Shown here piece after piece: positions 1 through 64,000 of a stretch of DNA of 64,000 nucleotides. Below the pieces are notes generated by a model. That model made no database searches. It was not told the DNA's origin and was given only the letters and a program-made list of their open reading frames with translations. Numbering within the stretch: the stretch's first letter is position 1; every line of letters begins with the position of its first letter. Location of the stretch: IMG/VR virus record IMGVR_UViG_3300043120_000090, positions 1-64,000 of that record. One strand, written 5' to 3'. This stretch comes from a virus. Taxonomy: Duplodnaviria > Caudoviricetes. The position numbers and the translations under genes were made by a program.

Positions 1-252
1 CGGAAAAAATAGGATTTAGTAAATTCATTTTGTAAATTACTACTGAATAACTTATAAAATGAATTTACTACTAGAAATAGTATGCCTAAACAATAGACAA
101 TAAGACAATAAACAAGTAATTAGCAGACTAATAACAAAATAACAAAACCACAATTGATTATATTAATTATTAGCTACATCATTACCTTAATTGAGTTCGG
201 CATACTTCTCTAGTAGCCTACTAGGTCATTACTCTAGTAGATGAAGGAAGTA

Positions 253-786
253 TTAAGCTTCCTTCACAAAAATTGAGATTTCTTTTAGAGTCTCTACATC
301 CCTATCGTCTAACTCAATGCATCCTGCATTGTTACGACCAGCACATTTATCTTTCAGAGATTGTACTCTAGCAGCATAATCTCGTGCCATATACCTAAAC
401 TTATCCGCATCTGCATTAGTCATTCCGCTAGTAAAATAAGTTTTTTTACTATCGTAATCACTATTAGCTTTAGGAGATCTATTTCTATCAAATATAGAAG
501 TAAGAACACTTTCCAGTTCTTTAGCTTCTGCAATTTGTACTGTTAAAGTATCAATGCTTTCACTATTGAACTTACTAATTGCTTCTCTAATTCTAAATTT
601 AATAGCAACTAAGTTGGTAATTACTAGAAATAAATTAGTCATAGTATCCGCAGAATATTTAGATGCAGAATTTGCACTATTAAAACTCAACCCACTCTCA
701 TAATCCGCGATACGAGATTTTTGAAGGTCAATTTCACTTTCTAATGCTGAAATTACACGTTGTGCTGTTTTAACTGTTATTTTCAT
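253..786 (-). CDS. hypothetical protein (177 aa, predicted helical/coiled-coil)
   Basis: Long ORF in the minus-strand operon, overlapping the stop of the upstream phosphoesterase; no recognisable motif. Confidence 0.75.
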   Translation of the reverse strand: MKITVKTAQRVISALESEIDLQKSRIADYESGLSFNSANSASKYSADTMTNLFLVITNLVAIKFRIREAISKFNSESIDTLTVQIAEAKELESVLTSIFDRNRSPKANSDYDSKKTYFTSGMTNADADKFRYMARDYAARVQSLKDKCAGRNNAGCIELDDRDVETLKEISIFVKEA

Positions 787-1321
787 GGTGAATTCCTACT
801 TTTTTAGTTGATAATTTTTTAATAATATTATGTAAGTTTGATACAATCATTCCAGTAGAATCTACTCCTACATCCATAGCTCTTTCACCTTTTAAAGCCA
901 CGTCATGACCATGTACGTGCCCATACAAGTGAATAGAACCTCTATGTAATTGATCCCACTCATAGATAGGATAGTGAAACATTATAACTGTTTGACCATC
1001 TATTGTAGTTTTTAAATACTCATGTATTTCTTTAAAGCAAGATCTAAAAGCTGCATTTTTTAATGCTTTTGCATCATGATTACCTACTATTAATATTTTT
1101 TCACCATTTAATCTATTTAAAATACTAACTAAAGAACTAGGTTGACTAAAACCTATATCCCCTAGAATATAAACTGTATCTTCTACTGTAACTTTACTAT
1201 TCCAGGCTGCAATCATCATTTCATTCATGTGATTAGCATCTTTATAAGGTCTAGTATTAGGGCAGAATTGAATTATCTTTTCATGACCGAAGTGTAAATC
1301 CGATGTTACATAAAGTGTCAT
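770..1321 (-). CDS. calcineurin-like metallophosphoesterase
   Basis: SDLHFGH, LGD, GNHD, FHYP and HLYGHVH motifs. Confidence 0.9.
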   Translation of the reverse strand: MTLYVTSDLHFGHEKIIQFCPNTRPYKDANHMNEMMIAAWNSKVTVEDTVYILGDIGFSQPSSLVSILNRLNGEKILIVGNHDAKALKNAAFRSCFKEIHEYLKTTIDGQTVIMFHYPIYEWDQLHRGSIHLYGHVHGHDVALKGERAMDVGVDSTGMIVSNLHNIIKKLSTKKVGIHHENNS

Positions 1322-1347
1322 GTTATTTTCCTTCTTTTAATATAAAT

Positions 1348-1376
1348 AAAGAGTATCTCTTAGCTAGATACTCTTT
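1348..1376 (-). terminator. intrinsic terminator-like hairpin after the tRNA/ncRNA array
   Basis: aaagagtatct / agatactcttt inverted repeat followed by a U-rich tract on the minus strand. Confidence 0.55.
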
Positions 1377-1408
1377 GGTTACTTACTTATAGGACAAAGT
1401 AAGGTATT

Positions 1409-1490
1409 TGGTACTCAAGGAGGGAGTCGAACCCTCATGCTAGGCACTGAGATCTAAATCCAGCGTGTCTACCAATTCCACCACTTGAGC
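1409..1490 (-). tRNA. tRNA-Leu(TAG)
   Basis: GCTCAAG acceptor, loop TT-TAG-AT, variable arm, GGTTCGACTCC, encoded CCA. Confidence 0.92.
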
Positions 1491-1659
1491 ATTAAATTGG
1501 CTTTGGGAGGATACCTAGATATTACACAACATGATTATACAAAAGTAATATCCAAATACCTTTCCAAAACCAACTTATTTATTGGTTACTGGCCTTCGCA
1601 CTCATACCTGATATGGCTACTAACCACATAGTATTTTCACCCGTTAATAAATTAGTTTG

Positions 1660-2545
1660 GCTCTAGCCTGAGATTACGGCATCGATTAGAAGTCTTTGAC
1701 CTGTACTGCTCACCTTGCGGGTGGCATTGAATCGTTATCCACTAGAGCTGTTTCCAGTCATCTAGTAACTTCCAGTGCTGCGATTTAAAGTCTCGCGGTT
1801 GACTTGACCTGCAATGCTATTCATCCTTTGTTCCATCGCCAACCTTGCGGGCTGTTAAGTGGCTGCTAAGCCTCAAACATTTTCACTCCGAATAATCTCT
1901 TTGTCCTTGCGGGACTCTGAGAACCTAATTCACTTTCGTGTTAGGTATTAAGCACCTTTCACATTGCAGCGGGACAGACTTTCGCTTTTAAATAATTATA
2001 TATCAAATAATTATATGTGCTGGATTTGAACCAACTACCGATTGCTTAAGAGGCAACTGCTCTACCAAATGAGCTAACATATGCGAACCTATCTAGATGT
2101 GCTGTCCCGTTGCTCCATACCTTGTTAGATACAGAATACAACACACCTACTGTCTTTCATCTTGCGGATTACTTAACGGTATTTCAAGACTATGATCTTC
2201 ACCACAATCTTTCATACTGGAAATTGCCTTCGCTTGCAGGCTTAGACTAACTTTCCTTCCCTTTCGTATTTGGAAATTCTGATAGTTTGCATGTACTAGG
2301 TTGGTTTGCGGCCATTTGTCTCAGGCATGATAACCCTCTGACTTATTCTTTCAAACCTAATACCTACCTTTCATATCCTACACGGCTCGTCACCGTGACT
2401 AGTAGTACGCTCAGTATATTCTAATGAGCACTTACTGCTAACGAGGGATTGCATAGATAAACCTATCTCTAGGTGGAAGTTAATAGGATGTACTTCCTTT
2501 GGGTGTATTACTACACTTATTTTAATGACGCTATGCCGCCAAAAA
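1660..2545 (-). ncRNA. GOLLD-like large structured ncRNA (~890 nt, boundaries approximate) with embedded tRNA
   Basis: ORF-less, locally GC-richer tract with many GNRA-capped hairpins (CCCGCAAGG x3, CACGAAAGTG). Contains segments I recall as GOLLD-typical: GTAGGTGTGTTGTATTC...GCACATC, AAAGCGAAAGTC...GTGAAAGGTGCTTAATACCTAAC...GAATTAGGTTCTCAGAG, and 3' GTAATCTCAGGCT. Lies in a phage tRNA array. Family call is from recall, not a covariance search. Confidence 0.72.
2011..2083 (-). tRNA. tRNA-Lys(CTT)-like, no encoded CCA, embedded in the GOLLD-like RNA
   Basis: TAGCTCATTTGGTAGAGC D-arm, GTTGC-CTCTTAA-GCAAT anticodon arm, GGTTCAAATCC T-arm; C1/A72 mismatch. Confidence 0.8.
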
Positions 2546-2743
2546 CTCAAATATAAATACTTAATAAATATTCATGTTTGAGGGTTCCGAAATGTGATAA
2601 ATATTATCACACCTAAAGACTTCGGAACCTGAGCCTTGGTAACTGAGACTAATGTCTCTTCGCTGCACTATACCTTTGCAGAGTTAGTATATTAGAAGCC
2701 AACTAACTGTTTGGCTCATTGAATCTCTCAATTCAATAAATAT

Positions 2744-2772
2744 ATTATACGTTAATTTAACCGTTTAGTAAA
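2744..2772 (-). promoter_or_regulatory. sigma70-type promoter
   Basis: TTTACT-N17-TATAAT. Confidence 0.8.
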
Positions 2773-2788
2773 GAAAATTTTTAAATTT

Positions 2789-3085
2789 CTACTTTCGCTT
2801 ACCTTTTGCATAATTGCGTTTCCCACGCTTTACAGCTTCATCGTAACTTTCTATAATACCAAACAGTTTATCTAGCTTTGTAAATCTAACTGAGATAGTA
2901 ATAGCTTCCTGCTCAGAGAAGTAGATACTAGAATAATCTTTAATATTCCATGAGCAAGTGAATTTACGATAGCTCCTCCCACTAGGGAAATCGAAAGTAT
3001 TTCTTCTAAATGTCCTATTTGCATAGGCTTTCATAAATGGATCGCGGTCAACATAACCACTATATTTCTTGTAACTTCTTGACAT
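2789..3085 (-). CDS. hypothetical basic protein (98 aa)
   Basis: ORF with AGGAGG Shine-Dalgarno. Confidence 0.8.
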   Translation of the reverse strand: MSRSYKKYSGYVDRDPFMKAYANRTFRRNTFDFPSGRSYRKFTCSWNIKDYSSIYFSEQEAITISVRFTKLDKLFGIIESYDEAVKRGKRNYAKGKRK

Positions 3086-3101
3086 AAGTACCTCCTAATA
3101 G

Positions 3102-3146
3102 TTAGAAGATATTAGTCTCTTTATTTTCTGGAGCTTGCTTGTTCAT
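3102..3146 (-). CDS. possible micro-ORF MNKQAPENKETNIF (14 aa)
   Basis: TAGGAG SD 6 nt upstream of ATG; fills the gap between tRNA-Lys and the next gene. Confidence 0.35.
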   Translation of the reverse strand: MNKQAPENKETNIF

Positions 3147-3160
3147 CAATTCTCCTAAAT

Positions 3161-3235
3161 TGGTACCTCCGGTGGGCAACGATCCCACAATATATGGTTA
3201 AAAGCCATGTGTTTTGCCAATTGAACTACGGAGGT
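3161..3235 (-). tRNA. tRNA-Lys(TTT), atypical T-loop (ATCGTTG)
   Basis: ACCTCCG acceptor, CATGG-CTTTTAA-CCATA anticodon arm, CCA end. Confidence 0.88.
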
Positions 3236-3293
3236 ATTATATATTAGCAAGCTGTTAACCTAGTTTTAATTCTTTATTCTTTTGGATAAAGTA

Positions 3294-3370
3294 TGGAAGG
3301 AGAAGTGAGATTCGAACTCACGAATGTAAGGATCAAAACCTTATGCCGTAACCAACTTGGCTATTCTCCA
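3294..3370 (-). tRNA. tRNA-Gln(TTG)
   Basis: TAAGG-TTTTGAT-CCTTA anticodon arm, GAGTTCGAATCTC T-arm, CCA. Confidence 0.9.
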
Positions 3371-3713
3371 TCAGTTAAATTATTTAATGTAGTGCTATCA
3401 GAGTCCTATTAATATTATCTCTAATAGTTTTTCCGTGTTGATCAGACACTAGGTCATAACCTAAAGGACTTATTATACCATATCCTCACCAGGGACAAAG
3501 GAATCGAACCTTATATGTATTATCTAGCTATCTATGCTAATACCAACCCGATAGGAGGTACTAGGTTAGAAGTGGCCTACTTATCGCTAGGCTAAGTCTT
3601 TAGTGTTCACTACATTAAATAATCTATAAATTTGCCTAACCGCCAGATCGGTAATCCGCGTGTTATTAAGCTACTTGAGCTCACCTGTACTTTTAGGTTA
3701 GGTCTTTATAATT

Positions 3714-3801
3714 TGGAGGAAGAACTGAGACTCGAACTCAGACGCCGCTTTCGCAACGACAGGTTAGCAACCTGCTCCAATAACCTTTATGGGATTCTTC
3801 C
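3714..3801 (-). tRNA. tRNA-Ser(GCT)
   Basis: GCAGG-TTGCTAA-CCTGT anticodon arm, long variable arm with GCGAAAGC, CCA. Confidence 0.92.
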
Positions 3802-4334
3802 TAGTTATACTTATCAAAAATATCTTGTAGATATTTTAAGTATTCTGCCTCTTTATTTCCCCATTCATTATAATATGAATCTTCATCAAATAAAAGGTCT
3901 ATTAAACAATAATCGCACTTACGTTCTTCATCACGCACATAAGTATCATAGAACGAGCAAGCCTCATTAACCATTGATACAAATACTGTCATTTCTTCAT
4001 CAGAAATAGGAGCTGCTGGTTTACCTATCTCTTTTAACTCTTGGTAGTAACCTAATTCAAAAGTCAATGCAAAGCCATCATCTTCGTGCTTAACGATAGA
4101 AATATCTGAATCATCAAGAAAACAGTTAATAAGCATACATACTAAGTATTCTATACTCTCTAGGCTATCTTTATGTACACCCCAAAAATATTGATACAAT
4201 CTAGTACGTTCCATTTCTAAAATAGGGATTAAACACTTTATTGTATCTTTATACGAATCAATAGTTTCTTTTAGCTGCTCAGCTTTTAATTTTTGTTTTT
4301 CTAGCAGAGAATCAACATATTGATTAATATTCAT
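3801..4334 (-). CDS. hypothetical acidic protein (177 aa)
   Basis: ORF directly after a promoter, with AAGGA SD; its TAG stop shares G1 of tRNA-Ser. Confidence 0.8.
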   Translation of the reverse strand: MNINQYVDSLLEKQKLKAEQLKETIDSYKDTIKCLIPILEMERTRLYQYFWGVHKDSLESIEYLVCMLINCFLDDSDISIVKHEDDGFALTFELGYYQELKEIGKPAAPISDEEMTVFVSMVNEACSFYDTYVRDEERKCDYCLIDLLFDEDSYYNEWGNKEAEYLKYLQDIFDKYN

Positions 4335-4364
4335 ATTTTATTCCTTTCTCAAATTTATAATTAT

Positions 4365-4393
4365 ATTATACGCTAGAAACAGGATTTAGTAAA
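4365..4393 (-). promoter_or_regulatory. sigma70-type promoter
   Basis: TTTACT-N17-TATAAT. Confidence 0.8.
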
Positions 4394-4893
4394 TAGAATT
4401 CTTCATTTTTATTCAGAATACGTATAGCGCTAATAGCATTATAAGGGCTTAGGCCAATATTTGGGTTAATTTTAATGAAATTATCTTTCTGCCAATATAG
4501 CATATCAGAATCATCATCTAATATAACATAGCTTGAGTAATCTCTATAAAAACCTTCATAACCAATAAGTTTTTTATTATTCTCAATGAAATGTAAGATC
4601 TCTAAGCCACGTAAACTAACTGGCACACTATGCATACTTTCTGTTTTACCTATAATTTCGCCCTTAATACCCATATCTTTACATAAGACTTGTAATTCTT
4701 CTAAAGTACGACCAAGCCTCCAGGTAGAGCTAATTACTATTTTTGCATTAGTATGTTTAAGCACTAGATTAAGATTACTGATATTAAAAGATGAATGAGG
4801 TGCCCATTCACCATTAATTTCATTAATGTGAGGGTCTCTATCATTTACATTATTTAATACACCATCTATATCTAGGAATAATAGTTTTAACAT
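4366..4893 (-). CDS. HAD-superfamily protein (Swiss-army-knife RNA-repair-like HAD domain)
   Basis: LFLDIDGVLN, IVISSTWR, RGLEI and YVILDDD motifs. Confidence 0.85.
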   Translation of the reverse strand: MLKLLFLDIDGVLNNVNDRDPHINEINGEWAPHSSFNISNLNLVLKHTNAKIVISSTWRLGRTLEELQVLCKDMGIKGEIIGKTESMHSVPVSLRGLEILHFIENNKKLIGYEGFYRDYSSYVILDDDSDMLYWQKDNFIKINPNIGLSPYNAISAIRILNKNEEFYLLNPVSSV

Positions 4894-4913
4894 TCTATGT
4901 TACCTTTTATATA

Positions 4914-4989
4914 TGGAGCGTGAGGTGAGATTTGAACTCACATGACACTGATTTGCAGTCGGGCACCTAAACCATTCAGACACTCACAC
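4914..4989 (-). tRNA. tRNA-Cys(GCA)
   Basis: Loop CT-GCA-AA, GAGTTCAAATCTC T-arm, CCA. Confidence 0.9.
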
Positions 4990-4996
4990 ATAAAAT

Positions 4997-5072
4997 TGGA
5001 GCGATATATCGGAATCGAACCGATGACAATTTCGTTGGCAACGAAATACTCTACCTGCTGAGCTAATACCGC
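4997..5072 (-). tRNA. tRNA-Gly(GCC)
   Basis: TTTCG-TTGCCAA-CGAAA anticodon arm, GGTTCGATTCC, CCA. Confidence 0.92.
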
Positions 5073-5181
5073 TTAAATTGAGAGCCAGCAGGATTTTGCT
5101 GCTATGGCATCACGCTTTTTATATCCAGTAATTTACTGGTGGCCGTTGATCACCTAACCCAATTTACTCTCAAATAGATCC

Positions 5182-5292
5182 GCTTTTGAAGTCATAACCG
5201 TCGCTATAGTATTTAGTTAAGGACTTGAACCTTACCCTTCGCGCACTGCAATATGCTACCAATACACCACATTAATACTTTAAATCAAAAGC
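5182..5292 (-). ncRNA. tRNA-like RNA with extended terminal stem (Y-RNA/YrlA-like candidate)
   Basis: D-loop-like TGGTGTATTGGTAGCAT, T-arm TAAGG-TTCAAGT-CCTTA, stunted anticodon arm, outer stem GCTTTTGA/TCAAAAGC. Confidence 0.5.
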
Positions 5293-5359
5293 TCGCTTCG
5301 TACTCGTCAAGCTAAGTACAGTCTTGACAAATACTAACTATTTTTCATATGTTTACTTA

Positions 5360-5545
5360 TTACCAGGTTTCCTTGAAAAAATCTTTTTTCATTTTACGAA
5401 TTGCTCGATCTGTAGGCTTACCACTAGTGATAAATATTTTTAAGTGATTATCGTGGCAAAGCACAGTATGCCACATCATTACCCTACCTAAAATACTAGC
5501 TGCGAAACCATCAACATATTTACAAACTGGTTTAGTTACTGTCAT
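5360..5545 (-). CDS. hypothetical protein (61 aa)
   Basis: ORF with AAGGA SD downstream of a promoter; C-terminus resembles that of the 5956-6159 ORF (KPT..K...WK/F). Confidence 0.7.
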   Translation of the reverse strand: MTVTKPVCKYVDGFAASILGRVMMWHTVLCHDNHLKIFITSGKPTDRAIRKMKKDFFKETW

Positions 5546-5577
5546 ACTTTTGTTCCTTTTTTCAAATTTATAAATAT

Positions 5578-5606
5578 ATTATACAGGAATTAAGGCATTC
5601 AGTCAA
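5578..5606 (-). promoter_or_regulatory. sigma70-type promoter
   Basis: TTGACT-N17-TATAAT. Confidence 0.8.
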
Positions 5607-5625
5607 CTAATTTTTTAAATGAAAA

Positions 5626-5716
5626 TGGTGGAGATTGATGGAGTCGAACCACGTGCCCAGAGGGACAGGATCTACAGTCCTGCGTTCAGCCAACCCGAAC
5701 CTTACTTGCAACCTCC
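5626..5716 (-). tRNA. tRNA-Tyr(GTA) with expanded D-region
   Basis: CAGGA-CTGTAGA-TCCTG anticodon arm, variable arm, GGTTCGACTCC, CCA. Confidence 0.85.
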
Positions 5717-5858
5717 AAAATTAAAGCAGAGTAAGAGGTCGGTTAAACATTACTCTAGTACGTTTTACTAAGTTGATTAGTGGGCGCTGTCTTACCGCCC
5801 TAACTGATATAGGCCGCTCTCAGTCGGAGCAGACAGTTTCTTCTTCATCATACTCACA

Positions 5859-5954
5859 CTAAGTATAATCACAATATTCACAAGTATATTCAGTTTCAGT
5901 ATCTCTTAAAGTTATCTCTAAATCTTTACCACAAAAAGGACATTCTTCGTGCAT
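5859..5954 (-). CDS. zinc-ribbon microprotein (31 aa, CxxC...CxxC)
   Basis: MHEECPFCGKDLEITLRDTETEYTCEYCDYT; begins 1 nt after the stop of the upstream ORF. Confidence 0.6.
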   Translation of the reverse strand: MHEECPFCGKDLEITLRDTETEYTCEYCDYT

Positions 5955-5955
5955 A

Positions 5956-6159
5956 TTAATTAAATACCTGTTTCCATTCCTTCTTCCACCGTCTCAACTG
6001 CTTCGCAGTTGGTTTGGTGGGGGTTAGGTGTGTAATACGAGAACTAGACATATAGTGGCCATCAGAAACAGTAGTTACCCACTGTATTCCATGAAGATTG
6101 GAGGTCTTACCTCTACCAATAAATCTCATTTGTAGTGGGCCAGTTACTAATAATTTCAT
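5956..6159 (-). CDS. hypothetical protein (67 aa)
   Basis: ORF with GAGG SD. Confidence 0.7.
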   Translation of the reverse strand: MKLLVTGPLQMRFIGRGKTSNLHGIQWVTTVSDGHYMSSSRITHLTPTKPTAKQLRRWKKEWKQVFN

Positions 6160-6177
6160 ATCTAATCCTCAATAATT

Positions 6178-6254
6178 TGGCGGACATACTTGGACTCGAA
6201 CCAAGAACACTCAATTTAACAAATTGCCGCTCTAACCATTGGAGCTATATGTCC
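6178..6254 (-). tRNA. tRNA-Asn(GTT)
   Basis: Loop TT-GTT-AA, GGTTCGAGTCC, CCA. Confidence 0.9.
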
Positions 6255-6260
6255 TTAAGT

Positions 6261-6336
6261 TGGTAGCGGAGGTGGGTAACGCTCCCACTCTGCAAGGCTT
6301 ATGAGACCTCTGAGGATACTTATCCTCCACTCCGCA
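6261..6336 (-). tRNA. tRNA-Met(CAT), initiator-like, atypical T-loop
   Basis: Loop CT-CAT-AA, 1:72 mismatch, T-loop AGCGTTA, CCA. Confidence 0.75.
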
Positions 6337-6345
6337 ATCTTTTAA

Positions 6346-6627
6346 TTAGTTCAAATAATTATCATGTACTAGAGGGTCATATTCTTCTACACTTGGGTCA
6401 AGGAACCCAGTCTCAACATAATCCTCTGCATCTTCGTCCCAGTCTTTACCAACTGTATCACGATCTCCAAAATGATACTCATCTTGTTCAAACCCATAAG
6501 ATGATGCTAAATCAATACACATATCATAAGCAATATCTTGTGCTTCTTCTTCAGTATCTGCTACAATTAACTCATGACTTTCACAACCAGGAAATCCGAA
6601 ATTTAAAGTTGCAAAGTATTTTTTCAT
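6346..6627 (-). CDS. hypothetical acidic protein (93 aa)
   Basis: ORF directly after a promoter. Confidence 0.75.
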   Translation of the reverse strand: MKKYFATLNFGFPGCESHELIVADTEEEAQDIAYDMCIDLASSYGFEQDEYHFGDRDTVGKDWDEDAEDYVETGFLDPSVEEYDPLVHDNYLN

Positions 6628-6659
6628 TTTTATTTTTCCTTTCCGAAATTTATAAATAT

Positions 6660-6688
6660 ATTATACGGAAAAAATAGCGTTTAGTAAA
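6660..6688 (-). promoter_or_regulatory. sigma70-type promoter
   Basis: TTTACT-N17-TATAAT. Confidence 0.8.
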
Positions 6689-6872
6689 TTGATTTTTTAA
6701 AATTTTATTACGTTACTAAGACTGTTAAGGCTTAGCTTCCTAGGAGTTGGAAATAAAAAGAGACCATTTTGTGGAACCTTTACTCTAGTTATTATTCCCT
6801 CATATATTTACCATTCATTAGTTATCACTGAAGCTTATAACATTTTCTATTTTAGAAATATGATGAATATTC

Positions 6873-7055
6873 ACCAGAGTTATATCATGCTTCTAGATTT
6901 CGCCAAAAAACCTTAGGTCTTAAAGCAATTTCTAGTCATATTCTGCCCTAGAGCCATATCACGAGCAGATGCTCAGAGGGGGTGTATCTAGGACTTACTG
7001 AACTATAATGAATATCCATCATATTAACCAGAATTGTATCATGCTTCTAGATTTC
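6873..7055. repeat. 29-bp direct repeat, two copies (6873-6901, 7027-7055)
   Basis: accaga(g/a)tt(a/g)tatcatgcttctagatttc, 27/29 identical. Confidence 0.85.
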
Positions 7056-7175
7056 TATAAAAACTTATTGTTTCAAGAGTACTCTAACTAATTTCATAAA
7101 TTTTATGTAATCTTGTTCTATCAATGTACCAGATAGTTTCTATATTCTAATCCTCTTTCCAAAATTTATAAATAT

Positions 7176-7204
7176 ATTATATAAAGAAAAGAGGATTTTG
7201 TAAA
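7176..7204 (-). promoter_or_regulatory. sigma70-type promoter
   Basis: TTTACA-N17-TATAAT. Confidence 0.75.
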
Positions 7205-7259
7205 TCTATTTTTTCATTTTAAAAACTACTCCTGAAAATAGGCTTTAAAATGGTGAGGA

Positions 7260-7967
7260 CTAAGCCTCACTATTTAAATGATCTTCAATATCTGGCAAAA
7301 TTAAGTTCATACCCTCTACTGCGTTTAGATATATATTATTAAATCTACCAACTGTTCTAGTTACTACTGGGTTTATATTATATACTTTAATATAGTTACT
7401 AATTATAGCACCAAAATCTATAACTACAAATGATGCACCAATAATTACTACTATATCATTGTCTTTATCAAGACCATCATACAATAGTTCATACATATCT
7501 TGGTATTTAGGAGCAGATTCATAAAATAATACTACATTTGGTTTATCAATACAATCTGTATTAGGAGTATGTGCTGAATATCCAATATCTACTATTTTAG
7601 GGTTATCAGTATTATACCCAATTATCATTTCGCGTAAAAATCCGTGAACATGTAACACATCTTCACAGCCAGCTCTTTCTAGTAAGTCATCTACATTAGT
7701 AGTTAAATTAATAATTTTATCTTTACCGTATTTTTGTTGAAGATCACCAATAATTTTATGAGCTTCATTCGGTTCTACTTTACCTAGAGCTACACGCCTA
7801 TCATTATAAAATTTATGTACTAAATCATAATTCTTTTTAAAGGTGTGCATATTGCATACATCACTGGCACTATAACCTTCCCAAATAGCATCAGTTCCAG
7901 TGCGGAAAGTGGGTATACCACTCTCTGCACTTAATCCAGCGCCTGAGATAAAAATAACTCTTTTCAA
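7260..7967 (-). CDS. Sir2/CobB-family NAD-dependent deacylase
   Basis: GAGLSAESGIPTFR, TTNVDDLLERAG, HVHG and KPNVVLF motifs. Confidence 0.93.
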   Translation of the reverse strand: MKRVIFISGAGLSAESGIPTFRTGTDAIWEGYSASDVCNMHTFKKNYDLVHKFYNDRRVALGKVEPNEAHKIIGDLQQKYGKDKIINLTTNVDDLLERAGCEDVLHVHGFLREMIIGYNTDNPKIVDIGYSAHTPNTDCIDKPNVVLFYESAPKYQDMYELLYDGLDKDNDIVVIIGASFVVIDFGAIISNYIKVYNINPVVTRTVGRFNNIYLNAVEGMNLILPDIEDHLNSEA

Positions 7968-8036
7968 TTTAATTTTTCCTTATTTTTAGGAATACTCACC
8001 CCATTTGACTATAAATCTATATAGTTGATTAAAGAT

Positions 8037-8111
8037 TGGTAGTCCTAACTGGGATTGAACCAGTGACCTTCCGGTTATCAGCCGTCTGCTCTACCACTAA
8101 GCTATAGGACT
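8037..8111 (-). tRNA. tRNA-Ile(GAT)
   Basis: Loop CT-GAT-AA, GGTTCAATCCC, CCA. Confidence 0.92.
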
Positions 8112-8116
8112 AAATT

Positions 8117-8238
8117 AGGTATACTGTGTAGGAATTGAACCTACCACGAACTGTGCGGATTTACGTGTACCATACTTTCATCTGAATCGAACAGAATACT
8201 ACCCTAAGCCAGTTCCTATGTACCCAGCATTACAGTAT
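8117..8238 (-). ncRNA. tRNA-like RNA with enlarged central arm carrying a second T-loop
   Basis: Acceptor ATACTGT/ACAGTAT, T-arm GTAGG-TTCAATT-CCTAC, inner hairpin TCTG-TTCGATT-CAGA inside GAACTG/CAGTTC. Confidence 0.55.
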
Positions 8239-8239
8239 A

Positions 8240-8581
8240 TTAAATATATTTATTTTGAGGTTTCCATAATTTAGCAAATTTTAAAACATTAGGAACTTCT
8301 TCGCTAGCATCTGGCATTACTACTAAGCAGGACACTTTGCCACCTAAAGTATGTAGCTCGAACCCTTCTGAAATAGGACTATCTAGTTTAGCGATTTTAT
8401 CAAATTCTTTTTGACTAACTCTTAATACACATTTTCTAAATGAATTTTGTAACCAATCTTTATATGGTTCTTCATTTTGAAATACTAAGTGTGCATTAAG
8501 TACACTATGTGCTACTAGAGTAGGAACCATAAAATCTGGAAATTCATCTAGTACAGCTATGTACATTTTATCTAACATCAT
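8240..8581 (-). CDS. putative peptidyl-tRNA hydrolase type 2-like protein
   Basis: KMYIAV...VAHS...W....F.KCVLRV pattern resembles PTH2 (KMVIVV...AHA...W....KIVLKV); tRNA-array context. Confidence 0.55.
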   Translation of the reverse strand: MMLDKMYIAVLDEFPDFMVPTLVAHSVLNAHLVFQNEEPYKDWLQNSFRKCVLRVSQKEFDKIAKLDSPISEGFELHTLGGKVSCLVVMPDASEEVPNVLKFAKLWKPQNKYI

Positions 8582-8601
8582 TTAGTAAATTTCCTTTTAA
8601 T

Positions 8602-8678
8602 TGGTACACCAGGAAGGACTCGAACCTTCAACCTAGGCGGTAGAAACACCTTGCTCTATCCAATTGAGCTACTGGCGC
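8602..8678 (-). tRNA. tRNA-Arg(TCT)
   Basis: AGGTG-TTTCTAC-CGCCT anticodon arm, GGTTCGAGTCC, CCA. Confidence 0.9.
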
Positions 8679-8753
8679 ATATTTTTCTGCTAATTCTACT
8701 GTGGCTACGAAACTTCCTATACCACCTGAAAATGAAACTATATGTTTAATCAC
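8628..8753 (-). pseudogene. N-terminal remnant of a PP-loop (PAPS-reductase-like) gene running into tRNA-Arg
   Basis: VIKHIVSFSGGIGSFVATVELAEKY, then reads through the tRNA 5' half to a TGA. Confidence 0.55.
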
Positions 8754-8791
8754 AATATATACGTAATACTATATAGCATTAGTTAGGTAAT

Positions 8792-8881
8792 TGGTACTCA
8801 CGGAGGGAGTCGAACCCTCATGCCTCTTTCGGAAGCGAGAGATTTTAAGTCTCTTATGTCTACCAATTCCATCACATGAGC
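8792..8881 (-). tRNA. tRNA-Leu(TAA)
   Basis: AGAGA-CTTAAAA-TCTCT anticodon arm, long variable arm, CCA. Confidence 0.92.
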
Positions 8882-9247
8882 TTTGATAAAGTTACTTTGG
8901 CTCTAAGTTATAGCCCCTTGGACATCGCCGATGGAGCAAAGACATTACACTATTGGATTACCAGTCCAGTACTAGAGACCCATTCTAGTCTTTCGCAGCT
9001 AGATTTTCTTCGTTAGTACTTATCTAACTGCGACGTGCTTTTGGTGCCGGATCAGTCTTATAACTTAGACCAAAGTAACCTTAGTTACAATGGGCACTTA
9101 TCATTGGCGTTGCTTACCGTTGACTTTATAGTATTCACCTTACTCAATATTAGGATTGACAGCCCTAATACTTATTTTGGTATCAACATTTATATCCCGC
9201 ACGTACCTAATATAGCGGCTTACCAAACTTCGGGAGAAGTAGTAATT

Positions 9248-9349
9248 TGGTACTCGTGACTGGAATCGAACCAGTATTACACCTCTTATCTGGAGGTTGC
9301 TTTATGGAGGTATAAGCTCCACCCTTAGGCCAATATTAGCAACACGAGC
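9248..9349 (-). tRNA. tRNA-Ile(TAT) with long variable arm (102 nt)
   Basis: GCTCGTG/CACGAGT acceptor, TGGAG-CTTATAC-CTCCA anticodon arm, V-arm ACCTC-CAGATAA-GAGGT, GGTTCGATTCC, CCA. Confidence 0.75.
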
Positions 9350-9356
9350 ATTAAAT

Positions 9357-9433
9357 TGGTGTCCCCAGTCGGGATTGAACCGACGACCTACACCTTATGA
9401 GGGAGTTGCTCTAACCAGCTGAGCTATGGGGCC
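9357..9433 (-). tRNA. tRNA(CAT), Ile2-like or elongator Met
   Basis: GGCCCC acceptor as in enterobacterial Ile2, loop CT-CAT-AA, CCA. Confidence 0.85.
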
Positions 9434-9444
9434 AAATACTATAC

Positions 9445-9615
9445 TTAAACCTTAAATCGTGCTAAAAGATTATGAATTTTTTCATAACCAGCAGCTTTAG
9501 TATCTACAATATGGGGGCGATCCATACGTTTTTGGACTGCACTTTGTTTTTTGCCTTTTGCCTTATCTTTATAAATAACAGATTTAAATTTACGCTGTGA
9601 TTTGCTTACTGGCAT
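9445..9615 (-). CDS. small basic protein (56 aa)
   Basis: MPVSKSQRKFKSVIYKDKAKGKKQ...; AAAGGG SD; below the ORF-track cutoff. Confidence 0.65.
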   Translation of the reverse strand: MPVSKSQRKFKSVIYKDKAKGKKQSAVQKRMDRPHIVDTKAAGYEKIHNLLARFKV

Positions 9616-10391
9616 TTTATACCCTTTTTAGTTAATTATTCTTAAAAGATTCTCACTACTCTAGCCTCAAAAGTTAAACACTTCGCTGTAGAGTTACTAA
9701 CAGCCGACTGCTATAATAGTAGGCTTCATAAGAATTTTTTAAGAATGAGGCTTGCTTGATTAGAGCTTATTCGCTTAGCCTCGTAACGATATCTATTTAC
9801 GTTATAGAATTAACGATGACTCAGTAACCTTTATACTCGTCCAGTCATAGCAGGAGTCAGTATATTAAATTATCAGTTTAACAGGGACTATTTTTTTTTT
9901 TTCCTATTTGTGCTTGTCAAACACCATCATGGGCATTATAGGATAATACCGATAGGTTATTACTAACTACTGTAACCTAATACAACCCAGCTCTCACAAT
10001 GTCCGAGCCAAAACCACCTATTTGTTATATTGCTGGTCTACCAGTGTCGGTATTAATAGGCACTACCGATCCACATTCCAAATTGACAGTTTGGCAGGAT
10101 TTTTATAATGTAGTATCTAGTCATCACGGTTTTGATCCGCAATGTTTTCTGCTATCTAGGCTTTTGGCCTAGAAGTGTTAGACTAGATAACATTACATAA
10201 TTCATCAATTTTCACTTAGTTATCTAAGTGTTAGATAGCAGATTGGTTTTTCAGAGGACTCTGACTTTGTGTCCCTTTTATTCACGGCAGTATTTAACTT
10301 AACCGTTAATTATTAAAATGAAGAAATAATCATTCTGCATTTTAAGAGTTTGACTACAGGTGTTTTCTATCTTCTTCAATTTAATAAATAT

Positions 10392-10420
10392 ATTATACGC
10401 CATTTTCTACAATAAGTAAA
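10392..10420 (-). promoter_or_regulatory. sigma70-type promoter
   Basis: TTTACT-N17-TATAAT. Confidence 0.8.
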
Positions 10421-10555
10421 GAACGTTTTTAAACTTTTAGGTATTGAATTGAGAGCGACTCTTTCGGCTACTTCATCTCGCCTGTTATCTCTAGTCATAC
10501 TAGAGTTTCGGATTCCGTGCTCGCCCTTATTTACTTCTCTCAATTCAATAAATAT

Positions 10556-10584
10556 ATTATACGTTAAAATCAGGATTTAGTAAA
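10556..10584 (-). promoter_or_regulatory. sigma70-type promoter
   Basis: TTTACT-N17-TATAAT. Confidence 0.8.
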
Positions 10585-10727
10585 TTGGATTTTTGATTTT
10601 CTACTAACTGGTCAATAACTAAACTATCTGGTTTTACATCCTCTGTTTTACCATCGAATGTCTTTGCTTGGATTTTACCATTAGAAACGATAATAGATTT
10701 TACAATTTTATTATTAGCTTTAATCAT
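10557..10727 (-). CDS. small hypothetical protein (56 aa)
   Basis: GAGGT SD, MIKANNKIVKSIIVSNGKIQ...; TAA stop lies within the next -10 box. Confidence 0.6.
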   Translation of the reverse strand: MIKANNKIVKSIIVSNGKIQAKTFDGKTEDVKPDSLVIDQLVENQKSNLLNPDFNV

Positions 10728-10739
10728 AAGACACCTCTT

Positions 10740-10970
10740 TTAAAAATTTTCAAAAAAGTAATCAATGCAATATTTTTCATCAGTAGAATTATAAAATCTA
10801 TAATGATCAGGTTCAAACATCATATTATTCATAGCAATATGTGGATGACGATTATGTACCTCATTCCATAATGCTTGACCTAGTCTATATGTTGGAGTGG
10901 CTCTTACCTGAGCTATTGCTATCTCTAAAATAGCTTGTCTTTCAGTATATTCTATGTACAATTTAGTCAT
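10740..10970 (-). CDS. hypothetical protein (76 aa)
   Basis: ORF after a promoter; YRLGQALWN motif. Confidence 0.75.
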   Translation of the reverse strand: MTKLYIEYTERQAILEIAIAQVRATPTYRLGQALWNEVHNRHPHIAMNNMMFEPDHYRFYNSTDEKYCIDYFFENF

Positions 10971-10998
10971 AAAAATCCCCGTCTCAATTTATAAATAT

Positions 10999-11028
10999 AT
11001 TATATCTTGAAAACGGGGATTTAGTAAA
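10999..11028 (-). promoter_or_regulatory. sigma70-type promoter
   Basis: TTTACT-N18-TATAAT. Confidence 0.7.
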
Positions 11029-11040
11029 GTAATTTTTTAA

Positions 11041-11298
11041 TTAAAATGAGTTTTGACGTAAAAACTTAGAAAAACCCTCACAACCACCAACAATGAGTTT
11101 ATTATTGAAAGTAATTACTGGTACACTAGTAATACGCATATTCAATAATTTTGATAATTCTACAATATCCCACTCTTTGTTAGTTAGATCTTTGAATATA
11201 AATTCTATATTTGATTTTTCTGCTATCTTTTTAGCCCTTACACACTCAGCACAGTAGGGTTCAGTTCTACCGTATATAATTACTATATTTTCTTCCAT
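11041..11298 (-). CDS. glutaredoxin (RNR redox partner)
   Basis: CAEC CxxC motif, SVPVI and VGG motifs, 85 aa, next to nrdG. Confidence 0.88.
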   Translation of the reverse strand: MEENIVIIYGRTEPYCAECVRAKKIAEKSNIEFIFKDLTNKEWDIVELSKLLNMRITSVPVITFNNKLIVGGCEGFSKFLRQNSF

Positions 11299-11333
11299 AT
11301 CTACTCCTTATAAGTCTTATAATAAATTCTAGT

Positions 11334-11531
11334 TTAAAACTTATTATAAGGCTCATTAGAAGTAGATTCATTTTCAAGATTGTCTAAGTATTTTTGATAT
11401 TCTAAATCTAATTGATCTAAATATTCTTGACATTCAGTCAAATTAATATTAATTCGTCTATAATCTTTTATAGATTTATGCACAGCGGGTCTATTTATTC
11501 GCACGCTATGTTTTGCTACATAATTATTCAT
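11334..11531 (-). CDS. hypothetical protein (65 aa)
   Basis: ORF with GAGG SD after a promoter. Confidence 0.65.
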   Translation of the reverse strand: MNNYVAKHSVRINRPAVHKSIKDYRRININLTECQEYLDQLDLEYQKYLDNLENESTSNEPYNKF

Positions 11532-11577
11532 GGTTTCCTCGTATATAAAAAGTTAAGTGTCGCTCGATTTATAAATA

Positions 11578-11607
11578 ATTATATTATAAATAAGCGACAC
11601 TTGTCAA
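11578..11607 (-). promoter_or_regulatory. promoter inside a 10-bp inverted repeat
   Basis: TTGACA-N18-TATAAT, overlapped by aagtgtcgct/agcgacactt. Confidence 0.6.
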
Positions 11608-11619
11608 TATATTTTTAAA

Positions 11620-12081
11620 TTAAAATATCTCTTCCCCTGTGGATACTTTAATTAACTTTTGGTTATCACTACCTCTCCAAGGTTTGATAGTGGGCTGATC
11701 TTTACAATATTTACCATCTACTAGAAAATCAATATATTTCATAATACGTAGATCTTTTACTTCATCCCAAGTATATCCTGTCCATACCCAAATGTCTTTT
11801 TCTGGGTATAGTTTTTTAGCAAAGAAAAGTATTGTTTCTAGACAGCTTAAATTATCTGGATGTAGAGGTTCTCCTCCTAGTACGGATAACCCATCATGAT
11901 ACTCTATAGCTTTTAGTATTTTTCCTATAACTTCCTGGGAAGCTTCAAATCCTTTTGAAAATGACCAGGCTGCCTTATTAAAGCAGCCTTCACAAGCATG
12001 TTCACATCCAGCTATATATATAGCTAGACGGAGTCCTAATCCATTATTAACATCATTTTCATCAATTTTAATTATTCGCAT
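11620..12081 (-). CDS. nrdG: anaerobic ribonucleotide reductase activase (radical SAM)
   Basis: GCEHACEGCFN CxxxCxxC motif, GLSVLGGEP, WRGSDNQ. Confidence 0.95.
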   Translation of the reverse strand: MRIIKIDENDVNNGLGLRLAIYIAGCEHACEGCFNKAAWSFSKGFEASQEVIGKILKAIEYHDGLSVLGGEPLHPDNLSCLETILFFAKKLYPEKDIWVWTGYTWDEVKDLRIMKYIDFLVDGKYCKDQPTIKPWRGSDNQKLIKVSTGEEIF

Positions 12082-15069
12082 GTTTAACCCTTTTTATAAC
12101 TTCTGATTGTTTACCAGGATTAAAAGGTCTAGCATTAGGTGCTCCTAAGTATCCGCAAACACGCTTAATGACACTAAGAGTATCACTATTATGGTTACCA
12201 CAAGATGGACATTCAAAACCTTTAGATGTTGGTTTAGCTTCTCCTTGGAAACCGCACTCAAAGCATTGGTCTATAGGTAGATTAATGCCAAAATAAGGAA
12301 CTTTATCATAAGTATAGTTCCATATAGTTTCTAGAGCTTTTAAGTTATGGCGCACTGAAGGTAATTCTACGAAAGAGATAAAACCAGAACTTGCATATTT
12401 AGGGTATTCCATTTCAAAGTTGATCTTACCCATAGGTGAGGTTTTACATTCTACATCTAAATGGAATGAATTTGTATAATAACCTTTCTCAAAGAATGGT
12501 AAATCCCCAAATTTCTCTTGGTCTAATCTACAGAATCTATCACATAAGCTTTCAGATGGAGTAGAATATACACCAAAACCTAAATCATATTTATCAGATT
12601 CTAATTTAGTTCTATCTTTTAACATTTTAACAACTTTTAAAGCTGTTTCTTGTTTTACTTTATTATCAAAGATATGGGGAGTATCTGGGTATAGAGCTTC
12701 CATTGCTTCATGTAACCCAATATATCCTAAACTAATTGAGGCACGTTTATGTCCAAATATCTTATCAAATACATATTCTTCAGGGTCTAAACGTATACCA
12801 CAAGCACCTTCACAATATAGAATAGGGGCTTCTTTAGCTTTTACTTTTCGTAATCTATCAATACGGACATGTAGAGCTTCCAATGCTAAAGTAATACGTT
12901 CGTTTAATAAGCCAAAAAATGCTTCTTCATCATATGGGTCTACTTCTAGAGCTATTCTAGGGATATTAATTGATACTACACCTAAGTTATTACGACCAGC
13001 TATTTTTCCAGGATAATCATGTAAGAATGACCTACACAGATATGTTCAATAGTGTTCGTTAGGCACTACCAGTTCTCTTATGAACTTCTATATATTACTA
13101 TATAGCTCAGACTATATCACTACTAAAGGTTACCTCTAGTACTCACCACTTCGGTTTAACAAGGAATTACTAGATTATTACTCTATACCTCGACCACTTG
13201 GCCCTACTCTACTCCCTTACTACGGTTTCGATAGTCGTTGCACGTTCTAATACTAAATTTATACATTATTTATTCTCTATCTAATAGATAGAAATTAGAA
13301 TGATTTTTAGATAAACACCTATTATACACTGTATTATAGCTTAAACCGAGGGTATCTGCTGCTATAGCTACCGAAGTAAATCTCTTACCCATAGCTACAC
13401 ATGGTCTAATGGCTTTAGGTCTCAATCCAGACCTAAAAGCATGTTTTTCATTCTCTGATTTTGTAACCCACTCTAGGTTACTAAAGTGGTTATTTTTCTT
13501 ATTACCATCTATGTGATTTACCACTAGTGCTTCCATACTTCCAGTAGGTTTTTCTAGAAAGTATTCAGCAACTAGTCTATGTAGTAAATGTCTAGTCCTA
13601 AATGGTAAATATAATGTAACTCTCACATAACCACACTTATTGCTATGGTCTAGTGCTATAAATTTTTTAGAATGATTACTATATACTCTACCATCTTCGA
13701 AAAGTGTATAATAACCATCATTAATATCTATACTATTCATAAGCTTATCCTCTTATTGGTATTTAAGTTTACTAGTATAAATATAGTATTAGCTTCGCTC
13801 AGGATTGTCCTTATAAGGAGTTTCCCTGAATTCAATGAGTTTTACATGGGCAGTAGTTATTTACCCATAGGTGCTTTAAAGCTACCTGTTACTTCAACTG
13901 TTTTATCATAGTTTAGAATATCTGGATAGATTCTTTCAGAAGCACACTTTAAAGCTAATTGTTTAATATCATAGTTAGGGTCTTGCTCACTAAAATTAAT
14001 ACCTTTCTTAATTGTAAATATAAGTTTAGGGAATATAGCTGTTCTACCAGTTTTTCCTAATCCTTTTATACGTACATTTAAAATACTCTTTTGAATTAGT
14101 CTTGATTCCCAAGAAGTACCCAAACCGAATCCTAAGGTACTGAATGGAGTTTGCGTGTTAATCCACTATTTCTAGCGGCACTGACTATATCTTATACCAA
14201 ATATATGGTATGTGGGCGCTTGGAAATATATATTTCAATATACCCCTACTCCTTACGGATAGTCGATGCACCTTCAATAATATTATAATATAATAATATT
14301 AGAGCTTGGCACAGAGATTAGCATGGATTCTACCTTCAATATTATAAGAGGTAGAATCTTTAGCGTCCCCTGTTAGCATTTGTATTAATAAGCCATTTCC
14401 TGCTTAAACTAATTGTTACAAATACACCCCTTATGGGTTCACCCACTTTTCACCTACCTATTACTAGATAGGGCGGCCAATATGTTAACCGTTACTTGTT
14501 TGCATAGTATTGATCTGATATTCTAGGGTCTGAAAAGCATCATAGCATTCCTTCTCAGTCATCATATGAGCAGTAATACCCGCTTTCTCTTTATCACCCT
14601 TTAGTACATTTAACATAAAGGTATAATGCTTATTATAGCTAGCTCTCACATACGGAGCAAGTACTTCATCAATCCTATCTACTGTATTCCCCCCGTAGAC
14701 ATGACAAGCAACCTGGGCCTGTATCTGGCTTACTATAGTAGTAGCAGTTGTGATTGATTTAGGTGTTTCAATCTCTGCATTACCCATTTTAAATCCAGTT
14801 TCTAGCATTCCACCTACATCTATTAATATACAGTTGAATGCGCTGGAGAATGGACTATAATCTAAATCATGAAAATGAATATCTCCTGACCTATGTGCTT
14901 CCGCAATATATTCTGGTAAAATTTCATCTAAAGCGAACTCTCTTGATACTATACCAGCTAATAAATCTCGTTGTACTGGAATAATATTTGAATTTTTATT
15001 AGCATTTTCTGTGGCGACCCTACCTAAATCACCACAATACATTTTCTCTATTTTTTCTTTTAAAGACAT
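12068..15069 (-). CDS. nrdD: anaerobic ribonucleoside-triphosphate reductase; spliced join(15069-14488, 14153-13863, 13036-12068), ~613 aa
   Basis: Exons rejoin to give TSNG|QTPF and KAPMG|CRSFL; C-terminal CxxC...CxxC and RVCGYLG glycyl-radical motif. Confidence 0.95.
13037..13862 (-). mobile_element. group I intron 2 of nrdD (826 nt) encoding an HNH endonuclease
   Basis: 5' exon ends in U, intron ends in G; core elements GAATTCAGGGAAACTCC, GACAATCCTGAGC, GACTA and AAGATATAGTC. Confidence 0.92.
13270..13740 (-). CDS. intron-encoded HNH homing endonuclease (NUMOD4/HNH/IENR1-like)
   Basis: LHRLVA...[19 protein letters not shown]...N motif; C-terminal HTH-like repeat. Confidence 0.9.
14154..14487 (-). 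mobile_element. group I intron 1 of nrdD (334 nt, ORF-less)
   Basis: GGT|taacat...taacacG|CAA restores TSNGQTPF; GACTA and AAGATATAGTC P7 elements. Confidence 0.9.
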
Positions 15070-15127
15070 ACCGACTCCTATTGGTAAAAATGCCCAAGTA
15101 GAGAATACTACTCGGGCTAATGTAAAT

Positions 15128-15156
15128 ATTATATTATATTATCCACATATAGTCAA
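15128..15156 (-). promoter_or_regulatory. nrdD promoter
   Basis: TTGACT-N17-TATAAT. Confidence 0.75.
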
Positions 15157-15176
15157 TAATATTTTTAAATATTAAT

Positions 15177-15686
15177 TTACTTATAATAATCAATAAGTTT
15201 TAAGTTAGGTACCCAGAATTTACCTGATTCTATTACTATATTAATAAATTTATCTGGATGTTTACCAACATAACTAAGACATTGTCCTCTAGACCCAGTA
15301 GCTTTATATGTTCCATCTGGTTGTATAAAAGATATTCGTCCGATAGTATACGCTTGAATACATTCTCTACCTAAAGGTAAATTCCATTGAGTATCTGTGC
15401 CTGAATTAGTAAGTATTAATCCTTCAATCATATTACCTTTTAAATATTCTTCTACAAATTTATTAGTAAACTTTTTAATCAATACGGCAGAATATGGTGG
15501 ATTACACCAGACTCTGCCTTTCCAGGGTTTAGTAAGACCATCGTCTTCAGCCGTATAAAACTTATTGGCTTTTATATTAAGCTGAAAACATTCTTCTGAT
15601 GCAGGGTCTAAGTCAATATCTCCTAGAATTAACCTAGCTAATTTAACATACTCTGGAGGAGTACCCCATCTATCATTTTTATTCAA
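15177..15686 (-). CDS. phage DNA N6-adenine methyltransferase (Dam-like family)
   Basis: W.TP, DLDPAS, DGL..PW.G.VWCNPPYS motifs. Confidence 0.88.
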   Translation of the reverse strand: MNKNDRWGTPPEYVKLARLILGDIDLDPASEECFQLNIKANKFYTAEDDGLTKPWKGRVWCNPPYSAVLIKKFTNKFVEEYLKGNMIEGLILTNSGTDTQWNLPLGRECIQAYTIGRISFIQPDGTYKATGSRGQCLSYVGKHPDKFINIVIESGKFWVPNLKLIDYYK

Positions 15687-15951
15687 TTAAATCTCCTTTT
15701 CCTTTCGATATATTCGCACAACTAGGTTTATAATTGTAGGTTGGAAAAGTACTAGGATAGTCTCTTTGTACTACTCTATGGATTATAACATCTTGGCATT
15801 TATGAATACCGTCACAAAAATCTGCATTATGTGAGGGGTGTGTACTATATAATTTACAAAAAGCATTCCATGCTTTTGTTAAGTTATCCATAACTTCTTG
15901 TTCTTCTTTGGTAAAAGGTACTTTATTATTTTCTTCCATCTTATACCTCAA
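15679..15951 (-). CDS. hypothetical protein (90 aa; start probably Met at MEENN)
   Basis: ORF overlapping both neighbours. Confidence 0.75.
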   Translation of the reverse strand: MRYKMEENNKVPFTKEEQEVMDNLTKAWNAFCKLYSTHPSHNADFCDGIHKCQDVIIHRVVQRDYPSTFPTYNYKPSCANISKGKGDLIE

Positions 15952-16858
15952 CTACTTTAATAGAGAAAGGTGTTCTTATCTCTGATTCATTTCCTCGAAC
16001 ATACCCACGGCAATTCATTACTACTCTACAACCATTAATGACCTTGTCCATACGATTATGAGTATGCCCACATAACCAAGTATTTACATCTGGCATAATA
16101 TGAGATAGATCTGTATAGTATGCTTTATCTAAACAATTACCAGAGTGTGCAGCATTTAAACACTCCTTATGTGGAGTATGATGTGTAGCACAAACTACTT
16201 TATAATTATTTTCTTTTGCATAATTTATAGAATCTATAATACCCGCCACTGTTTGTCTATGCCACACAGTAGTAACTGCTGCACTTAGGGTAGGAGCATG
16301 AATACCTACTCCTCTCAAATAGTATAAAGGAGCAGCAGGAGCAGCTTTAGCCCAAGTAAATTCATCAGATAAATCTACCACAGCAATTGCTCTATCCCTA
16401 TTTTCATTAGAGTATGGTTTACTAATAGGCATATTACCTTGATGAAAACCTGCTATAGTATTAATATAACGATAATCATTCATGTAATATTGAGCCATAG
16501 CAGAATCTGTAGGATCTGATAAATCAGACCATAAAGTACCGCCTGTAAATAATACACCATTTATGACAAAGAAGTTGCCTTTATCTAAGAAGTAAAAATT
16601 AGGATTAGAGTCAGAAAATTCATTCCATCTATCTACTACTAATTCCCATAAATTTGAATACCCTTCATGGTTACCCATAAGATAAATTACTTTGTAATCT
16701 TCTAGCAAAGGTTCGATCATATTTCTAGAACTACACCCTAAGCCTGAATCACCAGCAAGTACTACTACATCTGGTTTATCCACTAAATTATCTAATTCTT
16801 TTTTCAAATTATACTTACTAAATTCTATATGTAAGTCTGACAATAGCGCTATTTTCAT
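15941..16858 (-). CDS. metallophosphoesterase
   Basis: SDLHIE, LAGD, GNHE, THH and GHTH motifs. Confidence 0.9.
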   Translation of the reverse strand: MKIALLSDLHIEFSKYNLKKELDNLVDKPDVVVLAGDSGLGCSSRNMIEPLLEDYKVIYLMGNHEGYSNLWELVVDRWNEFSDSNPNFYFLDKGNFFVINGVLFTGGTLWSDLSDPTDSAMAQYYMNDYRYINTIAGFHQGNMPISKPYSNENRDRAIAVVDLSDEFTWAKAAPAAPLYYLRGVGIHAPTLSAAVTTVWHRQTVAGIIDSINYAKENNYKVVCATHHTPHKECLNAAHSGNCLDKAYYTDLSHIMPDVNTWLCGHTHNRMDKVINGCRVVMNCRGYVRGNESEIRTPFSIKVVEV

Positions 16859-16859
16859 T

Positions 16860-17318
16860 TTATTCTACCTCAAACTCATCCAATACTTCATTACATAAGG
16901 AATCGGCTTTCTCATTACCTACAATTCCATTATGTCCTTTCACTTTTTTTACTAAGATAGTAGGATCTAAATCCTCATATAATTTATATATTTCTTTCCA
17001 TAAGGCTAAATTAGCTATCTCTTTCCCGTCTGATTTTCTCCAGTTATTCCTAGCCCAGTTATGTACCCAAGTTGAGCATCCATTGGCTACATAACTAGAA
17101 TCAGTATATATCACTGAATGTTTACCTGCATGTTTAATAGACCATTTAATTGCCTCTATTACCGCAGTTAATTCAGCTATATTATTAGTACCTACTTCTA
17201 TAATTCCCTTTTTATGACCTTTATAGGTTCCATCTACATCATATACTGCAAATGCCCAAGAACACGGATTAGTTCCATCATTTCCCCTACAAGCTCCATC
17301 AGTGTAAATCTGATACAT
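16860..17318 (-). CDS. rnh: ribonuclease HI
   Basis: YTDGAC, TNNIAEL, TDSSYV, VKGH.G..GNE.AD motifs; start placed at MYQIY (TAATG overlap). Confidence 0.95.
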   Translation of the reverse strand: MYQIYTDGACRGNDGTNPCSWAFAVYDVDGTYKGHKKGIIEVGTNNIAELTAVIEAIKWSIKHAGKHSVIYTDSSYVANGCSTWVHNWARNNWRKSDGKEIANLALWKEIYKLYEDLDPTILVKKVKGHNGIVGNEKADSLCNEVLDEFEVE

Positions 17319-17470
17319 TAATAATCCTCTAGCCAAGTTAAAAAATACTCATATAATTCATAATTAGTAGGATCTGTAGCTTCTATAAAAGAATCACCAA
17401 CTTCTTCTAAAAATGTTAAATATAATGAGTGTTGTTTATAGTTCTTTTGTGTTAAACCTTCGGTAAGCAT
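17318..17470 (-). CDS. small acidic protein (50 aa)
   Basis: AGGAG SD; TAATG coupling to rnh. Confidence 0.65.
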   Translation of the reverse strand: MLTEGLTQKNYKQHSLYLTFLEEVGDSFIEATDPTNYELYEYFLTWLEDY

Positions 17471-17541
17471 ATATTCTCCTTATTTTGTATATTATAACAA
17501 AAAAGGACTTCTTATAGAAGTCCTTTATTTAATATTAACTA

Positions 17542-18252
17542 TTAAACTCTTTCAAAACCAAACTCTTCTAATAGGTCTATATAAGTATTATTTTTTGCAT
17601 ACATAGTACCTACTATAATTATATTGACCGGTACTTTAAAATATGATGCTAATCCTATCTTCATTTCGTTTATTAGAATAAGTTTAGGTAATAAATTATC
17701 TAGGCTAAATGTATCATCAAATATAATATTAATATTTTTGGCCTTAATATCTAAACCTCTAAATTTAGCTAATTCTCTATTTACTAATCTAGTTAAATTA
17801 GTATATTCAGTTCCATCTAGCCATATTACTCTTTCACTTGTAGGAATTTTATATTTATATATTAAATTTTCTGGGAGAGTATTATTAGGGTTTTTAATCG
17901 TATTATTTATATGTTTTAATATATTAAAATGTAAATTTTCTTCTAAAGGTAAGTTAACATTAATAATATTAATATTAAAATAGTTTTTTGGTAAATCTTT
18001 TTGTAATTTATTGCAAAAGATATTAAATGAATTTGCAGAATAATTAGTTAAAAATTCATTAATAGCATAAGTTTTTCCGGAAGCTCTAGCAGTATTAATA
18101 ATTACTGATTTATTATTAATGCTAGCATCTATTATACCTAATAATATTTTATTAGATTTAGATGCTTTTATTTCAGCTAACTTTTTCTCTAATTCTTTTA
18201 TAGAAGATTCATGTCTTTTTATTTCTTCAATTATTTTCATAGTATCTATCAT
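17542..18252 (-). CDS. hypothetical protein with a degenerate P-loop-like motif (236 aa)
   Basis: ARASGKT and IIFDD segments; very AT-rich; 4-nt overlap with thyA. Confidence 0.7.
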   Translation of the reverse strand: MIDTMKIIEEIKRHESSIKELEKKLAEIKASKSNKILLGIIDASINNKSVIINTARASGKTYAINEFLTNYSANSFNIFCNKLQKDLPKNYFNINIINVNLPLEENLHFNILKHINNTIKNPNNTLPENLIYKYKIPTSERVIWLDGTEYTNLTRLVNRELAKFRGLDIKAKNINIIFDDTFSLDNLLPKLILINEMKIGLASYFKVPVNIIIVGTMYAKNNTYIDLLEEFGFERV

Positions 18253-19130
18253 ACTGCCATTTCTCCTGTAAGTTTTTCAGTATATTCATAGTTTAATAGA
18301 TTAAATAAATTAGTATCTATAGGTATTCCTACTCTAAAATCTAAATCTGTTAAAGGTCTAGTTATTTCTAGTGTAGGTAGTATATGTCTTTTATTTTCTA
18401 ATAATTTTTTACATTGTGGAATATGGTTTTCATATATATGAACATTTGTTAAGTCACCTTCTAGTATTCTTGGAGTTTTTCCTAAATAAGAAGCAAATAT
18501 ACATAAAAGTAGGCCATAACTAGATATATTAAAAGGTAGACCTAGGAAAGTATCTACAGATCTTTGATGCCATTTTAAATCTATAAAATCACCATCAATA
18601 TATAATTCAAAAGACCAATGGCATGGTGGTAGACTCATTTGGTGTAAAGCTAGAGGATTCCATGCTGATACTAATAACCTTCTACTATTTGGGTTATTCT
18701 TAGCTTCTTTGAGAAGTTCTAATATTTGGTCTATACCTTGTTGTTCTATTAAATTACCATGTTCTGATATAGAATATGTACTAAAATTTCTCCATTGTTT
18801 TCCATATATTGGGCCCAGCTCTCCTTTAGTGTAGCCTAAGTCTATACCTTGATTTTGATAGTTATCATCCCAAACAGTTTTTCGTTTAGATGCAAGACCA
18901 TAAGTTATTTCTCTAAGTGAATCAACATTGGTTAGCCCTGCTAAGAACCATACTAACTCTGATTTTACTGCATTAAAAGGTACAAATTTAGAAGTACAGA
19001 TTGGGAATCCCAAGGACATATCATGTATAAATCTTTCACTAAATATAGAAATAGTATCAATTCCAGTTCTATTATATCTTTTGCTTCCATTTTCTAATAC
19101 ATTTCTAACTATTCTTTTATAATCTTTCAT
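18249..19130 (-). CDS. thyA: thymidylate synthase
   Basis: LGPIYGKQWR, RRLLVSAWNP, LPPCH, QRSVDTFLGLPFNI and HIYENH motifs. Confidence 0.96.
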   Translation of the reverse strand: MKDYKRIVRNVLENGSKRYNRTGIDTISIFSERFIHDMSLGFPICTSKFVPFNAVKSELVWFLAGLTNVDSLREITYGLASKRKTVWDDNYQNQGIDLGYTKGELGPIYGKQWRNFSTYSISEHGNLIEQQGIDQILELLKEAKNNPNSRRLLVSAWNPLALHQMSLPPCHWSFELYIDGDFIDLKWHQRSVDTFLGLPFNISSYGLLLCIFASYLGKTPRILEGDLTNVHIYENHIPQCKKLLENKRHILPTLEITRPLTDLDFRVGIPIDTNLFNLLNYEYTEKLTGEMAV

Positions 19131-19609
19131 TCAGTAATATTTCTCCAATTTATTTTGCCGACTAATTTATGGTCTATGTCTTTAATTATCTTATCATTAC
19201 TAACTATTGTAATAAAACTATAATCACTATAGTTAATAAAGTATTCAGCTAAATAACTTCCACCAATATATACTGCATCAGTTTCATTATCTATATACTT
19301 ATCTAGTTGTGATTTAGGCGATATTTTAGTATCAATAGGAGTATCTATAATTTTAGGGTTATCTATAAACATTAATTGTGTAGTTAATATAATTATTAGT
19401 TTACTATGGTTATAGATATAGTTTTTAAAGGAATTTGGTAATAATTCATAACTAGATCTAGTAATAATTACGGCCTTATTATTAATAGTTGCTTTTAGTC
19501 TTACTATATCTTCCTTTATACTCTTCCAAGGTAAATAGTAATTTTTAGGAACATCGTAATCCATTAAACCACTTTTAGATATAGCTAGACATGTTATTAA
19601 GTTTCTCAT
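19127..19609 (-). CDS. divergent dihydrofolate reductase-like protein
   Basis: LPW...ED, LP, IGGS motifs; T5-like position between nrdB and thyA. Confidence 0.65.
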   Translation of the reverse strand: MRNLITCLAISKSGLMDYDVPKNYYLPWKSIKEDIVRLKATINNKAVIITRSSYELLPNSFKNYIYNHSKLIIILTTQLMFIDNPKIIDTPIDTKISPKSQLDKYIDNETDAVYIGGSYLAEYFINYSDYSFITIVSNDKIIKDIDHKLVGKINWRNITE

Positions 19610-20724
19610 TTTACTAATTCCTTTAAAGAATTTTGTAAACTATTAATATTAATATCAGTATTAATACCACCAGTTATATAAGAAGAAATTTCTGTTTCTT
19701 GTGGTGCTACTTGTTTATTATCAGATTTTAACCAATTATTCATCCAAGGTATTGGATTTTTCGTTCTTGGATAGGGGCATTCTTTTAAACCTACTATAGA
19801 CATTCTATGAGCAGTTATATACTCCACATACTTATCTAAAATCTGTTTATTTAATCCCACTACGGTACCTAGTTTAGTTAGATAAGTAGCCCAGTCTTTT
19901 TCTTGTTCTGCTGCTAGTTTAAATATATTATTAGCTTCTTCTTCACACTCTTTTGATATATTAACCCATTCTTGACCATCTACTCCATTCTGCCAGTTAT
20001 TAATGATCATTTGAGTACCCTTAAGGTGTAGAGCTTCATCTCTAGCAATTAAAGTCATTATCTTACAATTACCATCTAATAACTTTCGTTCACCAAAAGA
20101 AAAAGTAACAGCGAAAGAAACATAAAAACGTATAGCTTCAAGTGCATTAACAACATGCATACATAAATATAGAGCTTTCTTATGCTCATATTCATTATAT
20201 TCTGAAGAATTAACGGCACGTAAATTATTATATCTAATCAAGTTATCATAGTACTTACCAATACTATCTGCTCTAGCCATAATTTCTTCAGTCTGTACTA
20301 TACTATCAAAAGTTTCTGACATATCAGTAGGTAATATAGTTCGTACTATATGGGAATAACTTTCAGAGTGAATAGTTTCAAAGAAAGACCATGTTTCAAT
20401 CCACCTTTCTAAGGCTGGATCGCTGCAAATAGGTAAAAAAGCTAAAGTGGGTGCTCTACCTTGAATAGAGTCTAATAAAGTTTGATATTTTAAATTAGCT
20501 AGAAACATATGTTGTTCATGTTCTGGCATATTCTGGAAATCAATAATATCCTTAGATAAATTAATTTCTGTAGGTCTCCAGAAAAACCCTATTTGAGTAT
20601 CAGTTAAATTAGCAATAGATGTATGCTTAACTGTTTCTGTTCTGGCAACATTTAATGAGGAACCAAAAAACATTGGTTCCTCTAAATGATTTACTAACTC
20701 TCTATTAAAAATAGTTTGGGTCAT
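19606..20724 (-). CDS. nrdB: class Ia ribonucleotide reductase beta subunit
   Basis: FWRPTEI, LDSIQG, ETIHSESY, EAIRFY, RDEALH and PQETE motifs. Confidence 0.96.
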   Translation of the reverse strand: MTQTIFNRELVNHLEEPMFFGSSLNVARTETVKHTSIANLTDTQIGFFWRPTEINLSKDIIDFQNMPEHEQHMFLANLKYQTLLDSIQGRAPTLAFLPICSDPALERWIETWSFFETIHSESYSHIVRTILPTDMSETFDSIVQTEEIMARADSIGKYYDNLIRYNNLRAVNSSEYNEYEHKKALYLCMHVVNALEAIRFYVSFAVTFSFGERKLLDGNCKIMTLIARDEALHLKGTQMIINNWQNGVDGQEWVNISKECEEEANNIFKLAAEQEKDWATYLTKLGTVVGLNKQILDKYVEYITAHRMSIVGLKECPYPRTKNPIPWMNNWLKSDNKQVAPQETEISSYITGGINTDININSLQNSLKELVK

Positions 20725-20733
20725 TTATTTTCC

Positions 20734-23700
20734 TTATAGTTTACAACCACCAATACAATCTACTCCATCAGGAACATCTGCATTACCATTATCATTAGTA
20801 TTATGGTAGTATAGTGTCTTTATACCTATTCTATGGGCATATATTAATGTACTTAATATATCTGTTAGTGGTACTTTATTATCTGGATAATTAGATGGAT
20901 TATAGTATGTATTAGCACTAATACTTTGGTCTACAAATTTTTGCATAATAGCTACACTTCTTAAATATCCTTTATTTGTAAATTTAGGACTCCATGTAGT
21001 AGTATAGTTATAGTACAAATCAAATAGTTCTGGAGCGGCTTGTTTATAAACCCCATCCTTAGAAGATTTTACACTAAGTAACTGTCTAGGAGGTTCAATA
21101 CCATTAGTAGCATTATTTATCTGTGCCGAAGTTTCAGCAGGCATTAAAGCAGTTAATGTAGAATTACGTAATCCTGTACTAACAATTTTATCTATTAAGC
21201 TAGACCAATCACAATACAAAGGTGTATTACAAAATTCTTTAATATTAGTATTAGATCTAGAAATAGTAGTTTCACCTCTAGCATATCTAGTCTGTTCAAA
21301 TAACTCACATTTACCTTTTTCAATAGCTAAGTCAGCGCTAGCTTCCAATAAAGAAAATTGTATTAATTCAAATAGTCTATGAGTAAACTCTAATCCCTCT
21401 GGACTACCATATTCTAAATCCCTCTTAGCTAAGGCATAAGCATAATTTATCACACCTATACCTAGAGTTCTACGCATCTTATTTATTTCTGCTGCTTTAA
21501 CTGGGTATTCTTGGTAATCTAATAAATTATCTAAGGCTCTAACTGCTACTCTTGCTGTAGCTTTAACAGCTTCTGGTTTATCTAGGTCAATAGTACCTAG
21601 ATTCAAACCTGCTAGTGTACACAAAGCTATTTCTTCGTTTGGACTTCCCATAGGTTGTGTAGGGAGTAATATTTCCATACATTGTCCAGTTAAAAGTCCA
21701 TTAAAAAATCCCATATTACGCTTAGGTTCAGTAAAACAAAAAGTATCATCTACTCTACCATTATTTATAATATTAGTTACTTTTATAAATCTAATCGCGC
21801 TTCTTTGTAGGGTTCTAAAATTAATGGTTAATCTATGTAACTTTAGACCTAGATTTAGTAATTTTTGTGACTCAACAGATGGTATTAATAATCTCCATTG
21901 TTGTTTACAGTTATATTCTTTTAAAGAATTACTACCATCATTTGCAGGTAATAAATGCATTCCCTTAGAATTTTTAGTCTCAGTAATTTTACTATTAACA
22001 CCCATAGTCATCAGCATTAATTGAATATCTTTTAAGAACCCTAGATTTATACTAGCTGCGGTAATCTGCTCATTAGTACCGTTTCTATAGATACAACCAT
22101 CTCCATCTAAGTATCCCGCTAACCACTTTAATCTAGAGTCTATAGTATAGGATGCATCTGGTACAAAAAATTTATCTTTTAAATCTTTTGTATGCAAATA
22201 TATTCTATTGTATTTATCTTGATAAATTATACTATAATACTCGGCTGTAAATTTATCTAAAAGACTTTTTTTGTCTCCATATAAGTATATACGTTGATGA
22301 TTACCAGAACTTATATAACAACCATCTGCACTATAAAATCCATTATCATATGGATGTTTTAGCATCTTATCTCCCTCAATTATAGGTAATTCAAATTTTA
22401 TTAATTTGTCTCCTACTTTTAGGTCTTTAGCTGCTACGCGTTCAGGTTTACCTCTATAAGAGTTCTGAGTATAAAAATGATGTTCCATAGTACACTCTAG
22501 TTCCTGCCCACTATCGGTACAAACCTTTATTAAGGGTCTATTAATGCCTGTTTTATACACAGTGGTTTCTGAGAATTCTTCCCCATTCCATACATTAACC
22601 TTTTGCCCTTCTAAATCAGCTATTGGAAGGAAGCCCACATCTGTTAATACTAAAGTCTCTGGTGCAACACAAAGATTTGACTGCTTAACAGGAGCTACTA
22701 CTGGGTCAAACATACCTTGTTCTGTACTATTATCTACATTATGTATGTAAATACGTCCTGTTTGCGCTCTTTCAGTAGCTAAAGACGTAAATAACTCTAT
22801 AGCTGGTATTGATTTCTTAGTTATATTAGGATCTTTTTCTAAAGACTCATATAATTCTTTAAAGGCATCTTGATCACTAAAGAAAAAGTCATATAAGTCT
22901 CCATCAGCAATATCTGGACTAAATAAAGTTATATTCTCACCATTAACTAAACGATCATAAAATAGTTTATTAATTTGTACGCCATAATCCATATGACGGA
23001 TTCTATTTTCATCTGTGCCACGATTATTTTTTAGAACCAATAAGTTCTCTACTTCTAGGTGCCATATTGGATAAAATAGAGTGGCAGCTCCACCACGTAA
23101 TGCCGGTTGTAGTCAATGAAATTCGTTAATTTTCACCAGTTCTCTTATGAACTTCTTTATATTACTATAAAGCCTAGACTATATCATCATCCTATTAGGA
23201 TGCGTACCATTTCGATTTAACTAGGATTTATTAGATTATTACTCTACACCTAGACCACTTGGCTCTACTCTACTCCCTTCCATTATTATATGTGGTTTCG
23301 ATAGTCGTTGAACTTTACCTTACTCCTTGATTTATATAGGAGTAGCAAGGTCTTAGCTGCTGATTGTCCTAAATATTAGGAGTTCCCAGCAATTAGATAC
23401 GTTTTTCGATAAATATTACTATTTAAAGGGGCTATTATATTAACCCTGGCTACATGATTTTACGGCAGTATAAAAGTGACGATAAAATGGTACTACTCCA
23501 GTATGTACTGCTGAGCCATTTCTGATTGAGGAACCTAAAGCACGGATAGCTCCACCATTAATACCAATACCAGCTCGTTTAGATATATACTCCACAATAG
23601 CGGAAGAAGCAGCATTAATTGATTTTAATGAATCTCCAGATTCAATTAAACAACAAGAACTAAACTGTCTTGTAGGAGTTCTAACTCCTCCCATAATAGG

Positions 23701-24321
23701 TGTAGGTAAACTTAAACGTCCTTGAGATACTTCTTCATAAAAATCTATGATATAATTTAGACGATCTTCTTCAGGCTCATTCTGGTGTAAACACATACCT
23801 ATTAGCATAATTGCTATTTGCGGAGATTCTCTTAATTCTTTAGTTACACGATTTTGTACTAAGTATTTTTCTCTCCACTGCACAGTAGCTGCATATGAGT
23901 ATTCTAAATCTTTATTATGATCTATATATTCATCTAATAGAGTTATTTCCTCCCAAGTATATTTCTTTAGTATCTCTGGATCATAATATCCTTCTTCTAT
24001 ATTAGATACTATTAAATTATACAATTTTGGAGGTTCATACATGCCATAAGCACATTTTCTCATATCAAATATGTTTAGTCTAGCAGCTGGTGTTAAATAC
24101 TCAGGTTCTACTTCAGTAGATAAATCAACTGCTGCTTTAATAAGTGCTTGATGAATATCTTTAGTAGTAGGTAATGTATCTAATTTATAAGAGGCTGCCA
24201 TAAGAATGGCTGAAGGATTAGCTTCTGTTCCTTCACATGCCCATTCAACTACTGTATTAACTTTCTCTGGAGAGAATTTTTCTCTATATCCGCCTCTTTT
24301 TAAAACTTCTTTTATTTCCAA
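20734..24321 (-). CDS. nrdA: class Ia ribonucleotide reductase alpha subunit; join(24321-23443, 23103-20734), contains an intein; mature ~752 aa
   Basis: N-terminal ATP cone, SSCCLI, SQG|ALRGGAAT junction, SNL|C.E, MPAETSA, KTLYY, C-terminal CxxxC. Confidence 0.95.
21682..22671 (-). mobile_element. 330-aa intein with LAGLIDADG endonuclease in NrdA, ending in Gln
   Basis: Starts CVAPETLVLT, ends FNGLLTGQ before Cys+1; motifs GFYSADG and LAGYLDGDG. Confidence 0.93.
23104..23442 (-). mobile_element. group I intron in nrdA (339 nt, ORF-less)
   Basis: GGT|taata...caaccG|GCA; core elements CTAATTGCTGGGAACTCC, GACAATCAGCAGC, GACTA and GATATAGTC. Confidence 0.92.
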
Positions 24322-24330
24322 AATAACACC

Positions 24331-24414
24331 TCAAAAGCAATTAATCAAAGTAGATAGTATAATCATCCAAAAACTTTCATTATAACTAATATACCATAAA
24401 TTTAATTTGTTCAT
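24331..24414 (-). CDS. possible hydrophobic micro-ORF (27 aa)
   Basis: AGGAG SD, between the promoter and nrdA. Confidence 0.4.
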   Translation of the reverse strand: MNKLNLWYISYNESFWMIILSTLINCF

Positions 24415-24434
24415 ATTTTTCTCCTATTTATACT

Positions 24435-24464
24435 ATTATAAAATTTTTAATAGTTATTAGTAAA
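24435..24464 (-). promoter_or_regulatory. nrdA operon promoter
   Basis: TTTACT-N18-TATAAT. Confidence 0.7.
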
Positions 24465-24480
24465 TAATATTTTTAAAGAT

Positions 24481-24512
24481 AAAAATACCCTGAACTAAGT
24501 CAGGGTATTTAT
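24481..24512 (-). terminator. intrinsic terminator
   Basis: aaataccctga/tcagggtattt hairpin with flanking A/T runs. Confidence 0.7.
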
Positions 24513-24513
24513 T

Positions 24514-24750
24514 CTATATTAAATCATCTACTACTATGTGTGTAGCTACAAGACCTTTAATATTATTAGAGTTATTTAATTTACTTTTTCTTTCCCTAAT
24601 TCTATTCTTTAAACTAAGAATATTAAATAACTCTGGAGTTAGAGAAGATTTAAACATTAAGATCTTACATTTATTCTTATTTTCCCATCTTTTAACTTTT
24701 TCGGATAAAGTTAATTGTTTTGGTACTGGAAATTTAATTATATCTGTCAT
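24514..24750 (-). CDS. hypothetical protein (78 aa)
   Basis: TAATG coupling with phoH. Confidence 0.65.
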   Translation of the reverse strand: MTDIIKFPVPKQLTLSEKVKRWENKNKCKILMFKSSLTPELFNILSLKNRIRERKSKLNNSNNIKGLVATHIVVDDLI

Positions 24751-25541
24751 TAATATTGGATTCCTAATTCGGAGAATTTATCGTAGAAATATGCAGATTC
24801 ATTACTACGAACTACATGTACCAGTTCACATAGTCTTATAGGACACTTACTTGGGTCATTATGTACTAGTTTTAATATAAGATTAATACCGCTAGGTACT
24901 TTTAAGTCTATTTGATTAACATCACCACAATATACAACTTTAGTATCTAAACCTTTACGTAGCATAGAAACTGCTATAGCTCTTTCTTCCATATTATTAA
25001 CTTCATCTATGATTATAAAAGAGTTATTCCAAGTACGACCTCTAAGAAACATTACCGGTAAAAATTCTATTTTACCTGCTTCAATAAGATTTTTTACTGT
25101 CTTCTCCCCTGCTACATATTCTAATCCATCTAATATAGGTATTAAGTAAGGTTTTAATTTATCATATATACCTCCAGGTAGAGCACCTATATCTGGGCCT
25201 AATGGTATATTAGGTCTGATTAAGATTATTCTTTCAATTGGAGAGGATGGATCTAATAACATTTCCATAGCTTTTGCTGCTGCTAGGAAAGTTTTACCAG
25301 ACCCAACAGTACCAAGAATAGCTGTAAAACTATGGTTATCTATAGCATTCAAAGCTCTTTTCTGTTGGTCATTTTTAGGTTTAACTAATCTAAACTTATC
25401 CTCCCTTTTTGGGTTAGGAAATTCGTAAACATTTTCATTAATACCACTATAAGTAGCTTGATTAATATATTTTTGACGTTTACTTATTCTAGATTGTCTT
25501 TTAGATTCTCGTCTCTCAAAGCGTCTTTGGTTACTTGACAT
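24750..25541 (-). CDS. phoH: PhoH-family ATPase
   Basis: GTVGSGKT, IILIRP, RGRTWNNSFIIIDE and GDVNQID motifs. Confidence 0.93.
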   Translation of the reverse strand: MSSNQRRFERRESKRQSRISKRQKYINQATYSGINENVYEFPNPKREDKFRLVKPKNDQQKRALNAIDNHSFTAILGTVGSGKTFLAAAKAMEMLLDPSSPIERIILIRPNIPLGPDIGALPGGIYDKLKPYLIPILDGLEYVAGEKTVKNLIEAGKIEFLPVMFLRGRTWNNSFIIIDEVNNMEERAIAVSMLRKGLDTKVVYCGDVNQIDLKVPSGINLILKLVHNDPSKCPIRLCELVHVVRSNESAYFYDKFSELGIQY

Positions 25542-25909
25542 TAAGCATCTCCGTTTAGTCGGTAGAGGAACTTTATTGTTCTTACCTTAACAACTATATA
25601 ATGACATATTTTAAGCCTATATTCAAGATAATTTTTAAAGTTTATATCAATACATTTAAAATCCTTTAAATTTTCGCCACCGCGCCTGAGACCATAATTT
25701 TATGCTATATACTAAAAGTTACATGTATGGTTGTATTACAACATAAAAATAATTCAAAATTAGGATTTTTTAACGCATAGCTTTCAGGTATCAAACCGTC
25801 TTACTTTTTAGAATTTTTGAAAGAATTTTTGAAAGCTAAAAAATTTATTTACAATGTACTATATAAAATGATAAGATATATACCAAATGTAGGAGGTTTT
25901 TAATAATAT

Positions 25910-28681
25910 ATGTTTTCAATACTTAAAGGACATAAAGGTTACCATTTTAATGAATTAATGGGGCAATGGGACTTTATTGAGAGAGATAGTTGGATATTTG
26001 CAAAAGTATTTAGATTAGATACAAAGGGTGAAATCATTTCAAGTCCAGCTATGCTACCTAGTAAATTTGAGCTATATAAGGAAGTTAATCCTATTAATTT
26101 AGATGAGACTTATGAATTAGTAAAAGAATTAGCAACTAATCCTAATTTACTAGCTATTAGGGGTTCTAAAACTATTAATTACGAACCATTTAAAAGAAAT
26201 AAAGCTAATTTTAATACTAGTATAGCTAGTAATATAATAGTAATGGATATAGATAGTGTACCTTTAAATAGTAGACTAGAGAAATTAAATATTAAATCTT
26301 GGGCTGATTATATTATAGAATGTTTGTCACAAATAAACCCAGAAATATTTAATATAGATATGGGATATATTGCTCATGCGTCAAGTTCTGCAGGTCTTAA
26401 GGAAAATATAAGGATGCACTTAGTACTGCAATCTGATAATCCAGTTAACCAAGCTCAATTAAAATATCTATTTAGTGAAGTTAATGCTAAAGCAAAAATA
26501 ATGTTTCAGTTTGAAATAGCTGACTTAGCATTATATAGTCAAACACAACCGCATTTCTTTGCTGATCCATTATTTTATGACGGTATTTTAGACCCATTTA
26601 AAGATAGTTCTAGATTAGTATATCAGCCTGGAGAAGTGTGTAATATACCCACTAATCTACCAGAGTTTGTATCTAAAAAGGCAGATGTAGTTAAAAATGA
26701 TTTTTCATTATTTAATATGATTGATGGTAAAAGGTCTATACCTAAAGCAGTTCAAGAAGTAATTGAAGAGCTAAAAGATGCAGATGATGGTGTATATTTG
26801 AGAATTATGCCCAAACTATATCATAGAGCTTGGCAGAATGGTGTAAATATACCTTGGTTAGAAAAACAAATAAGACCTATACTAGAAGAATATATATACT
26901 ATGCTGATAGAAAAGATAGAACTGTAGAGCAATATATGCATAATGGTAGATCTGAGGCTTTAAGGGCTTTCTTAGGAGAGGCTAGGAGATATGTACCTGC
27001 TATCATAGATGGGGTAGAAGTAGAAAAGATAAGTTCGTCCTCTAATGATGAAGATATTTATCTAAAAATTAGAGATTTACCACCAAAAGGTTCTATAACA
27101 TTTATTAAAGCTAGTTTAGGTACTGGTAAAACTACCGCTGTTACTAACTGGTTAAAAGAAGGTAAAGTATCCGGTGGCTTTATGGCCATTACTAATACTA
27201 GGTCTTTAGTGTCTTCTAATGCAAAAAAATTTAGAGCTGGAGAATATAGTAATACTATGGATATGTTAGAATTCTCTTGTGGTAGTTCTGACAGAATAAG
27301 TACTACTATTCATAGCTTACATAAGTTTGCAGCTTGTACTCACAGAATAAAATTCTTATTTATAGATGAGTGTGATGCAGTAATGAATGATCTTCTATTT
27401 AGTCCTCTAGTAAAAAAGAGACGAGAATGTATTAATACTCTATTTCAAATAATGATGAGCGCAGATTACGTTATACTATCGGATGGTGATATAAGTGAAG
27501 AAACTGTTAGTGCTTATGGTAGCTTAATAGACTATAATAAACCAATTAACGCAATTAGTCACCCTAGAAAGATGTTACATGATGCAATAGCTTATGAATT
27601 TGGAGATGAAGAATCTATTTGGGCAGCATTTAAATCTAGTATAGAATTAGGTGATAAATGTATATTAGTTTCAGACTGTAGCCCAGATGATATTAATGAA
27701 AGATGCATGAGTATTAGACAACAAACAGGTAAGATTGTAAAAGAAATACATTCTGCTTCTACTGAAGATGAAGATATTAGAAGAATATTAGACTATACTA
27801 ATGATGAACTAAAAAATCAAGGAATTGATGCATTAGCATGTAGCCCTTCAGTTACTAGTGGTGTAGATTTTAATTATTTTGATAATGTTTTTGTCATTAC
27901 TTTATCTAGTAATCAGACTCCTAATTTAAGATTTCAAGCACTTAGACGTGATAGAGGTGCTAAATTTATATTCTACTATACCTCACCAGATACTAAAGGA
28001 TTCTCTGCTGGTTCTGATGAATACTTAGTACACGAAGGTTGGTTAGAAAAAGCTCAACAATTATTCGCTAAAAGAAGGGAAATAGAAAGTGTAAACTTTG
28101 AAAATACTTTTAGATATTATTTAATGGAACAAGGTTGTAAAATAAAGATAATTGAAGAAAAATGGGGCAATTTAGAAACAGATACAGATGCTTATTTAGC
28201 TCAGAAAGTATCTGCTATAATAGCTTCAACATCTTCTTATTGTCCACCTAGACATAATGATGCGTGGGAAATTAAGCAAAATATTTTAAGATATTTTCAT
28301 ATCGATAGTACCAATGATATTACTATTGAAGATATATATAGATTCTTAAAGGATAAACCAGATAAAAAAGCTGAATTCTTTCATAAGTTATATCCTATAT
28401 TTTGGCCTTCAATTAGTAAATGTACAAAAGGTTTTCAACCTTTTATAGATGCATTAAAACTTCATAAAAAAGAATTTTATTTAGCTACTGGATGTAATGC
28501 CAATCCTAGATTCTATAGAATGCAGTTAGTTAAAGCAGGTATTAAAGAACCTGGGGAATTTCTAAATATAATAGATTGGTATAGAACTTATTGTATGATA
28601 AATAATATTGATATACCAACTGAATTCTTAACTGATGAAGAAAAGAAAACATTAGGAGAAAGGAGATTAGAAATTGAGTAA
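25910..28681 (+). CDS. replication origin-binding protein / SF2 helicase (T5 obp-like)
   Basis: ASLGTGKT, IDECD and SPSVTSGVD motifs; 923 aa; opens the T5-type replication cluster. Confidence 0.88.
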   Translation: MFSILKGHKGYHFNELMGQWDFIERDSWIFAKVFRLDTKGEIISSPAMLPSKFELYKEVNPINLDETYELVKELATNPNLLAIRGSKTINYEPFKRNKANFNTSIASNIIVMDIDSVPLNSRLEKLNIKSWADYIIECLSQINPEIFNIDMGYIAHASSSAGLKENIRMHLVLQSDNPVNQAQLKYLFSEVNAKAKIMFQFEIADLALYSQTQPHFFADPLFYDGILDPFKDSSRLVYQPGEVCNIPTNLPEFVSKKADVVKNDFSLFNMIDGKRSIPKAVQEVIEELKDADDGVYLRIMPKLYHRAWQNGVNIPWLEKQIRPILEEYIYYADRKDRTVEQYMHNGRSEALRAFLGEARRYVPAIIDGVEVEKISSSSNDEDIYLKIRDLPPKGSITFIKASLGTGKTTAVTNWLKEGKVSGGFMAITNTRSLVSSNAKKFRAGEYSNTMDMLEFSCGSSDRISTTIHSLHKFAACTHRIKFLFIDECDAVMNDLLFSPLVKKRRECINTLFQIMMSADYVILSDGDISEETVSAYGSLIDYNKPINAISHPRKMLHDAIAYEFGDEESIWAAFKSSIELGDKCILVSDCSPDDINERCMSIRQQTGKIVKEIHSASTEDEDIRRILDYTNDELKNQGIDALACSPSVTSGVDFNYFDNVFVITLSSNQTPNLRFQALRRDRGAKFIFYYTSPDTKGFSAGSDEYLVHEGWLEKAQQLFAKRREIESVNFENTFRYYLMEQGCKIKIIEEKWGNLETDTDAYLAQKVSAIIASTSSYCPPRHNDAWEIKQNILRYFHIDSTNDITIEDIYRFLKDKPDKKAEFFHKLYPIFWPSISKCTKGFQPFIDALKLHKKEFYLATGCNANPRFYRMQLVKAGIKEPGEFLNIIDWYRTYCMINNIDIPTEFLTDEEKKTLGERRLEIE

Positions 28682-28964
28682 ACCTTGGATAGTAGAGAGT
28701 AATACTAATAAAGCTAAGAAAAGGTTTAAGGATAAACCTTTTCTATATGAAAATAATAATATTTATCAAACTAAAAGAACTAATAAAAAAGTAATATGTA
28801 GGGTAGTACCTGCAGATTTTATTTATGCACAAGAATTATTAGATATGCCTAAGGAAAATTATATTCTCCCTGAAGAAGTAGTTTTAAATAAATTAAAAGA
28901 GCTTCGTGCTACTATTTTTAGTATTGCTATATTTAATAATCAATTAATAAATTTTAAAGAATAA
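28674..28964 (+). CDS. hypothetical protein (T5-like, follows obp)
   Basis: ORF overlapping the obp stop. Confidence 0.7.
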   Translation: MSKPWIVESNTNKAKKRFKDKPFLYENNNIYQTKRTNKKVICRVVPADFIYAQELLDMPKENYILPEEVVLNKLKELRATIFSIAIFNNQLINFKE

Positions 28965-28988
28965 ACGAGTTAAACCTAATAAAAACTA

Positions 28989-29017
28989 TTTACTATTGAC
29001 TAGAAATAGCCTATAAT
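28989..29017 (+). promoter_or_regulatory. sigma70-type promoter
   Basis: TTTACT-N17-TATAAT. Confidence 0.8.
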
Positions 29018-29043
29018 ATAATAATAAATAGAAGGAGTGAGAA

Positions 29044-29289
29044 ATGAAAAATTTTGAAGAATTTTTGAAAGCAATGTATAATAATCATGTATCATTTTCA
29101 TACTATAAAAATAATGGAGAACTGCGTCAAGCAACTGGCACATGCTTGCCAGAGTATATGCCAGTGCCTAAAGGTACAGGATATGCTACCCCAGCAAGTA
29201 ATCTACTTTACTTTGATTTTGAAGCAAAAGCAGTTAGATCCTGTAAAATTGATAACTTACAAGATGACTGGAAAATATTAAATGAGTAA
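29044..29289 (+). CDS. SH3/WYL-like beta-barrel phage protein
   Basis: VSFSYYKNNGELRQATGT...YFDFE...RS pattern; AAGGAG SD. Confidence 0.75.
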   Translation: MKNFEEFLKAMYNNHVSFSYYKNNGELRQATGTCLPEYMPVPKGTGYATPASNLLYFDFEAKAVRSCKIDNLQDDWKILNE

Positions 29290-29470
29290 AGATACTGGTA
29301 AAGTGGCATCTAATGAACAACTAGAGTGCTATGCATGTGATCTTGAAGGACAGCAAGAGTAAAGTATTATAGTGGAAGAATTAATTGAGAAAATTTTTGA
29401 AGATCCTTTAAATTATGAAGAATTTATATGGGGTCAAGGTATTTCTATTATTATGTTTAAAGAGGATTAA
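29282..29470 (+). pseudogene. 62-codon ORF interrupted by an in-frame TAA (29360-29362)
   Basis: The frame continues with coding-like acidic sequence up to the D2 start. Confidence 0.45.
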
Positions 29471-29472
29471 TA

Positions 29473-30171
29473 ATGGCTAGAATTTCAACAGTAGATATTT
29501 CTAAAGAACAGTACCAAGCAGCTATAAATCTACTAGAAGAAGGTGGTACTAAAAAAGCTGCTTGCGAAATTCTAGGAATTAATTATAATACTACCAGGCT
29601 AGGTAACCTATTAGAAGAATTTAAGAATAAAGAAGCGATCACCCAAGAACTAAGACGTAAGAAAAGAGGAACTAGTGTTAGTAATGATGAATTACTTACT
29701 ATGATTTCCATGTATTTCGAAGAAGAATCTATAGCTAATATTGCTGCTAGAACTCATAGATCTGAGGCTTTAGTTAAAATTCAGCTAGAAAATTCTGGTG
29801 CGATGTTACGTAAATTTTCAGCTATAGATCCTCTTAATCCCCCAGAATTACCCGAATTATGTATAAAAGAAGATTTCCAAATTGGAGAGATTGTCTGGGT
29901 AGCTGCATATAACTGCACTGGTGAAGTTAAAGGTGAAGCGAAAACTAAATTAGGTGAAAAAGCTTATAAAGTATATTTACTTGAATCAAGTATGCATAGG
30001 TATGTATACCAACCCTGGTATGATTTAGGCTCTTTAGACCACCTTAGAAATTTAGGATTAAAAGTGGAAACTATTCAATCTATTATGCCTATTGAAAAGA
30101 GACATGAATTACTACATGAAGCTCTACAAAAACTACGTAAAACTAAAGTACAAAGTAGAGGTGATGATTAA
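29473..30171 (+). CDS. D2: T5 D2-like protein
   Basis: GGTKKAACEILG HTH-like N-terminus; size and position match T5 D2. Confidence 0.8.
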   Translation: MARISTVDISKEQYQAAINLLEEGGTKKAACEILGINYNTTRLGNLLEEFKNKEAITQELRRKKRGTSVSNDELLTMISMYFEEESIANIAARTHRSEALVKIQLENSGAMLRKFSAIDPLNPPELPELCIKEDFQIGEIVWVAAYNCTGEVKGEAKTKLGEKAYKVYLLESSMHRYVYQPWYDLGSLDHLRNLGLKVETIQSIMPIEKRHELLHEALQKLRKTKVQSRGDD

Positions 30172-30365
30172 TGCAAGATAAGAAAGAAGAACAAATTAAT
30201 ACAGATGAAAGAAAAAATAGTATTATTCTTTTATTAGATATTTTAGAACATGCTAGGTTTTATAATTTAGAATTTGAGGCTTTTAATTCTGCCAATATTA
30301 CAACAGCGGAATATAAAAAATTAGTTGATGAATTAGAAAGGGCTTTAGCAGATTGGGATGTTTGA
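30171..30365 (+). CDS. hypothetical protein (64 aa)
   Basis: TAATG coupling to D2. Confidence 0.7.
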   Translation: MQDKKEEQINTDERKNSIILLLDILEHARFYNLEFEAFNSANITTAEYKKLVDELERALADWDV

Positions 30366-30392
30366 TTAAAAAATATCAAATTGAAAATTTTC

Positions 30393-30421
30393 TTTACTAA
30401 ATTCTATAACAATAATATAAT
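30393..30421 (+). promoter_or_regulatory. sigma70-type promoter
   Basis: TTTACT-N17-TATAAT. Confidence 0.8.
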
Positions 30422-30479
30422 TTATTTAATCTCAATTGAGATTAAAATATTAACAAAATAACAAAGGATAAAATAAAAT

Positions 30480-30905
30480 ATGACAACTTTCGTTTGGACT
30501 GATGAATCTCGTAAATACGCTATTGATAATTACATTGAACGTATTAATGCTTTCGAGGAAGATCAACGACCTAATATGACTTCTGAAGTAGTTCAAGATA
30601 TTGCTAAAGAATTAGGTTGTACTGTAAATGGGGTTAGATCTATTATTATGAAATATACTGATGAAGATGGCAATTCTGTATATGTATCTAAATCTGCTTC
30701 GAAATCAACAAGTAAATCTAGTGCAAGTACTACATCTTCAGGTAAACGTCGTAGTAAAGCAGATTCACATAATGATCTAATTTCTACTATTAGTGCTTTG
30801 GTTGGTGAAGATAGTGTAGATTCTGAATTGATTAGTAAATTTACCGGAAAAGCAGCAGATTATATGACTGAAATTTTGGTAAAAGTACAAGAACAAATGT
30901 CTTAA
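30480..30905 (+). CDS. D3: T5 D3-like DNA-binding protein
   Basis: WTDE...VR.I...YV.K, Ser/Lys linker, K.TGKAA motif; synteny. Confidence 0.8.
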   Translation: MTTFVWTDESRKYAIDNYIERINAFEEDQRPNMTSEVVQDIAKELGCTVNGVRSIIMKYTDEDGNSVYVSKSASKSTSKSSASTTSSGKRRSKADSHNDLISTISALVGEDSVDSELISKFTGKAADYMTEILVKVQEQMS

Positions 30906-30914
30906 GGAGAGTTT

Positions 30915-31247
30915 ATGGAGTTAACTAAATTCCAAGATCTTATGGATACTTATAACGTAGCATTTATCTATTATAAAACGTTAGAAGGTAAAACTACATT
31001 TGTAGTAGGTACTACCGATTTTGATGATCCATATATCCAAGGAAAAAAGCAAGAAAATATTACTAAATTTGGTTCACCATATCCACCTGTGGATAGTAAT
31101 CAAGTTCTAATATTCTCTTATTCTAAAGATAAATTTAGAGTATTGAATCTTAGAAGTATTATTAATATTGCTTCTATGGAATCAGTTTTAAATGTTCCCA
31201 CAAGACATACAAGATCTGGAAGATCTAGGCTACAGAATAATAGCTGA
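30915..31247 (+). CDS. hypothetical protein (T5-conserved position)
   Basis: AAGGAG SD; 110 aa. Confidence 0.75.
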   Translation: MELTKFQDLMDTYNVAFIYYKTLEGKTTFVVGTTDFDDPYIQGKKQENITKFGSPYPPVDSNQVLIFSYSKDKFRVLNLRSIINIASMESVLNVPTRHTRSGRSRLQNNS

Positions 31248-31518
31248 AAAAGATGATAGGCAACTAAGACTAGCTGTATCAGAATTTAGAGGTGAATTAT
31301 ACATGTCGTTAAGGTGGTGGATACTTGATTTTGAGATGGAAAACTATTTTCCCACTAAGGAAGGAGTAACAATTCCATATACAACTCCATGCATATCTAA
31401 CCTATTAGCAGCTACTGTATTATTACTCAGTGAAGGTAATCAATTAGATACAATAATTGAGAATATAAAATCACTAGATTACATAAAGCCAGTCAAACTT
31501 AATAAAAACCCTACCTAG
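31192..31518 (+). CDS. PC4-like ssDNA-binding protein
   Basis: VSEFRGELYMSLRWW...PTKEGVT PC4-family pattern. Confidence 0.8.
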   Translation: MFPQDIQDLEDLGYRIIAEKDDRQLRLAVSEFRGELYMSLRWWILDFEMENYFPTKEGVTIPYTTPCISNLLAATVLLLSEGNQLDTIIENIKSLDYIKPVKLNKNPT

Positions 31519-31530
31519 TGTGGGGTTTTT
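31504..31530 (+). terminator. intrinsic terminator
   Basis: aaaaaccctac/gtggggttttt hairpin. Confidence 0.65.
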
Positions 31531-31544
31531 CTTTATAAATCTTA

Positions 31545-31573
31545 TTTACAAATAGGTTATAATACATTATAAT
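31545..31573 (+). promoter_or_regulatory. sigma70-type promoter
   Basis: TTTACA-N17-TATAAT. Confidence 0.7.
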
Positions 31574-31723
31574 ATGTCATATAAATATGAAAAACATATC
31601 CATTTAAATAAGTCTTATTACTTAATATATAAGAAATTTTTATGGAAATGGATACCAACAGATAGATATTGCCTAACAGAACAAGAGGCACAGAACACGA
31701 TAATGAAATTAAACAGGAAATAA
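31574..31723 (+). CDS. possible small ORF (49 aa)
   Basis: Open frame fills the gap before ligase A; no SD. Confidence 0.35.
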   Translation: MSYKYEKHIHLNKSYYLIYKKFLWKWIPTDRYCLTEQEAQNTIMKLNRK

Positions 31724-31726
31724 TTA

Positions 31727-32788
31727 ATGAAATATTCCTTAAAAGAGTTTATAGAAGGTGCACAAAAAGCCTACTATGAAGGTACACCTATTATTTCTGA
31801 TGAACAATACGATGAAATAATTAAAGTATATTCTACATCTATTGAAGAAGATATTGGGCCAGAAGGTGATTTTAAACATATAAGACCTATGTATAGTTTA
31901 TCTAAAAAATTTACTAATCGAGGTGATGTAATAGAGCCTTTATCTGATGATGATGTAGAATCTATTAAATTAGATGGTGCAGCAATAGAAGTTGGGTACA
32001 CTAATTTAAATGCACTTAAGCAAAATGAAGAACCTATCTTCTTATTATGCTGGTTGAATACTCGTGGTAATACTGAAAAAGGTAAAAGATTAGATATTAA
32101 AAAAGCAGAAGCATTAAATATACCAAAAATAATTAAATTTTCTAATATTTACGGATATGAGTTACCAAAACGAGGTAATATATATTCGCTACAAATTACT
32201 GGTGAAGTAGTAGCCACTAAACATGTAGATAACGCTAGAAATATAGTTAGTGGTAAATTAAATTTAAAATCATTAAATGAGTTTAATGATGCGGTCGAAC
32301 AGTATGGACTTACTTTCTTTGCTTATAGTGTTTTAACTGATACAAGTTATATAACTGATAAGTACAAAACCGACATGGATCTATTACATTATCTAGGATT
32401 TAATACTGTTCTACACGTAGATGATTTTAAAAAAATTCATAAAGATTGTCAGATAAAATCTGATGGTAAAGTAGTAAGAGTTAATTCTAATAAACTTTAC
32501 TGGGAACTAGGATTCACTGCTAAATACCCTAGAGGTGCATATGCAGTTAAAACAGACCAACCTTATGTAGAATCTGTTTTATTAGATGTTGAATGGAATG
32601 TAGGTAGGACAGGGAAAGTCGTGCCTACAGCTATTATAGAACCTATAGATATAGAAGGAGCTACAGTATCTAGAGCTACTCTTAATAATCCTATTTTTAT
32701 TCAAGAAATGGGATTGTATATAGGGTGTACAGTTAAGATAATAAGATCTGGTGAGATTATACCTTGTATTATAGGAATAGTTGAGTAA
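31727..32788 (+). CDS. NAD-dependent DNA ligase, subunit A (adenylation + OB)
   Basis: ISDEQYD, KLDG, GE, DGKV, PRGAYAVK and VGRTGKVVP motifs. Confidence 0.93.
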   Translation: MKYSLKEFIEGAQKAYYEGTPIISDEQYDEIIKVYSTSIEEDIGPEGDFKHIRPMYSLSKKFTNRGDVIEPLSDDDVESIKLDGAAIEVGYTNLNALKQNEEPIFLLCWLNTRGNTEKGKRLDIKKAEALNIPKIIKFSNIYGYELPKRGNIYSLQITGEVVATKHVDNARNIVSGKLNLKSLNEFNDAVEQYGLTFFAYSVLTDTSYITDKYKTDMDLLHYLGFNTVLHVDDFKKIHKDCQIKSDGKVVRVNSNKLYWELGFTAKYPRGAYAVKTDQPYVESVLLDVEWNVGRTGKVVPTAIIEPIDIEGATVSRATLNNPIFIQEMGLYIGCTVKIIRSGEIIPCIIGIVE

Positions 32789-32815
32789 TACCGAGTATTA
32801 AAAATAAAATATAAC

Positions 32816-32844
32816 TTGACGTTTTATTTTAAAATAGTTATAAT
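32816..32844 (+). promoter_or_regulatory. sigma70-type promoter
   Basis: TTGACG-N17-TATAAT. Confidence 0.65.
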
Positions 32845-32903
32845 AATTAATCTTTAATATAAACATAGTTTAATACCACATAGTAAGTAAATTGAAAATA
32901 TAC

Positions 32904-32932
32904 TTTACTATTCCCAAAATTTTCAATATAAT
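32904..32932 (+). promoter_or_regulatory. sigma70-type promoter
   Basis: TTTACT-N17-TATAAT. Confidence 0.75.
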
Positions 32933-32970
32933 ATTTATATTGAATCGAGAGAAGGAATAAGCAATAATAA

Positions 32971-33741
32971 ATGAAAAATATTGAAATACCTACAATTTGT
33001 CCTTCATGTGGTTCTATTTTACAGTTTTTTGGCCCGCAGTTATTCTGTACAAATAGTTCAAATTGTCCAGCACAAAATATAAAAAGAGTAGAAAATTTTG
33101 TATCTACCATGAAAATAAAAGGACTGGGGCCAAAATTGCTTGAGAAACTCAGTGATGAATTAGGATTAAATAGTATTATTGATATATATAAATATAATAA
33201 AGAAGAATTATGTTTAGTGTTAGGCGATACTATTGGTTCTAAAATATACTTAGAAATTCAAGCTTCTAAATCTAAAGAATTATCTTTATTCATTCAAGCC
33301 ATAGGTATACCTATGATTGGTAGTAGCGCAGCTAAAATAATAGCTGAATCTATAAATGAATTTAAAGATATATTAAATATTTCGGATATTAGTAAGGAAC
33401 TTGGTTCAGTTAAGTTTAGTAATTTACTAGAGTTTTTAAATACTAAATTATGTTTAGATTTAATAGATCTAAATCTACCATTAGTAAATAATAAAAATAA
33501 AAATACTAATAAAGTTAAAGGATATGTCTGTATAACAGGTAAGTTAAATAACTTTAAAAATAGAAAGGATGCAGAAACTTATTTAGCTACCTTTGGGTGG
33601 GTAAATAAACCTTCGGTAACTAAAGAAGTTACCTATTTAATATGTGAGGATGAATCTAAAGTAGGTTCTTCTTCATACAAAAAAGCTTTACAAAAACAAA
33701 TAGCAATAATAACAATAGAAGATCTAATTAAAATACCTTAA
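32971..33741 (+). CDS. NAD-dependent DNA ligase, subunit B (Zn finger, HhH, BRCT)
   Basis: PTICPSC...C...C, IKGLG, GIPMIG, VCITGKL and SSYKKA motifs. Confidence 0.92.
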   Translation: MKNIEIPTICPSCGSILQFFGPQLFCTNSSNCPAQNIKRVENFVSTMKIKGLGPKLLEKLSDELGLNSIIDIYKYNKEELCLVLGDTIGSKIYLEIQASKSKELSLFIQAIGIPMIGSSAAKIIAESINEFKDILNISDISKELGSVKFSNLLEFLNTKLCLDLIDLNLPLVNNKNKNTNKVKGYVCITGKLNNFKNRKDAETYLATFGWVNKPSVTKEVTYLICEDESKVGSSSYKKALQKQIAIITIEDLIKIP

Positions 33742-33766
33742 TCGATCTAAGAGGAAAATAAATAAT

Positions 33767-34507
33767 ATGTCTAAAATTAATTGGAATGAAGTAAATACTA
33801 AAGTTCTTACAGACGCTGTTGAAGGTCTTGAAGTAGTATCACAGGAAGTAGTAGCTGATTTAGCTGAGAAACTGGAAGGTTCAGCACGCTCAGTAGGTGC
33901 TAAACTACGTAAAATGGGTTTTGAAGTAGAAAAAGTTACAGCACGCCCATCAAAATGGACTCCAGAATTGGAAGAAAAACTGGCTCAGATTTTGGAAGAA
34001 CATGCTGGCGAATATACTTATGCAGAACTAGCTCAAGTATTCTTCAGTGAAGAAGAAATTACAGACAAGCAAGTTCAGGGTAAAGTTCTAAGCATGGAAC
34101 TTACTCATGCAGTTAAACCTGCTCCAAAACGTGATGCCGTTCGTACTTATACACCAGAACAAGAAGCTACTTACGTAGATATGGCTAAAAGCGGTGCTTC
34201 CCTAGAAGCTATTGCAGAAGCTCTAGGTGTATCTCTTAACTCAGCTCGCGGTAAAGGTATGAGTCTTGTTCGTGAAGGCTTGTTAGAAGAACAACCTGTT
34301 CAGGTTACTTCTACAGCTGCTAAACGTAAGGACTTCCTAGAAGGCTTGGATTTAGCTAATATGACTGTAGATGAAATTGCGGAAGCAACAGGTCGTCAAA
34401 CTCGTGGTATTAAAAACACTCTGACTCGTAGAGGTCTAGATTGTAAAGACCATAAAGGTTCAGACCGTCGTACTAAAATTGATTCAGCCAAAGATGCTGC
34501 TGAGTAA
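33767..34507 (+). CDS. D5: T5 D5-like DNA-binding transcription factor
   Basis: RSVGAKLRKMG, KVLSMELT and LTRRGLDC motifs; highly biased codon usage; synteny. Confidence 0.88.
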   Translation: MSKINWNEVNTKVLTDAVEGLEVVSQEVVADLAEKLEGSARSVGAKLRKMGFEVEKVTARPSKWTPELEEKLAQILEEHAGEYTYAELAQVFFSEEEITDKQVQGKVLSMELTHAVKPAPKRDAVRTYTPEQEATYVDMAKSGASLEAIAEALGVSLNSARGKGMSLVREGLLEEQPVQVTSTAAKRKDFLEGLDLANMTVDEIAEATGRQTRGIKNTLTRRGLDCKDHKGSDRRTKIDSAKDAAE

Positions 34508-34519
34508 TTTAACTTAAAC

Positions 34520-34544
34520 AAAGGGAGCTTAGGCTCCCTTTTTT
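34520..34544 (+). terminator. intrinsic terminator
   Basis: aagggagc/gctccctt hairpin + T-run. Confidence 0.8.
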
Positions 34545-34631
34545 ATTATGAGAAAATAATGAGTGCAAAAATAGTAACATTAGAAGAATTAATCTATATG
34601 GATATAACACCTATAACTTTCGGTAATTAAT

Positions 34632-35021
34632 ATGAAAAATATCATAATACGTAACTTTATTACTACTAAATTTTATCATAATAATAACTACATAGAAATA
34701 GACAAAAAAGAGTTAAGTAATATTGTTAATAATACTCAACTGCCTCTACCTATATGTAGAGATTATGATACAAATAATATAGTAGGATATATAAATTCTA
34801 TTAGATTAGCAGAACACGGGAAATCTATCACAGTTGAAGCATCTATACAAAAAGAGTTTACTGATTTTTCTGTATATTCAATAGGTTGGGGCTTACAATT
34901 AGATAATTTAGAAGATAATAAATGGACTGATTTAGTTTTAGTAACTTCTGGTCTATATGTTAAATCGAGCCTAGATAATATGGATAAAAGTATTTATGAA
35001 AGTATTGATACTATCGCATGA
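34632..35021 (+). CDS. hypothetical protein (129 aa), weak prohead-protease-like pattern
   Basis: LPICRDYD..NIVGYI segment. Confidence 0.65.
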   Translation: MKNIIIRNFITTKFYHNNNYIEIDKKELSNIVNNTQLPLPICRDYDTNNIVGYINSIRLAEHGKSITVEASIQKEFTDFSVYSIGWGLQLDNLEDNKWTDLVLVTSGLYVKSSLDNMDKSIYESIDTIA

Positions 35022-35298
35022 TGAAGTTTCTCTTTCCCCAAGAGAGGCTATAGAAAAAGCCAGATCTGAACATGGATCTTATGCGACTATTGTGGCTCTA
35101 CCTTCTTCCAATAATGAATATGCTCAATTATACTTTGCAGCTCAGGTCTTATGCGCTGACCAATTAGTAAAATTAAAAATTGACACTAAGGATATAGAGT
35201 TATATAATAGTAAGAAATTATTATTAATTGAAAGTATAGTAACCCAGTTCAGGGAGGTATTAGATGAAGTTATATCTGATACAGAAGAAGCATTATAA
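34996..35298 (+). CDS. hypothetical protein (100 aa)
   Basis: ORF coupled to the helicase (TAATG). Confidence 0.7.
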   Translation: MKVLILSHDEVSLSPREAIEKARSEHGSYATIVALPSSNNEYAQLYFAAQVLCADQLVKLKIDTKDIELYNSKKLLLIESIVTQFREVLDEVISDTEEAL

Positions 35299-36755
35299 TG
35301 AATGTAGAAGCAGTAGTAATATATCTACTGCTAAAATCTAAGTCAAGAGAAGAAGCTCTAACTAGATATTCTGATTTGCGTGCAGAATTTTTCTCTACTA
35401 CGTATATACCATTAATACGAGCTATAGAAAGATTTTATCAAACAAAAGGTATAATTCCTACCATAGACCTATTAGAGTTAGACTGTTCTAGAAATATTAG
35501 ACTTTCTACTGCTTTAGCTGCACTAAAAAGTTTAGAGATCTCAGAAGACGAAAATGACTATGATTTAGCGGTAGAAATCTTAAAAGATCAGTTTACTCAA
35601 AAGAAATATTTAGAATTATTAAATGATAGTCTTAATGATATATCTATAAAAACTTCTACTGAAATAGTAGATTTAGCAAGTACAATATCTTTAAAATTAG
35701 AAGAAGTAATTAAACCTAGTAGTTATATGCGTAAATCTAGTGAGATAATGTTATTTAAATCTAAAGAGGAGATAGCGGAAGATACTATGTTTTTAGGTAT
35801 AAGTAATAAATTTGACTCTGAATATGGTGCGGCTAGGAGAGGAGAAGTATTACTTATAGGTGGTAGAAGAGGGGCTGGTAAGTCTGTTATATGTACTAAT
35901 ATTACTCAAGAAGCTGTATTAAATGGTTTTATAGTTCCATACTTTGCCTTAGAAATGACAGGGGAAGAAACTAAGCAAAGACATATGGCTATAGCTAGTG
36001 GTGTGAAAGCATTAAAAATACGTAATCAAAGTTATAATATAGAAGATTTAGATAATTTAGTTTTAACATTATGTAAAAACTATATAAATGGTAAAGAATT
36101 ATATAATAGAGAGCAAAGTAAATTAATAGATTTTAATGCATATATAGAATTTGAAAAATTACTATATGCTGAAGGTATTCCTGATGATTCAAAAGGAGAC
36201 TTAATAGTAATAGATGATACTGCTTTAAAATTATCCTCTATAGATAACTACTTAACTAGACTTAAATCTAGATATGGAAAAAGGGTAGGGCCAGTTATAA
36301 TTGACTATGTTAATCAAATAGTAATGGATGGTACAAAAGACATAGATATGTATAATTGGACAGTACAGATATTAATCGCTAAAAAACTAAAAGAATTAGC
36401 TAAAAAACACAATATAACTATATTTGCACCTTATCAAATAGATGAATCTGGAGAAGCTAGGATGGCTAAAGGTATTTTGGATTCTTGCGATTTTGCATAT
36501 ACCGTAAAACCTATTCATGTAGAAGGAAAAGATATAGGGCTATTAGAGTGGACAGGTACCAAAGCTAGAGGTTTACCTACTTTTAATTTTAAAGTTAAAA
36601 TTGATTGGTCTACATTAAAAATTTATCCTAATGAATTATCTCCTATAGAGATATTAGAAATTATAGGTGAAGAAGCTAATGAAGAAAAACCAAAGAAAAA
36701 TAATAAAAAGAAAAGTCAGAATGAGATAGAAGATTCTATGGAGTTAAAATTATAA
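35298..36755 (+). CDS. D6: DnaB-like replicative helicase (T5 D6)
   Basis: GGRRGAGKS Walker A, FALEM, IIDYVNQ and APYQ motifs. Confidence 0.9.
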   Translation: MNVEAVVIYLLLKSKSREEALTRYSDLRAEFFSTTYIPLIRAIERFYQTKGIIPTIDLLELDCSRNIRLSTALAALKSLEISEDENDYDLAVEILKDQFTQKKYLELLNDSLNDISIKTSTEIVDLASTISLKLEEVIKPSSYMRKSSEIMLFKSKEEIAEDTMFLGISNKFDSEYGAARRGEVLLIGGRRGAGKSVICTNITQEAVLNGFIVPYFALEMTGEETKQRHMAIASGVKALKIRNQSYNIEDLDNLVLTLCKNYINGKELYNREQSKLIDFNAYIEFEKLLYAEGIPDDSKGDLIVIDDTALKLSSIDNYLTRLKSRYGKRVGPVIIDYVNQIVMDGTKDIDMYNWTVQILIAKKLKELAKKHNITIFAPYQIDESGEARMAKGILDSCDFAYTVKPIHVEGKDIGLLEWTGTKARGLPTFNFKVKIDWSTLKIYPNELSPIEILEIIGEEANEEKPKKNNKKKSQNEIEDSMELKL

Positions 36756-37618
36756 TGAATAATGATGTATTAGATCTTTTAAATAAGAAAAATATTCAAT
36801 ATACTTTAAAAGGTAAAGATGCTTTAATATTTTGCCTTAATCCAGATCATGATGATTCACATCCCTCCTGTAGAGTAGATATTTATACGGGCAAATATAA
36901 TTGTTTTGCCTGTGGCTTTGGTGGCAAAAATATATTTGAATATTTTAATGAGTATTATAATCCAATAAATATAAAAGTAAATGCTCTTAAAGATAAAATA
37001 TCTAATTTAATATTAGATATAAATGGTATAGAATTACCAGAAGGTATTGAATACTATTTAGGAAGTCATAGAGATATACCTCCTAATTTATATAAAAAAT
37101 ATAATGTATTTATGCATCCTAAATATGGTGATGATAGATTATGTTTTCCTATTACAGATATTACTGGTAAGATAACTAATATATTAGCTAGAAAATTATA
37201 TGATAAAATACCTCCAAAATATATAGTATATCCAGAAAATAGACCTATACCAGTATTTCCAGTAAGAAAGAATAATTATACTATATTAGTTGAAGGTATA
37301 TATGATGTACTAAATTTAGAAGCTAAAGGACTAGATACAGCCACAGCCTGTTTTGGAACTAAAAGTATAACAGATAAGAATGTTTTAGATAAATTATCTC
37401 CTATAATATATAGTGGAACTAATACATTATTTATCTTATTGGATAATGATAAGGCTGGTAATATTTCAGCAGAATATCTTAAAAAATGTATAGAAAATAA
37501 GATAGATATAAGAGTAATAATATTAAATACATATATACCTGTAGGTAAAGACCCTGGCGATCTCACTAAAGAAGAAGTGGATTCATTAAAAGAAATTATT
37601 GAAAATTTTATTTACTAG
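36755..37618 (+). CDS. DNA primase
   Basis: CLNPDHDDSHPS...C..C zinc finger; TOPRIM motifs VEGIYD and DNDKAG. Confidence 0.93.
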   Translation: MNNDVLDLLNKKNIQYTLKGKDALIFCLNPDHDDSHPSCRVDIYTGKYNCFACGFGGKNIFEYFNEYYNPINIKVNALKDKISNLILDINGIELPEGIEYYLGSHRDIPPNLYKKYNVFMHPKYGDDRLCFPITDITGKITNILARKLYDKIPPKYIVYPENRPIPVFPVRKNNYTILVEGIYDVLNLEAKGLDTATACFGTKSITDKNVLDKLSPIIYSGTNTLFILLDNDKAGNISAEYLKKCIENKIDIRVIILNTYIPVGKDPGDLTKEEVDSLKEIIENFIY

Positions 37619-37639
37619 TTGGTATATTAATAATATAAT
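37611..37639 (+). promoter_or_regulatory. pol promoter
   Basis: TTTACT-N17-TATAAT overlapping the primase stop. Confidence 0.75.
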
Positions 37640-37658
37640 ATATTAATTAGGAGGACGA

Positions 37659-40600
37659 ATGACACAAAAAATATTAGTAATTGATAAAAACCCTAATAAA
37701 ACCGACTATTCAAAAGTATTCGGTTTTGAGGTAGAAACTAAGTACTTATGTAATGAGAAAGTAGCTAGAGTATTAAAGTCTAATCTAACATTAGATTTAG
37801 ATATTATATTTGATTATGATTTTGTTATATTAATAGGTGCAGATGCATTAAAAATATTTTCTAATTCTACATCCATAACTGAAGCTACAGGAAGACGAGT
37901 GGGATTAAAAAAATCTAAATATTTTGAAAATAAAGAACATGATGGTTTAATAGCTTGTGTAAATCCTATGATGACACACTTTAAACCAGAGATGAAACCT
38001 ATAACAGAGCAGTCTATAGAAAGTATTCAAAATATTATTAAAGGATTAGTAACTGAGAAAATACCAACTAATTATAAATTAATTGATACAGAAGAAAAAG
38101 CTAAAGAATATCTTAATTTTCTAATAGAAATGCCACCTAAGTTATTAGCACTTGACTCTGAAACCAGTGCTCTTTATCCTAGAGATGGATATGTATTGGG
38201 TATATCCATTACACATGAAATGGCCCAAGGTGTATATATACTATCAGATTGTCTTACAGAAAATATACTTAAAGATTTCCAAGAATTAATTATAAATAAT
38301 AGTTCCATACATTTAGTATTGCATAATGCTAAATTTGATTTAAAGTTCTTTAAGTTTCATTTTGGTTGGGATTTTAATAAAGCTTTTATTGAAAATAGAC
38401 TACATGATACTATGCTTGAGCATTATATCCTAGATGAAAGAGCTGGTACTCATGGACTAAAGTCATTAGCTATCAAATATACAGATCTAGGGGATTATGA
38501 ACTTCCTTTAGAAGAGTTTAAAAAAGAATATTGTAAGATTAATAAAATAAAATTAGAAGATTTTACTTATGACTTGATACCTATAGATATTATATGGAAA
38601 TATGCTGCATGTGATACTGATGTTTGTTATAGATTACATAATTATTTCTACCCATTAATTGAATCTAATGCTAAACTAAAAAGTTTATATTATGATGTTA
38701 TGTTACCTTCTCTAGAGTTTCTTACTAGAATGGAAGATAGAGGTGTTCCAGTAGCTATAAGTAGACTTCAATCAGCTAAAAGCTTCCTATATAAGAAATT
38801 AGAACGTTTAAATACAGAACTTAGAAGTAGACAAGAAATTAAAGTATTTGAAGATAAAATGGGGAAAGAATTTAATCCTAATTCACCTATTCAATTAAGA
38901 ACTCTTCTATTTGATATTGCTGGTATAACCCCTTTAGATGTATTTACTAGCACAGGTCAATTATCTACTGATGCAGATGTTTTAGAAAAATTAAGTGAAA
39001 AACATCCACTACCAAAATTATTATTAGAAATAAGAAAAACTCTAAAAATATTAAATACTTATATTATTAAAATGATAGATAATATAGATAAAGATGGTAG
39101 GTTAAGAACTGGGTTTAATCAACATACTACTACTTCAGGTAGACTTAGTTCTAGTGGTAAACTTAATTTACAGCAATTACCTCGCGATGATGCAATGGTT
39201 AAAGGATGTATTGTAGCACCTAAAGGATATAGAGTAGTAGCATGTGATTTAACAACTGCTGAAATGTGGGTAGCAGCATCTTTATCTGGCGATAAAGCTT
39301 TACAGGAAGTTTTTATCAATATGGCCAAAGATGGTAAAAATGCTGTAGACTTCCATAGCTCTATTGCACATCTGGTATTCCAGCCAGATTGTCTTGCTAC
39401 TGAGGTTAAAAAACTTTATCCGGCGCTCAGGCAAGCAAGTAAGGCGATTAACAAGTAATTTCCGAGATTATGAAGTTGCCTTTAAACCTCTCTAATTGCT
39501 AGAAACCCCTTAAGACTAATAAACTACAACGTAATTAGAAATAATAAGCGTGAATGTTTAAAAATTATTGGTATTGGGCAACCAGCAGCTAAGACTCTAA
39601 GTATTAAAAAATTGCTTTACAAGCATGTCGTAAATTTATATAATATAAGAGTAAAGTTCAACGACTATCGAAACCACATTTAAGTATGGAAGGGAGTAGA
39701 GTAGGACGCAAGTGCGGTGGTATTTTCGGATACCTTTACCGAAACGGGAGGGTGTTAAGATAAATACTAAAAAGACAATTACCACACTAGAAGATGCCGT
39801 AGATATCGCTTTGCAGTTTTTCGGTGATAATATACCAACAACTGTTAAAGAATACGAAAGCAACTTTCCAAAAGGTATGGGTAGAACTGCTATTAAAAGT
39901 AACTTAGATATAACTATAAGTCAGTTTTTAAAACTACTAAACCCAAAATACGTTAAAACTAACGAAAGAATTAATTTTAATGTATTACTAGGTTTAGCAA
40001 ATAAACTAGATTTTAATTTAGTAGATTATACTTTGGATAACTCTATTAATACTACAGTTACCTTGGAATGTAAACATTGTGGTAAAATACAAAGAAAATC
40101 ATATAAAAGCCTAGCTAACTGCGTAAAGGGATGCGTATACTGTAAGGCTAAAAATGTACAGTTAAAGTTTAATAAAGATAGAATAAATAGTTCATTAGAG
40201 CGAGTAGGTGCTAGCTTAGTTAGTGATATACCAGACTCACAAACTGGAATAATTACTTTAAAATGCAATAAGTGCTTAACAGAATACAGTACACAATTAG
40301 TAGGCTTAGTGTCGCCCAATTCTTTAAAAAGAGGAACATGCCCTAATTGTAGAAATTCTGACTATAGAGTTGTATACAATAATATAACTTTTGGTTCTAA
40401 TTTTGAACTAGAATGCTATAAGCTTATATGTAAGTATAATATTGCCCATTTAGAGCTGCAAGTTCCTTACAAAGAATTTGGTAATACTGATAGAAGGTGG
40501 GTATGTGACTTCCTATTAGACAGTACTATTATAGAAGTATCTACTTTTAAATCTGATTATAAGGGTTATAAAACAAATCTATCTGAAAAACGACAATTCA

Positions 40601-41349
40601 TAGAACATAGTACAACATATGATTTTGAGTTTTTTGATTCATTAAAAGAATTAGAAAGCTATCTTAATGCAAGATATAGTCTCAACGTCTATTGAAAAAT
40701 AGAGATGAGTTTAACGAACTCAGTAAGAAAATGTTCATTCGGAATACTATTCGGTTCAGGCCCAGATAAAGTAGCTGCTACTATTAACGAAGCCCTATTC
40801 GAGCAACATATAGAGCAAGGTACTCCTTATAATCCTATTGATAGAGATAAAGCTGAAGAATATATTGAAATCTATTTCAATAAATTCCCTCAACTTAAAA
40901 AATGGATTAAAGAATCTCATAATACAATTTTATCTAATGGATTTATCTACAGTCATTTTGGCAGAAAACGTAGACTACGTAATATTAGATCTACTGATAG
41001 AGGTATTGTAGGTGAAGAATTAAGAAGTGGATTTAATGCTATTATTCAAGGAGCCTCTTCTGATGTATTAATGTTAGGTGCTATAGACGCAGATAAAGAA
41101 ATTCAAGAAAAGAATTTAGATGCCGAAATAGTTATGTTAGTACATGACTCTGTAGTAGCTATAGTTAGGGAAGATTTAGTGGAAGAATATTCTGAATTAA
41201 TAGTAAGAAATATTCAAAAAGATAGAGGATTAAATTTTGGTGGATTTGGTGTTGGAGTTACATTTGATTCGGAAGAAGGTGGTTCTCTTGACTACTCATG
41301 TGGTAAGATGGATAAACAATATCCAGAATTAGTGAGGATGGTTGCCTAA
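37659..41349 (+). CDS. family A DNA polymerase; join(37659-39448, 40734-41349), ~801 aa
   Basis: 3'-5' exonuclease LDSETS/HNAKFD/YAACD, TTSGRLSS, DLTTAE, RQASKAI|SFGILFG and LVHDS motifs. Confidence 0.95.
39449..40733 (+). mobile_element. group I intron in DNA polymerase motif B (1285 nt) with internal ORF
   Basis: GCGAT|taacaag...gaaaatG|T TCA TTC; core elements CTAATTGCTAG, CAACCAGCAGC, GACTA and AAGATATAGTC. Confidence 0.92.
39712..40695 (+). CDS. intron-encoded putative homing endonuclease (CxxC repeats + PD-(D/E)xK-like domain); start uncertain
   Basis: CKHC, CVYC, CNKC, CPNC, then SNFE...QV.Y...RRWVCDFLL...IIEV. Confidence 0.72.
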   Translation: MRWYFRIPLPKREGVKINTKKTITTLEDAVDIALQFFGDNIPTTVKEYESNFPKGMGRTAIKSNLDITISQFLKLLNPKYVKTNERINFNVLLGLANKLDFNLVDYTLDNSINTTVTLECKHCGKIQRKSYKSLANCVKGCVYCKAKNVQLKFNKDRINSSLERVGASLVSDIPDSQTGIITLKCNKCLTEYSTQLVGLVSPNSLKRGTCPNCRNSDYRVVYNNITFGSNFELECYKLICKYNIAHLELQVPYKEFGNTDRRWVCDFLLDSTIIEVSTFKSDYKGYKTNLSEKRQFIEHSTTYDFEFFDSLKELESYLNARYSLNVY

Positions 41350-41367
41350 TAAGCAACCATTTTTTAT

Positions 41368-41880
41368 ATGGAATATCCAGTTTATTCTTTAAGAAGTTTC
41401 ACTGATAAGTATATAGAAGATAATAAAATTATAATAGAGACATATTATAATACTTATATATTGGATGACCTAAACTTAGTATCTAAAATCCCTGATTATG
41501 TTAAAAGACGTTTATATATAGAAGAAAATAAAGAACTATATAATTATAAACTATATCCTCTATCTAATAAGTTTACTAATTTAGTTCAAATTAATAGGTT
41601 TTATAGAGAGACTAAAAATAAACATTATATAGATATAAATGGTAGTATATTTGTATACAAGCCTACTAAAAGAGTGCAAGTAGTATGGAAGAGGCCAAAA
41701 TATATTGCAGGTAGGTATCCAGATACTTATTTAGCTATAGTTAGAGATATGCCATACCCATTCTTAGTAAATAAAGTTTATAAATATATAGCAATAACTA
41801 CTATTTATAATTCTGCTTTTATATATGATGTATCTGATGAGCAGCAAAAATTGAATGAATATTTTTGGAGGAAAATTTGA
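41368..41880 (+). CDS. hypothetical protein (T5-conserved position after pol)
   Basis: 170-aa ORF; synteny. Confidence 0.75.
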   Translation: MEYPVYSLRSFTDKYIEDNKIIIETYYNTYILDDLNLVSKIPDYVKRRLYIEENKELYNYKLYPLSNKFTNLVQINRFYRETKNKHYIDINGSIFVYKPTKRVQVVWKRPKYIAGRYPDTYLAIVRDMPYPFLVNKVYKYIAITTIYNSAFIYDVSDEQQKLNEYFWRKI

Positions 41881-43695
41881 AATTAATAGTATCTAACAAA
41901 ATATACTTTAAACATAATAATTATGATCTATTATCAAAAATCGAAAAGTCTTTAACGTATTTAGTAGATAATGGTGCACCTGGTAAAAGAGGAATGCCTA
42001 GCAGACCTAAATACTTAATAAGATTTGGTAAAATAAGAGATGTTTATTGGGTACCAACAGGTAAACTTGATTACTTAAAAGAAGTATTTAGTAATGAAAA
42101 GCTAGAGATAATTGATAAAAGGGTTTTAGTACCTGCCAAGATACCTAAACCTTCTTTTACTTTAAGAAAAGATCAACAACAAATATACAATGAGTGTAAT
42201 GATTCTTGTATTATTAACGGTAAACCGGGTTTGATAAACTGAGGCTCGGTATAAACTCCTCTAATTGCTGGAATAGCCTTAGAGATAGTTAAACTACAAC
42301 GTAAATAGAAATATTAAGCGTGAAAGTATAAAAATTAACTATATTGGCCAATCAGCAGCTAAGATCCTTCAAAATTATATTTGATAATCCTTGGATTTTA
42401 AATTATAATTTTATGGATAAAGTTCAGAGACTATCGAAACCACATATAATAATGGAAGGGAGTAGAGTAGAGCCAAGTGGTCTAGGTGTAGAGTAATAAT
42501 CTAATAAATCCTAGTTAAATCGAAATGGGGAGCAATATTGTGAAAGAAATATCAACGACTAAAGTAGCTTTAGATAGAGCTATAGCAATGAAAGTTACTA
42601 TAGTAAAATCTATAAGATATAATAATTATAAATAATATTGAAGATATAGTCCAATCTTTAGGGAAACTTAAAGAGAATGAGTAACGATCATTCGTAACAC
42701 AAATGTTTGGTAAAACAATAGAAGCTTTAGCGATAGCTCATAAACTACAACAAAAAACATTAGTAATATGTACTAATGTTTTTCTGAGAGAGCAATGGGA
42801 AAAAGAAATTGAAAAACATTTTGGATTTACTCCTGGTATTATAGGTTCAGGGCATTATAACACTAAACCTCCTATAGTAGTAAGTAATATTCAAACAGTT
42901 GCTAAGTATGGATTAGAACTAAATTCCACTTTTGGATTAGTTATAGTAGACGAAGCGCATCATTGTCCTGCTTCTACATTTTCGAAGATATTAGACGAGA
43001 GTAGGGCTAGATATAAAATAGGGTTAACAGGTACTCTAAAAAGAAAAGATGGATTACATTGTACTTTTTCAGGTTACTTTTCAGATAAAGTATTCCAACC
43101 ACCAGTAAATAATACTATTAATCCTGTAGTGCATAGTTATAGCACTGATATTCAAATACCTGGTAATATAAGTGTTCCTTGGGCTTTAAGGATTAATGAA
43201 TTATATGAAAACCCTGCATATAGGACTTTAATAGTTAACTTAATAAAAGTATATGAAAGTTTAGGGCATAAAATCCTAGTATTAGTAGATAGGGTAGAGT
43301 TTGCTAATTTTTTACATGAACAAATAACTAATAGTTATATAATATTAGGGGAAACTTCAGGCATAGATAGAGAAAGAGTATTAAAAGCGGTTAGTGATAG
43401 CAAACAATCTACCATAATAGCTAGTGTATCTATATTTAAAGAAGGTATTTCTCAGAATGATTTATCATGCCTAATTAATGCTACATCTACTAATAATGAA
43501 GCTTTAGTAGAACAAACTGCTGGTAGGGTTATGCGAAAAGCTGATGGTAAATTAGATCCTGTTATAGTTGATATAGGGTTAGACGGTATTACAGGTACTA
43601 GACATAGATCTGATAGATTTAATTTTTATTATAGTTTGGGCTGGGAAGTAAAGCCTATTAATATAAATAATATTTATGAAACATTAACTAATTAA
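41865..43695 (+). CDS. D10: SF2 DEAH helicase (T5 D10-like); join(41865-42230, 42706-43695), ~451 aa
   Basis: Splicing restores Walker A GKPG|FGKT; DEAHH, GLTGT, EGIS and QTAGRVMR motifs. Confidence 0.93.
42231..42705 (+). mobile_element. group I intron in D10 Walker A (475 nt, no intact ORF)
   Basis: GGT|ttgata...caaatG|TTT; core elements CTAATTGCTGG, CAATCAGCAGC, GACTA and AAGATATAGTC. Confidence 0.92.
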
Positions 43696-43735
43696 TGAAT
43701 TTACCGAAACATTTTTAAAAACTTTAAAAAATTTA

Positions 43736-43764
43736 TTTACTATATTATAAATTTTTTATATAAT
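43736..43764 (+). promoter_or_regulatory. sigma70-type promoter
   Basis: TTTACT-N17-TATAAT. Confidence 0.8.
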
Positions 43765-43789
43765 ATTTATATTGAGTTAAGGGAAATAA

Positions 43790-44140
43790 ATGCTTTTCTT
43801 TAATTACACAAATATCTATCTACTAGCAAGGGGTGATAGCTATTTAATAGTACGTTATCTGCAAGAAATAAGTAAAGGACGATATAAAGACTTAATTGGG
43901 TATAATTTTATAGTTAACCCTAAAATACTATTTAATAGTAAATATAGTTATAGAGTTCTAGCAGAATATGTAGGCCTATGCAGTCTGAGAAATTATTCCG
44001 ACTTTAAACTAACTAAACAAACAAATTTGCATATATCAAGATTACCAATATGGGTACCAGATATAGCAGTCAAAGAAAATCCGTTAATAGAAATAAATAA
44101 TTCATTTTTAGAATTTAAATCAGAAAAGGAAAATATATGA
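43790..44140 (+). CDS. hypothetical protein (T5-conserved position before D11)
   Basis: 116 aa; YVGLCSLRNY motif; synteny. Confidence 0.75.
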   Translation: MLFFNYTNIYLLARGDSYLIVRYLQEISKGRYKDLIGYNFIVNPKILFNSKYSYRVLAEYVGLCSLRNYSDFKLTKQTNLHISRLPIWVPDIAVKENPLIEINNSFLEFKSEKENI

Positions 44141-44856
44141 CACAAAATACATCACTAGGTTGGGATTCAGCTAAAGGCGAAGCAGAACGTAATGAAATTA
44201 AATGGATGAAAATGGCTGGGGGAGAAAACCAATTTCGTATCATAAGTGGGATTATTCCACGTTATGTTTACTGGCTAAAAAATCTAGAAAATAAACCTCG
44301 TTCTTTTGAATGCTTACAATTTGATCGTACTCGTGAAAAGTTTGTAAACTCTCGTAAAGACCCTATCCGTGAGTTAGGATTTACTCAACTAGGTGCTCCA
44401 GGTACTAAAGATGAAGGTAAAGAAATACCTTTGAAAAGTAAAAGAGCTTATGTTTGCCAAGTAATTAATCGTGCTACAGGAGAAATTGAATACTTAGACC
44501 TTAAAAAATCCATCTTTGATGGTATTAAAAGTGTTAGTGCTCAATTAGGTAAATCTCCATATGATTTCGATATTTTTGTTAAGAAAACAGGTAGTACTTG
44601 GAATAATACTGAATATGCTGTAATGGAAATTAAGTGTATGAAAGATGCTGAAAGTCCAAATGCAGATAGAGATGCTAAGGATGAAGCACTTAAAGCGCAA
44701 GCCAAAGATATTAATGAAGTTTTCCCAGTACCTTCATATGAGGAATTACTAGAAGATGTTCGTAATTGGGTATCTAGTTCTTCTAATAAGGATGAAGAAG
44801 AAAAAACAAATTCAACTGCTGCTAATGAAGCAATTGATGAACTAGAATTAGAATAA
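44137..44856 (+). CDS. D11: T5 D11-like ssDNA-binding protein
   Basis: R.ISGIIPRYVYW motif, acidic C-tail; synteny. Confidence 0.82.
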   Translation: MTQNTSLGWDSAKGEAERNEIKWMKMAGGENQFRIISGIIPRYVYWLKNLENKPRSFECLQFDRTREKFVNSRKDPIRELGFTQLGAPGTKDEGKEIPLKSKRAYVCQVINRATGEIEYLDLKKSIFDGIKSVSAQLGKSPYDFDIFVKKTGSTWNNTEYAVMEIKCMKDAESPNADRDAKDEALKAQAKDINEVFPVPSYEELLEDVRNWVSSSSNKDEEEKTNSTAANEAIDELELE

Positions 44857-44873
44857 TAGTTATTAATTGATTT

Positions 44874-44897
44874 AAGGGAGCATTTAGCTCCCTTTTT
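44874..44897 (+). terminator. intrinsic terminator
   Basis: aagggagc/gctccctt hairpin + T-run. Confidence 0.75.
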
Positions 44898-44910
44898 ATT
44901 TGGGGGATTA

Positions 44911-45900
44911 ATGAAGATTTTATTTACAGCAGATTGGCATATAAAAATATCAAAGGATATTCCAGAATACTGGGAAAGGCAAAGACTTAGACTTTTAATA
45001 CAAGAAATAAATAATATATATAGAGAACATTGTTGTAATTTAGTAGTAATAGGTGGAGATATCTTAGATATAGCTAAACCTAGTACAGAAGAACTGGATT
45101 TATATTTTGAAGCTATGGCTTCATTAAATGTTGATAAATGTATTATATATACGGGTAATCATGAAGTTATAAATTTTAAAAGCTGCCTTATAGGATTAAA
45201 AGAAGAAACAACTCGATGTAATCCTAAAGTAGAAATTATTACAGAACCTTATAGAAGTGAAGATTTTGATATTATTGATTTTGTTGAGCTTCATAAAAAA
45301 GAGTGGATTCCCTCTAAATCTAAAATATGTTTTACACATGTACGAGGAAGCATCCCACCACATGTTAAGCCAGAGATAGATTTAGAAAAATTTAATAAAC
45401 ATGGATATAGTTTAGTAATAGCAGGAGATTTACATTCAGTTACTAATTCTCAATTTGTCAATAAAACTCCTTTATTATATCCAGGCTCTCCATTTTCTAC
45501 AACTTTTATTCGTACTAAACCCAATAATAATTATGGAGTGTATATAGTAGATACAGATACTTTATCTTATGATTGGATTTCTTTAGATCATTTACCGCAA
45601 CTTATTTTACAATCTATTAGTTCAGAAGAAGAAATAAAAGAAGATTCATATAATAGAGTAATGTACGAGTTAGTAGGTAATGTAGTAGAATTAGGTAAAG
45701 TATCGAATAATTCTTTGATAAAGAAAAAAGTTAATACTGGTATTACTAAAAATCCTAAACTAGATCTTAGAAAAGCTAGTAAGTTAGAAGATGAATTTTT
45801 ACTATATTGTAGGAATATATTAAAAATAAATGAAAAACAGATTGAAGACCTTCTTACCGAGCTACATAATAGTGTAGATATAAGTAAATATAATGATTAA
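44911..45900 (+). CDS. D12: SbcD/Mre11-like recombination nuclease (T5 D12)
   Basis: TADWHI, GGD, GNHE, THVRG and AGDLH motifs. Confidence 0.9.
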   Translation: MKILFTADWHIKISKDIPEYWERQRLRLLIQEINNIYREHCCNLVVIGGDILDIAKPSTEELDLYFEAMASLNVDKCIIYTGNHEVINFKSCLIGLKEETTRCNPKVEIITEPYRSEDFDIIDFVELHKKEWIPSKSKICFTHVRGSIPPHVKPEIDLEKFNKHGYSLVIAGDLHSVTNSQFVNKTPLLYPGSPFSTTFIRTKPNNNYGVYIVDTDTLSYDWISLDHLPQLILQSISSEEEIKEDSYNRVMYELVGNVVELGKVSNNSLIKKKVNTGITKNPKLDLRKASKLEDEFLLYCRNILKINEKQIEDLLTELHNSVDISKYND

Positions 45901-47986
45901 ACTAAAAACTTTAATAATAAATAATTGTTTACCATTTGGTAAGGATGTAGAAATATACTTAGATAGATCTACGGTTACTCAATTAGTAGGTAAAAATGGA
46001 ACAGGTAAAAGTTCTATACCTATTTTATTAGAAGAAATTCTATATAATAAAAACTCTAAAGGTGTATTAAAAGGAGACCTATTAAATAGGTTTTCTGGTT
46101 CAGATACTTATTCCTTGACTTTACTATTTAATGTTGATAATGATAAGTATAAACTACAGAAGACAGTAAAAAATACAGCTAAAGTTTATTTAGAGAAGAA
46201 TGGTAAAGATATAAGTGCCCATACAGCTACACAAACTTATAAAATTATAGAAGATATACTAGGAATGGATATGACTGCCTTTTCTAAGTTAGTTTACCAA
46301 TCTATTCTTTCATCTATGAACTTCCTGGTAGATACTGACTCAAATAAGAAAAAATTTTTAGTTAATTTACTAAATCTTTCTAAATATTTAAATATAGAAG
46401 AAGAAATAAAAAAATCTAAAAAAGAATTAGAAACATCAATAAGTAGTCTAGAAGCTTCAATATCACAGTGTACTAAAAGTATTAGTAAAATACAAATACC
46501 TAGCATTCAGGCAAAGATAGAAGTTCCAGATAAATTAGACTTTTCTGAGGAGTTATTAAACCTCTCTAAAGATAAAACTAATTTAACAGCTAAATTAAAG
46601 CTATTAGAAAACAATTTAATAAATTGGAAAGATAACTATAATAAATTGATTGCTGACTATAATAATAATAAATTATTATACAATACCAAAGTTAATACTA
46701 TTTCTAAATTCAAGGATAAATTTTTAAATAGTACAATATTGCTAGCTAACATAAAAAAATTAGAAGAGCAACTAAAGGAAACCCAGCGCCCAGACATCGA
46801 AAAGTTAAAAGTCTTAAAAGATTACATATCTACTAATAGCTTAGAACAAGTTAAAAAAGAGACTAGATTAGACTTATTAAGAAAAGCTTTTAAAGAACTA
46901 AAAGATGAAGTGAGTATAACTAATTGTCCTAGATGTGGGTCACCTATGGATGTGGCTGCTAAAGCTAAAGAGTTATATAGAATTAAGGATGAGTATGATT
47001 TATTACTAAATGAGTATAACAGTATTAAACAAAGTATAGAAGAAGTAACAAATAATATTAGTATACTACAACAAGAGTTAAATGGGTATAATACTCTAGA
47101 AGCTAAATTAAAGAAAACTATATTAGAGCATGAGAAACTATCAGAGGAACTTTCGGTTCTAAAATTAGAAATGAATAATTTAGGAATACCAGAATTATAT
47201 AGTGCAAATCCGACAGGTAATTTTAATATTGAAGAACCTAAGAAACCAGAAATAGAATCAGAAACAGACATTAAAGATTTAATAGATAATATTAAGCTAG
47301 ATATTTCAATTATTAGTAATAAAGAATTAAAGATTAGAAAAGAAATACAAGATAGAGACTCTCTAATAGAATCCATAATTAAAGAGAATATATCTATTGA
47401 AGTAAATAATTCTTTAAGAGATTCTTTATTAAAACAAAAACAAGAATTAAATTCTGAGCTAGAAGATTACAAAAAGGATTTAGAGATTCTTAATAATAAA
47501 TTAAATAATAAAAATATATTGTTAAAGATATTTAATAATAAAGGATTAATAGCTTATAAATTAGAAAGTTCTGTTAAAATATTTGAAGATAAAGTAAATT
47601 ATTATCTATCTGAATTATCAGAAGGAGTATTTGCATTAGGATTTGAGCTAGAAGATAATAACCTTAAAGCAAATATATACTCTAGTGGTAAATCAGTAAA
47701 TATAAAAACACTAAGTTCAGGAGAATTAGTAAAAGTAAATATATCTACGTTACTTGCAATTAGAGATTTAATATCAGTAGTTTCTAAAAGTAGTATAAAT
47801 GTACTATTTTTAGATGAAATAATTTCCTTTGTAGATGTTGAAGGTATTGAAGATTTAATTAATACACTTCTGAAACTAAAAGAATTAAATATTTTTATGG
47901 TTAGTCATAATTATGTACATCCTTTAGTAGAAGTAGTAAAAGTAATAAAAGAAAATAATATATCAAGGGTTGAATATAATGGTTGA
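45893..47986 (+). CDS. D13: SbcC/Rad50-like ATPase (T5 D13)
   Basis: GKNGTGKS, coiled coil with CPRC zinc hook, LSSGE, LFLDE motifs. Confidence 0.92.
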   Translation: MIKLKTLIINNCLPFGKDVEIYLDRSTVTQLVGKNGTGKSSIPILLEEILYNKNSKGVLKGDLLNRFSGSDTYSLTLLFNVDNDKYKLQKTVKNTAKVYLEKNGKDISAHTATQTYKIIEDILGMDMTAFSKLVYQSILSSMNFLVDTDSNKKKFLVNLLNLSKYLNIEEEIKKSKKELETSISSLEASISQCTKSISKIQIPSIQAKIEVPDKLDFSEELLNLSKDKTNLTAKLKLLENNLINWKDNYNKLIADYNNNKLLYNTKVNTISKFKDKFLNSTILLANIKKLEEQLKETQRPDIEKLKVLKDYISTNSLEQVKKETRLDLLRKAFKELKDEVSITNCPRCGSPMDVAAKAKELYRIKDEYDLLLNEYNSIKQSIEEVTNNISILQQELNGYNTLEAKLKKTILEHEKLSEELSVLKLEMNNLGIPELYSANPTGNFNIEEPKKPEIESETDIKDLIDNIKLDISIISNKELKIRKEIQDRDSLIESIIKENISIEVNNSLRDSLLKQKQELNSELEDYKKDLEILNNKLNNKNILLKIFNNKGLIAYKLESSVKIFEDKVNYYLSELSEGVFALGFELEDNNLKANIYSSGKSVNIKTLSSGELVKVNISTLLAIRDLISVVSKSSINVLFLDEIISFVDVEGIEDLINTLLKLKELNIFMVSHNYVHPLVEVVKVIKENNISRVEYNG

Positions 47987-48449
47987 TTCTAGGACTAAGG
48001 GACAGAGAGCTGAATATGCAGTTAGAGATTTATTAAGAGATAAGACTAAACTAGGTTGGGAGAGAGTTCCAGGTTCTGGGGGTTTTACAGTTAATCATGG
48101 ATTAAAGGGAGATATTTATCTCCCACAAACTACTGGTAAAATATCAGCTTTCGCTATTGAAGTAAAACATTATGCAGATGATGTTATAAATAGTAATCTA
48201 TTTAATTCAACAGAATCACAGTTAGAAAAGTTTTGGAATCAAACGGTGCGTGAGGCTAAAGAGATAAGTGCAAAACCGATGCTAATTTTTAAGAAAGATA
48301 GAGGAAAATGGCTTTGTGCTTTAAGTGAAAATGAATTAGAAAATATAAGTGCAAAACCGACCCTTATTTTTACTAAGGGTTCTTCTAGAATTATTATATA
48401 TCTTTTTGAAGAAGTATTAGCACAAGGTACGGAGTATTTTATAAAATGA
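47970..48449 (+). CDS. D14: Holliday-junction-resolvase-like nuclease (T5 D14)
   Basis: KG..AE, RVPGSG, KGD and IEVK motifs. Confidence 0.85.
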   Translation: MNIMVDSRTKGQRAEYAVRDLLRDKTKLGWERVPGSGGFTVNHGLKGDIYLPQTTGKISAFAIEVKHYADDVINSNLFNSTESQLEKFWNQTVREAKEISAKPMLIFKKDRGKWLCALSENELENISAKPTLIFTKGSSRIIIYLFEEVLAQGTEYFIK

Positions 48450-49318
48450 TAGGTTGGGACGAAGTAACAAATAGATATGGTGATGGTAATAATCTATTAT
48501 TAGTAGATGGTATAAATTTTGCTATGAGATTTAGTACTAGGTCTACTATTATATATGCACCAGAGTTTTTAGCAAATATTAGATCTATTGCTAAATCTTA
48601 TGGGTGTAGAAAAATAATAATATTATCGGATAACAAAGGAAGCTCATATAGAAAAGATATTTACCCAGAGTATAAGGCTAATAGACAGGAAAGAAGGGAT
48701 GAACAAACCCAGGAAGAAAGAGACGCATTTGAAATATTCTTCAAAGAATATTTAAGGTCTCTAGAATTAGCACAAGAATCTGGTATTACGGTAGTATCAT
48801 TAAAAGGAGTAGAAGCTGATGATTTAGCAACATACTTCTGTAATAATACACAAGATTTATTTACTAATATATGGTTATGTAGTACGGATGGTGACTGGGA
48901 TCAATTATTACAGTCTAATATTAAGAGATTTTCTTATAAAACTAGAAAAGAATATACATTAGATAACTTTTATGATAATCATGGATGTGATACACCAGAA
49001 CAATTTACTCATATAAAAGCTATACAAGGTGACATGGGGGATAATGTTAGAGGTGTTGATGGTATTGGCCCAAAACGTGCATATAATTTAATTAGAGAAT
49101 ATGGTTCAGTTCATGAAATTTATGCAGCTCTTCCTTTAGAAGGTAATCAGTTATTTATTAAAAATTTAAATAAATTTGGTGATAAATTACTATTAAATTT
49201 ACAATTAGTAGACTTACCCTCTTACTATGGAACAGCTATAGATCATGCTGCTAAATTATATAATGAAGATTATTTCGATTATTTAAATAAAGTAGTAGGA
49301 GAATTACATAATGCTTAA
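48446..49318 (+). CDS. D15: 5'-3' exonuclease / flap endonuclease (T5 D15)
   Basis: VDGIN, YKANR, GVEADD, STDGDWDQL and GDMGDNVRGVDGIGPK motifs. Confidence 0.94.
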   Translation: MIGWDEVTNRYGDGNNLLLVDGINFAMRFSTRSTIIYAPEFLANIRSIAKSYGCRKIIILSDNKGSSYRKDIYPEYKANRQERRDEQTQEERDAFEIFFKEYLRSLELAQESGITVVSLKGVEADDLATYFCNNTQDLFTNIWLCSTDGDWDQLLQSNIKRFSYKTRKEYTLDNFYDNHGCDTPEQFTHIKAIQGDMGDNVRGVDGIGPKRAYNLIREYGSVHEIYAALPLEGNQLFIKNLNKFGDKLLLNLQLVDLPSYYGTAIDHAAKLYNEDYFDYLNKVVGELHNA

Positions 49319-49778
49319 TAAAGTAAAAATTTACTGTAGAGATAGTGAGTGTTTACCTTATATAGGTAGTGATAGTGCAGCAGGTATGGATTTAAAATCT
49401 ATGAAAGATTTTTCATTAGCACCAGAAGCAGAAATTACTATATATACGGGAGTAACTGTGGAACTACCTCCATTTACTGTAGGACTAGTAGGCCCTAGGT
49501 CTAGTCTAGGTAGTATGGAAGGAGTATATGTAACTCTAAAAAATACTATAGGATTTATAGACTCAGACTACAGAGGGGAAATACAGGTAAAATTAATTAA
49601 TAAAGGTAAGAAAACTATTACGGTATTTAAAGGGGATAGAATATGCCAATTAATAGTTGTGCCACATTTATCACCCAAATTTGACCTTGTAGACTCTTTG
49701 GAAGATTTATCCCCTACACGACGCGGTAGCGGCGGATGGGGGAGTAGTGGGAATGATATTAAAATAGAAAAAAGCTAG
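49311..49778 (+). CDS. dut: trimeric dUTPase
   Basis: AAGMDL, PRSS, GFIDSDYRGE, RICQL and RGSGGWGSSG motifs. Confidence 0.95.
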   Translation: MLNKVKIYCRDSECLPYIGSDSAAGMDLKSMKDFSLAPEAEITIYTGVTVELPPFTVGLVGPRSSLGSMEGVYVTLKNTIGFIDSDYRGEIQVKLINKGKKTITVFKGDRICQLIVVPHLSPKFDLVDSLEDLSPTRRGSGGWGSSGNDIKIEKS

Positions 49779-49802
49779 TAGATTTCTCTACTAGCTTTTT
49801 TT
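49768..49802. terminator. bidirectional terminator between the replication and tail modules
   Basis: aaaaagctagtag/ctactagcttttt hairpin. Confidence 0.8.
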
Positions 49803-49907
49803 ATTATTTATATAATATTTTAAGTGTTACTATATCTAAATCTATAAACAATTTAGCAATAGGTGATTTACCATTACTACCAATACTTTTAGACTTATCT
49901 AACTTCA

Positions 49908-50252
49908 TTATTCCAACCTATTATCAATATTGAGACTATTTAAAAATTTATCAATATCGCCATTTGAGTTTGCTCTCGCCTCCACTTCAAAAGCATTATT
50001 ATGGTATCCATTCTTAAAGAACTCCATAACATACTTAATCATGAACATGAACTTACCTAGTTTCTGCATTTGCATAATGTGTGTGCATTCATGCGCAAGT
50101 AGTTTCTTGTCATCGTAGTAGCCGGGCCTAATATATACAGTGTCCCATAAAGAGGTCCACCCAATTACTGTGTTTGTTCGTTGAATCCAACCAAGAAAAT
50201 TTACCATCTTCTCTACAAATCCAACCATCGGTTTAACAATAATTTTACTCAT
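49908..50252 (-). CDS. small HExxH-motif protein (DUF4157-like)
   Basis: LLAHECTHIMQ...NAFEVEA pattern. Confidence 0.7.
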   Translation of the reverse strand: MSKIIVKPMVGFVEKMVNFLGWIQRTNTVIGWTSLWDTVYIRPGYYDDKKLLAHECTHIMQMQKLGKFMFMIKYVMEFFKNGYHNNAFEVEARANSNGDIDKFLNSLNIDNRLE

Positions 50253-50388
50253 TACACGTACCTATATTTCTTAATAAGAATCCAACTATTAATATTTGGA
50301 GAAAGTGCTGTAATTAATTCTTGTAAACGTTTTGTCATTTAAATCTCCTAAAAGAAATAACATCCCTGTTAGTTAATCTCCTAAAGTA

Positions 50389-50931
50389 TTAGAAGAAAAA
50401 TTCTTCATTATACATGTAAGCTGTTACGTAAGTAGTTCCACCATCATTTGAAAAATCAACTGCAATTTTATCAGAACCAGTAACTGTTTCCCCTGAACTA
50501 TAAGTAAATTGTATTGTAAAAGCTTTTGTTGCATCTTGCCCACAAGTAACAGTAGTCCATGAAGTAGCAGTAACGCCTGTTGATAAGACAACTTCTCTTG
50601 TTCCTGTACTATCAATTATGTTCCATTTGTTTATATAAGGTGAAGGTGTTGGATTTACGGCTCTAAAACGTATACTAAGTGTTTGACCGGAAGTAGTAGC
50701 ATACGCCCATGTATAACTGTTTAAGCCTATTTGTAAACTTCCATTTAAATTAAAAATATCTTCTACTTTTGGTGTTGGAGGGTAATTACCAGTGTTTCCA
50801 AGATTATCTGTACTAAAATTAAATAAAATACCTCTTACCCACACAGTTACACCATTTAATTGAAGCTCTTGTACTTGTGCACCGTTCAACAGTACATTCG
50901 AAACATCTACTCCGTTTATTTGTAAACCCAT
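50389..50931 (-). CDS. putative tail-fibre-associated protein (180 aa)
   Basis: Directly downstream of the fibre; N-terminal INGVDV...LNG...LNGVTVW; beta-rich. Confidence 0.7.
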   Translation of the reverse strand: MGLQINGVDVSNVLLNGAQVQELQLNGVTVWVRGILFNFSTDNLGNTGNYPPTPKVEDIFNLNGSLQIGLNSYTWAYATTSGQTLSIRFRAVNPTPSPYINKWNIIDSTGTREVVLSTGVTATSWTTVTCGQDATKAFTIQFTYSSGETVTGSDKIAVDFSNDGGTTYVTAYMYNEEFFF

Positions 50932-50949
50932 TGTATTAACTCCTCCGAA

Positions 50950-53478
50950 TTAAGTTGTAATCAAATTCAAAACACCACCTGAGAATGTGTATTTAAAACC
51001 ACCACGAACAGTATCAGTAGGTGCTGCCAATGTTAATGCAACGGCAACGTTTGCGGAACCGTCAACCGAAGCGGAACCAGTAGCTCCACCTGTAAAGGAT
51101 AATGTTCGGGCTGTGCCCCAGTTCGCTGTTGTAATGTTTGCAGAACCATTAAAAGAAGTTCCATTAATAGTACGGGCGGTTTGCAGAGTAGTTGCAGTAG
51201 CAGCATTCCCAGTTGTGGAAGAACTAGAACCTGTAACACTGATAGGCCAAGTACCACTTGTTCCTGTACCAGTAAGAGGTGCATAAGCATGAGTATGGCT
51301 CGTTGGAGCAGCACCCACATCTGCAGCAGTAGGCTTGTTACCAGTGTGGTAGATAGTCATCCAGCCAGAGTTTGCTCCATTAGACACTCTTCTAAATGCA
51401 AGAATATCTGAGTTGAAGCAAGCTGCGATATCCACATAGTAACCACCTGCGTTAGAATGGTTTAGCGTAATATGGTGATACCAATCATTCGTAGGGTTCA
51501 GCAACTGCGAACCATTAGCACCTGTTCCACCAGTTCCAGAGAAGTTAGACACCTGCAAACCTTGTCTTCCGTAGGCAACTGTAGAGTCATTCCCCCATAA
51601 ATTAGCGGAATTTAAAGGTAAATAATCATGAGTATGAGAAGCAGCAGCATAAGAACCAGCAGGTTGAGCACCTATTTCAGCCAAACTCCAAGCAACGTTA
51701 GCAGAACCATCTACAGACTTTCCAGTATTACCTATTGTTAAGGTTCTCGCCGATACCCATCTAGAAGAAGAAGCAGCATTACCAGTAATAGCAATAGTCC
51801 AAGTTCCTGTTGCACCTGTTCCTGTAGTTGATGGAACACCTATTTCAGCTAACGTCCACGTATAATTTCCAGATCCATTAATTGATTTACCGGTACTTCC
51901 GATTGTAATTGTACGAGACGTTCCCCACGTGGATGTTGTAATATTAGAAGTACCATCAAAAGAAGTCCCATTAATAGTTCTAGCATTTAATAATTTTGTA
52001 GCAGAAACTGCATTTTGAGCTGCACCTAATGCACCAACATCAGTATAATCTATTACTACTACACCTTGATACCCATTAACAGATGTTACAGACTCTGTAT
52101 TATCAATTTTGTAATATGAATCAAGGTTAGCAGAATAACATATACTATCACCCACACCATAATCTACAGAATTAATTACTCCTGCTACAGTAACTTTCCA
52201 AAAAGCTGATCTATTATTGGTACCATCATTAGGGGGTGTAGGGTACACACCCAAAGAAGCATCATAACTACCCATCTCAACCATAGCACCTTGTAGAGAG
52301 GTAGCAGCCAATTCTGCTGCATTTTTATATTCTAGGGCAGCAAGTTCACTAATAGCAGCATTAGTTTCACTAGTTGCAGCAGCATTTTTACTAGCTAAAG
52401 CTGAACTAGCTGAACTAGCAGCATTAGTTTCACTAGTTGCAGCAGCATTTTTACTAGCTAAAGCAGCACTAGCTGAATTAGCAGCATTAGTTTCACTAGT
52501 TGCAGCAGCATTTTTACTAGCTAAAGCTGAACTAGCTGAACTAGCAGCACTAGTTTCACTAGTTGCAGCAGCTTGCTCAGATGCTAAAGCTGCACTAGCT
52601 GAACTAGCAGCATTAGTTTCACTAGTTGAAGCATTTTGCTCCGAAGTTAGAGCAGCACTAGCTGAACTAGCAGCATTAGTTTCACTAGTTGCAGCAGCAT
52701 TTTTACTAGTTAGAGCAGCACTAGCTGAACTAGCAGCATTAGTTTCACTAGTTGAAGCAGCATTTTTACTAGTTAGAGCAGCACTAGCTGAACTAGCAGC
52801 ATTAGTTTCACTATTTTCAGCAGCTTGCTCAGATGCTAAAGCTGCACTAGCTGAACTAGCAGCATTAGTTTCACTAGTTGCAGCAGCTTGCTCAGATGCT
52901 AAAGCTGCACTAGCTGAATTAGCAGCATTAGTTTCGCTAGTTGAAGCAGCTTGCTCAGATGCTAAAGCTGCACTAGCTGAACTAGCAGCATTAGTTTCAC
53001 TAGTTGCAGCAGCATTTTTACTAGCTAAAGCTGAACTAGCTGAACTAGCAGCACTAGTTTCACTAGTTGCAGCAGCATTTTTACTAGTTAGAGCAGCACT
53101 AGCTGAATTAGCAGCATTAGTTTCACTAGTTGAGGCATTTTGCTCAGAGGTTAGAGCAGCACTAGCTGAATTAGCAGCATTAGTTTCACTAGTTGCAGCA
53201 GCATTTTTACTAGTTAGAGCAGCACTAGCTGAATTAGCAGCATTAGTTTCACTAGTTGCAGCAGCATTTTTACTAGTTAGAGCAGCACTAGCTGAATTAG
53301 CAGCATTAGTTTCACTAGTTGAAGCAGCATTAGCTGAATTTTCAACTTCTAATTTTATAGCATTTAGAGTAGATAAACTGACACTAGAGGGGCCACCGCT
53401 AGTTATTTTTAGAACAGTACCAAGAGATATCTCATCTAAAGTTACAGAGTTTATTTTATAAATTTTTACACCAATCAT
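50950..53478 (-). CDS. side (L-shaped-type) tail fibre
   Basis: Ala/Ser heptad repeat stalk, repeated ARTING.SF.G..NIT and beta-rich C-terminus; T5 ltf position. Confidence 0.88.
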   Translation of the reverse strand: MIGVKIYKINSVTLDEISLGTVLKITSGGPSSVSLSTLNAIKLEVENSANAASTSETNAANSASAALTSKNAAATSETNAANSASAALTSKNAAATSETNAANSASAALTSEQNASTSETNAANSASAALTSKNAAATSETSAASSASSALASKNAAATSETNAASSASAALASEQAASTSETNAANSASAALASEQAAATSETNAASSASAALASEQAAENSETNAASSASAALTSKNAASTSETNAASSASAALTSKNAAATSETNAASSASAALTSEQNASTSETNAASSASAALASEQAAATSETSAASSASSALASKNAAATSETNAANSASAALASKNAAATSETNAASSASSALASKNAAATSETNAAISELAALEYKNAAELAATSLQGAMVEMGSYDASLGVYPTPPNDGTNNRSAFWKVTVAGVINSVDYGVGDSICYSANLDSYYKIDNTESVTSVNGYQGVVVIDYTDVGALGAAQNAVSATKLLNARTINGTSFDGTSNITTSTWGTSRTITIGSTGKSINGSGNYTWTLAEIGVPSTTGTGATGTWTIAITGNAASSSRWVSARTLTIGNTGKSVDGSANVAWSLAEIGAQPAGSYAAASHTHDYLPLNSANLWGNDSTVAYGRQGLQVSNFSGTGGTGANGSQLLNPTNDWYHHITLNHSNAGGYYVDIAACFNSDILAFRRVSNGANSGWMTIYHTGNKPTAADVGAAPTSHTHAYAPLTGTGTSGTWPISVTGSSSSTTGNAATATTLQTARTINGTSFNGSANITTANWGTARTLSFTGGATGSASVDGSANVAVALTLAAPTDTVRGGFKYTFSGGVLNLITT
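52309..53316 (-). repeat. 16 tandem 63-bp (21-aa) coding repeats
   Basis: SETNAA(N/S)SASAAL(T/A)S(K/E)(N/Q)AA(A/S)T units counted in the translation. Confidence 0.92.
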
Positions 53479-53487
53479 TGTCTCACC

Positions 53488-53949
53488 TTATGTTCTAGTA
53501 GCAGTTCTATTAATAAAAATTTTACCAGATAAAACTTTAGATACTATTCCTGCTGAATTCTCTAATACTACATCATAGTAGCCTGCTAAAGTTACTTGTG
53601 TATCTGCCAAATTAAGCCCAGTTAATCTAGATTTAGGTATAGATAAAAATATTCTGTTACTAGTAGATGCATCTTCTAATTGACAATCAAAGCTAAATAA
53701 TACTATAGATGTATCAGAGAAATTATTACGAACATCAGCACTAACATTAGTAACTTCAGATAAATCTAGTGGAGTTTCAATGGTATCTATACCATTAGAG
53801 TCCAATGTAATATCTACTAAATCTAGAGCTATATCAAAATCTGTATTTTCATCTACATATAAGTCAAATGTAGGGTTATTTTTCATTTTTATGTTTTCCT
53901 TAAGAATAATTTGGTAAATTATCGAACTGGTCATATGTAGCACAATCAA
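53488..53949 (-). CDS. fibre collar / attachment protein (T5 p132-like)
   Basis: About 140 aa, YYDV..E....SKVLSGKI pattern; position before the fibre. Confidence 0.7.
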   Translation of the reverse strand: MIVLHMTSSIIYQIILKENIKMKNNPTFDLYVDENTDFDIALDLVDITLDSNGIDTIETPLDLSEVTNVSADVRNNFSDTSIVLFSFDCQLEDASTSNRIFLSIPKSRLTGLNLADTQVTLAGYYDVVLENSAGIVSKVLSGKIFINRTATRT

Positions 53950-54682
53950 TTGCTAAAATATATTCTTGTAATAAAGGTACTCCCATATTTTTAACTATAC
54001 TAGGAAAATCTTCCCCAGTTAAAAATACTGCACTTTTAACAGTTGTATTACTACCATTGTATAAACAGCCTTGTTGGCCTCTATAGTATCTAGGCTCATA
54101 TACCCCAGATTCTATGCTTTCAGGTATATACCACATATTAGTAGTAGCAGCTATTGTAGCTACTTTACCTGTAATAGTTACATCCCATTGTGGGTCCACA
54201 TATGCTTTTGGTGATACATTATTCCAATAAATTAAAGAACCTAAAGTATTTCTTGTCTGTAGCATAGCTCTACTACTATTAAAAGTCTTTATACCATCTG
54301 GTCTTTGTATAATTACACCATAATTCATATTTGGTATATAGTTAGCTTCAACAAAGACATAAAAATCTACAACAAAACCATTGGTATTAGGGCCTGATTG
54401 TCTCTCTCCAGATACTATATAATCATCTCTATTACCTAGCAATACTCCGTAATATTTACCAGAAGAAGTAATTACATGTGTATTCACAGGATAGGTTCCA
54501 GATATAGTAACTGCAAAACATAATATACTTACTGACGTCGGTAAATTAAATAGAGGGAACGTTTGATTATTAGTAGAATCTTTAGTAATTCTATACTTAC
54601 CCCAGTAATGAAATGCTCTTTCATTATTATTTATTACTAAGTTACCGTCTTTATTATGGAATAGTAAGCCATGAACTGCCAT
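53900..54682 (-). CDS. putative tail-tip accessory protein (260 aa)
   Basis: Two repeats of (H/Y)G..I....G...(I/F)N; follows the central fibre. Confidence 0.65.
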   Translation of the reverse strand: MAVHGLLFHNKDGNLVINNNERAFHYWGKYRITKDSTNNQTFPLFNLPTSVSILCFAVTISGTYPVNTHVITSSGKYYGVLLGNRDDYIVSGERQSGPNTNGFVVDFYVFVEANYIPNMNYGVIIQRPDGIKTFNSSRAMLQTRNTLGSLIYWNNVSPKAYVDPQWDVTITGKVATIAATTNMWYIPESIESGVYEPRYYRGQQGCLYNGSNTTVKSAVFLTGEDFPSIVKNMGVPLLQEYILAIDCATYDQFDNLPNYS

Positions 54683-55056
54683 TAGGTTCTACCCCCAAAG
54701 AATGAGAAAGATATTGGGCCGTAATATGTACCTCCTTGTACAGAGCCTATAATACATGATACATGAAAAGTTTTATTAGTATAATTTAAATTGTTACTTA
54801 TACTGAAAAAATATCCAATAGCATTACTAGACCCACCTAAATTTACGGTCATATCTTTATTTACAGTATCTACTTTAACTATCCTAAATATGTTAATATC
54901 TGTATCAAACCATGAGGGTAAATCTATATCAAAGTTACCAGTAATAGGATTAGTAAACTCTACAGTCATTATGTGATTTAAACCTACATAGTTATAAGTA
55001 GTGGGAATAGCTATCCCACTACTCGTAGTATTATATATAGTCATTCCAAAAGACAT
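54682..55056 (-). CDS. putative tail-tip accessory protein (124 aa)
   Basis: MSFGMTIYN N-terminus typical of small genes following gpJ-like tips. Confidence 0.65.
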   Translation of the reverse strand: MSFGMTIYNTTSSGIAIPTTYNYVGLNHIMTVEFTNPITGNFDIDLPSWFDTDINIFRIVKVDTVNKDMTVNLGGSSNAIGYFFSISNNLNYTNKTFHVSCIIGSVQGGTYYGPISFSFFGGRT

Positions 55057-55065
55057 TATTTCTCC

Positions 55066-57621
55066 TTATATTGAAAGATTACCTATTTTTACAACTAGAT
55101 ACCCATTATCATCATATACTAATATCTGATTATTTTTTATTTCCATTCTAGCCCCAGAAGTTCCTGAATTAATAGTAACTGCTCCTTGGTTATTTACCGA
55201 AAAATTACCAGAAGAACCGCCAATAGTCATAGAGCCACCAGTTATAACTGGTGCGGATATGCTAGTACCTGCTATTAATTTATCCCCAGCTATAGTACCT
55301 GTAGCTACAATGGAACCATTAATTAATAATGCTACAGTTACCCAAGAAGAGCCATTATATTGTCTAGCTTGCGAATCTGTTCCAGTAGATAAGGTTTGAA
55401 CAAATATATCATTAGCTATAGGGTTTCTACCAACTAATGCTAAAAACCTAGAATTAGCTGTAGCTGTTACCCAGGATATACTTGTATAAGTACTCCCATA
55501 GAAACCGGCACCTGGAGTACCATTTATACCATCAGCACCTGGGGCTCCATCAGCTCCATCAGCTCCTGTCTCACCTTTAGATTTAAAGACTGACCATGTA
55601 CTCCAAACCCCATTACTATAAGAACGTGTTGCCATCCATATAGTTCCAGTAGTACCAGTAGTAGTCCAATTAGCGGGATTAGTAGTTGGGTCTCCTGGGG
55701 AAGTAAGTATAGCTGAATATCTAACTTCAAAAGAAGCTGTATCTGTTAGTTTCTGTGGTGTTGTCCATGTAGATGTTTGTGGTGCAGATCCAGATACAGT
55801 AAATATTCTAGTTGAGGACCAAAGAACCGCATCTCCATTAGGAATACCATCAGACCAACCAATAGGTACTGGACTATTATAAGAACCACCAGTAGGAGTA
55901 GTAGGAGCAGTATTACTTCTTAAAAATACTATAGATTTAAAAGAACTATCTCCACTTGTGCCATTTTCACCAGAAAACTTAGAGGGAGTAGACCAAGTAT
56001 ATCCTTCTTCTAGTTCATTAGTTATCTCATTTAAGTAACCTTGTGAAACCCACTGATACTGACCTGGACTAGATATAGCTTGTGGAACTATATACCAACC
56101 AGTTGGTGGGTATACTGTAGATGTAGGGGTAGTAGGTTGAGTAGTATTTACTTGGTAAATATAAACAAAACGTTTAGCAACTAAATTACTAAGGTCTACA
56201 TCTCCTAAAGGAGTACCAATCTGTACCTCACCGGATATAGATAATTTACTACCATCCCATCTTATATATTTAGAAGAATTACCTAAATCAAATTTATATA
56301 ACCCAGAAGTATTATCATATCCCATCCATATACCAGCAACGCTAGAACCATAAATTTTACCTTCCGTGTAGAGAGCCGGATTATCTTTACCAGTAAAGTT
56401 AGTAAGCACAAAATCGGCAGCATTAATTTTCTTAGTAATTATGCCACCATCTACATATAATGTACCATCTGTACCGTTTAATTGTATTGGGAATATACCA
56501 TTTGTATCTGGTATACCTAATCCTATAGAACCAGTATTAGCATCCATTAAGAATGTTTGTTTTTTAATACCACTAATAGTAGTATAACTTCTAATACCAG
56601 AATAGCTAACATCTACTAAAGTATTATTAGTAAAATTATTATCTAATGTAGTACTACTATTTAGTATATAAGTAGATATATCTGAATCTGTGTAATTATC
56701 TGGATAATTACCGAAAGAATATGCTCTTATTGCTATTTTATGTTCTATATTATAAGGAAAATTAGATATTATAGCTTCTAAAGAATTACCTACTGATATA
56801 ACTTTGGCCTTATTAAACCCATTTACTAAATAGTCTGATGTAGAAGTATATAATACTGCAAATGTTTTAATACCAGCACCATTATTTTTTTCCCAATTCC
56901 ATGATAACTTAATATCAAATCTTTCAAAAGTATCATTAATTTTAGCAGCTAGTATATTTAAATCAGTAGGTTTAGATGGGGCATTAAATCTATAAGTAAC
57001 ATCTATAGGGTCTGGATATTGATAATAATCAGATTCTTCTGCTATAGTACCCAAACTATCAGTTATTAACCCTTTTATTCTTAAATTAAATTTACCAATA
57101 AAAGGTGGAGAAATAAGTAGTCTACTACTAAATGCTCCTTGATATAGATTTAACCATTCTGATGTTCCAAATACTTGATATTCTACTAATAAAGTATCTG
57201 CATAACCTTGCATTAATAAGGCTATATTAGGTAAACTTGATCCAATATCGACATCTAATTGTTCATATTCAATACTATTAATTATTGGTGAGTTAGCTGT
57301 TGTGACCTCATGTATATCAGATAAATATATTAATTTTTTATTATTTAATAGTATAGAGTCTACCATAGAATCATAGTAAGCCCCTTGTATCTGATAAGTT
57401 GTATTAGTATTTAGATTACTAAGTTCAGCTAAGTTACTAGAAGTATCCATAGTTATTAATTGAGTGATTCCAGATGAAACATTAGTAACCCAGAAAGCTC
57501 TTCCGAGAACATCTCCATCAGTAAACTCACTACTAATTAAATAAATATGATTATACCCAGCTTTTAACTGGGTAATTATCATCTTTCTAGGCTGTTGATT
57601 TATCATGTAATCTGACTCCAA
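55066..57621 (-). CDS. central straight fibre / tail tip (T5 pb4-like, with collagen-like segment)
   Basis: FnIII-like N-half, GADGADGAPGADGINGTPG, C-terminal IV.TG.I....L..G.I.A and ..VKIGNL. Confidence 0.8.
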   Translation of the reverse strand: MESDYMINQQPRKMIITQLKAGYNHIYLISSEFTDGDVLGRAFWVTNVSSGITQLITMDTSSNLAELSNLNTNTTYQIQGAYYDSMVDSILLNNKKLIYLSDIHEVTTANSPIINSIEYEQLDVDIGSSLPNIALLMQGYADTLLVEYQVFGTSEWLNLYQGAFSSRLLISPPFIGKFNLRIKGLITDSLGTIAEESDYYQYPDPIDVTYRFNAPSKPTDLNILAAKINDTFERFDIKLSWNWEKNNGAGIKTFAVLYTSTSDYLVNGFNKAKVISVGNSLEAIISNFPYNIEHKIAIRAYSFGNYPDNYTDSDISTYILNSSTTLDNNFTNNTLVDVSYSGIRSYTTISGIKKQTFLMDANTGSIGLGIPDTNGIFPIQLNGTDGTLYVDGGIITKKINAADFVLTNFTGKDNPALYTEGKIYGSSVAGIWMGYDNTSGLYKFDLGNSSKYIRWDGSKLSISGEVQIGTPLGDVDLSNLVAKRFVYIYQVNTTQPTTPTSTVYPPTGWYIVPQAISSPGQYQWVSQGYLNEITNELEEGYTWSTPSKFSGENGTSGDSSFKSIVFLRSNTAPTTPTGGSYNSPVPIGWSDGIPNGDAVLWSSTRIFTVSGSAPQTSTWTTPQKLTDTASFEVRYSAILTSPGDPTTNPANWTTTGTTGTIWMATRSYSNGVWSTWSVFKSKGETGADGADGAPGADGINGTPGAGFYGSTYTSISWVTATANSRFLALVGRNPIANDIFVQTLSTGTDSQARQYNGSSWVTVALLINGSIVATGTIAGDKLIAGTSISAPVITGGSMTIGGSSGNFSVNNQGAVTINSGTSGARMEIKNNQILVYDDNGYLVVKIGNLSI

Positions 57622-60437
57622 TTAAGAGATTGGGAATTTCCATCCCCTTCTGCTCTAATTTTAAATCTAAGTTCTCTAAAAGCACCCAATTCTCCAGTAA
57701 GATTAGAATAATCTGTTTTATTATCTGTATAATTATATATATAAGAACTATTAATAGTAGTTATCTCTCTTATAACTGTATTAGTATTGTTTAAAATTTG
57801 TATTCTGTACTGAATATTCTGTACTTCAGTCACAATTGGATCCCATTGTAATTCAACATAATTATATATAAATTGATTACTATAACCAGGTTCTAAATTT
57901 ATAACTCTAAAATTAATAACATCCGGTAAGTATTTAGAAGGATCTATACTTATTTCTATACTAATAGGAGAACTAAATGATCCTGTAGTAGATACTGCTC
58001 TAACTGTAAATACGTAAGTTCCTACAGTTAAATCATCTATTTCAAAAAATATTCTTCCAGTTTCATCTACATTTTCCTTAGGAACCATCACTATCCCAGG
58101 AGCATTAGTCCAATATACTGAATAATAGGAAGTATTATTAGATAGACTAGGTAACCAAGATAAAATACCATTTATATTAGCACCAGGGTTATCCATATCT
58201 ACTGAAGGTTTATACTGTAAATCTCTAGGAGGTAATATAGAAACATTACCTATAGGATTTTGTTCATTAGATACATCAGCTTGTCCACTATTAATAAATA
58301 CATCAGGTGGAAACTCTAGGAAGGTAACATTTAATTTACCATTATAAAGAATTTCTATTGAATCTACAATAAAACGTTTATCTACCCAATCATATCTAGA
58401 ATATGTTAAACTTACATTATCATTAGGTAAAAATTCACCTATATAATAGAAGGGTAAGGTAGCTGATACTGAGCGAGAGAATCTAGATTTAGTTAATTCT
58501 CGTTCGATCATTGATCTAGCCGTATAATAATTAGTAACATATGGGAAACTTAAATTTAATTTTTTCTCTATGCCTCTATCTTCTTCTTTATACTGAGAAT
58601 TATAGAAAGTTATAGAGTTAGTTGCCCATGCTTTTCCAGGGTCTGCTATAGAACCTGTAACAGTATTATACTTAGAACTACCTGTTAAATCAGATATTTC
58701 TATGGGCTTTATAGCTTCTTTATCTAAATTTATAGATGCTACAATTGGGTCGTCACTCTCTACTTTTAAAATATATTTACCACTATATTTATTTAAAGAA
58801 CAATTTACCTGGTTCAGTAATGCTGCTACATTTTTAAAAACTGCTTGTTCAGTCTCTATAAGTACATTAGTTTGCATTACTGTCTTAAATGAATCATCTT
58901 GGGCATTCCACCCTAAATATCTCCAAAATGGAACCCAATCTTTATTATAGGTAGTATCTATAGCATTAAACTTATTAGCTACATCTTCAAAGCTATGTAA
59001 ATCTATTTCACTATAATTAATAGACATACCATACCTAAAAGAAGTAATATAGTCTAATAGTTGCCAGGCCATATTTAAGCTTGTACCATTAGTGTATATA
59101 ATATTACCATTTTCAGATATATTAACTATTTTACCACGTACTTCGGCTTCAATAGTAGGTATAGCAGTCCTACCACCATCTAAGTCACTTAATTTGAAAT
59201 TAAATATAACATAAGCAGTATCTAGTAATTTAAAGGTATCATCCCAGTATTCAGGGCCATCACCATTTAGATTTTGTAAATAAAAATTATTAGCAGCTGC
59301 TATATCAACTAATACTTGAGCAGCTTCTTGATTAGATTTACCGTGAAATGTCCAAAACCTAACTTCACCAGCCCCATCATCCATAACATATTCTCTTCCA
59401 TGTTCAGATACAGCTGCTCTACCAGAAGCAGGATTACCATCTGATCCAGCTACAGAATTATTGATAGTATCTCCATTAATTTTCTTTCTACCAAAACATA
59501 CTCTACTATCACTATCATCATCTGTTAAACATATAATAGGATTATCATCAAGGTAAAAATCATAGAAACCCTCTATTTCACCTTCACATATTGCATATAC
59601 TACCCATACACTACTAGGATCATGTGCTTCTGTATCGGCAAATATAGGTATAGCTGGTACTTTTTGTACCCCGTATACTACTGGTATAAACTTAGCTGAT
59701 AAATCAAAACGTAGATCTACTTCTTTAGTTACAACCTCTTTATATTCTTGTAAGGAAATACTTTTTTTCAAACCAAACCATGAAGATTTTTTCTTTAGTT
59801 TATACTTGGTTTCTTCTGTTTGATATTTAGCTATAATGCTAGTGGATTTATTAGCATGATAGAATCCTTTATCTAAAGCATACTCAGGTCTTTTAGTAGC
59901 TAAGGAAGGAACCCACTCTCCATTTTCAACAACCATACCTCTATGGTCATAATCATCAGTGATCCTACCAACTACTTGTTGAAAATCTTGAAAATGGTTA
60001 GCACACTCCCATTTTATACTGGAAGTTAATTTTGTTCCGGATGAACTTTCTGAGATACCACTATTAGTTATTAACCCTTCAAATACTACTATAGCTTCAC
60101 CTATAATATTTTCAGTTACAGGGTCTAAATATACTAATATTATTCTTAAACTCTTATTTAGAAAAGAAGAACTTTCATCTAAAGCTATACCTAATTGTTC
60201 ATCATCTAAACCAGAAAATGTAACATTTATTTTATGAGCAGTTAATTCTCTAGTAAATTTAATATTATTAAGAGTTTTTATAGCATTTGTTTTATAAGTA
60301 ATACTATTATAAGTAATATCTCTATTAAAATCAGTATAATATAGGTAAACTGGAGCTTCCGGAGTACTTTCTGGTCTTTCTAACCTTATAAGAAATACTT
60401 TCTTTAAATTATTATATTGTTTTAATAGATCTTTCAT
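57603..60437 (-). CDS. baseplate hub protein (T5 pb3-like)
   Basis: 944 aa, IPVVYG..KV...PIFADT motif, C-terminal FnIII-like domains; synteny. Confidence 0.87.
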   Translation of the reverse strand: MKDLLKQYNNLKKVFLIRLERPESTPEAPVYLYYTDFNRDITYNSITYKTNAIKTLNNIKFTRELTAHKINVTFSGLDDEQLGIALDESSSFLNKSLRIILVYLDPVTENIIGEAIVVFEGLITNSGISESSSGTKLTSSIKWECANHFQDFQQVVGRITDDYDHRGMVVENGEWVPSLATKRPEYALDKGFYHANKSTSIIAKYQTEETKYKLKKKSSWFGLKKSISLQEYKEVVTKEVDLRFDLSAKFIPVVYGVQKVPAIPIFADTEAHDPSSVWVVYAICEGEIEGFYDFYLDDNPIICLTDDDSDSRVCFGRKKINGDTINNSVAGSDGNPASGRAAVSEHGREYVMDDGAGEVRFWTFHGKSNQEAAQVLVDIAAANNFYLQNLNGDGPEYWDDTFKLLDTAYVIFNFKLSDLDGGRTAIPTIEAEVRGKIVNISENGNIIYTNGTSLNMAWQLLDYITSFRYGMSINYSEIDLHSFEDVANKFNAIDTTYNKDWVPFWRYLGWNAQDDSFKTVMQTNVLIETEQAVFKNVAALLNQVNCSLNKYSGKYILKVESDDPIVASINLDKEAIKPIEISDLTGSSKYNTVTGSIADPGKAWATNSITFYNSQYKEEDRGIEKKLNLSFPYVTNYYTARSMIERELTKSRFSRSVSATLPFYYIGEFLPNDNVSLTYSRYDWVDKRFIVDSIEILYNGKLNVTFLEFPPDVFINSGQADVSNEQNPIGNVSILPPRDLQYKPSVDMDNPGANINGILSWLPSLSNNTSYYSVYWTNAPGIVMVPKENVDETGRIFFEIDDLTVGTYVFTVRAVSTTGSFSSPISIEISIDPSKYLPDVINFRVINLEPGYSNQFIYNYVELQWDPIVTEVQNIQYRIQILNNTNTVIREITTINSSYIYNYTDNKTDYSNLTGELGAFRELRFKIRAEGDGNSQSLNWSQIT

Positions 60438-61058
60438 TTAGGATATATCCTCTGATAAGTTTAATGAGAAAGAATCAAATAATCCAGTTTCATTTATAGT
60501 TTGTTGTATTGCACTAGGGTCATCTATTACTAGTGTAAATAGTACATTATTAAAAATTGGCTTTTCTAACCCAGTAGTTACAGCTACTAAATTAGGAAAT
60601 ATACCTAGTGTTAAAGTAGTTCCGGTTAAATTAACAGAAGTTATTTTATATACTTTGTTCTTATGATTAGAAAGTGACATAATATCACCTTTTTTGGGTA
60701 TACCAGTAAGATTATAATTACTTATAACTAAATTAGCTCCCTGTTGTCCAGCAGTAATAGTAGTAGTATTAGTATCTCCTGATACTCTATAGTTTTCTAG
60801 ATGAGGTAGTAGTACCTGAAACCTATTCCCATTAACTATACCTTTTAGTAAATCTGCCTCTATTATACTAATTTCATCGGGAATTAAATCTTCATAAGTT
60901 AGAATTATACCCCAGTACTGAGCTTCCCCTTGTAAAGAATAAACTTTACCACCAGGTAATCTATCTTGATACGTAGGTAGATTATTAATTAAAGTAGCCT
61001 TTGTAAATCCAGGAGCAGATGGATTTGTTAATGGATCTGATAATCTTATATATGCCAT
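60438..61058 (-). CDS. distal tail protein (T5 pb9-like)
   Basis: LSDP....APGF N-terminus, 206 aa, between TMP and hub. Confidence 0.85.
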   Translation of the reverse strand: MAYIRLSDPLTNPSAPGFTKATLINNLPTYQDRLPGGKVYSLQGEAQYWGIILTYEDLIPDEISIIEADLLKGIVNGNRFQVLLPHLENYRVSGDTNTTTITAGQQGANLVISNYNLTGIPKKGDIMSLSNHKNKVYKITSVNLTGTTLTLGIFPNLVAVTTGLEKPIFNNVLFTLVIDDPSAIQQTINETGLFDSFSLNLSEDIS

Positions 61059-61134
61059 TTATGTCTCCATATATTTATTTATATTTTAATATATACATTA
61101 TATATATTAGAAAAAGTCAAGTCAAGTTTTTTAT

Positions 61135-61173
61135 AAAAAAAGTCCAGACTATAGAATTTAGTCTGGACTTTTA
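61135..61173 (-). terminator. intrinsic terminator after the tape measure gene
   Basis: aaaaagtccagact/agtctggacttttt hairpin. Confidence 0.75.
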
Positions 61174-61179
61174 TAAATA

Positions 61180-64000
61180 TTAAATATTAGAAAGTCTACT
61201 TAAAGTATAACCTCTAGCTTTAGCTGCTACTTCTAAAGAATTGAATATATCTTCTGATCTATCAATTATAGATTGAGAATCCATAGCTTGTATAGTTAGA
61301 CTTATAGGAGCACCACTATTACTATTAGAGTTACTATTATCTAAACCTTCAGTATTAGTTACTTTCTTACCTTGTAAAGATGTAGCTACTACTTCAGTAC
61401 CATGTTCCCCTGTTACGTACTTAACATTAGGATTCATATTACTACCACGTGCTCTAGGTACAAAATCTTGTATAGACCCAGTACCTTTATCTCCTCTAAT
61501 ATAAGATAGTTCTCCTGCATTAGCAGATTTTGATACATCTATACTATTTTGTCTAGAACCTAATTCTAGTTTAGTAGGATCCGAGCTATCTGCCTGAGCT
61601 ATTGAACCTGAATCTAAGGCACTTAATTGAGTTATACCCATAGCTGCTACTACTGCGGCTAAAGCTAGACCAGCATAAATATTACCTGCTGTAGATATAG
61701 CTGACATAATACCTACAGCAGTATTAGCAATAATAGCTTGTCTTTGAGCTTTAAGATTCTCTGCACGTTTCTTAGCTTCTAACTTAGCTATTTTCTTTTG
61801 AGATTCTTCTGATTTACCATCTCGTTTCTTTTCAGCTTCGATCTGACTATCAATATCTCCCATAGCTTTTTGTGATGAATAACTCATTATACTGGCAACA
61901 GCTTGTATCCCAGAGCCTACAGTATTCCATACACTTTGACTACTTTTACCTACTTGAGTTAAAGCTGTAGCAAAATTCTGTAATTGATCAAACATAGAAC
62001 CCATAGCTTCATCATTAGCAGAAAGAGCATTTCTAGCATTTTCATACATAGATGCACCAATCTGTTGCTGATAAGCTAACTCTTGTTCTGCAGTCATAGT
62101 GGCAGTAGATTGTTGGTCTGTTCTAGCCATAAATAGGTTAGAAAGAGCCGCCTGGCTAGATATTTCTTTAGTAAGTGCATCCTGTTTAGCTTGCTCAATT
62201 TCAAGGTCTAAGTCCCTCAATTGAGTATCCTTTATTAAATTTCTCTTAACTAAGTCTTCTCTCATTGCTAATAAAGTATTAGCCTTATTTTGAGCATCAG
62301 CTATTTCACCTGCACCTCCGGGAGCTGTATTAGTAATAGATTCAAGTTGCATTTGATACCTAGCATCTTGCTCTATTTTGTTAGCAGCCTCTTGAGCTTT
62401 TTGCTTTTCTAAATCTAGTAATTTTTGCTCTAAAGCTATTCTATCAGTAGTTCTAGCATTACCAGATACTAAATTAGCTAATAAAGCTTTAGTAGATTCA
62501 ATTTGAGCGGACAATAAAGATTGTTGTGTAGTATATTCGCTAGTAGTAGTATATACTCCATTATTAAATTGTCTTCTATTAATAATTAGTTCTGCTTCAG
62601 CAGCAGCAATATTAATTACTTCGTCTTTTTGAGTACGAAGTAAATCTACATCAGATATACTAAGAGCTGCTAATTGCTGTCTAATAGGTATTAAAGCACT
62701 TTCATTAGCTTTAGCTTCTTTTAACATAGCTAATTGAGCTAGTAGAGATTTTCTAGTAGCTTCATTCTGTTTCAAAGTTATAGCTGAAGCAGTATCTCCG
62801 CTTATACTACCTTGTTGCATAATTTTAGCTCTAGTAGTTTCTAATTGAGCAGCTAGTTTATAACTTCTTTCTGAAGCTTTTGCTAGATTATTAATATGAG
62901 CTACTGCTTCTTCACTACTTAATCCCATAGCTTTAAATAGTTCTACTTGTTCTTGGGTAAAACTTTTCCCTCTATCTAAAATACTATTCATTTCAGTAGC
63001 ATATTTACCTACTAATTCATAAGACTGTGCCGTACCTCTTATGGCAGATTCAGCATCAGAGAAGCTTTGTGCACTATTCTTAAATGCATTAGCATCCATA
63101 TAAATACCTTTTATAGCGTCAAGATTAGCTTTTTCGAATGAGGAAAGATTACTTTTAGCGTTAATAACAGCTATATTATATCTTCTAAGTAAATCGGTTA
63201 TTTCTTCATATTCAGCTTTTGCATCTGCTAATAATTGCCCTGTAGCATTACCCCCAAAAGCATCATATATAGGGTCACTACTACTACGTTTACTAAGATT
63301 ATCAATAGTTATCTCTAATTGTTTAGCTCTGGCATTTAATTCTGCTACTTTATTAGCTACTCCACCATCTTTAGCTAAATTATTAGCTAAACTAGCTATT
63401 AAATCACCCTTAGAATCTGTAGTTAAACTAGCTTTTAATAAATCTATATTTTCTGCCACAGTCTTAGAAGCTTTAGTAGCATTATTATCTTTGAAGATAT
63501 TAGCTATTAAGTTAGCAGCCGGGTCTAAGAACTTGGAAATATATTGTTGACCTTCAGCTACTAATGCTTTTATTTCTGCAGTTAGTGCTTCCCATCCATT
63601 CGCTTGTAAATATGGGTCAACTTTAGCCTGTCTTAATTCAGACTGTTTAAGAACAGCATTTAAGTAAGCTTGTTGTTTTTGATAACTATTCAGTGCAGTT
63701 GCAGATATGTTTAGTTGTTTAGCGTACGCACTATAAGCTTCATTCAATCTTATAGTAATACCTAAATCATCTAGAATTTCTATTTCTTGTTTAGATACAC
63801 CACGAGTAACACGGTTTAGAGCATCAGTCATATCTACACCTAGAGCAACGGACGCACGACGAGCTACTTTAGTCATTTCTTCAATTTGTTTAGCTGTATA
63901 ACCAAAGGTAGCAGCAGATGAGGCTTGTTTTAGAGCTTCCTGATAGGTAATAGTGTAACCAGTAGCTTCTTGCATATCTCTAGCAATTGATTGTATCGGT
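61180..64000 (-). CDS. tape measure protein (T5 pb2-like), 5' end outside the window
   Basis: Frame stays open to the window edge (PIQSIARDMQEATG); Ala/Gln/Leu-rich helical; AL.RVTRGVSKQEIE.LD.LG motif. Confidence 0.9.
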   Translation of the reverse strand, partial: PIQSIARDMQEATGYTITYQEALKQASSAATFGYTAKQIEEMTKVARRASVALGVDMTDALNRVTRGVSKQEIEILDDLGITIRLNEAYSAYAKQLNISATALNSYQKQQAYLNAVLKQSELRQAKVDPYLQANGWEALTAEIKALVAEGQQYISKFLDPAANLIANIFKDNNATKASKTVAENIDLLKASLTTDSKGDLIASLANNLAKDGGVANKVAELNARAKQLEITIDNLSKRSSSDPIYDAFGGNATGQLLADAKAEYEEITDLLRRYNIAVINAKSNLSSFEKANLDAIKGIYMDANAFKNSAQSFSDAESAIRGTAQSYELVGKYATEMNSILDRGKSFTQEQVELFKAMGLSSEEAVAHINNLAKASERSYKLAAQLETTRAKIMQQGSISGDTASAITLKQNEATRKSLLAQLAMLKEAKANESALIPIRQQLAALSISDVDLLRTQKDEVINIAAAEAELIINRRQFNNGVYTTTSEYTTQQSLLSAQIESTKALLANLVSGNARTTDRIALEQKLLDLEKQKAQEAANKIEQDARYQMQLESITNTAPGGAGEIADAQNKANTLLAMREDLVKRNLIKDTQLRDLDLEIEQAKQDALTKEISSQAALSNLFMARTDQQSTATMTAEQELAYQQQIGASMYENARNALSANDEAMGSMFDQLQNFATALTQVGKSSQSVWNTVGSGIQAVASIMSYSSQKAMGDIDSQIEAEKKRDGKSEESQKKIAKLEAKKRAENLKAQRQAIIANTAVGIMSAISTAGNIYAGLALAAVVAAMGITQLSALDSGSIAQADSSDPTKLELGSRQNSIDVSKSANAGELSYIRGDKGTGSIQDFVPRARGSNMNPNVKYVTGEHGTEVVATSLQGKKVTNTEGLDNSNSNSNSGAPISLTIQAMDSQSIIDRSEDIFNSLEVAAKARGYTLSRLSNI

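What the first reader, a model, noticed from the sequence alone, without database searches (positions are those of the whole stretch)
1660..2545. GOLLD-like giant ncRNA with an embedded, CCA-less tRNA-Lys(CTT) in a T5-like phage
About 890 nt of ORF-less sequence, GC-richer than its surroundings, forms many GNRA-capped stems on the minus strand and carries segments I recall as GOLLD motifs. A full tRNA-Lys(CTT) cloverleaf (2011-2083) sits between the 5' and 3' domains with no CCA and a C1/A72 mismatch, so it may be a structural insert or processing signal rather than a free tRNA. GOLLD is established as a large ncRNA of unknown function linked to phage tRNA arrays. I associate it mainly with Firmicutes and environmental sequences, so a copy in a Demerecviridae-type genome may extend its range (inference). 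A strong promoter lies about 200 nt upstream (2744-2772).
Basis: partly seen in the sequence, partly recalled or inferred. Interest (0 to 1): 0.85.

Follow-up and report, generated by a model that had tools for sequence, protein, structure and literature searches.

The report
GOLLD cage RNA in T5-like phage
The gene-free stretch encodes a genuine 878-base member of the known GOLLD family of giant phage RNAs, whose solved members form cages, with a lysine-tRNA-shaped piece in its middle; this layout is already described, and the new points are its presence in a T5-like phage and a built-in tRNA that lacks the CCA tail every neighbouring tRNA gene has.

Summary
Rfam's GOLLD model (RF02032) matches window 1665-2149 (minus strand) end to end at 176.3 bits, above the gathering score of 150 (E 7e-48). 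The 393 nt upstream (2150-2542), which Rfam does not model, align with the 5' domains of 15 other full-length GOLLDs. That shared fold covaries strongly: 95% of cells are paired against 36-43% in slid controls. The RNA is therefore 2542-1665, 878 nt.

tRNA-Lys(CUU) at 2011-2083 lies in the central linker. Published work already describes tRNAs there (PMC12286853, PMC12990946), and this scan has noted the arrangement on other DNA at least 34 times.

Two points are new.
- None of 39 other T5-like records carries GOLLD. Of the 36 that are at least 90% complete, 31 carry the unrelated T5 "RNAX" instead.
- The linker tRNA lacks an encoded CCA and has a C1.A72 mismatch, while all 12 other tRNAs in the window encode CCA. 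The same contrast holds across GOLLD loci: 13 of 15 linker tRNAs lack CCA, against 2 of 184 free tRNAs.

Function, transcript ends and cage assembly are inferred, not shown. This is a new member of a known kind, of moderate-low interest.

The parts
1665..2542 (-). Full-length GOLLD RNA, 878 nt
   Evidence: The Rfam RF02032 hit covers 1665-2149. Homology to 15 other full-length GOLLDs starts exactly at TTGGCGGCATAGCG (2542).
2150..2542 (-). GOLLD 5' domain, not covered by the Rfam model. It includes a GUAA hairpin (loop 2511-2508) and the family-invariant GAAA hairpin (loop 2352-2349).
   Evidence: Alignment A1 has a consensus fold of 117 pairs, 85 of them with compensatory changes. Cells paired are 95.3% against 36-43% in slid controls, and 0 of 500 shuffles reach the observed values. 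The window row keeps 82 of 117 pairs. Its centre (about 2180-2440) is diverged or misaligned.
2092..2149 (-). Hairpin that opens the Rfam model (model positions 1-62), the last helix before the linker
   Evidence: cmscan alignment; helices 24-25 of A1 are 98-100% paired.
2011..2083 (-). Linker tRNA-Lys(CUU) module. It has a complete cloverleaf, A73, a C1.A72 mismatch and no encoded CCA.
   Evidence: ARAGORN; Rfam tRNA 60.4 bits; ends read. It lies in the insertion between model positions 62 and about 125 of RF02032.
1990..2010 (-). A+U-rich 21-nt spacer between the tRNA 3' end and the conserved AAAAGCGAAAGUCU core
   Evidence: Sequence. In most homologues the tRNA abuts the core directly.
1665..1989 (-). 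Conserved GOLLD 3' domain, ending in GUAAUCUCAGGCU
   Evidence: cmscan alignment to model positions of about 125-416; nhmmer with a 3'-domain profile gives E 2.7e-71.
2744..2772 (-). Sigma-70-type promoter-like site, TTTACT-17-TATAAT. It is the candidate promoter of the unit.
   Evidence: Homologues have the same type of promoter ending about 13 nt before the GOLLD 5' end. The TATAAT-ATATT start resembles T5 promoter P16-17 in front of rnaX. Function is not shown.
2543..2740 (-). Structured 198-nt leader or separate small RNA between the promoter and GOLLD. It holds a long hairpin at 2650-2603 and an A/U hairpin plus U-run at the GOLLD 5' end.
   Evidence: MFE -61.4 kcal/mol against -36.2 +/- 3.7 in shuffles, z -6.8. 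No Rfam match at E<=1. No relative in IMG/VR for a 20-mer taken from it.
1409..1490 (-). tRNA-Leu(UAG), with encoded CCA, 174 nt downstream of GOLLD; probably in the same transcription unit
   Evidence: ARAGORN and Rfam.
1348..1376 (-). Intrinsic-terminator-like hairpin after tRNA-Leu
   Evidence: 11-bp stem followed by a T-rich tail.

Best explanation
SHOWN: window 2542-1665 (minus strand) encodes a full-length, divergent member of the GOLLD RNA family. It has a 5' domain, a central linker (J13/15 in the published numbering) and the conserved 3' domain. It sits in the tRNA-gene region of a distant T5-like phage.

INFERRED from the solved GOLLD structures (PMC12286853, PMC12990946): the RNA self-assembles into a closed multimeric RNA-only cage. 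The 5' domains would form the caps, the 3' domains the rings, and the linker would face the interior. I put this at about 0.7.

Here the linker carries a tRNA-Lys(CUU)-shaped module. It lacks the encoded CCA that all other tRNA genes of the phage have, and its terminal acceptor pair is broken. My favoured reading (about 0.5) is that this module is not matured like the free tRNAs. It would stay covalently tethered inside the cage, at least until the cage opens, and act through its tRNA shape and anticodon arm rather than as an ordinary decoder.

Transcription most likely starts at the promoter-like site 2772-2744, or at an unrecognised start just upstream of 2542. It would run through GOLLD into tRNA-Leu(UAG) and stop at the terminator-like hairpin 1376-1348. 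This is inferred.
For: Identity
- RF02032 scores 176.3 bits, above the gathering score of 150, over the full model, on the minus strand only.
- The 5' half is collinear with 15 other full-length GOLLDs from the first base.
- The shared fold has 117 pairs, 85 with compensatory changes. Cells paired are 95.3% against 36-43% slid, and 0 of 500 shuffles match.
- The window row satisfies 81 of 115 pairs of a structure derived from the other 15 sequences alone. Slid controls give 40-57.
- The length of 878 nt compares with 802-864 nt in the homologues.
- The context is a phage tRNA array.

Linker tRNA
- It is inserted exactly where other GOLLDs carry theirs, about 447-460 nt from the 5' end.
- All 12 other tRNAs of the window are followed by CCA; this one is not.
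- Across 19 GOLLD loci, 13 of 15 linker tRNAs lack CCA, while 182 of 184 free tRNAs have it.
- Linker tRNAs share D and T arms (72% and 68% mean identity). They differ in anticodon arm and identity: Lys CUU, Arg UCU, a class-I 'Leu' UAG, 'His' AUG and Trp CCA. Their acceptor tops are often mismatched.

Literature
- The linker lies inside the cage and tRNAs are sometimes present in it (PMC12286853).
- An 'inhibited storage' idea has been proposed for a linker tRNA-Phe (PMC12990946).

Transcription unit.
Against: - Transcript ends, processing and abundance are therefore unknown.
- Cage assembly is extrapolated from members that are at most about 65% identical. The centre of the window's 5' domain fits the consensus fold poorly under a sequence-only alignment: 35 of 117 pairs are unpaired.
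- Single-sequence folding energy does not favour the minus strand (z -2.6, against -4.2 for the plus strand).
- The linker tRNA looks fully competent apart from its ends. It has the 4th-best tRNA score of 13 in the window, a canonical anticodon loop and A73. It could therefore be excised, with CCA added by the host enzyme.
- The CCA contrast comes from one GOLLD subfamily found with two sequence motifs, giving about 10 distinct linker tRNAs. Shared ancestry inflates the counts.
- The promoter-like site is no better than chance as a class, and it lies 200 nt upstream, unlike in homologues.
Confidence: 0.85

Rival explanations
1. The linker tRNA is an ordinary working gene delivered inside a precursor. 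RNase P cuts its 5' end, an RNase Z/BN-type endonuclease cuts after A73 (the route used for CCA-less tRNA precursors), and the host CCA-adding enzyme completes it. The product is a tRNA-Lys(CUU) for AAG codons. GOLLD then either works as two non-covalently paired halves or is merely the carrier.
For: - The cloverleaf is complete and high-scoring (60.4 bits, 4th of 13 tRNAs in the window), with a canonical anticodon loop and an A73 discriminator.
- The phage's other Lys tRNA has anticodon UUU, so CUU would not be redundant.
- T5-type phages are known to gain from their own tRNA-Lys: the T5 variant evades PARIS/AriB cleavage (PMC11464382).
- From my own knowledge, not tested here: some phage T4 tRNA precursors lack CCA and depend on host RNase BN and nucleotidyltransferase.
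Against: - AAG makes up only 18.5% of Lys codons in 23 large ORFs (147 of 795).
- All 12 free tRNAs of the phage encode CCA, so a CCA-less working gene would be the exception.
- C1.A72 weakens the acceptor end. In homologues the acceptor tops are worse, and some anticodon and body combinations are not credible decoders: a class-I Leu(UAG), and His(AUG).
- In Mycobacterium aubagnense no expression of the GOLLD-internal tRNA was detected (PMC6582537).
Confidence: 0.3
2. GOLLD fills the role that the unrelated large stable RNA 'RNAX' plays in classical T5-like phages. On this view the two are interchangeable, analogous tRNA-bearing giant RNAs of the early tRNA-gene region.
For: - T5 carries rnaX (719 nt, 'stable RNA with unknown functions') behind promoter P16-17 and directly ahead of tRNA-Arg.
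- RNAX contains a tRNA-like element (38.3 bits).
- RNAX is detectable in 31 of 36 near-complete T5-like records, but not in the window's genome.
- GOLLD shows the reverse pattern: present here, absent from all 39.
- Both units begin TATAAT-ATATT followed by a hairpin.
Against: - RNAX gives no GOLLD signal even at E<=10.
- No blastn similarity was found.
- The tRNA-like piece sits near the 5' end of RNAX, not in the middle.
- The flanking genes are not shared. The phosphoesterase homologue of T5 lies 24 kb from rnaX, and the upstream 98-aa ORF has no T5 match.
- The window's record is only 76% complete, so an RNAX-like gene could lie in the missing part.
- Five complete T5-like records have neither RNA.
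Confidence: 0.15
3. The element is a recently acquired, selectively neutral passenger, and its tRNA is a decaying pseudogene. It would have no function in this phage.
For: It is the only T5-like record of 40 with GOLLD. The nearest relative (67% helicase identity) has no tRNA or GOLLD beside its phosphoesterase gene. The L. brevis GOLLD was reported to be dispensable for phage production (cited in PMC7567579).
Against: The RNA is 55-65% identical to its nearest relatives yet keeps the full 3'-domain model and the terminal helices of the 5' domain. It has therefore diverged under constraint rather than decayed. The tRNA module still scores 60 bits.
Confidence: 0.08
4. The stretch is not a GOLLD at all. 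It would be a chance match, a ROOL RNA or a protein-coding stretch.
For: The score (176 bits) is only 26 bits above the family threshold.
Against: - E is 7e-48 over the whole model.
- Other GOLLDs with a tRNA insert score the same way (168-195 bits).
- No ROOL or other family matches at E<=1.
- No ORF of 60 aa or more is present.
- There is independent 5'-domain homology with covariation.
Confidence: 0.02

Closest known systems
GOLLD RNA (Rfam RF02032; Weinberg et al. 2009 as cited in PMC12286853; env-38 cryo-EM 14-mer, Kretsch et al. 2025, PMC12286853)
   Same: It matches the full 3'-domain model above the gathering score. It has a roughly 400-nt 5' domain with the same covarying helices, and its invariant GAAA hairpin fits the conserved GAAA loop (L11a) described for env-38. 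A variable central linker, a length above 800 nt and a phage tRNA-array context are also shared.
   Different: It is the most divergent of the 17 full-length sequences compared (55-65% identity, against a median of 69% among the others). It is also the longest (878 nt). It has a 21-nt A/U spacer after the tRNA, no promoter directly at its 5' end, and a T5-like phage as carrier.
GOLLDs with a tRNA in the J13/15 linker (e.g. Mycolicibacterium GOLLD with tRNA-Phe, PMC12990946; M. aubagnense pseudo-tRNA, PMC6582537; uncultured-phage loci L010, L012, L042, L049 and L067 with Lys(CUU))
   Same: The tRNA is inserted at the same position. In five IMG/VR lineages it has the same anticodon (CUU), and it lacks CCA while its neighbours encode CCA.
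   Different: The acceptor stem sequence is different (CATATGT/ACATATA, against TCGCAAA/TTTGYA). Only the 1:72 pair is broken here, so this copy looks more tRNA-competent than most.
RNAX (rnaX) of phage T5, GenBank AY543070 40848-41566, 'stable RNA with unknown functions'
   Same: Both are large, promoter-driven, ORF-free structured RNAs that contain a tRNA-like element. Both lie among the tRNA genes of a T5-type phage and are followed by a tRNA gene.
   Different: No sequence or covariance-model similarity was found. RNAX is shorter (719 nt), its tRNA-like element is near the 5' end, and its flanking genes differ.
ROOL RNA
   Same: It is also a large phage RNA found near tRNA islands that forms an RNA-only cage (PMC12286853).
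   Different: No Rfam ROOL match at E<=1. Its sequence and fold are unrelated.

Membership tests
GOLLD RNA (RF02032) | Covariance-model score at or above Rfam's gathering threshold over the conserved 3' region | tested here: met
   176.3 bits against 150, E 7.2e-48, model positions 1-416, minus strand.
GOLLD RNA (RF02032) | A less conserved 5' domain of about 400 nt that forms its own set of helices | tested here: met
   2150-2542 is collinear with 15 GOLLD 5' domains. The fold has 117 pairs, 85 of them compensatory, and 95.3% of cells paired against 36-43% slid. The window itself keeps 70% of the pairs, against 35-50% slid.
GOLLD RNA (RF02032) | Variable linker between the two domains, which may hold a tRNA | tested here: met
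   tRNA-Lys(CUU) lies 460-532 nt from the 5' end, the same place as in 14 other loci.
GOLLD RNA (RF02032) | Encoded in phages or prophages, often near tRNA islands | tested here: met
   The source is an IMG/VR virus record with T5-like proteins. There are 13 tRNA hits within 1.4-9.4 kb.
GOLLD RNA (RF02032) | Self-assembly into a closed homo-oligomeric cage | not testable with these tools
   Known only for env-38 and the S. agalactiae 3' domain (PMC12286853, PMC12990946). My search for a conserved partner of the linker flank found none.
GOLLD RNA (RF02032) | Expressed as a stable RNA of about 800 nt or more | not testable with these tools
Canonical free tRNA gene of this phage | Cloverleaf with D, anticodon and T arms | tested here: met
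   ARAGORN Lys(ctt); Rfam tRNA 60.4 bits.
Canonical free tRNA gene of this phage | Encoded 3' CCA, as in every other tRNA gene of the window | tested here: not met
   12 of 12 other tRNAs are followed by CCA; this one is followed by TTATTT.
Canonical free tRNA gene of this phage | Paired 1:72 acceptor end | tested here: not met
   C1 lies opposite A72. Eleven of the other 12 tRNAs have a Watson-Crick or G.U pair here; tRNA-Gln has U.U.
ROOL RNA | Rfam covariance-model match | tested here: not met
   No match at E<=1 in 1300-3300.
T5 RNAX | Sequence similarity to rnaX of T5 | tested here: not met
   blastn with T5 rnaX gives 31 of 36 near-complete T5-like records positive and the window's genome negative.

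The most novel reading that the evidence does not exclude
GOLLD linker tRNAs would be a distinct, co-inherited class of CCA-less, non-released tRNA-shaped modules. Their anticodon arms would be swapped under selection, for example as tethered baits or reserves against anticodon nucleases that target tRNA-Lys (PARIS/AriB, PrrC). T5-type phages would need such a giant tRNA-bearing RNA so consistently that a lineage lacking RNAX acquired a GOLLD instead.
Probability: 0.1. Interest if true: 0.7.

Novelty: new member of a known kind. Interest (0 to 1): 0.3.

Why it matters
GOLLD has a solved cage structure but no known function. A copy in a T5-like phage places it in a phage family with tractable laboratory relatives.

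The contrast between the linker tRNA and the phage's free tRNAs gives a concrete, testable handle on one question: whether the cage stores, hides or displays its tRNA. The linker tRNA has no CCA and a broken acceptor end, against 12 of 12 free tRNAs with CCA here and 182 of 184 across related loci.

GOLLD and T5's uncharacterised RNAX are also distributed in a mutually exclusive way among T5-like phages. This suggests the two could be studied as analogues. None of this changes the classification: the family and the tRNA-in-linker layout are already published.

Tried and rejected
2. Single-sequence folding energy as a strand test: z is -2.6 on the minus strand and -4.2 on the plus strand, which is uninformative.
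3. A conserved pairing partner for the linker's conserved GUAGGUU flank, as a proxy for the published L20-J13/15 kissing loop: no consistent site was found. My first attempt hit the wrong copy of the motif. This is no evidence either way.
4. Close relatives of this particular GOLLD or its leader: blastn against 50,697 phage records found only four roseophages with partial similarity. A 20-mer from the leader found nothing in IMG/VR. Loci found through the neighbouring phosphoesterase carry no GOLLD.
5. Bacterial hosts of the subfamily: the core motif hit only two MAG contigs in genome contigs.
6. T5-like identity of other GOLLD-bearing contigs: 0 of 10 have the T5-type helicase, but most are fragments.
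7. Micro-synteny between this locus and T5 rnaX: none. GOLLD signal in RNAX: none at E<=10.
8. The 16-mer 5' motif: only 20 of 63 hits were GOLLDs. The rest were treated as chance or unrelated.
9. Weinberg 2009 and Morgado 2020 are not held. They are cited only through papers that cite them.
10. I did not build a covariance model of the 5' domain. At about 445 columns it exceeds the 400-column limit, so the window's central helices were judged by eye. H8, H9, H17 and H19-21 re-form in a shifted register.

Full report
WHAT IS THERE

The minus strand of window 1400-2900 was read directly. A scan of the whole window against Rfam 15 at gathering thresholds gave one GOLLD hit (RF02032) at 1665-2149 on the minus strand. 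It scores 176.3 bits against a family threshold of 150, with E 7.2e-48, and covers model positions 1-416 without truncation. A second search through the genome tool reproduced it, as did a permissive scan of 1300-3300. In that permissive scan no other large-RNA family, ROOL included, reached E<=1.

ARAGORN and the Rfam tRNA model both place a tRNA-Lys(CTT) at 2011-2083 on the minus strand. In the cmscan alignment it falls in the long insertion between the first hairpin of the model and the conserved AAAGCGAAAGUCU core, which is the variable linker.

- No ORF of 60 aa or more lies between 1632 and 2788.
- G+C is 41.9% against 31.4% for the window.
- Seven strict GNRA tetraloop hairpins lie on the minus strand. 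That compares with two on the plus strand and 1.96 +/- 1.49 in shuffles.

THE 5' HALF

Rfam models only the 3' region, so I tested 2150-2545 separately.
- Two motif scans of IMG/VR gave 15 loci with a GOLLD above threshold.
- They also gave 20 segments in which a shared 16-nt 5' motif is followed 480-545 nt later by a GOLLD 3' domain.
- BLAST of the 600 nt upstream of the window's Rfam hit against the same stretch of these loci shows homology starting at the same offset in all of them. In the window that offset is base 2542, at TTGGCGGCATAGCG.

An alignment of 16 5' domains (A1) gives a consensus fold of 117 pairs, 85 of them with compensatory double changes. In the pair-count test 95.3% of cells are paired, against 36-43% when partners are slid by 1-3 columns. 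No shuffle out of 500 reaches the observed values on any of the five measures.

The window is the most divergent row.
- It keeps 82 of 117 pairs.
- It keeps 81 of 115 pairs of a structure derived from the other 15 sequences alone, against 40-57 for slid partners.
- The shortfall lies in the centre (about 2180-2440). By eye the corresponding hairpins re-form there in a shifted register, which suggests sequence-only misalignment, but I could not formalise this.
- Overall identity to the other full-length GOLLDs is 55-65%, against a median of 69% among them.

The RNA is therefore 2542-1665, 878 nt. Homologues measure 802-864 nt.

THE PHAGE

The window is the first 64 kb of an 85,955-bp IMG/VR virus record that CheckV estimates to be 76% complete.
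- Its 923-aa helicase matches phrog_3712 end to end and is 52-53% identical to those of T5, Shivani, SSP1 and hundreds of other Demerecviridae.
- T5-type tail proteins and a tape-measure protein are present.

'T5-like' is correct, as a distant lineage.

I then asked whether T5-like phages in general carry GOLLD. Thirty-nine IMG/VR records carrying the helicase include T5 itself (121,750 bp), 36 records at least 90% complete, and the two closest relatives at 67-68% identity. None gave any RF02032 match at E<=0.001. The identical search is positive on the window's own record. The nearest relative that has a homologue of the neighbouring phosphoesterase gene has dense ORFs and no tRNA beside it. 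Ten other GOLLD-bearing contigs lack the T5-type helicase, though most are fragments. Within this sample the window's phage is the only T5-like carrier.

THE LINKER tRNA

[quoted passage not shown] A 2026 review names a tRNA-Phe in J13/15 of a Mycolicibacterium GOLLD and proposes 'inhibited storage' (PMC12990946). A pseudo-tRNA inside a mycobacterial GOLLD gave no detectable expression (PMC6582537). This scan has also noted the arrangement at least 34 times on other DNA. The layout is therefore not new.

What I could add is a contrast with the free tRNA genes.
- Each of the 12 other Rfam tRNA hits in the window is followed directly by CCA. The linker tRNA is followed by TTATTT and has C1 opposite A72.
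- Across 19 GOLLD loci, 13 of 15 linker tRNAs lack CCA, while 182 of 184 free tRNAs in the same loci have it.
- The linker tRNAs share D and T arms (72% and 68% mean pairwise identity).
- They differ in the anticodon arm and nominal identity: Lys CUU in six lineages including this one, Arg UCU, a short-variable-arm 'Leu' UAG, 'His' AUG and Trp CCA. Many have mismatches at the top of the acceptor stem.

That is a lead, not independent evidence.

Three caveats apply. My sample comes from one subfamily found by two motifs and holds about ten distinct linker tRNAs. The window's own copy is among the most tRNA-like: 60.4 bits, a canonical anticodon loop and A73. AAG is only 18.5% of Lys codons in 23 large ORFs, which argues weakly against a strong need for a CUU decoder.

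TRANSCRIPTION UNIT (INFERRED)

In most homologues a sigma-70-type promoter ends about 13 nt before the conserved 5' end. Its -35 is TTTACA, TTGACA or TTTACT and its -10 is TATAAG or TATAGT.

The window has no comparable site there. As a class such matches are not enriched (7 found, 6.6 expected). Even so, it is of the same type as the homologues' promoters, and its TATAAT-ATATT-hairpin start resembles T5 promoter P16-17.

That start would leave a 198-nt leader (2740-2543). The leader is itself strikingly structured (z -6.8). It has no Rfam match and no relative was found. It ends in an A/U hairpin plus a U-run that overlaps the GOLLD 5' end, so it could also be a separate small RNA.

Downstream come a 174-nt spacer with a long hairpin (z -3.2), then tRNA-Leu(UAG) with CCA, then a terminator-like hairpin at 1376-1348.

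RNAX

A look-up of earlier notes pointed to 'RNAX' of T5. I checked the following.
- GenBank AY543070 annotates rnaX (40848-41566, 719 nt, 'stable RNA with unknown functions') behind promoter P16-17 and directly ahead of tRNA-Arg.
- RNAX contains a tRNA-like element (38.3 bits) but gives no GOLLD signal even at E<=10.
- blastn with rnaX is positive in 31 of 36 near-complete T5-like records. It is negative in the window's genome and in its two nearest relatives.
- The flanking genes are not shared.

GOLLD and RNAX are thus unrelated by every test available, yet they occupy analogous settings and are mutually exclusive in this sample. That is suggestive of analogy and no more.

HOW IT PROBABLY WORKS

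- Shown: family membership, domain layout, position of the tRNA, its missing CCA and its broken 1:72 pair.
- Inferred from solved relatives: self-assembly into an RNA-only cage with the linker, and hence the tRNA module, inside (about 0.7).
- Favoured but open (about 0.5): the module is not matured like the free tRNAs. It would remain tethered, acting through its shape and anticodon arm.
- Main rival (about 0.3): RNase P, an RNase Z/BN-type cut and CCA addition release a working tRNA-Lys(CUU). Such a tRNA would be of obvious use to a T5-type phage, given that host defences such as PARIS cleave tRNA-Lys and T5 escapes with its own tRNA-Lys (PMC11464382).
- I could not obtain any expression data.

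VERDICT

It is a new, divergent member of a known family in a phage group where the family was not seen in my sample. The modest added observation concerns CCA-less linker tRNAs. Interest is moderate-low.

Noticed in passing
window 2543-2740 (-): The 198 nt between the promoter-like site and the GOLLD 5' end fold far better than shuffles (z -6.8). The fold has a 5' hairpin, a three-hairpin cloverleaf-like junction, a long hairpin at 2650-2603 and an A/U hairpin plus U-run. There is no Rfam match and no relative in IMG/VR. It may be a leader or a separate small RNA.
   Followed up: partly
window 1491-1664 (-): The 174-nt spacer between GOLLD and tRNA-Leu holds a long, nearly perfect hairpin (z -3.2). 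It also has an extended -10-like TGTATAAT at 1541-1534, which may be a second start for tRNA-Leu.
   Followed up: partly
window 4917-4989 (-) and 9251-9349 (-): Two Rfam tRNA hits (38.6 and 37.4 bits) were not called by ARAGORN. Both are followed by CCA. The second is 99 nt long, which is unusual (a long arm or an insert).
   Followed up: no
window 23155-23452 (-): A group I intron (95.3 bits) lies between ORFs 23440-24321 and 20734-23040. The latter matches the ribonucleotide reductase large subunit, so this is probably a split nrdA.
   Followed up: no
L019 (Phaeobacter phage MD18, MT270409.1) 1530-1997 and 2208-2623: This cultured roseophage has an unannotated GOLLD (169.6 bits). Its linker tRNA is annotated as a free tRNA-Arg. 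The GOLLD is immediately followed by a permuted alphaproteobacterial-type tmRNA (110-119 bits).
   Followed up: partly
L128 (phage T5, AY543070) 4849-5567 (-): T5 rnaX (719 nt, 'stable RNA with unknown functions') contains a tRNA-like element (38.3 bits). It matches no Rfam family. It is found in 31 of 36 near-complete T5-like records, but not in the window's genome.
   Followed up: partly
3' flanks of L010, L012, L018, L022, L034, L042, L049: A conserved motif of about 22 nt (AAGACTTATTAGATGAACAC-like) follows the end of the Rfam GOLLD model in seven homologues, so the family may extend beyond the model's 3' end. It is not clearly present in the window.
   Followed up: no
L021, L023, L025 and about 40 further loci: The 16-mer GGCGGYATAGCGTCRT also occurs in 43 IMG/VR stretches with no GOLLD 3' domain within 1.1 kb. 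I did not determine whether these are chance matches or another conserved element.
   Followed up: no

Follow-up and report, generated by a model that had tools for sequence, protein, structure and literature searches.

A ribozyme domain shared exactly by the nrdA and D10 helicase group I introns of a T5-like phage points to exchange between introns

Results

The window analysed here, a stretch of 64,000 nucleotides, is part of the 86-kb contig of a T5-like phage and contains five group I introns: two in nrdD and one each in nrdA, pol and the D10 helicase gene (Table 1). When the introns are removed, the reading frame is open in all five cases. The nrdA, nrdD, pol and D10 genes are uninterrupted in Enterobacter phage KKP_3711, and every splice junction is colinear with them. 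Each 5' exon ends in T and each intron in G, and the P1 pairing, read from the sequence together with the Rfam alignments, contains a U.G pair in all five. Across the 86 kb, the P7' motif GATATAGTC is present exactly five times, with one copy per intron. The gathering score of RF00028, 50 bits, is exceeded by the nrdA intron; the other four lie below it because of their large insertions, and the D10 score comes from a local search that matched the full model (1-253). Both nrdA and D10 are intact, and the gene order agrees with that of T5-like phages.

Table 1. Introns and intron parts discussed in the text, with coordinates in the window
Feature	Position	Strand	Remarks
nrdD intron 2	13037..13862	-	826 nt; RF00028 partial matches (28.4 and 21.2 bits); junction colinear
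nrdD intron 1	14154..14487	-	334 nt, ORF-less; RF00028 42.9 bits; junction SNG/QTPF colinear
nrdA group I intron	23104..23442	-	339 nt, ORF-less; RF00028 95.3 bits, full model
nrdA P7'-P9-P9.x part	23135..23186	-	92% to nrdD intron 2, 13068-13119; common to Staphylococcus phage nrdE introns
Block copy 1 (inferred donor)	23207..23306	-	identical to 42429-42528; unitig of 2x depth; Rfam insertion between P7 and P3'
pol group I intron	39449..40733	+	1285 nt; RF00028 43.4 bits on 5' part
D10 helicase group I intron	42231..42705	+	475 nt; RF00028 38.8 bits, E 1.9e-8
D10 intron P5 extension, common to pol intron	42290..42364	+	87% to 39520-39594
Block copy 2 (inferred recipient)	42429..42528	+	occupies the place of the short P7.1-P7.2 of orthologous D10 introns
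Homing-endonuclease ORF remnant, L8 of D10 intron	42540..42635	+	31 codons; likeness to phA11 intron ORF

The introns differ in architecture. That of nrdA has its 5' splice site after CAG GGT, and its terminal G precedes GCA TTA CGT. The D10 intron interrupts helicase motif I (between NGKPG and FGKT), lacks P2, and has an extended P5 and an insert in L8. In the pol intron, whose junction (KAI/SFGILFGSG) is colinear with the KKP_3711 pol, L8 holds a 327-aa ORF (39712-40695), and nrdD intron 2 carries an HNH endonuclease ORF in P6 (13270-13740; Pfam HNH_3, phrog_59). We assign the nrdA, pol, D10 and second nrdD introns to one IA2-like family whose members are mosaics of each other; the additional helices P7.1 and P7.2 that mark IA2-like introns are found between P7 and P3'. 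The first nrdD intron, which gave no BLAST match to any of the other four, is classed as a separate lineage outside the mosaic.

The initial annotation had reported a perfect 100-nt repeat between the nrdA and D10 introns, and this is borne out: the reverse complement of 23207-23306 equals 42429-42528, from GACTATCG to CGAAATGG. The two copies form an inverted repeat 19.1 kb apart. Exact identity extends by 0 nt on either side, and a slightly longer tract of 111 nt (23207-23317 and 42418-42528) is 98% identical. Apart from a 63-nt tandem array at 52.2-53.4 kb, the block is the sole exact repeat of at least 100 nt in the window, and no third copy was found in the 86-kb contig.

The block takes in the 5' strand of P7, the peripheral extension formed by P7.1/P7.2, and 2 nt at the start of P3', and in the Rfam alignment it appears as an insertion between GACUA (P7) and AAUGG (P3'). 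After the P7 strand come the P7.1 hairpin, a purine-rich strand, a GCC-AAGU-GGU hairpin, a two-tier hairpin of 33 nt and the J-strand UUAAAUCGAAAU. In a comparison of ten introns the GCC/GGU hairpin is invariant, and the two-tier hairpin is paired in nine or ten of the ten, with two to four pair types at most positions, a pattern of covariation. The helices, named P7.1 and P7.2 by analogy with Twort, were defined by this comparative pairing in place of minimum-free-energy folding, which for the introns and for the block alone gave uninformative z values of -1.4, -2.6 and +0.7. On comparative pairing, the block is a single self-contained structural unit, a peripheral domain of the ribozyme.

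The mosaic relationship was examined by local BLAST, and global identities per segment were discarded, being inflated by cheap gaps in AT-rich sequence. Among the five introns, the D10/nrdA match is the 111-nt tract; beyond it the sole partner of the D10 intron is the pol intron (75 nt at 87%), and that of the nrdA intron is nrdD intron 2 (52 nt at 92%). Both likenesses had been claimed initially and both were recovered, the second as a 92% core within a longer match of 23113-23186 to 13046-13119 at 81%. The 3' half of nrdD intron 2 is the nearest paralogue of the 3' half of the nrdA intron, and its segment 13145-13218 is 89% identical to 23206-23279; the string AAGTTCATAAGAGAACTGG, which follows P9, is also present in L168 and L172. 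The pol intron resembles the first half of the block (39652-39704, 91-94%), with a similar P7.1 and a different P7.2. This pattern supports the earlier proposal of a recent domain swap or gene conversion among introns of unrelated genes, and the unit exchanged would be the P7.1-P7.2 peripheral domain.

The direction of transfer is indicated by D10 introns elsewhere. Introns interrupt the identical D10 codon in Salmonella phage phA11 and at the IMG/VR locus L190, and they have in common with the D10 intron here the J6/7 (CAGAG), the P3' strand (GGGGAG) and the N-terminus of the L8 ORF, with identities of 85% in P7'-P9 and 76% in the 5' half. In these orthologues the distance from P7 to CGAAA is about 34 nt, with a Twort-like P7.1-P7.2, versus 88 nt here, and five more introns that share the J6/7 and P7'-P9 motif likewise lack the long domain. 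The long domain instead accompanies the 3' module of P9 and AAGUUCAUAAGAGAACUGG in the nrdA, nrdD intron 2 and Staphylococcus nrdE introns, and because these introns also have the P7'-P9-P9.x part in common, the block appears native to that module. Since the D10-site orthologues are short-domain introns and the long domain belongs to the nrdA-type module, we strongly infer a non-reciprocal transfer with the nrdA intron as donor and the D10 intron as recipient. The D10 intron of this lineage would, judging from its distant orthologues, have carried a short domain before the swap; protein scans with D10 exon 2 returned no relative above 54-55% identity.

An exchange in the other direction, from D10 to nrdA, or the overwriting of both introns by a third one, for example from a co-infecting phage, is unlikely in our view. 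The samples do contain phages with related introns, including contigs at depth 18-33 that match L188-type introns, and the first 42 nt of the block look like the pol/D10 lineage, being 94% identical to the pol intron, so that this part gives no directional signal. However, the nrdA/nrdD2/nrdE lineage is the native home of the second half of the block, with its extra hairpin, and of the adjoining 3' module, the long domain is present in no D10-type intron found elsewhere, and the 86-kb contig holds no third copy. Moreover, in a diverged strain in run X3 the nrdA intron is unchanged, block included, while its flanking exons differ at nine sites.

How far the identity of the two copies departs from the family norm can be judged from other copies of the domain. 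Introns from unrelated phages match the domain at 72-84%, which disposes of the possibility, raised with the original claim as a way of refuting it, that the block is equally conserved there, and about 11 paralogous copies in the 13-intron Bacillus phage Internexus are 74-88% identical. The ten-intron alignment has a median identity of 72%, with a maximum of 0.89 between distinct introns, and the block is 87-89% identical to nrdD intron 2 of this genome. Given the differences from pol (3 of 42 nt) and from nrdD intron 2 (8 of 74 nt), about 11 would be expected per 100 nt, and none is observed between nrdA and D10. Against a baseline of 72-89%, complete identity is an outlier. Exact-pattern scans with the block core gave a single match in IMG/VR, in an intron of an unrelated jumbo phage, and none in the JGI metagenomes. 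That no exchange occurred, and that very strong purifying selection has kept the block identical since a shared ancestor, is very improbable, even though the strings GGGAGUAGAGUA and GCCAAGUGGU are invariant in the ten introns: merely 31 of the 116 alignment columns are, loops and helices covary freely, identity among paralogues, whether of this genome or of Internexus, is 74-89%, the nrdA and D10 sequences directly outside the block cannot be aligned, and orthologous D10 introns have a different domain.

The source contig is a metagenome assembly, in which two similar but different copies might have been made uniform, or a path through the graph might have followed the wrong copy. The reads were checked in an independent k=31 graph, the Logan contigs of the public runs X1 and X2, which contain 99% of the words sampled from 38000-44000. 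The block forms a separate unitig of 100 nt there; in X1 its depth is 97.9, the sum of its flanks (contigs at 50.7, 42 and 51.1), and the graph has no bubble at this point. Flanking contigs in both runs end exactly 30 nt, or k-1, into the block at 23236, 23277 and 42458, which accounts for three of its four sides. The piece covering the right flank of the D10 copy is absent among the Logan pieces listed, so that this junction is supported by the assembly and by the 0.99 share of words. Because the block is a separate unitig at twice the flank depth, it is neither a chance match nor a product of assembly smoothing, and an artefact of this kind is highly improbable; the collapse of a repeat with differing copies, named at the outset as a possible refutation, finds no difference between copies in the k=31 contigs to support it. 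Small joints with sides of 20-28 nt also occur in these contigs; they stem from other phages in the sample that carry related introns.

A function for the inverted repeat itself, as a programmed site of 19-kb inversion or as an aid to trans-splicing of nrdA and D10 transcripts, is hardly credible. Only the geometry speaks for it, with two exact 100-nt copies lying inverted at a distance of 19.1 kb. A crossover would fuse the first exon of nrdA to the second of D10, and the first of D10 to the second of nrdA, by way of hybrid introns in which P3 and P3' do not match (CGUAUC with GGGGAG), so that the inverted genome would be without both genes, and the RNA copies are of the same sense, identical rather than complementary, and thus offer no pairing handle. 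Of the two consequences envisaged in the initial annotation, the inversion should therefore be a liability, expected to be lethal, rather than a viable isomer, and exon exchange in trans via the block is implausible. No joint of an inversion is among those listed for the k=31 contigs, although such contigs cannot connect flanks across a 100-nt repeat and would not reveal one.

The L8 insert of the D10 intron is a remnant of a homing-endonuclease ORF. It begins with GTG, with the P3' strand GGGGAG as its Shine-Dalgarno sequence, and is 48% identical over 29 aa to the N-terminus of the phA11 D10-intron ORF (pairwise E 2e-8); L190 has a full ORF of 250 aa at the corresponding place. The ORF of the pol intron was considered as a homologue of the insert and rejected, DNA and protein comparisons being empty and the phA11 intron ORF matching instead. 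The C-terminus of the pol-intron ORF is homologous to the D10-intron ORF of L190. By comparison with these orthologues, the D10 intron has lost its endonuclease gene by deletion, and the suggestion that domain exchange is a route to new ORF-less introns does not apply here.

Discussion

We propose that the D10 intron probably acquired a segment running from P7 through P7.1-P7.2 to the start of P3' as a non-reciprocal copy from the resident nrdA intron, and that this segment displaced a shorter domain of its own. The ends of the tract are consistent with this. The left end lies in GACTATC (GACUAUC of P7) and the right end in TCGAAATGG, both common to the nrdA, D10-type and pol-type introns; at the right end UCGAAAUGG comprises the J-strand and the first bases of P3', and these end sequences are the sole ones common to all these introns. 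Immediately outside the tract, J6/7 and the P3' strand remain those of the individual intron, the latter having to pair with the P3 of the same intron. The event might have accompanied break repair or recombination-dependent replication, with a 3' end from the D10 intron annealing at the conserved P7/P7.1 stretch of the ectopic nrdA intron, copying the domain and returning at the conserved J/P3' patch, by synthesis-dependent strand annealing or template switching and without crossover. With a short-domain ancestor, the flanking homology would be only 7-9 nt per side, which is short for ordinary homologous repair. Insertion of a MITE-like element was also considered and rejected, since the domain is integral to homologous introns elsewhere and in D10 substitutes for the native domain rather than being added to it. 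The hybrid D10 intron presumably still splices; the D10 frame is intact and the phage is present at a depth of about 50x in two samples.

The closest precedent comes from phage T4, in which Bryk and Belfort (Nature, 1990) are said to have described spontaneous domain shuffling between the td, nrdB and sunY (nrdD) introns. Those events were reportedly laboratory-selected reciprocal crossovers between directly oriented introns, with deletion of the intervening DNA. In both phages, different group I introns of one genome, of IA2 type and located in nucleotide-metabolism genes, recombine at short conserved core sequences to give chimeras, and in the present case too the end points of the exchange lie in short sequences conserved between the introns. 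In contrast to the T4 events, the one described here is natural, non-reciprocal and limited to one peripheral domain; the introns are inverted and 19 kb apart, the gene order is kept, and no reciprocal crossover with rearrangement of the intervening DNA is seen.

Several similar IA2 introns per phage, both ORF-less and ORF-bearing, are also known from Twort-like phages, where, as far as citing papers convey work from 2002 (PMC3073962, PMC4853749), the similarity was ascribed to common origin. The nrdE introns of these phages have the whole 3' module, including the long P7.1-P7.2, in common with the introns here, at 76-84% identity. No exact single-domain block between introns of unrelated genes was found in the literature covered, in which the Twort work is represented by citing papers.

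The D10 introns of Tequintavirus (Salmonella phages phA11, phC11 and Kenya-K44) occupy the identical insertion site in motif I and share with ours the features described above for phA11, including the start of a homologous L8 ORF. The phA11 intron is about 1 kb long, with an intact L8 ORF and a 34-nt P7.1-P7.2, whereas here the ORF is reduced to 31 codons and the domain is the 88-nt nrdA type. The three genomes are annotated only with a split 'DNA helicase' and hypothetical proteins, and our analysis documents an unannotated intron family at D10 helicase motif I in Tequintavirus genomes.

The state of the D10 intron fits the life cycle of homing endonucleases, namely invasion, fixation, decay of the endonuclease gene (HEG) and loss (PMC1654191): the pol intron retains its HEG, and the D10 intron of the same family has only a 31-codon stump. 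That model does not include the patching of a ribozyme from a paralogous intron. If our reading is true, a decaying intron without HEG in the essential gene D10 received a structurally different domain, 2.5-fold larger, and presumably still splices; P7.1-P7.2 might then be a freely portable module, and the long nrdE-type extension can apparently serve a ribozyme in which this region is normally short.

It is tempting to speculate, as a tentative possibility only, that paralogous introns in one phage genome act as spare-part donors to each other, and that the swap is polymorphic in nature. In X3, the contig of the diverged strain passes through the nrdA copy without a break, which hints that this strain is without a second identical copy. 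If the swap is indeed polymorphic, a natural before/after pair exists. The X3 cover over 42256-42900 is thin and is given no weight here.

The nrdA/D10 case belongs to a kind of recombination familiar from phage T4, and the understanding of group I intron function is unchanged by it. It offers a clean natural record of modular ribozyme evolution, in which the exchanged unit is a structural domain, the end points lie in conserved core motifs, and the old domain, retained by orthologous D10 introns of other T5-like phages, allows donor and recipient to be named. It shows that inter-intron recombination, demonstrated in the laboratory for T4, also shapes the introns of wild T5-like phages.

Results

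The IMG/VR viral contig (85,955 bp, ~76% complete) whose first 64 kb make up the window has the gene content and order of T5-like phages (Demerecviridae), with matching nrdB-nrdA, PhoH, origin-binding protein, DnaB-like helicase, primase, family A polymerase and D10 helicase genes. Its pol shares 53% identity with the pol of Enterobacter phage KKP_3711, and no closer relative was found in IMG/VR or the JGI metagenome collection (top D10 identity, 54–55%). A GOLLD RNA (RF02032, 176 bits, full model), in which a tRNA is embedded, sits inside a cluster of ~14 tRNA genes. A 60–70-nt intergenic motif (..AATTTATAAATATATTATAC..N..GATTTAGTAAAT..TTTTT..), present in 7–8 copies among tRNAs and small early genes, resembles a repeated promoter/terminator unit, and a tandem array presumably encodes a repetitive protein segment in a structural gene region.

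All five intervening sequences match the group I intron model RF00028. The nrdA intron scores 95.3 bits, over the gathering score; the other four, of which D10 spans the full model, reach 21–43 bits because of their large insertions. In the 86-kb contig, each intron has one copy of the P7' motif GATATAGTC, and these five copies are the only ones. Splice sites were chosen such that a U precedes the intron, the intron ends in G and the frame stays open, and all five junction peptides align unbroken to uninterrupted KKP_3711 genes. The glycine codon GGT precedes four of the introns (13863/13862, 14488/14487, 23443/23442 and 42230/42231). An in-frame TAA lies directly after the 5' splice site in the nrdA intron and nrdD intron 1 and one codon in within nrdD intron 2, and an in-frame TGA lies three codons into the D10 intron; unspliced transcripts of these four would therefore terminate within four codons. 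nrdA has an intein as well as an intron: in exon 2, the NrdA barrel domain is split by an intein whose Pfam matches (LAGLIDADG_3 and Intein_splicing) include a LAGLIDADG endonuclease domain.

Coordinates of introns and other features in the window
Feature	Position	Strand	Description
nrdD intron 1	14154-14487	-	334 nt, without ORF
nrdD intron 2	13037-13862	-	826 nt, HNH ORF in P6
nrdA intron	23104-23442	-	339 nt, without ORF
pol intron	39449-40733	+	1285 nt, 327-aa ORF in L8
D10 intron	42231-42705	+	475 nt, 31-codon ORF remnant in L8
Block, nrdA copy	23207-23306	-	100 nt
Block, D10 copy	42429-42528	+	100 nt
Wider tract, nrdA	23207-23317	-	111 nt
Wider tract, D10	42418-42528	+	111 nt
D10 L8 ORF	42540-42635	+	GTG start
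pol-intron ORF	39712-40695	+	four CxxC pairs
nrdA intein	~21730-22566	-	in exon 2
GOLLD RNA	1665-2149	-
tRNA within GOLLD	2011-2083	-
tRNA cluster	1.4-9.4 kb
Intergenic motif copies	2724-11626
Tandem array	52186-53430		~16-20 repeats of 63 nt (21 codons), 80-86% identity

As the initial annotation had claimed, the nrdA copy of the block, reverse-complemented, is identical to the D10 copy across exactly 100 nt; allowing two mismatches, both in J6/7, widens the match to 111 nt (98%). The 63-nt tandem array aside, it is the sole exact repeat of at least 100 nt in the window. The stretch is contained in five public runs, two shale-gas metagenomes, possibly the source of the contig, and three subsurface metagenomes from another study; four of the runs (X1–X4) were examined as Logan k=31 contigs. 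The X1 contigs include the block as a 100-nt unitig of its own at depth 97.9, with adjoining contigs at 50.7, 42 and 51.1, and in X1 and X2 the contigs on both flanks of the nrdA copy and on the left flank of the D10 one stop exactly 30 nt (k-1) into the block (23236, 23277 and 42458). This is the pattern that an exact two-copy repeat yields in a de Bruijn graph, and it speaks against an assembly collapse of differing copies, as a fixed difference would yield two single-depth paths.

The Rfam alignments show the block as an insertion between GACUA (P7 5' strand) and AAUGG (P3' start), where IA-type phage introns have their defining P7.1/P7.2 extension (PMC3984707). In an alignment of this domain from ten introns (the block, nrdD intron 2 and eight from Vibrio, Staphylococcus, Bacillus and Yersinia phages), the P7.1 hairpin is variable, the purine-rich strand and the GCC-AAGU-GGU hairpin are invariant, and a two-tier 33-nt hairpin retains its pairs in 9–10 of the ten sequences, with 2–4 pair types at most positions. 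The block closes with two G's, which pair with the UC at the end of both P3 strands, and past the block P3' is intron-specific (in nrdA, GGUACG with CGUAUC; in D10, GGGGAG with CUCCUC). This tract of identity is thus one structural module, bounded by sequences common to every family member.

Equal conservation in introns of unrelated phages might account for such identity, but the best matches of the 111-nt tract among 50,697 phage records are 72–84% identical. Of the 116 columns of the ten-intron alignment, only 31 are invariant; pairwise identity has a median of 72%, and its maximum between distinct introns (0.89) belongs to two orthologous Staphylococcus introns; the ~11 paralogous domain copies of the multi-intron Bacillus phage Internexus share 74–88%. 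Within the same genome, the block is 87–89% identical to nrdD intron 2, and its first half 94% identical to pol. At nrdD-2/pol divergence rates, ~11 differences per 100 nt are expected, versus none observed, and the 100% identity is unusual. Just beyond the tract, the nrdA and D10 introns are unalignable: D10 then matches pol and nrdA then matches nrdD intron 2, and both resemblances, reported previously, hold (87% between 42290-42364 and 39520-39594; a 52-nt core at 92% in the 3' regions, respectively).

BLAST with the D10 intron matched the Salmonella Tequintavirus phages phA11, phC11 and Kenya-K44. In phA11 (locus L185, OQ680478.1 93282-94288), 'DNA helicase' is two CDS ~1 kb apart; its exon ends (..AATGGTAAACCGGGT and TTTGGCAAAACT..) place the insertion at the same codon as in the window, and L190, an IMG/VR locus, is arranged likewise. 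In all three phages, an unannotated ~1-kb group I intron splits D10 at helicase motif I, and the records of phA11 and its relatives show hypothetical proteins alongside a 'DNA helicase' in two CDS, with no intron annotated. The orthologous introns (phA11 and L190) are 76% identical to that of the window in the 5' half and 85% in P7'-P9, and share with it the J6/7 variant CAGAG, P3' GGGG(A/G)(G/A) and the L8 ORF start; their P7-to-CGAAA span is ~34 nt (short P7.1 plus P7.2) versus 88 nt in the window. The long domain is also absent from five further introns with D10-type J6/7 and P7'-P9 strings, one of which (IMG/VR locus L188) has a pol-like version. The long domain followed by a P9 / AAGUUCAUAAGAGAACUGG / P9.x module is found in the nrdA, nrdD-2 and Staphylococcus phage nrdE introns. 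In the X3 strain, 1–3% diverged, the nrdA intron, block included, is unchanged save one base (23122), and its flanking exons differ at nine or more sites. These observations together argue strongly for an nrdA-type donor and the D10 intron as recipient, with the pre-swap state read from distant orthologues. The X3 contig is continuous through the nrdA copy, which could mean that this strain lacks a second identical copy, though thin coverage of the D10 region there leaves this no more than a hint.

A second phage in X1 and X2 (contigs at depth 18–33) has a related intron, whose 3' end (TCAGATTAACGCTCTGACGTAATATAAATG) is identical to L188 and adjoins a pol-like exon at a different pol site, so related introns circulate among co-occurring phages.

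The D10 L8 ORF, with GGGGAG of P3' as its predicted ribosome-binding site, matches the intron ORF of phA11 at the N-terminus of the latter (48% identity over 29 residues). The L190 D10 intron has a complete 250-aa ORF whose C-terminal domain matches the end of the pol-intron ORF (38% over 77 aa, E 3e-10); thus pol and D10 bear related intron-plus-endonuclease elements. It had been suggested that swapping is a route to ORF-less introns; the D10 intron instead lost its ORF by deletion. The pol-intron ORF, which matches no Pfam family, and the L190 ORF (L190:1751-2503) have in common a C-terminal ..D-x-EVS-x-K.. segment; they may represent an uncharacterised homing-endonuclease family, perhaps, at a guess, PD-(D/E)xK-like.

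Discussion

Of the recent swap or conversion that the initial annotation saw among introns of unrelated genes, an exchange between the nrdA and D10 introns is supported by complete identity where ~11 differences are expected, and its mechanism we infer only. We propose copying between introns without crossover: a 3' end formed within the D10 intron would have paired with the nrdA intron at conserved P7/P7.1 sequence (~55 nt at >90% identity if the ancestor was pol-like, GACUAUC only if phA11-like), primed synthesis through the domain and switched back at UCGAAAUGG. Replication of T5-like phages involves a great deal of recombination, and the nucleases and helicases needed are encoded according to the contig annotations.

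Were crossing-over to occur in the inverted repeat, the segment 23307-42428 would flip, giving D10-exon1 / hybrid intron / nrdA-exon2 together with nrdA-exon1 / hybrid intron / D10-exon2, P3 and P3' being unmatched. Inverted genomes would lose both genes, and therefore only conversion products are expected to persist. Exchange in trans through the repeat has no basis in the block, which is sense-oriented in both genes, so that its RNA copies are identical rather than complementary.

Bryk and Belfort reportedly found in 1990 that the T4 td, nrdB and sunY introns recombine at conserved core elements to form chimeric introns. Families of similar IA2 introns in one phage are known from Twort (as cited in PMC3073962 and PMC4853749), and the decay of homing endonucleases is well established (PMC1654191). 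The present case adds a probable natural, non-reciprocal replacement of a single domain in a T5-like phage, with donor and recipient named and splicing of D10 predicted, together with the recognition of a D10-helicase intron family.
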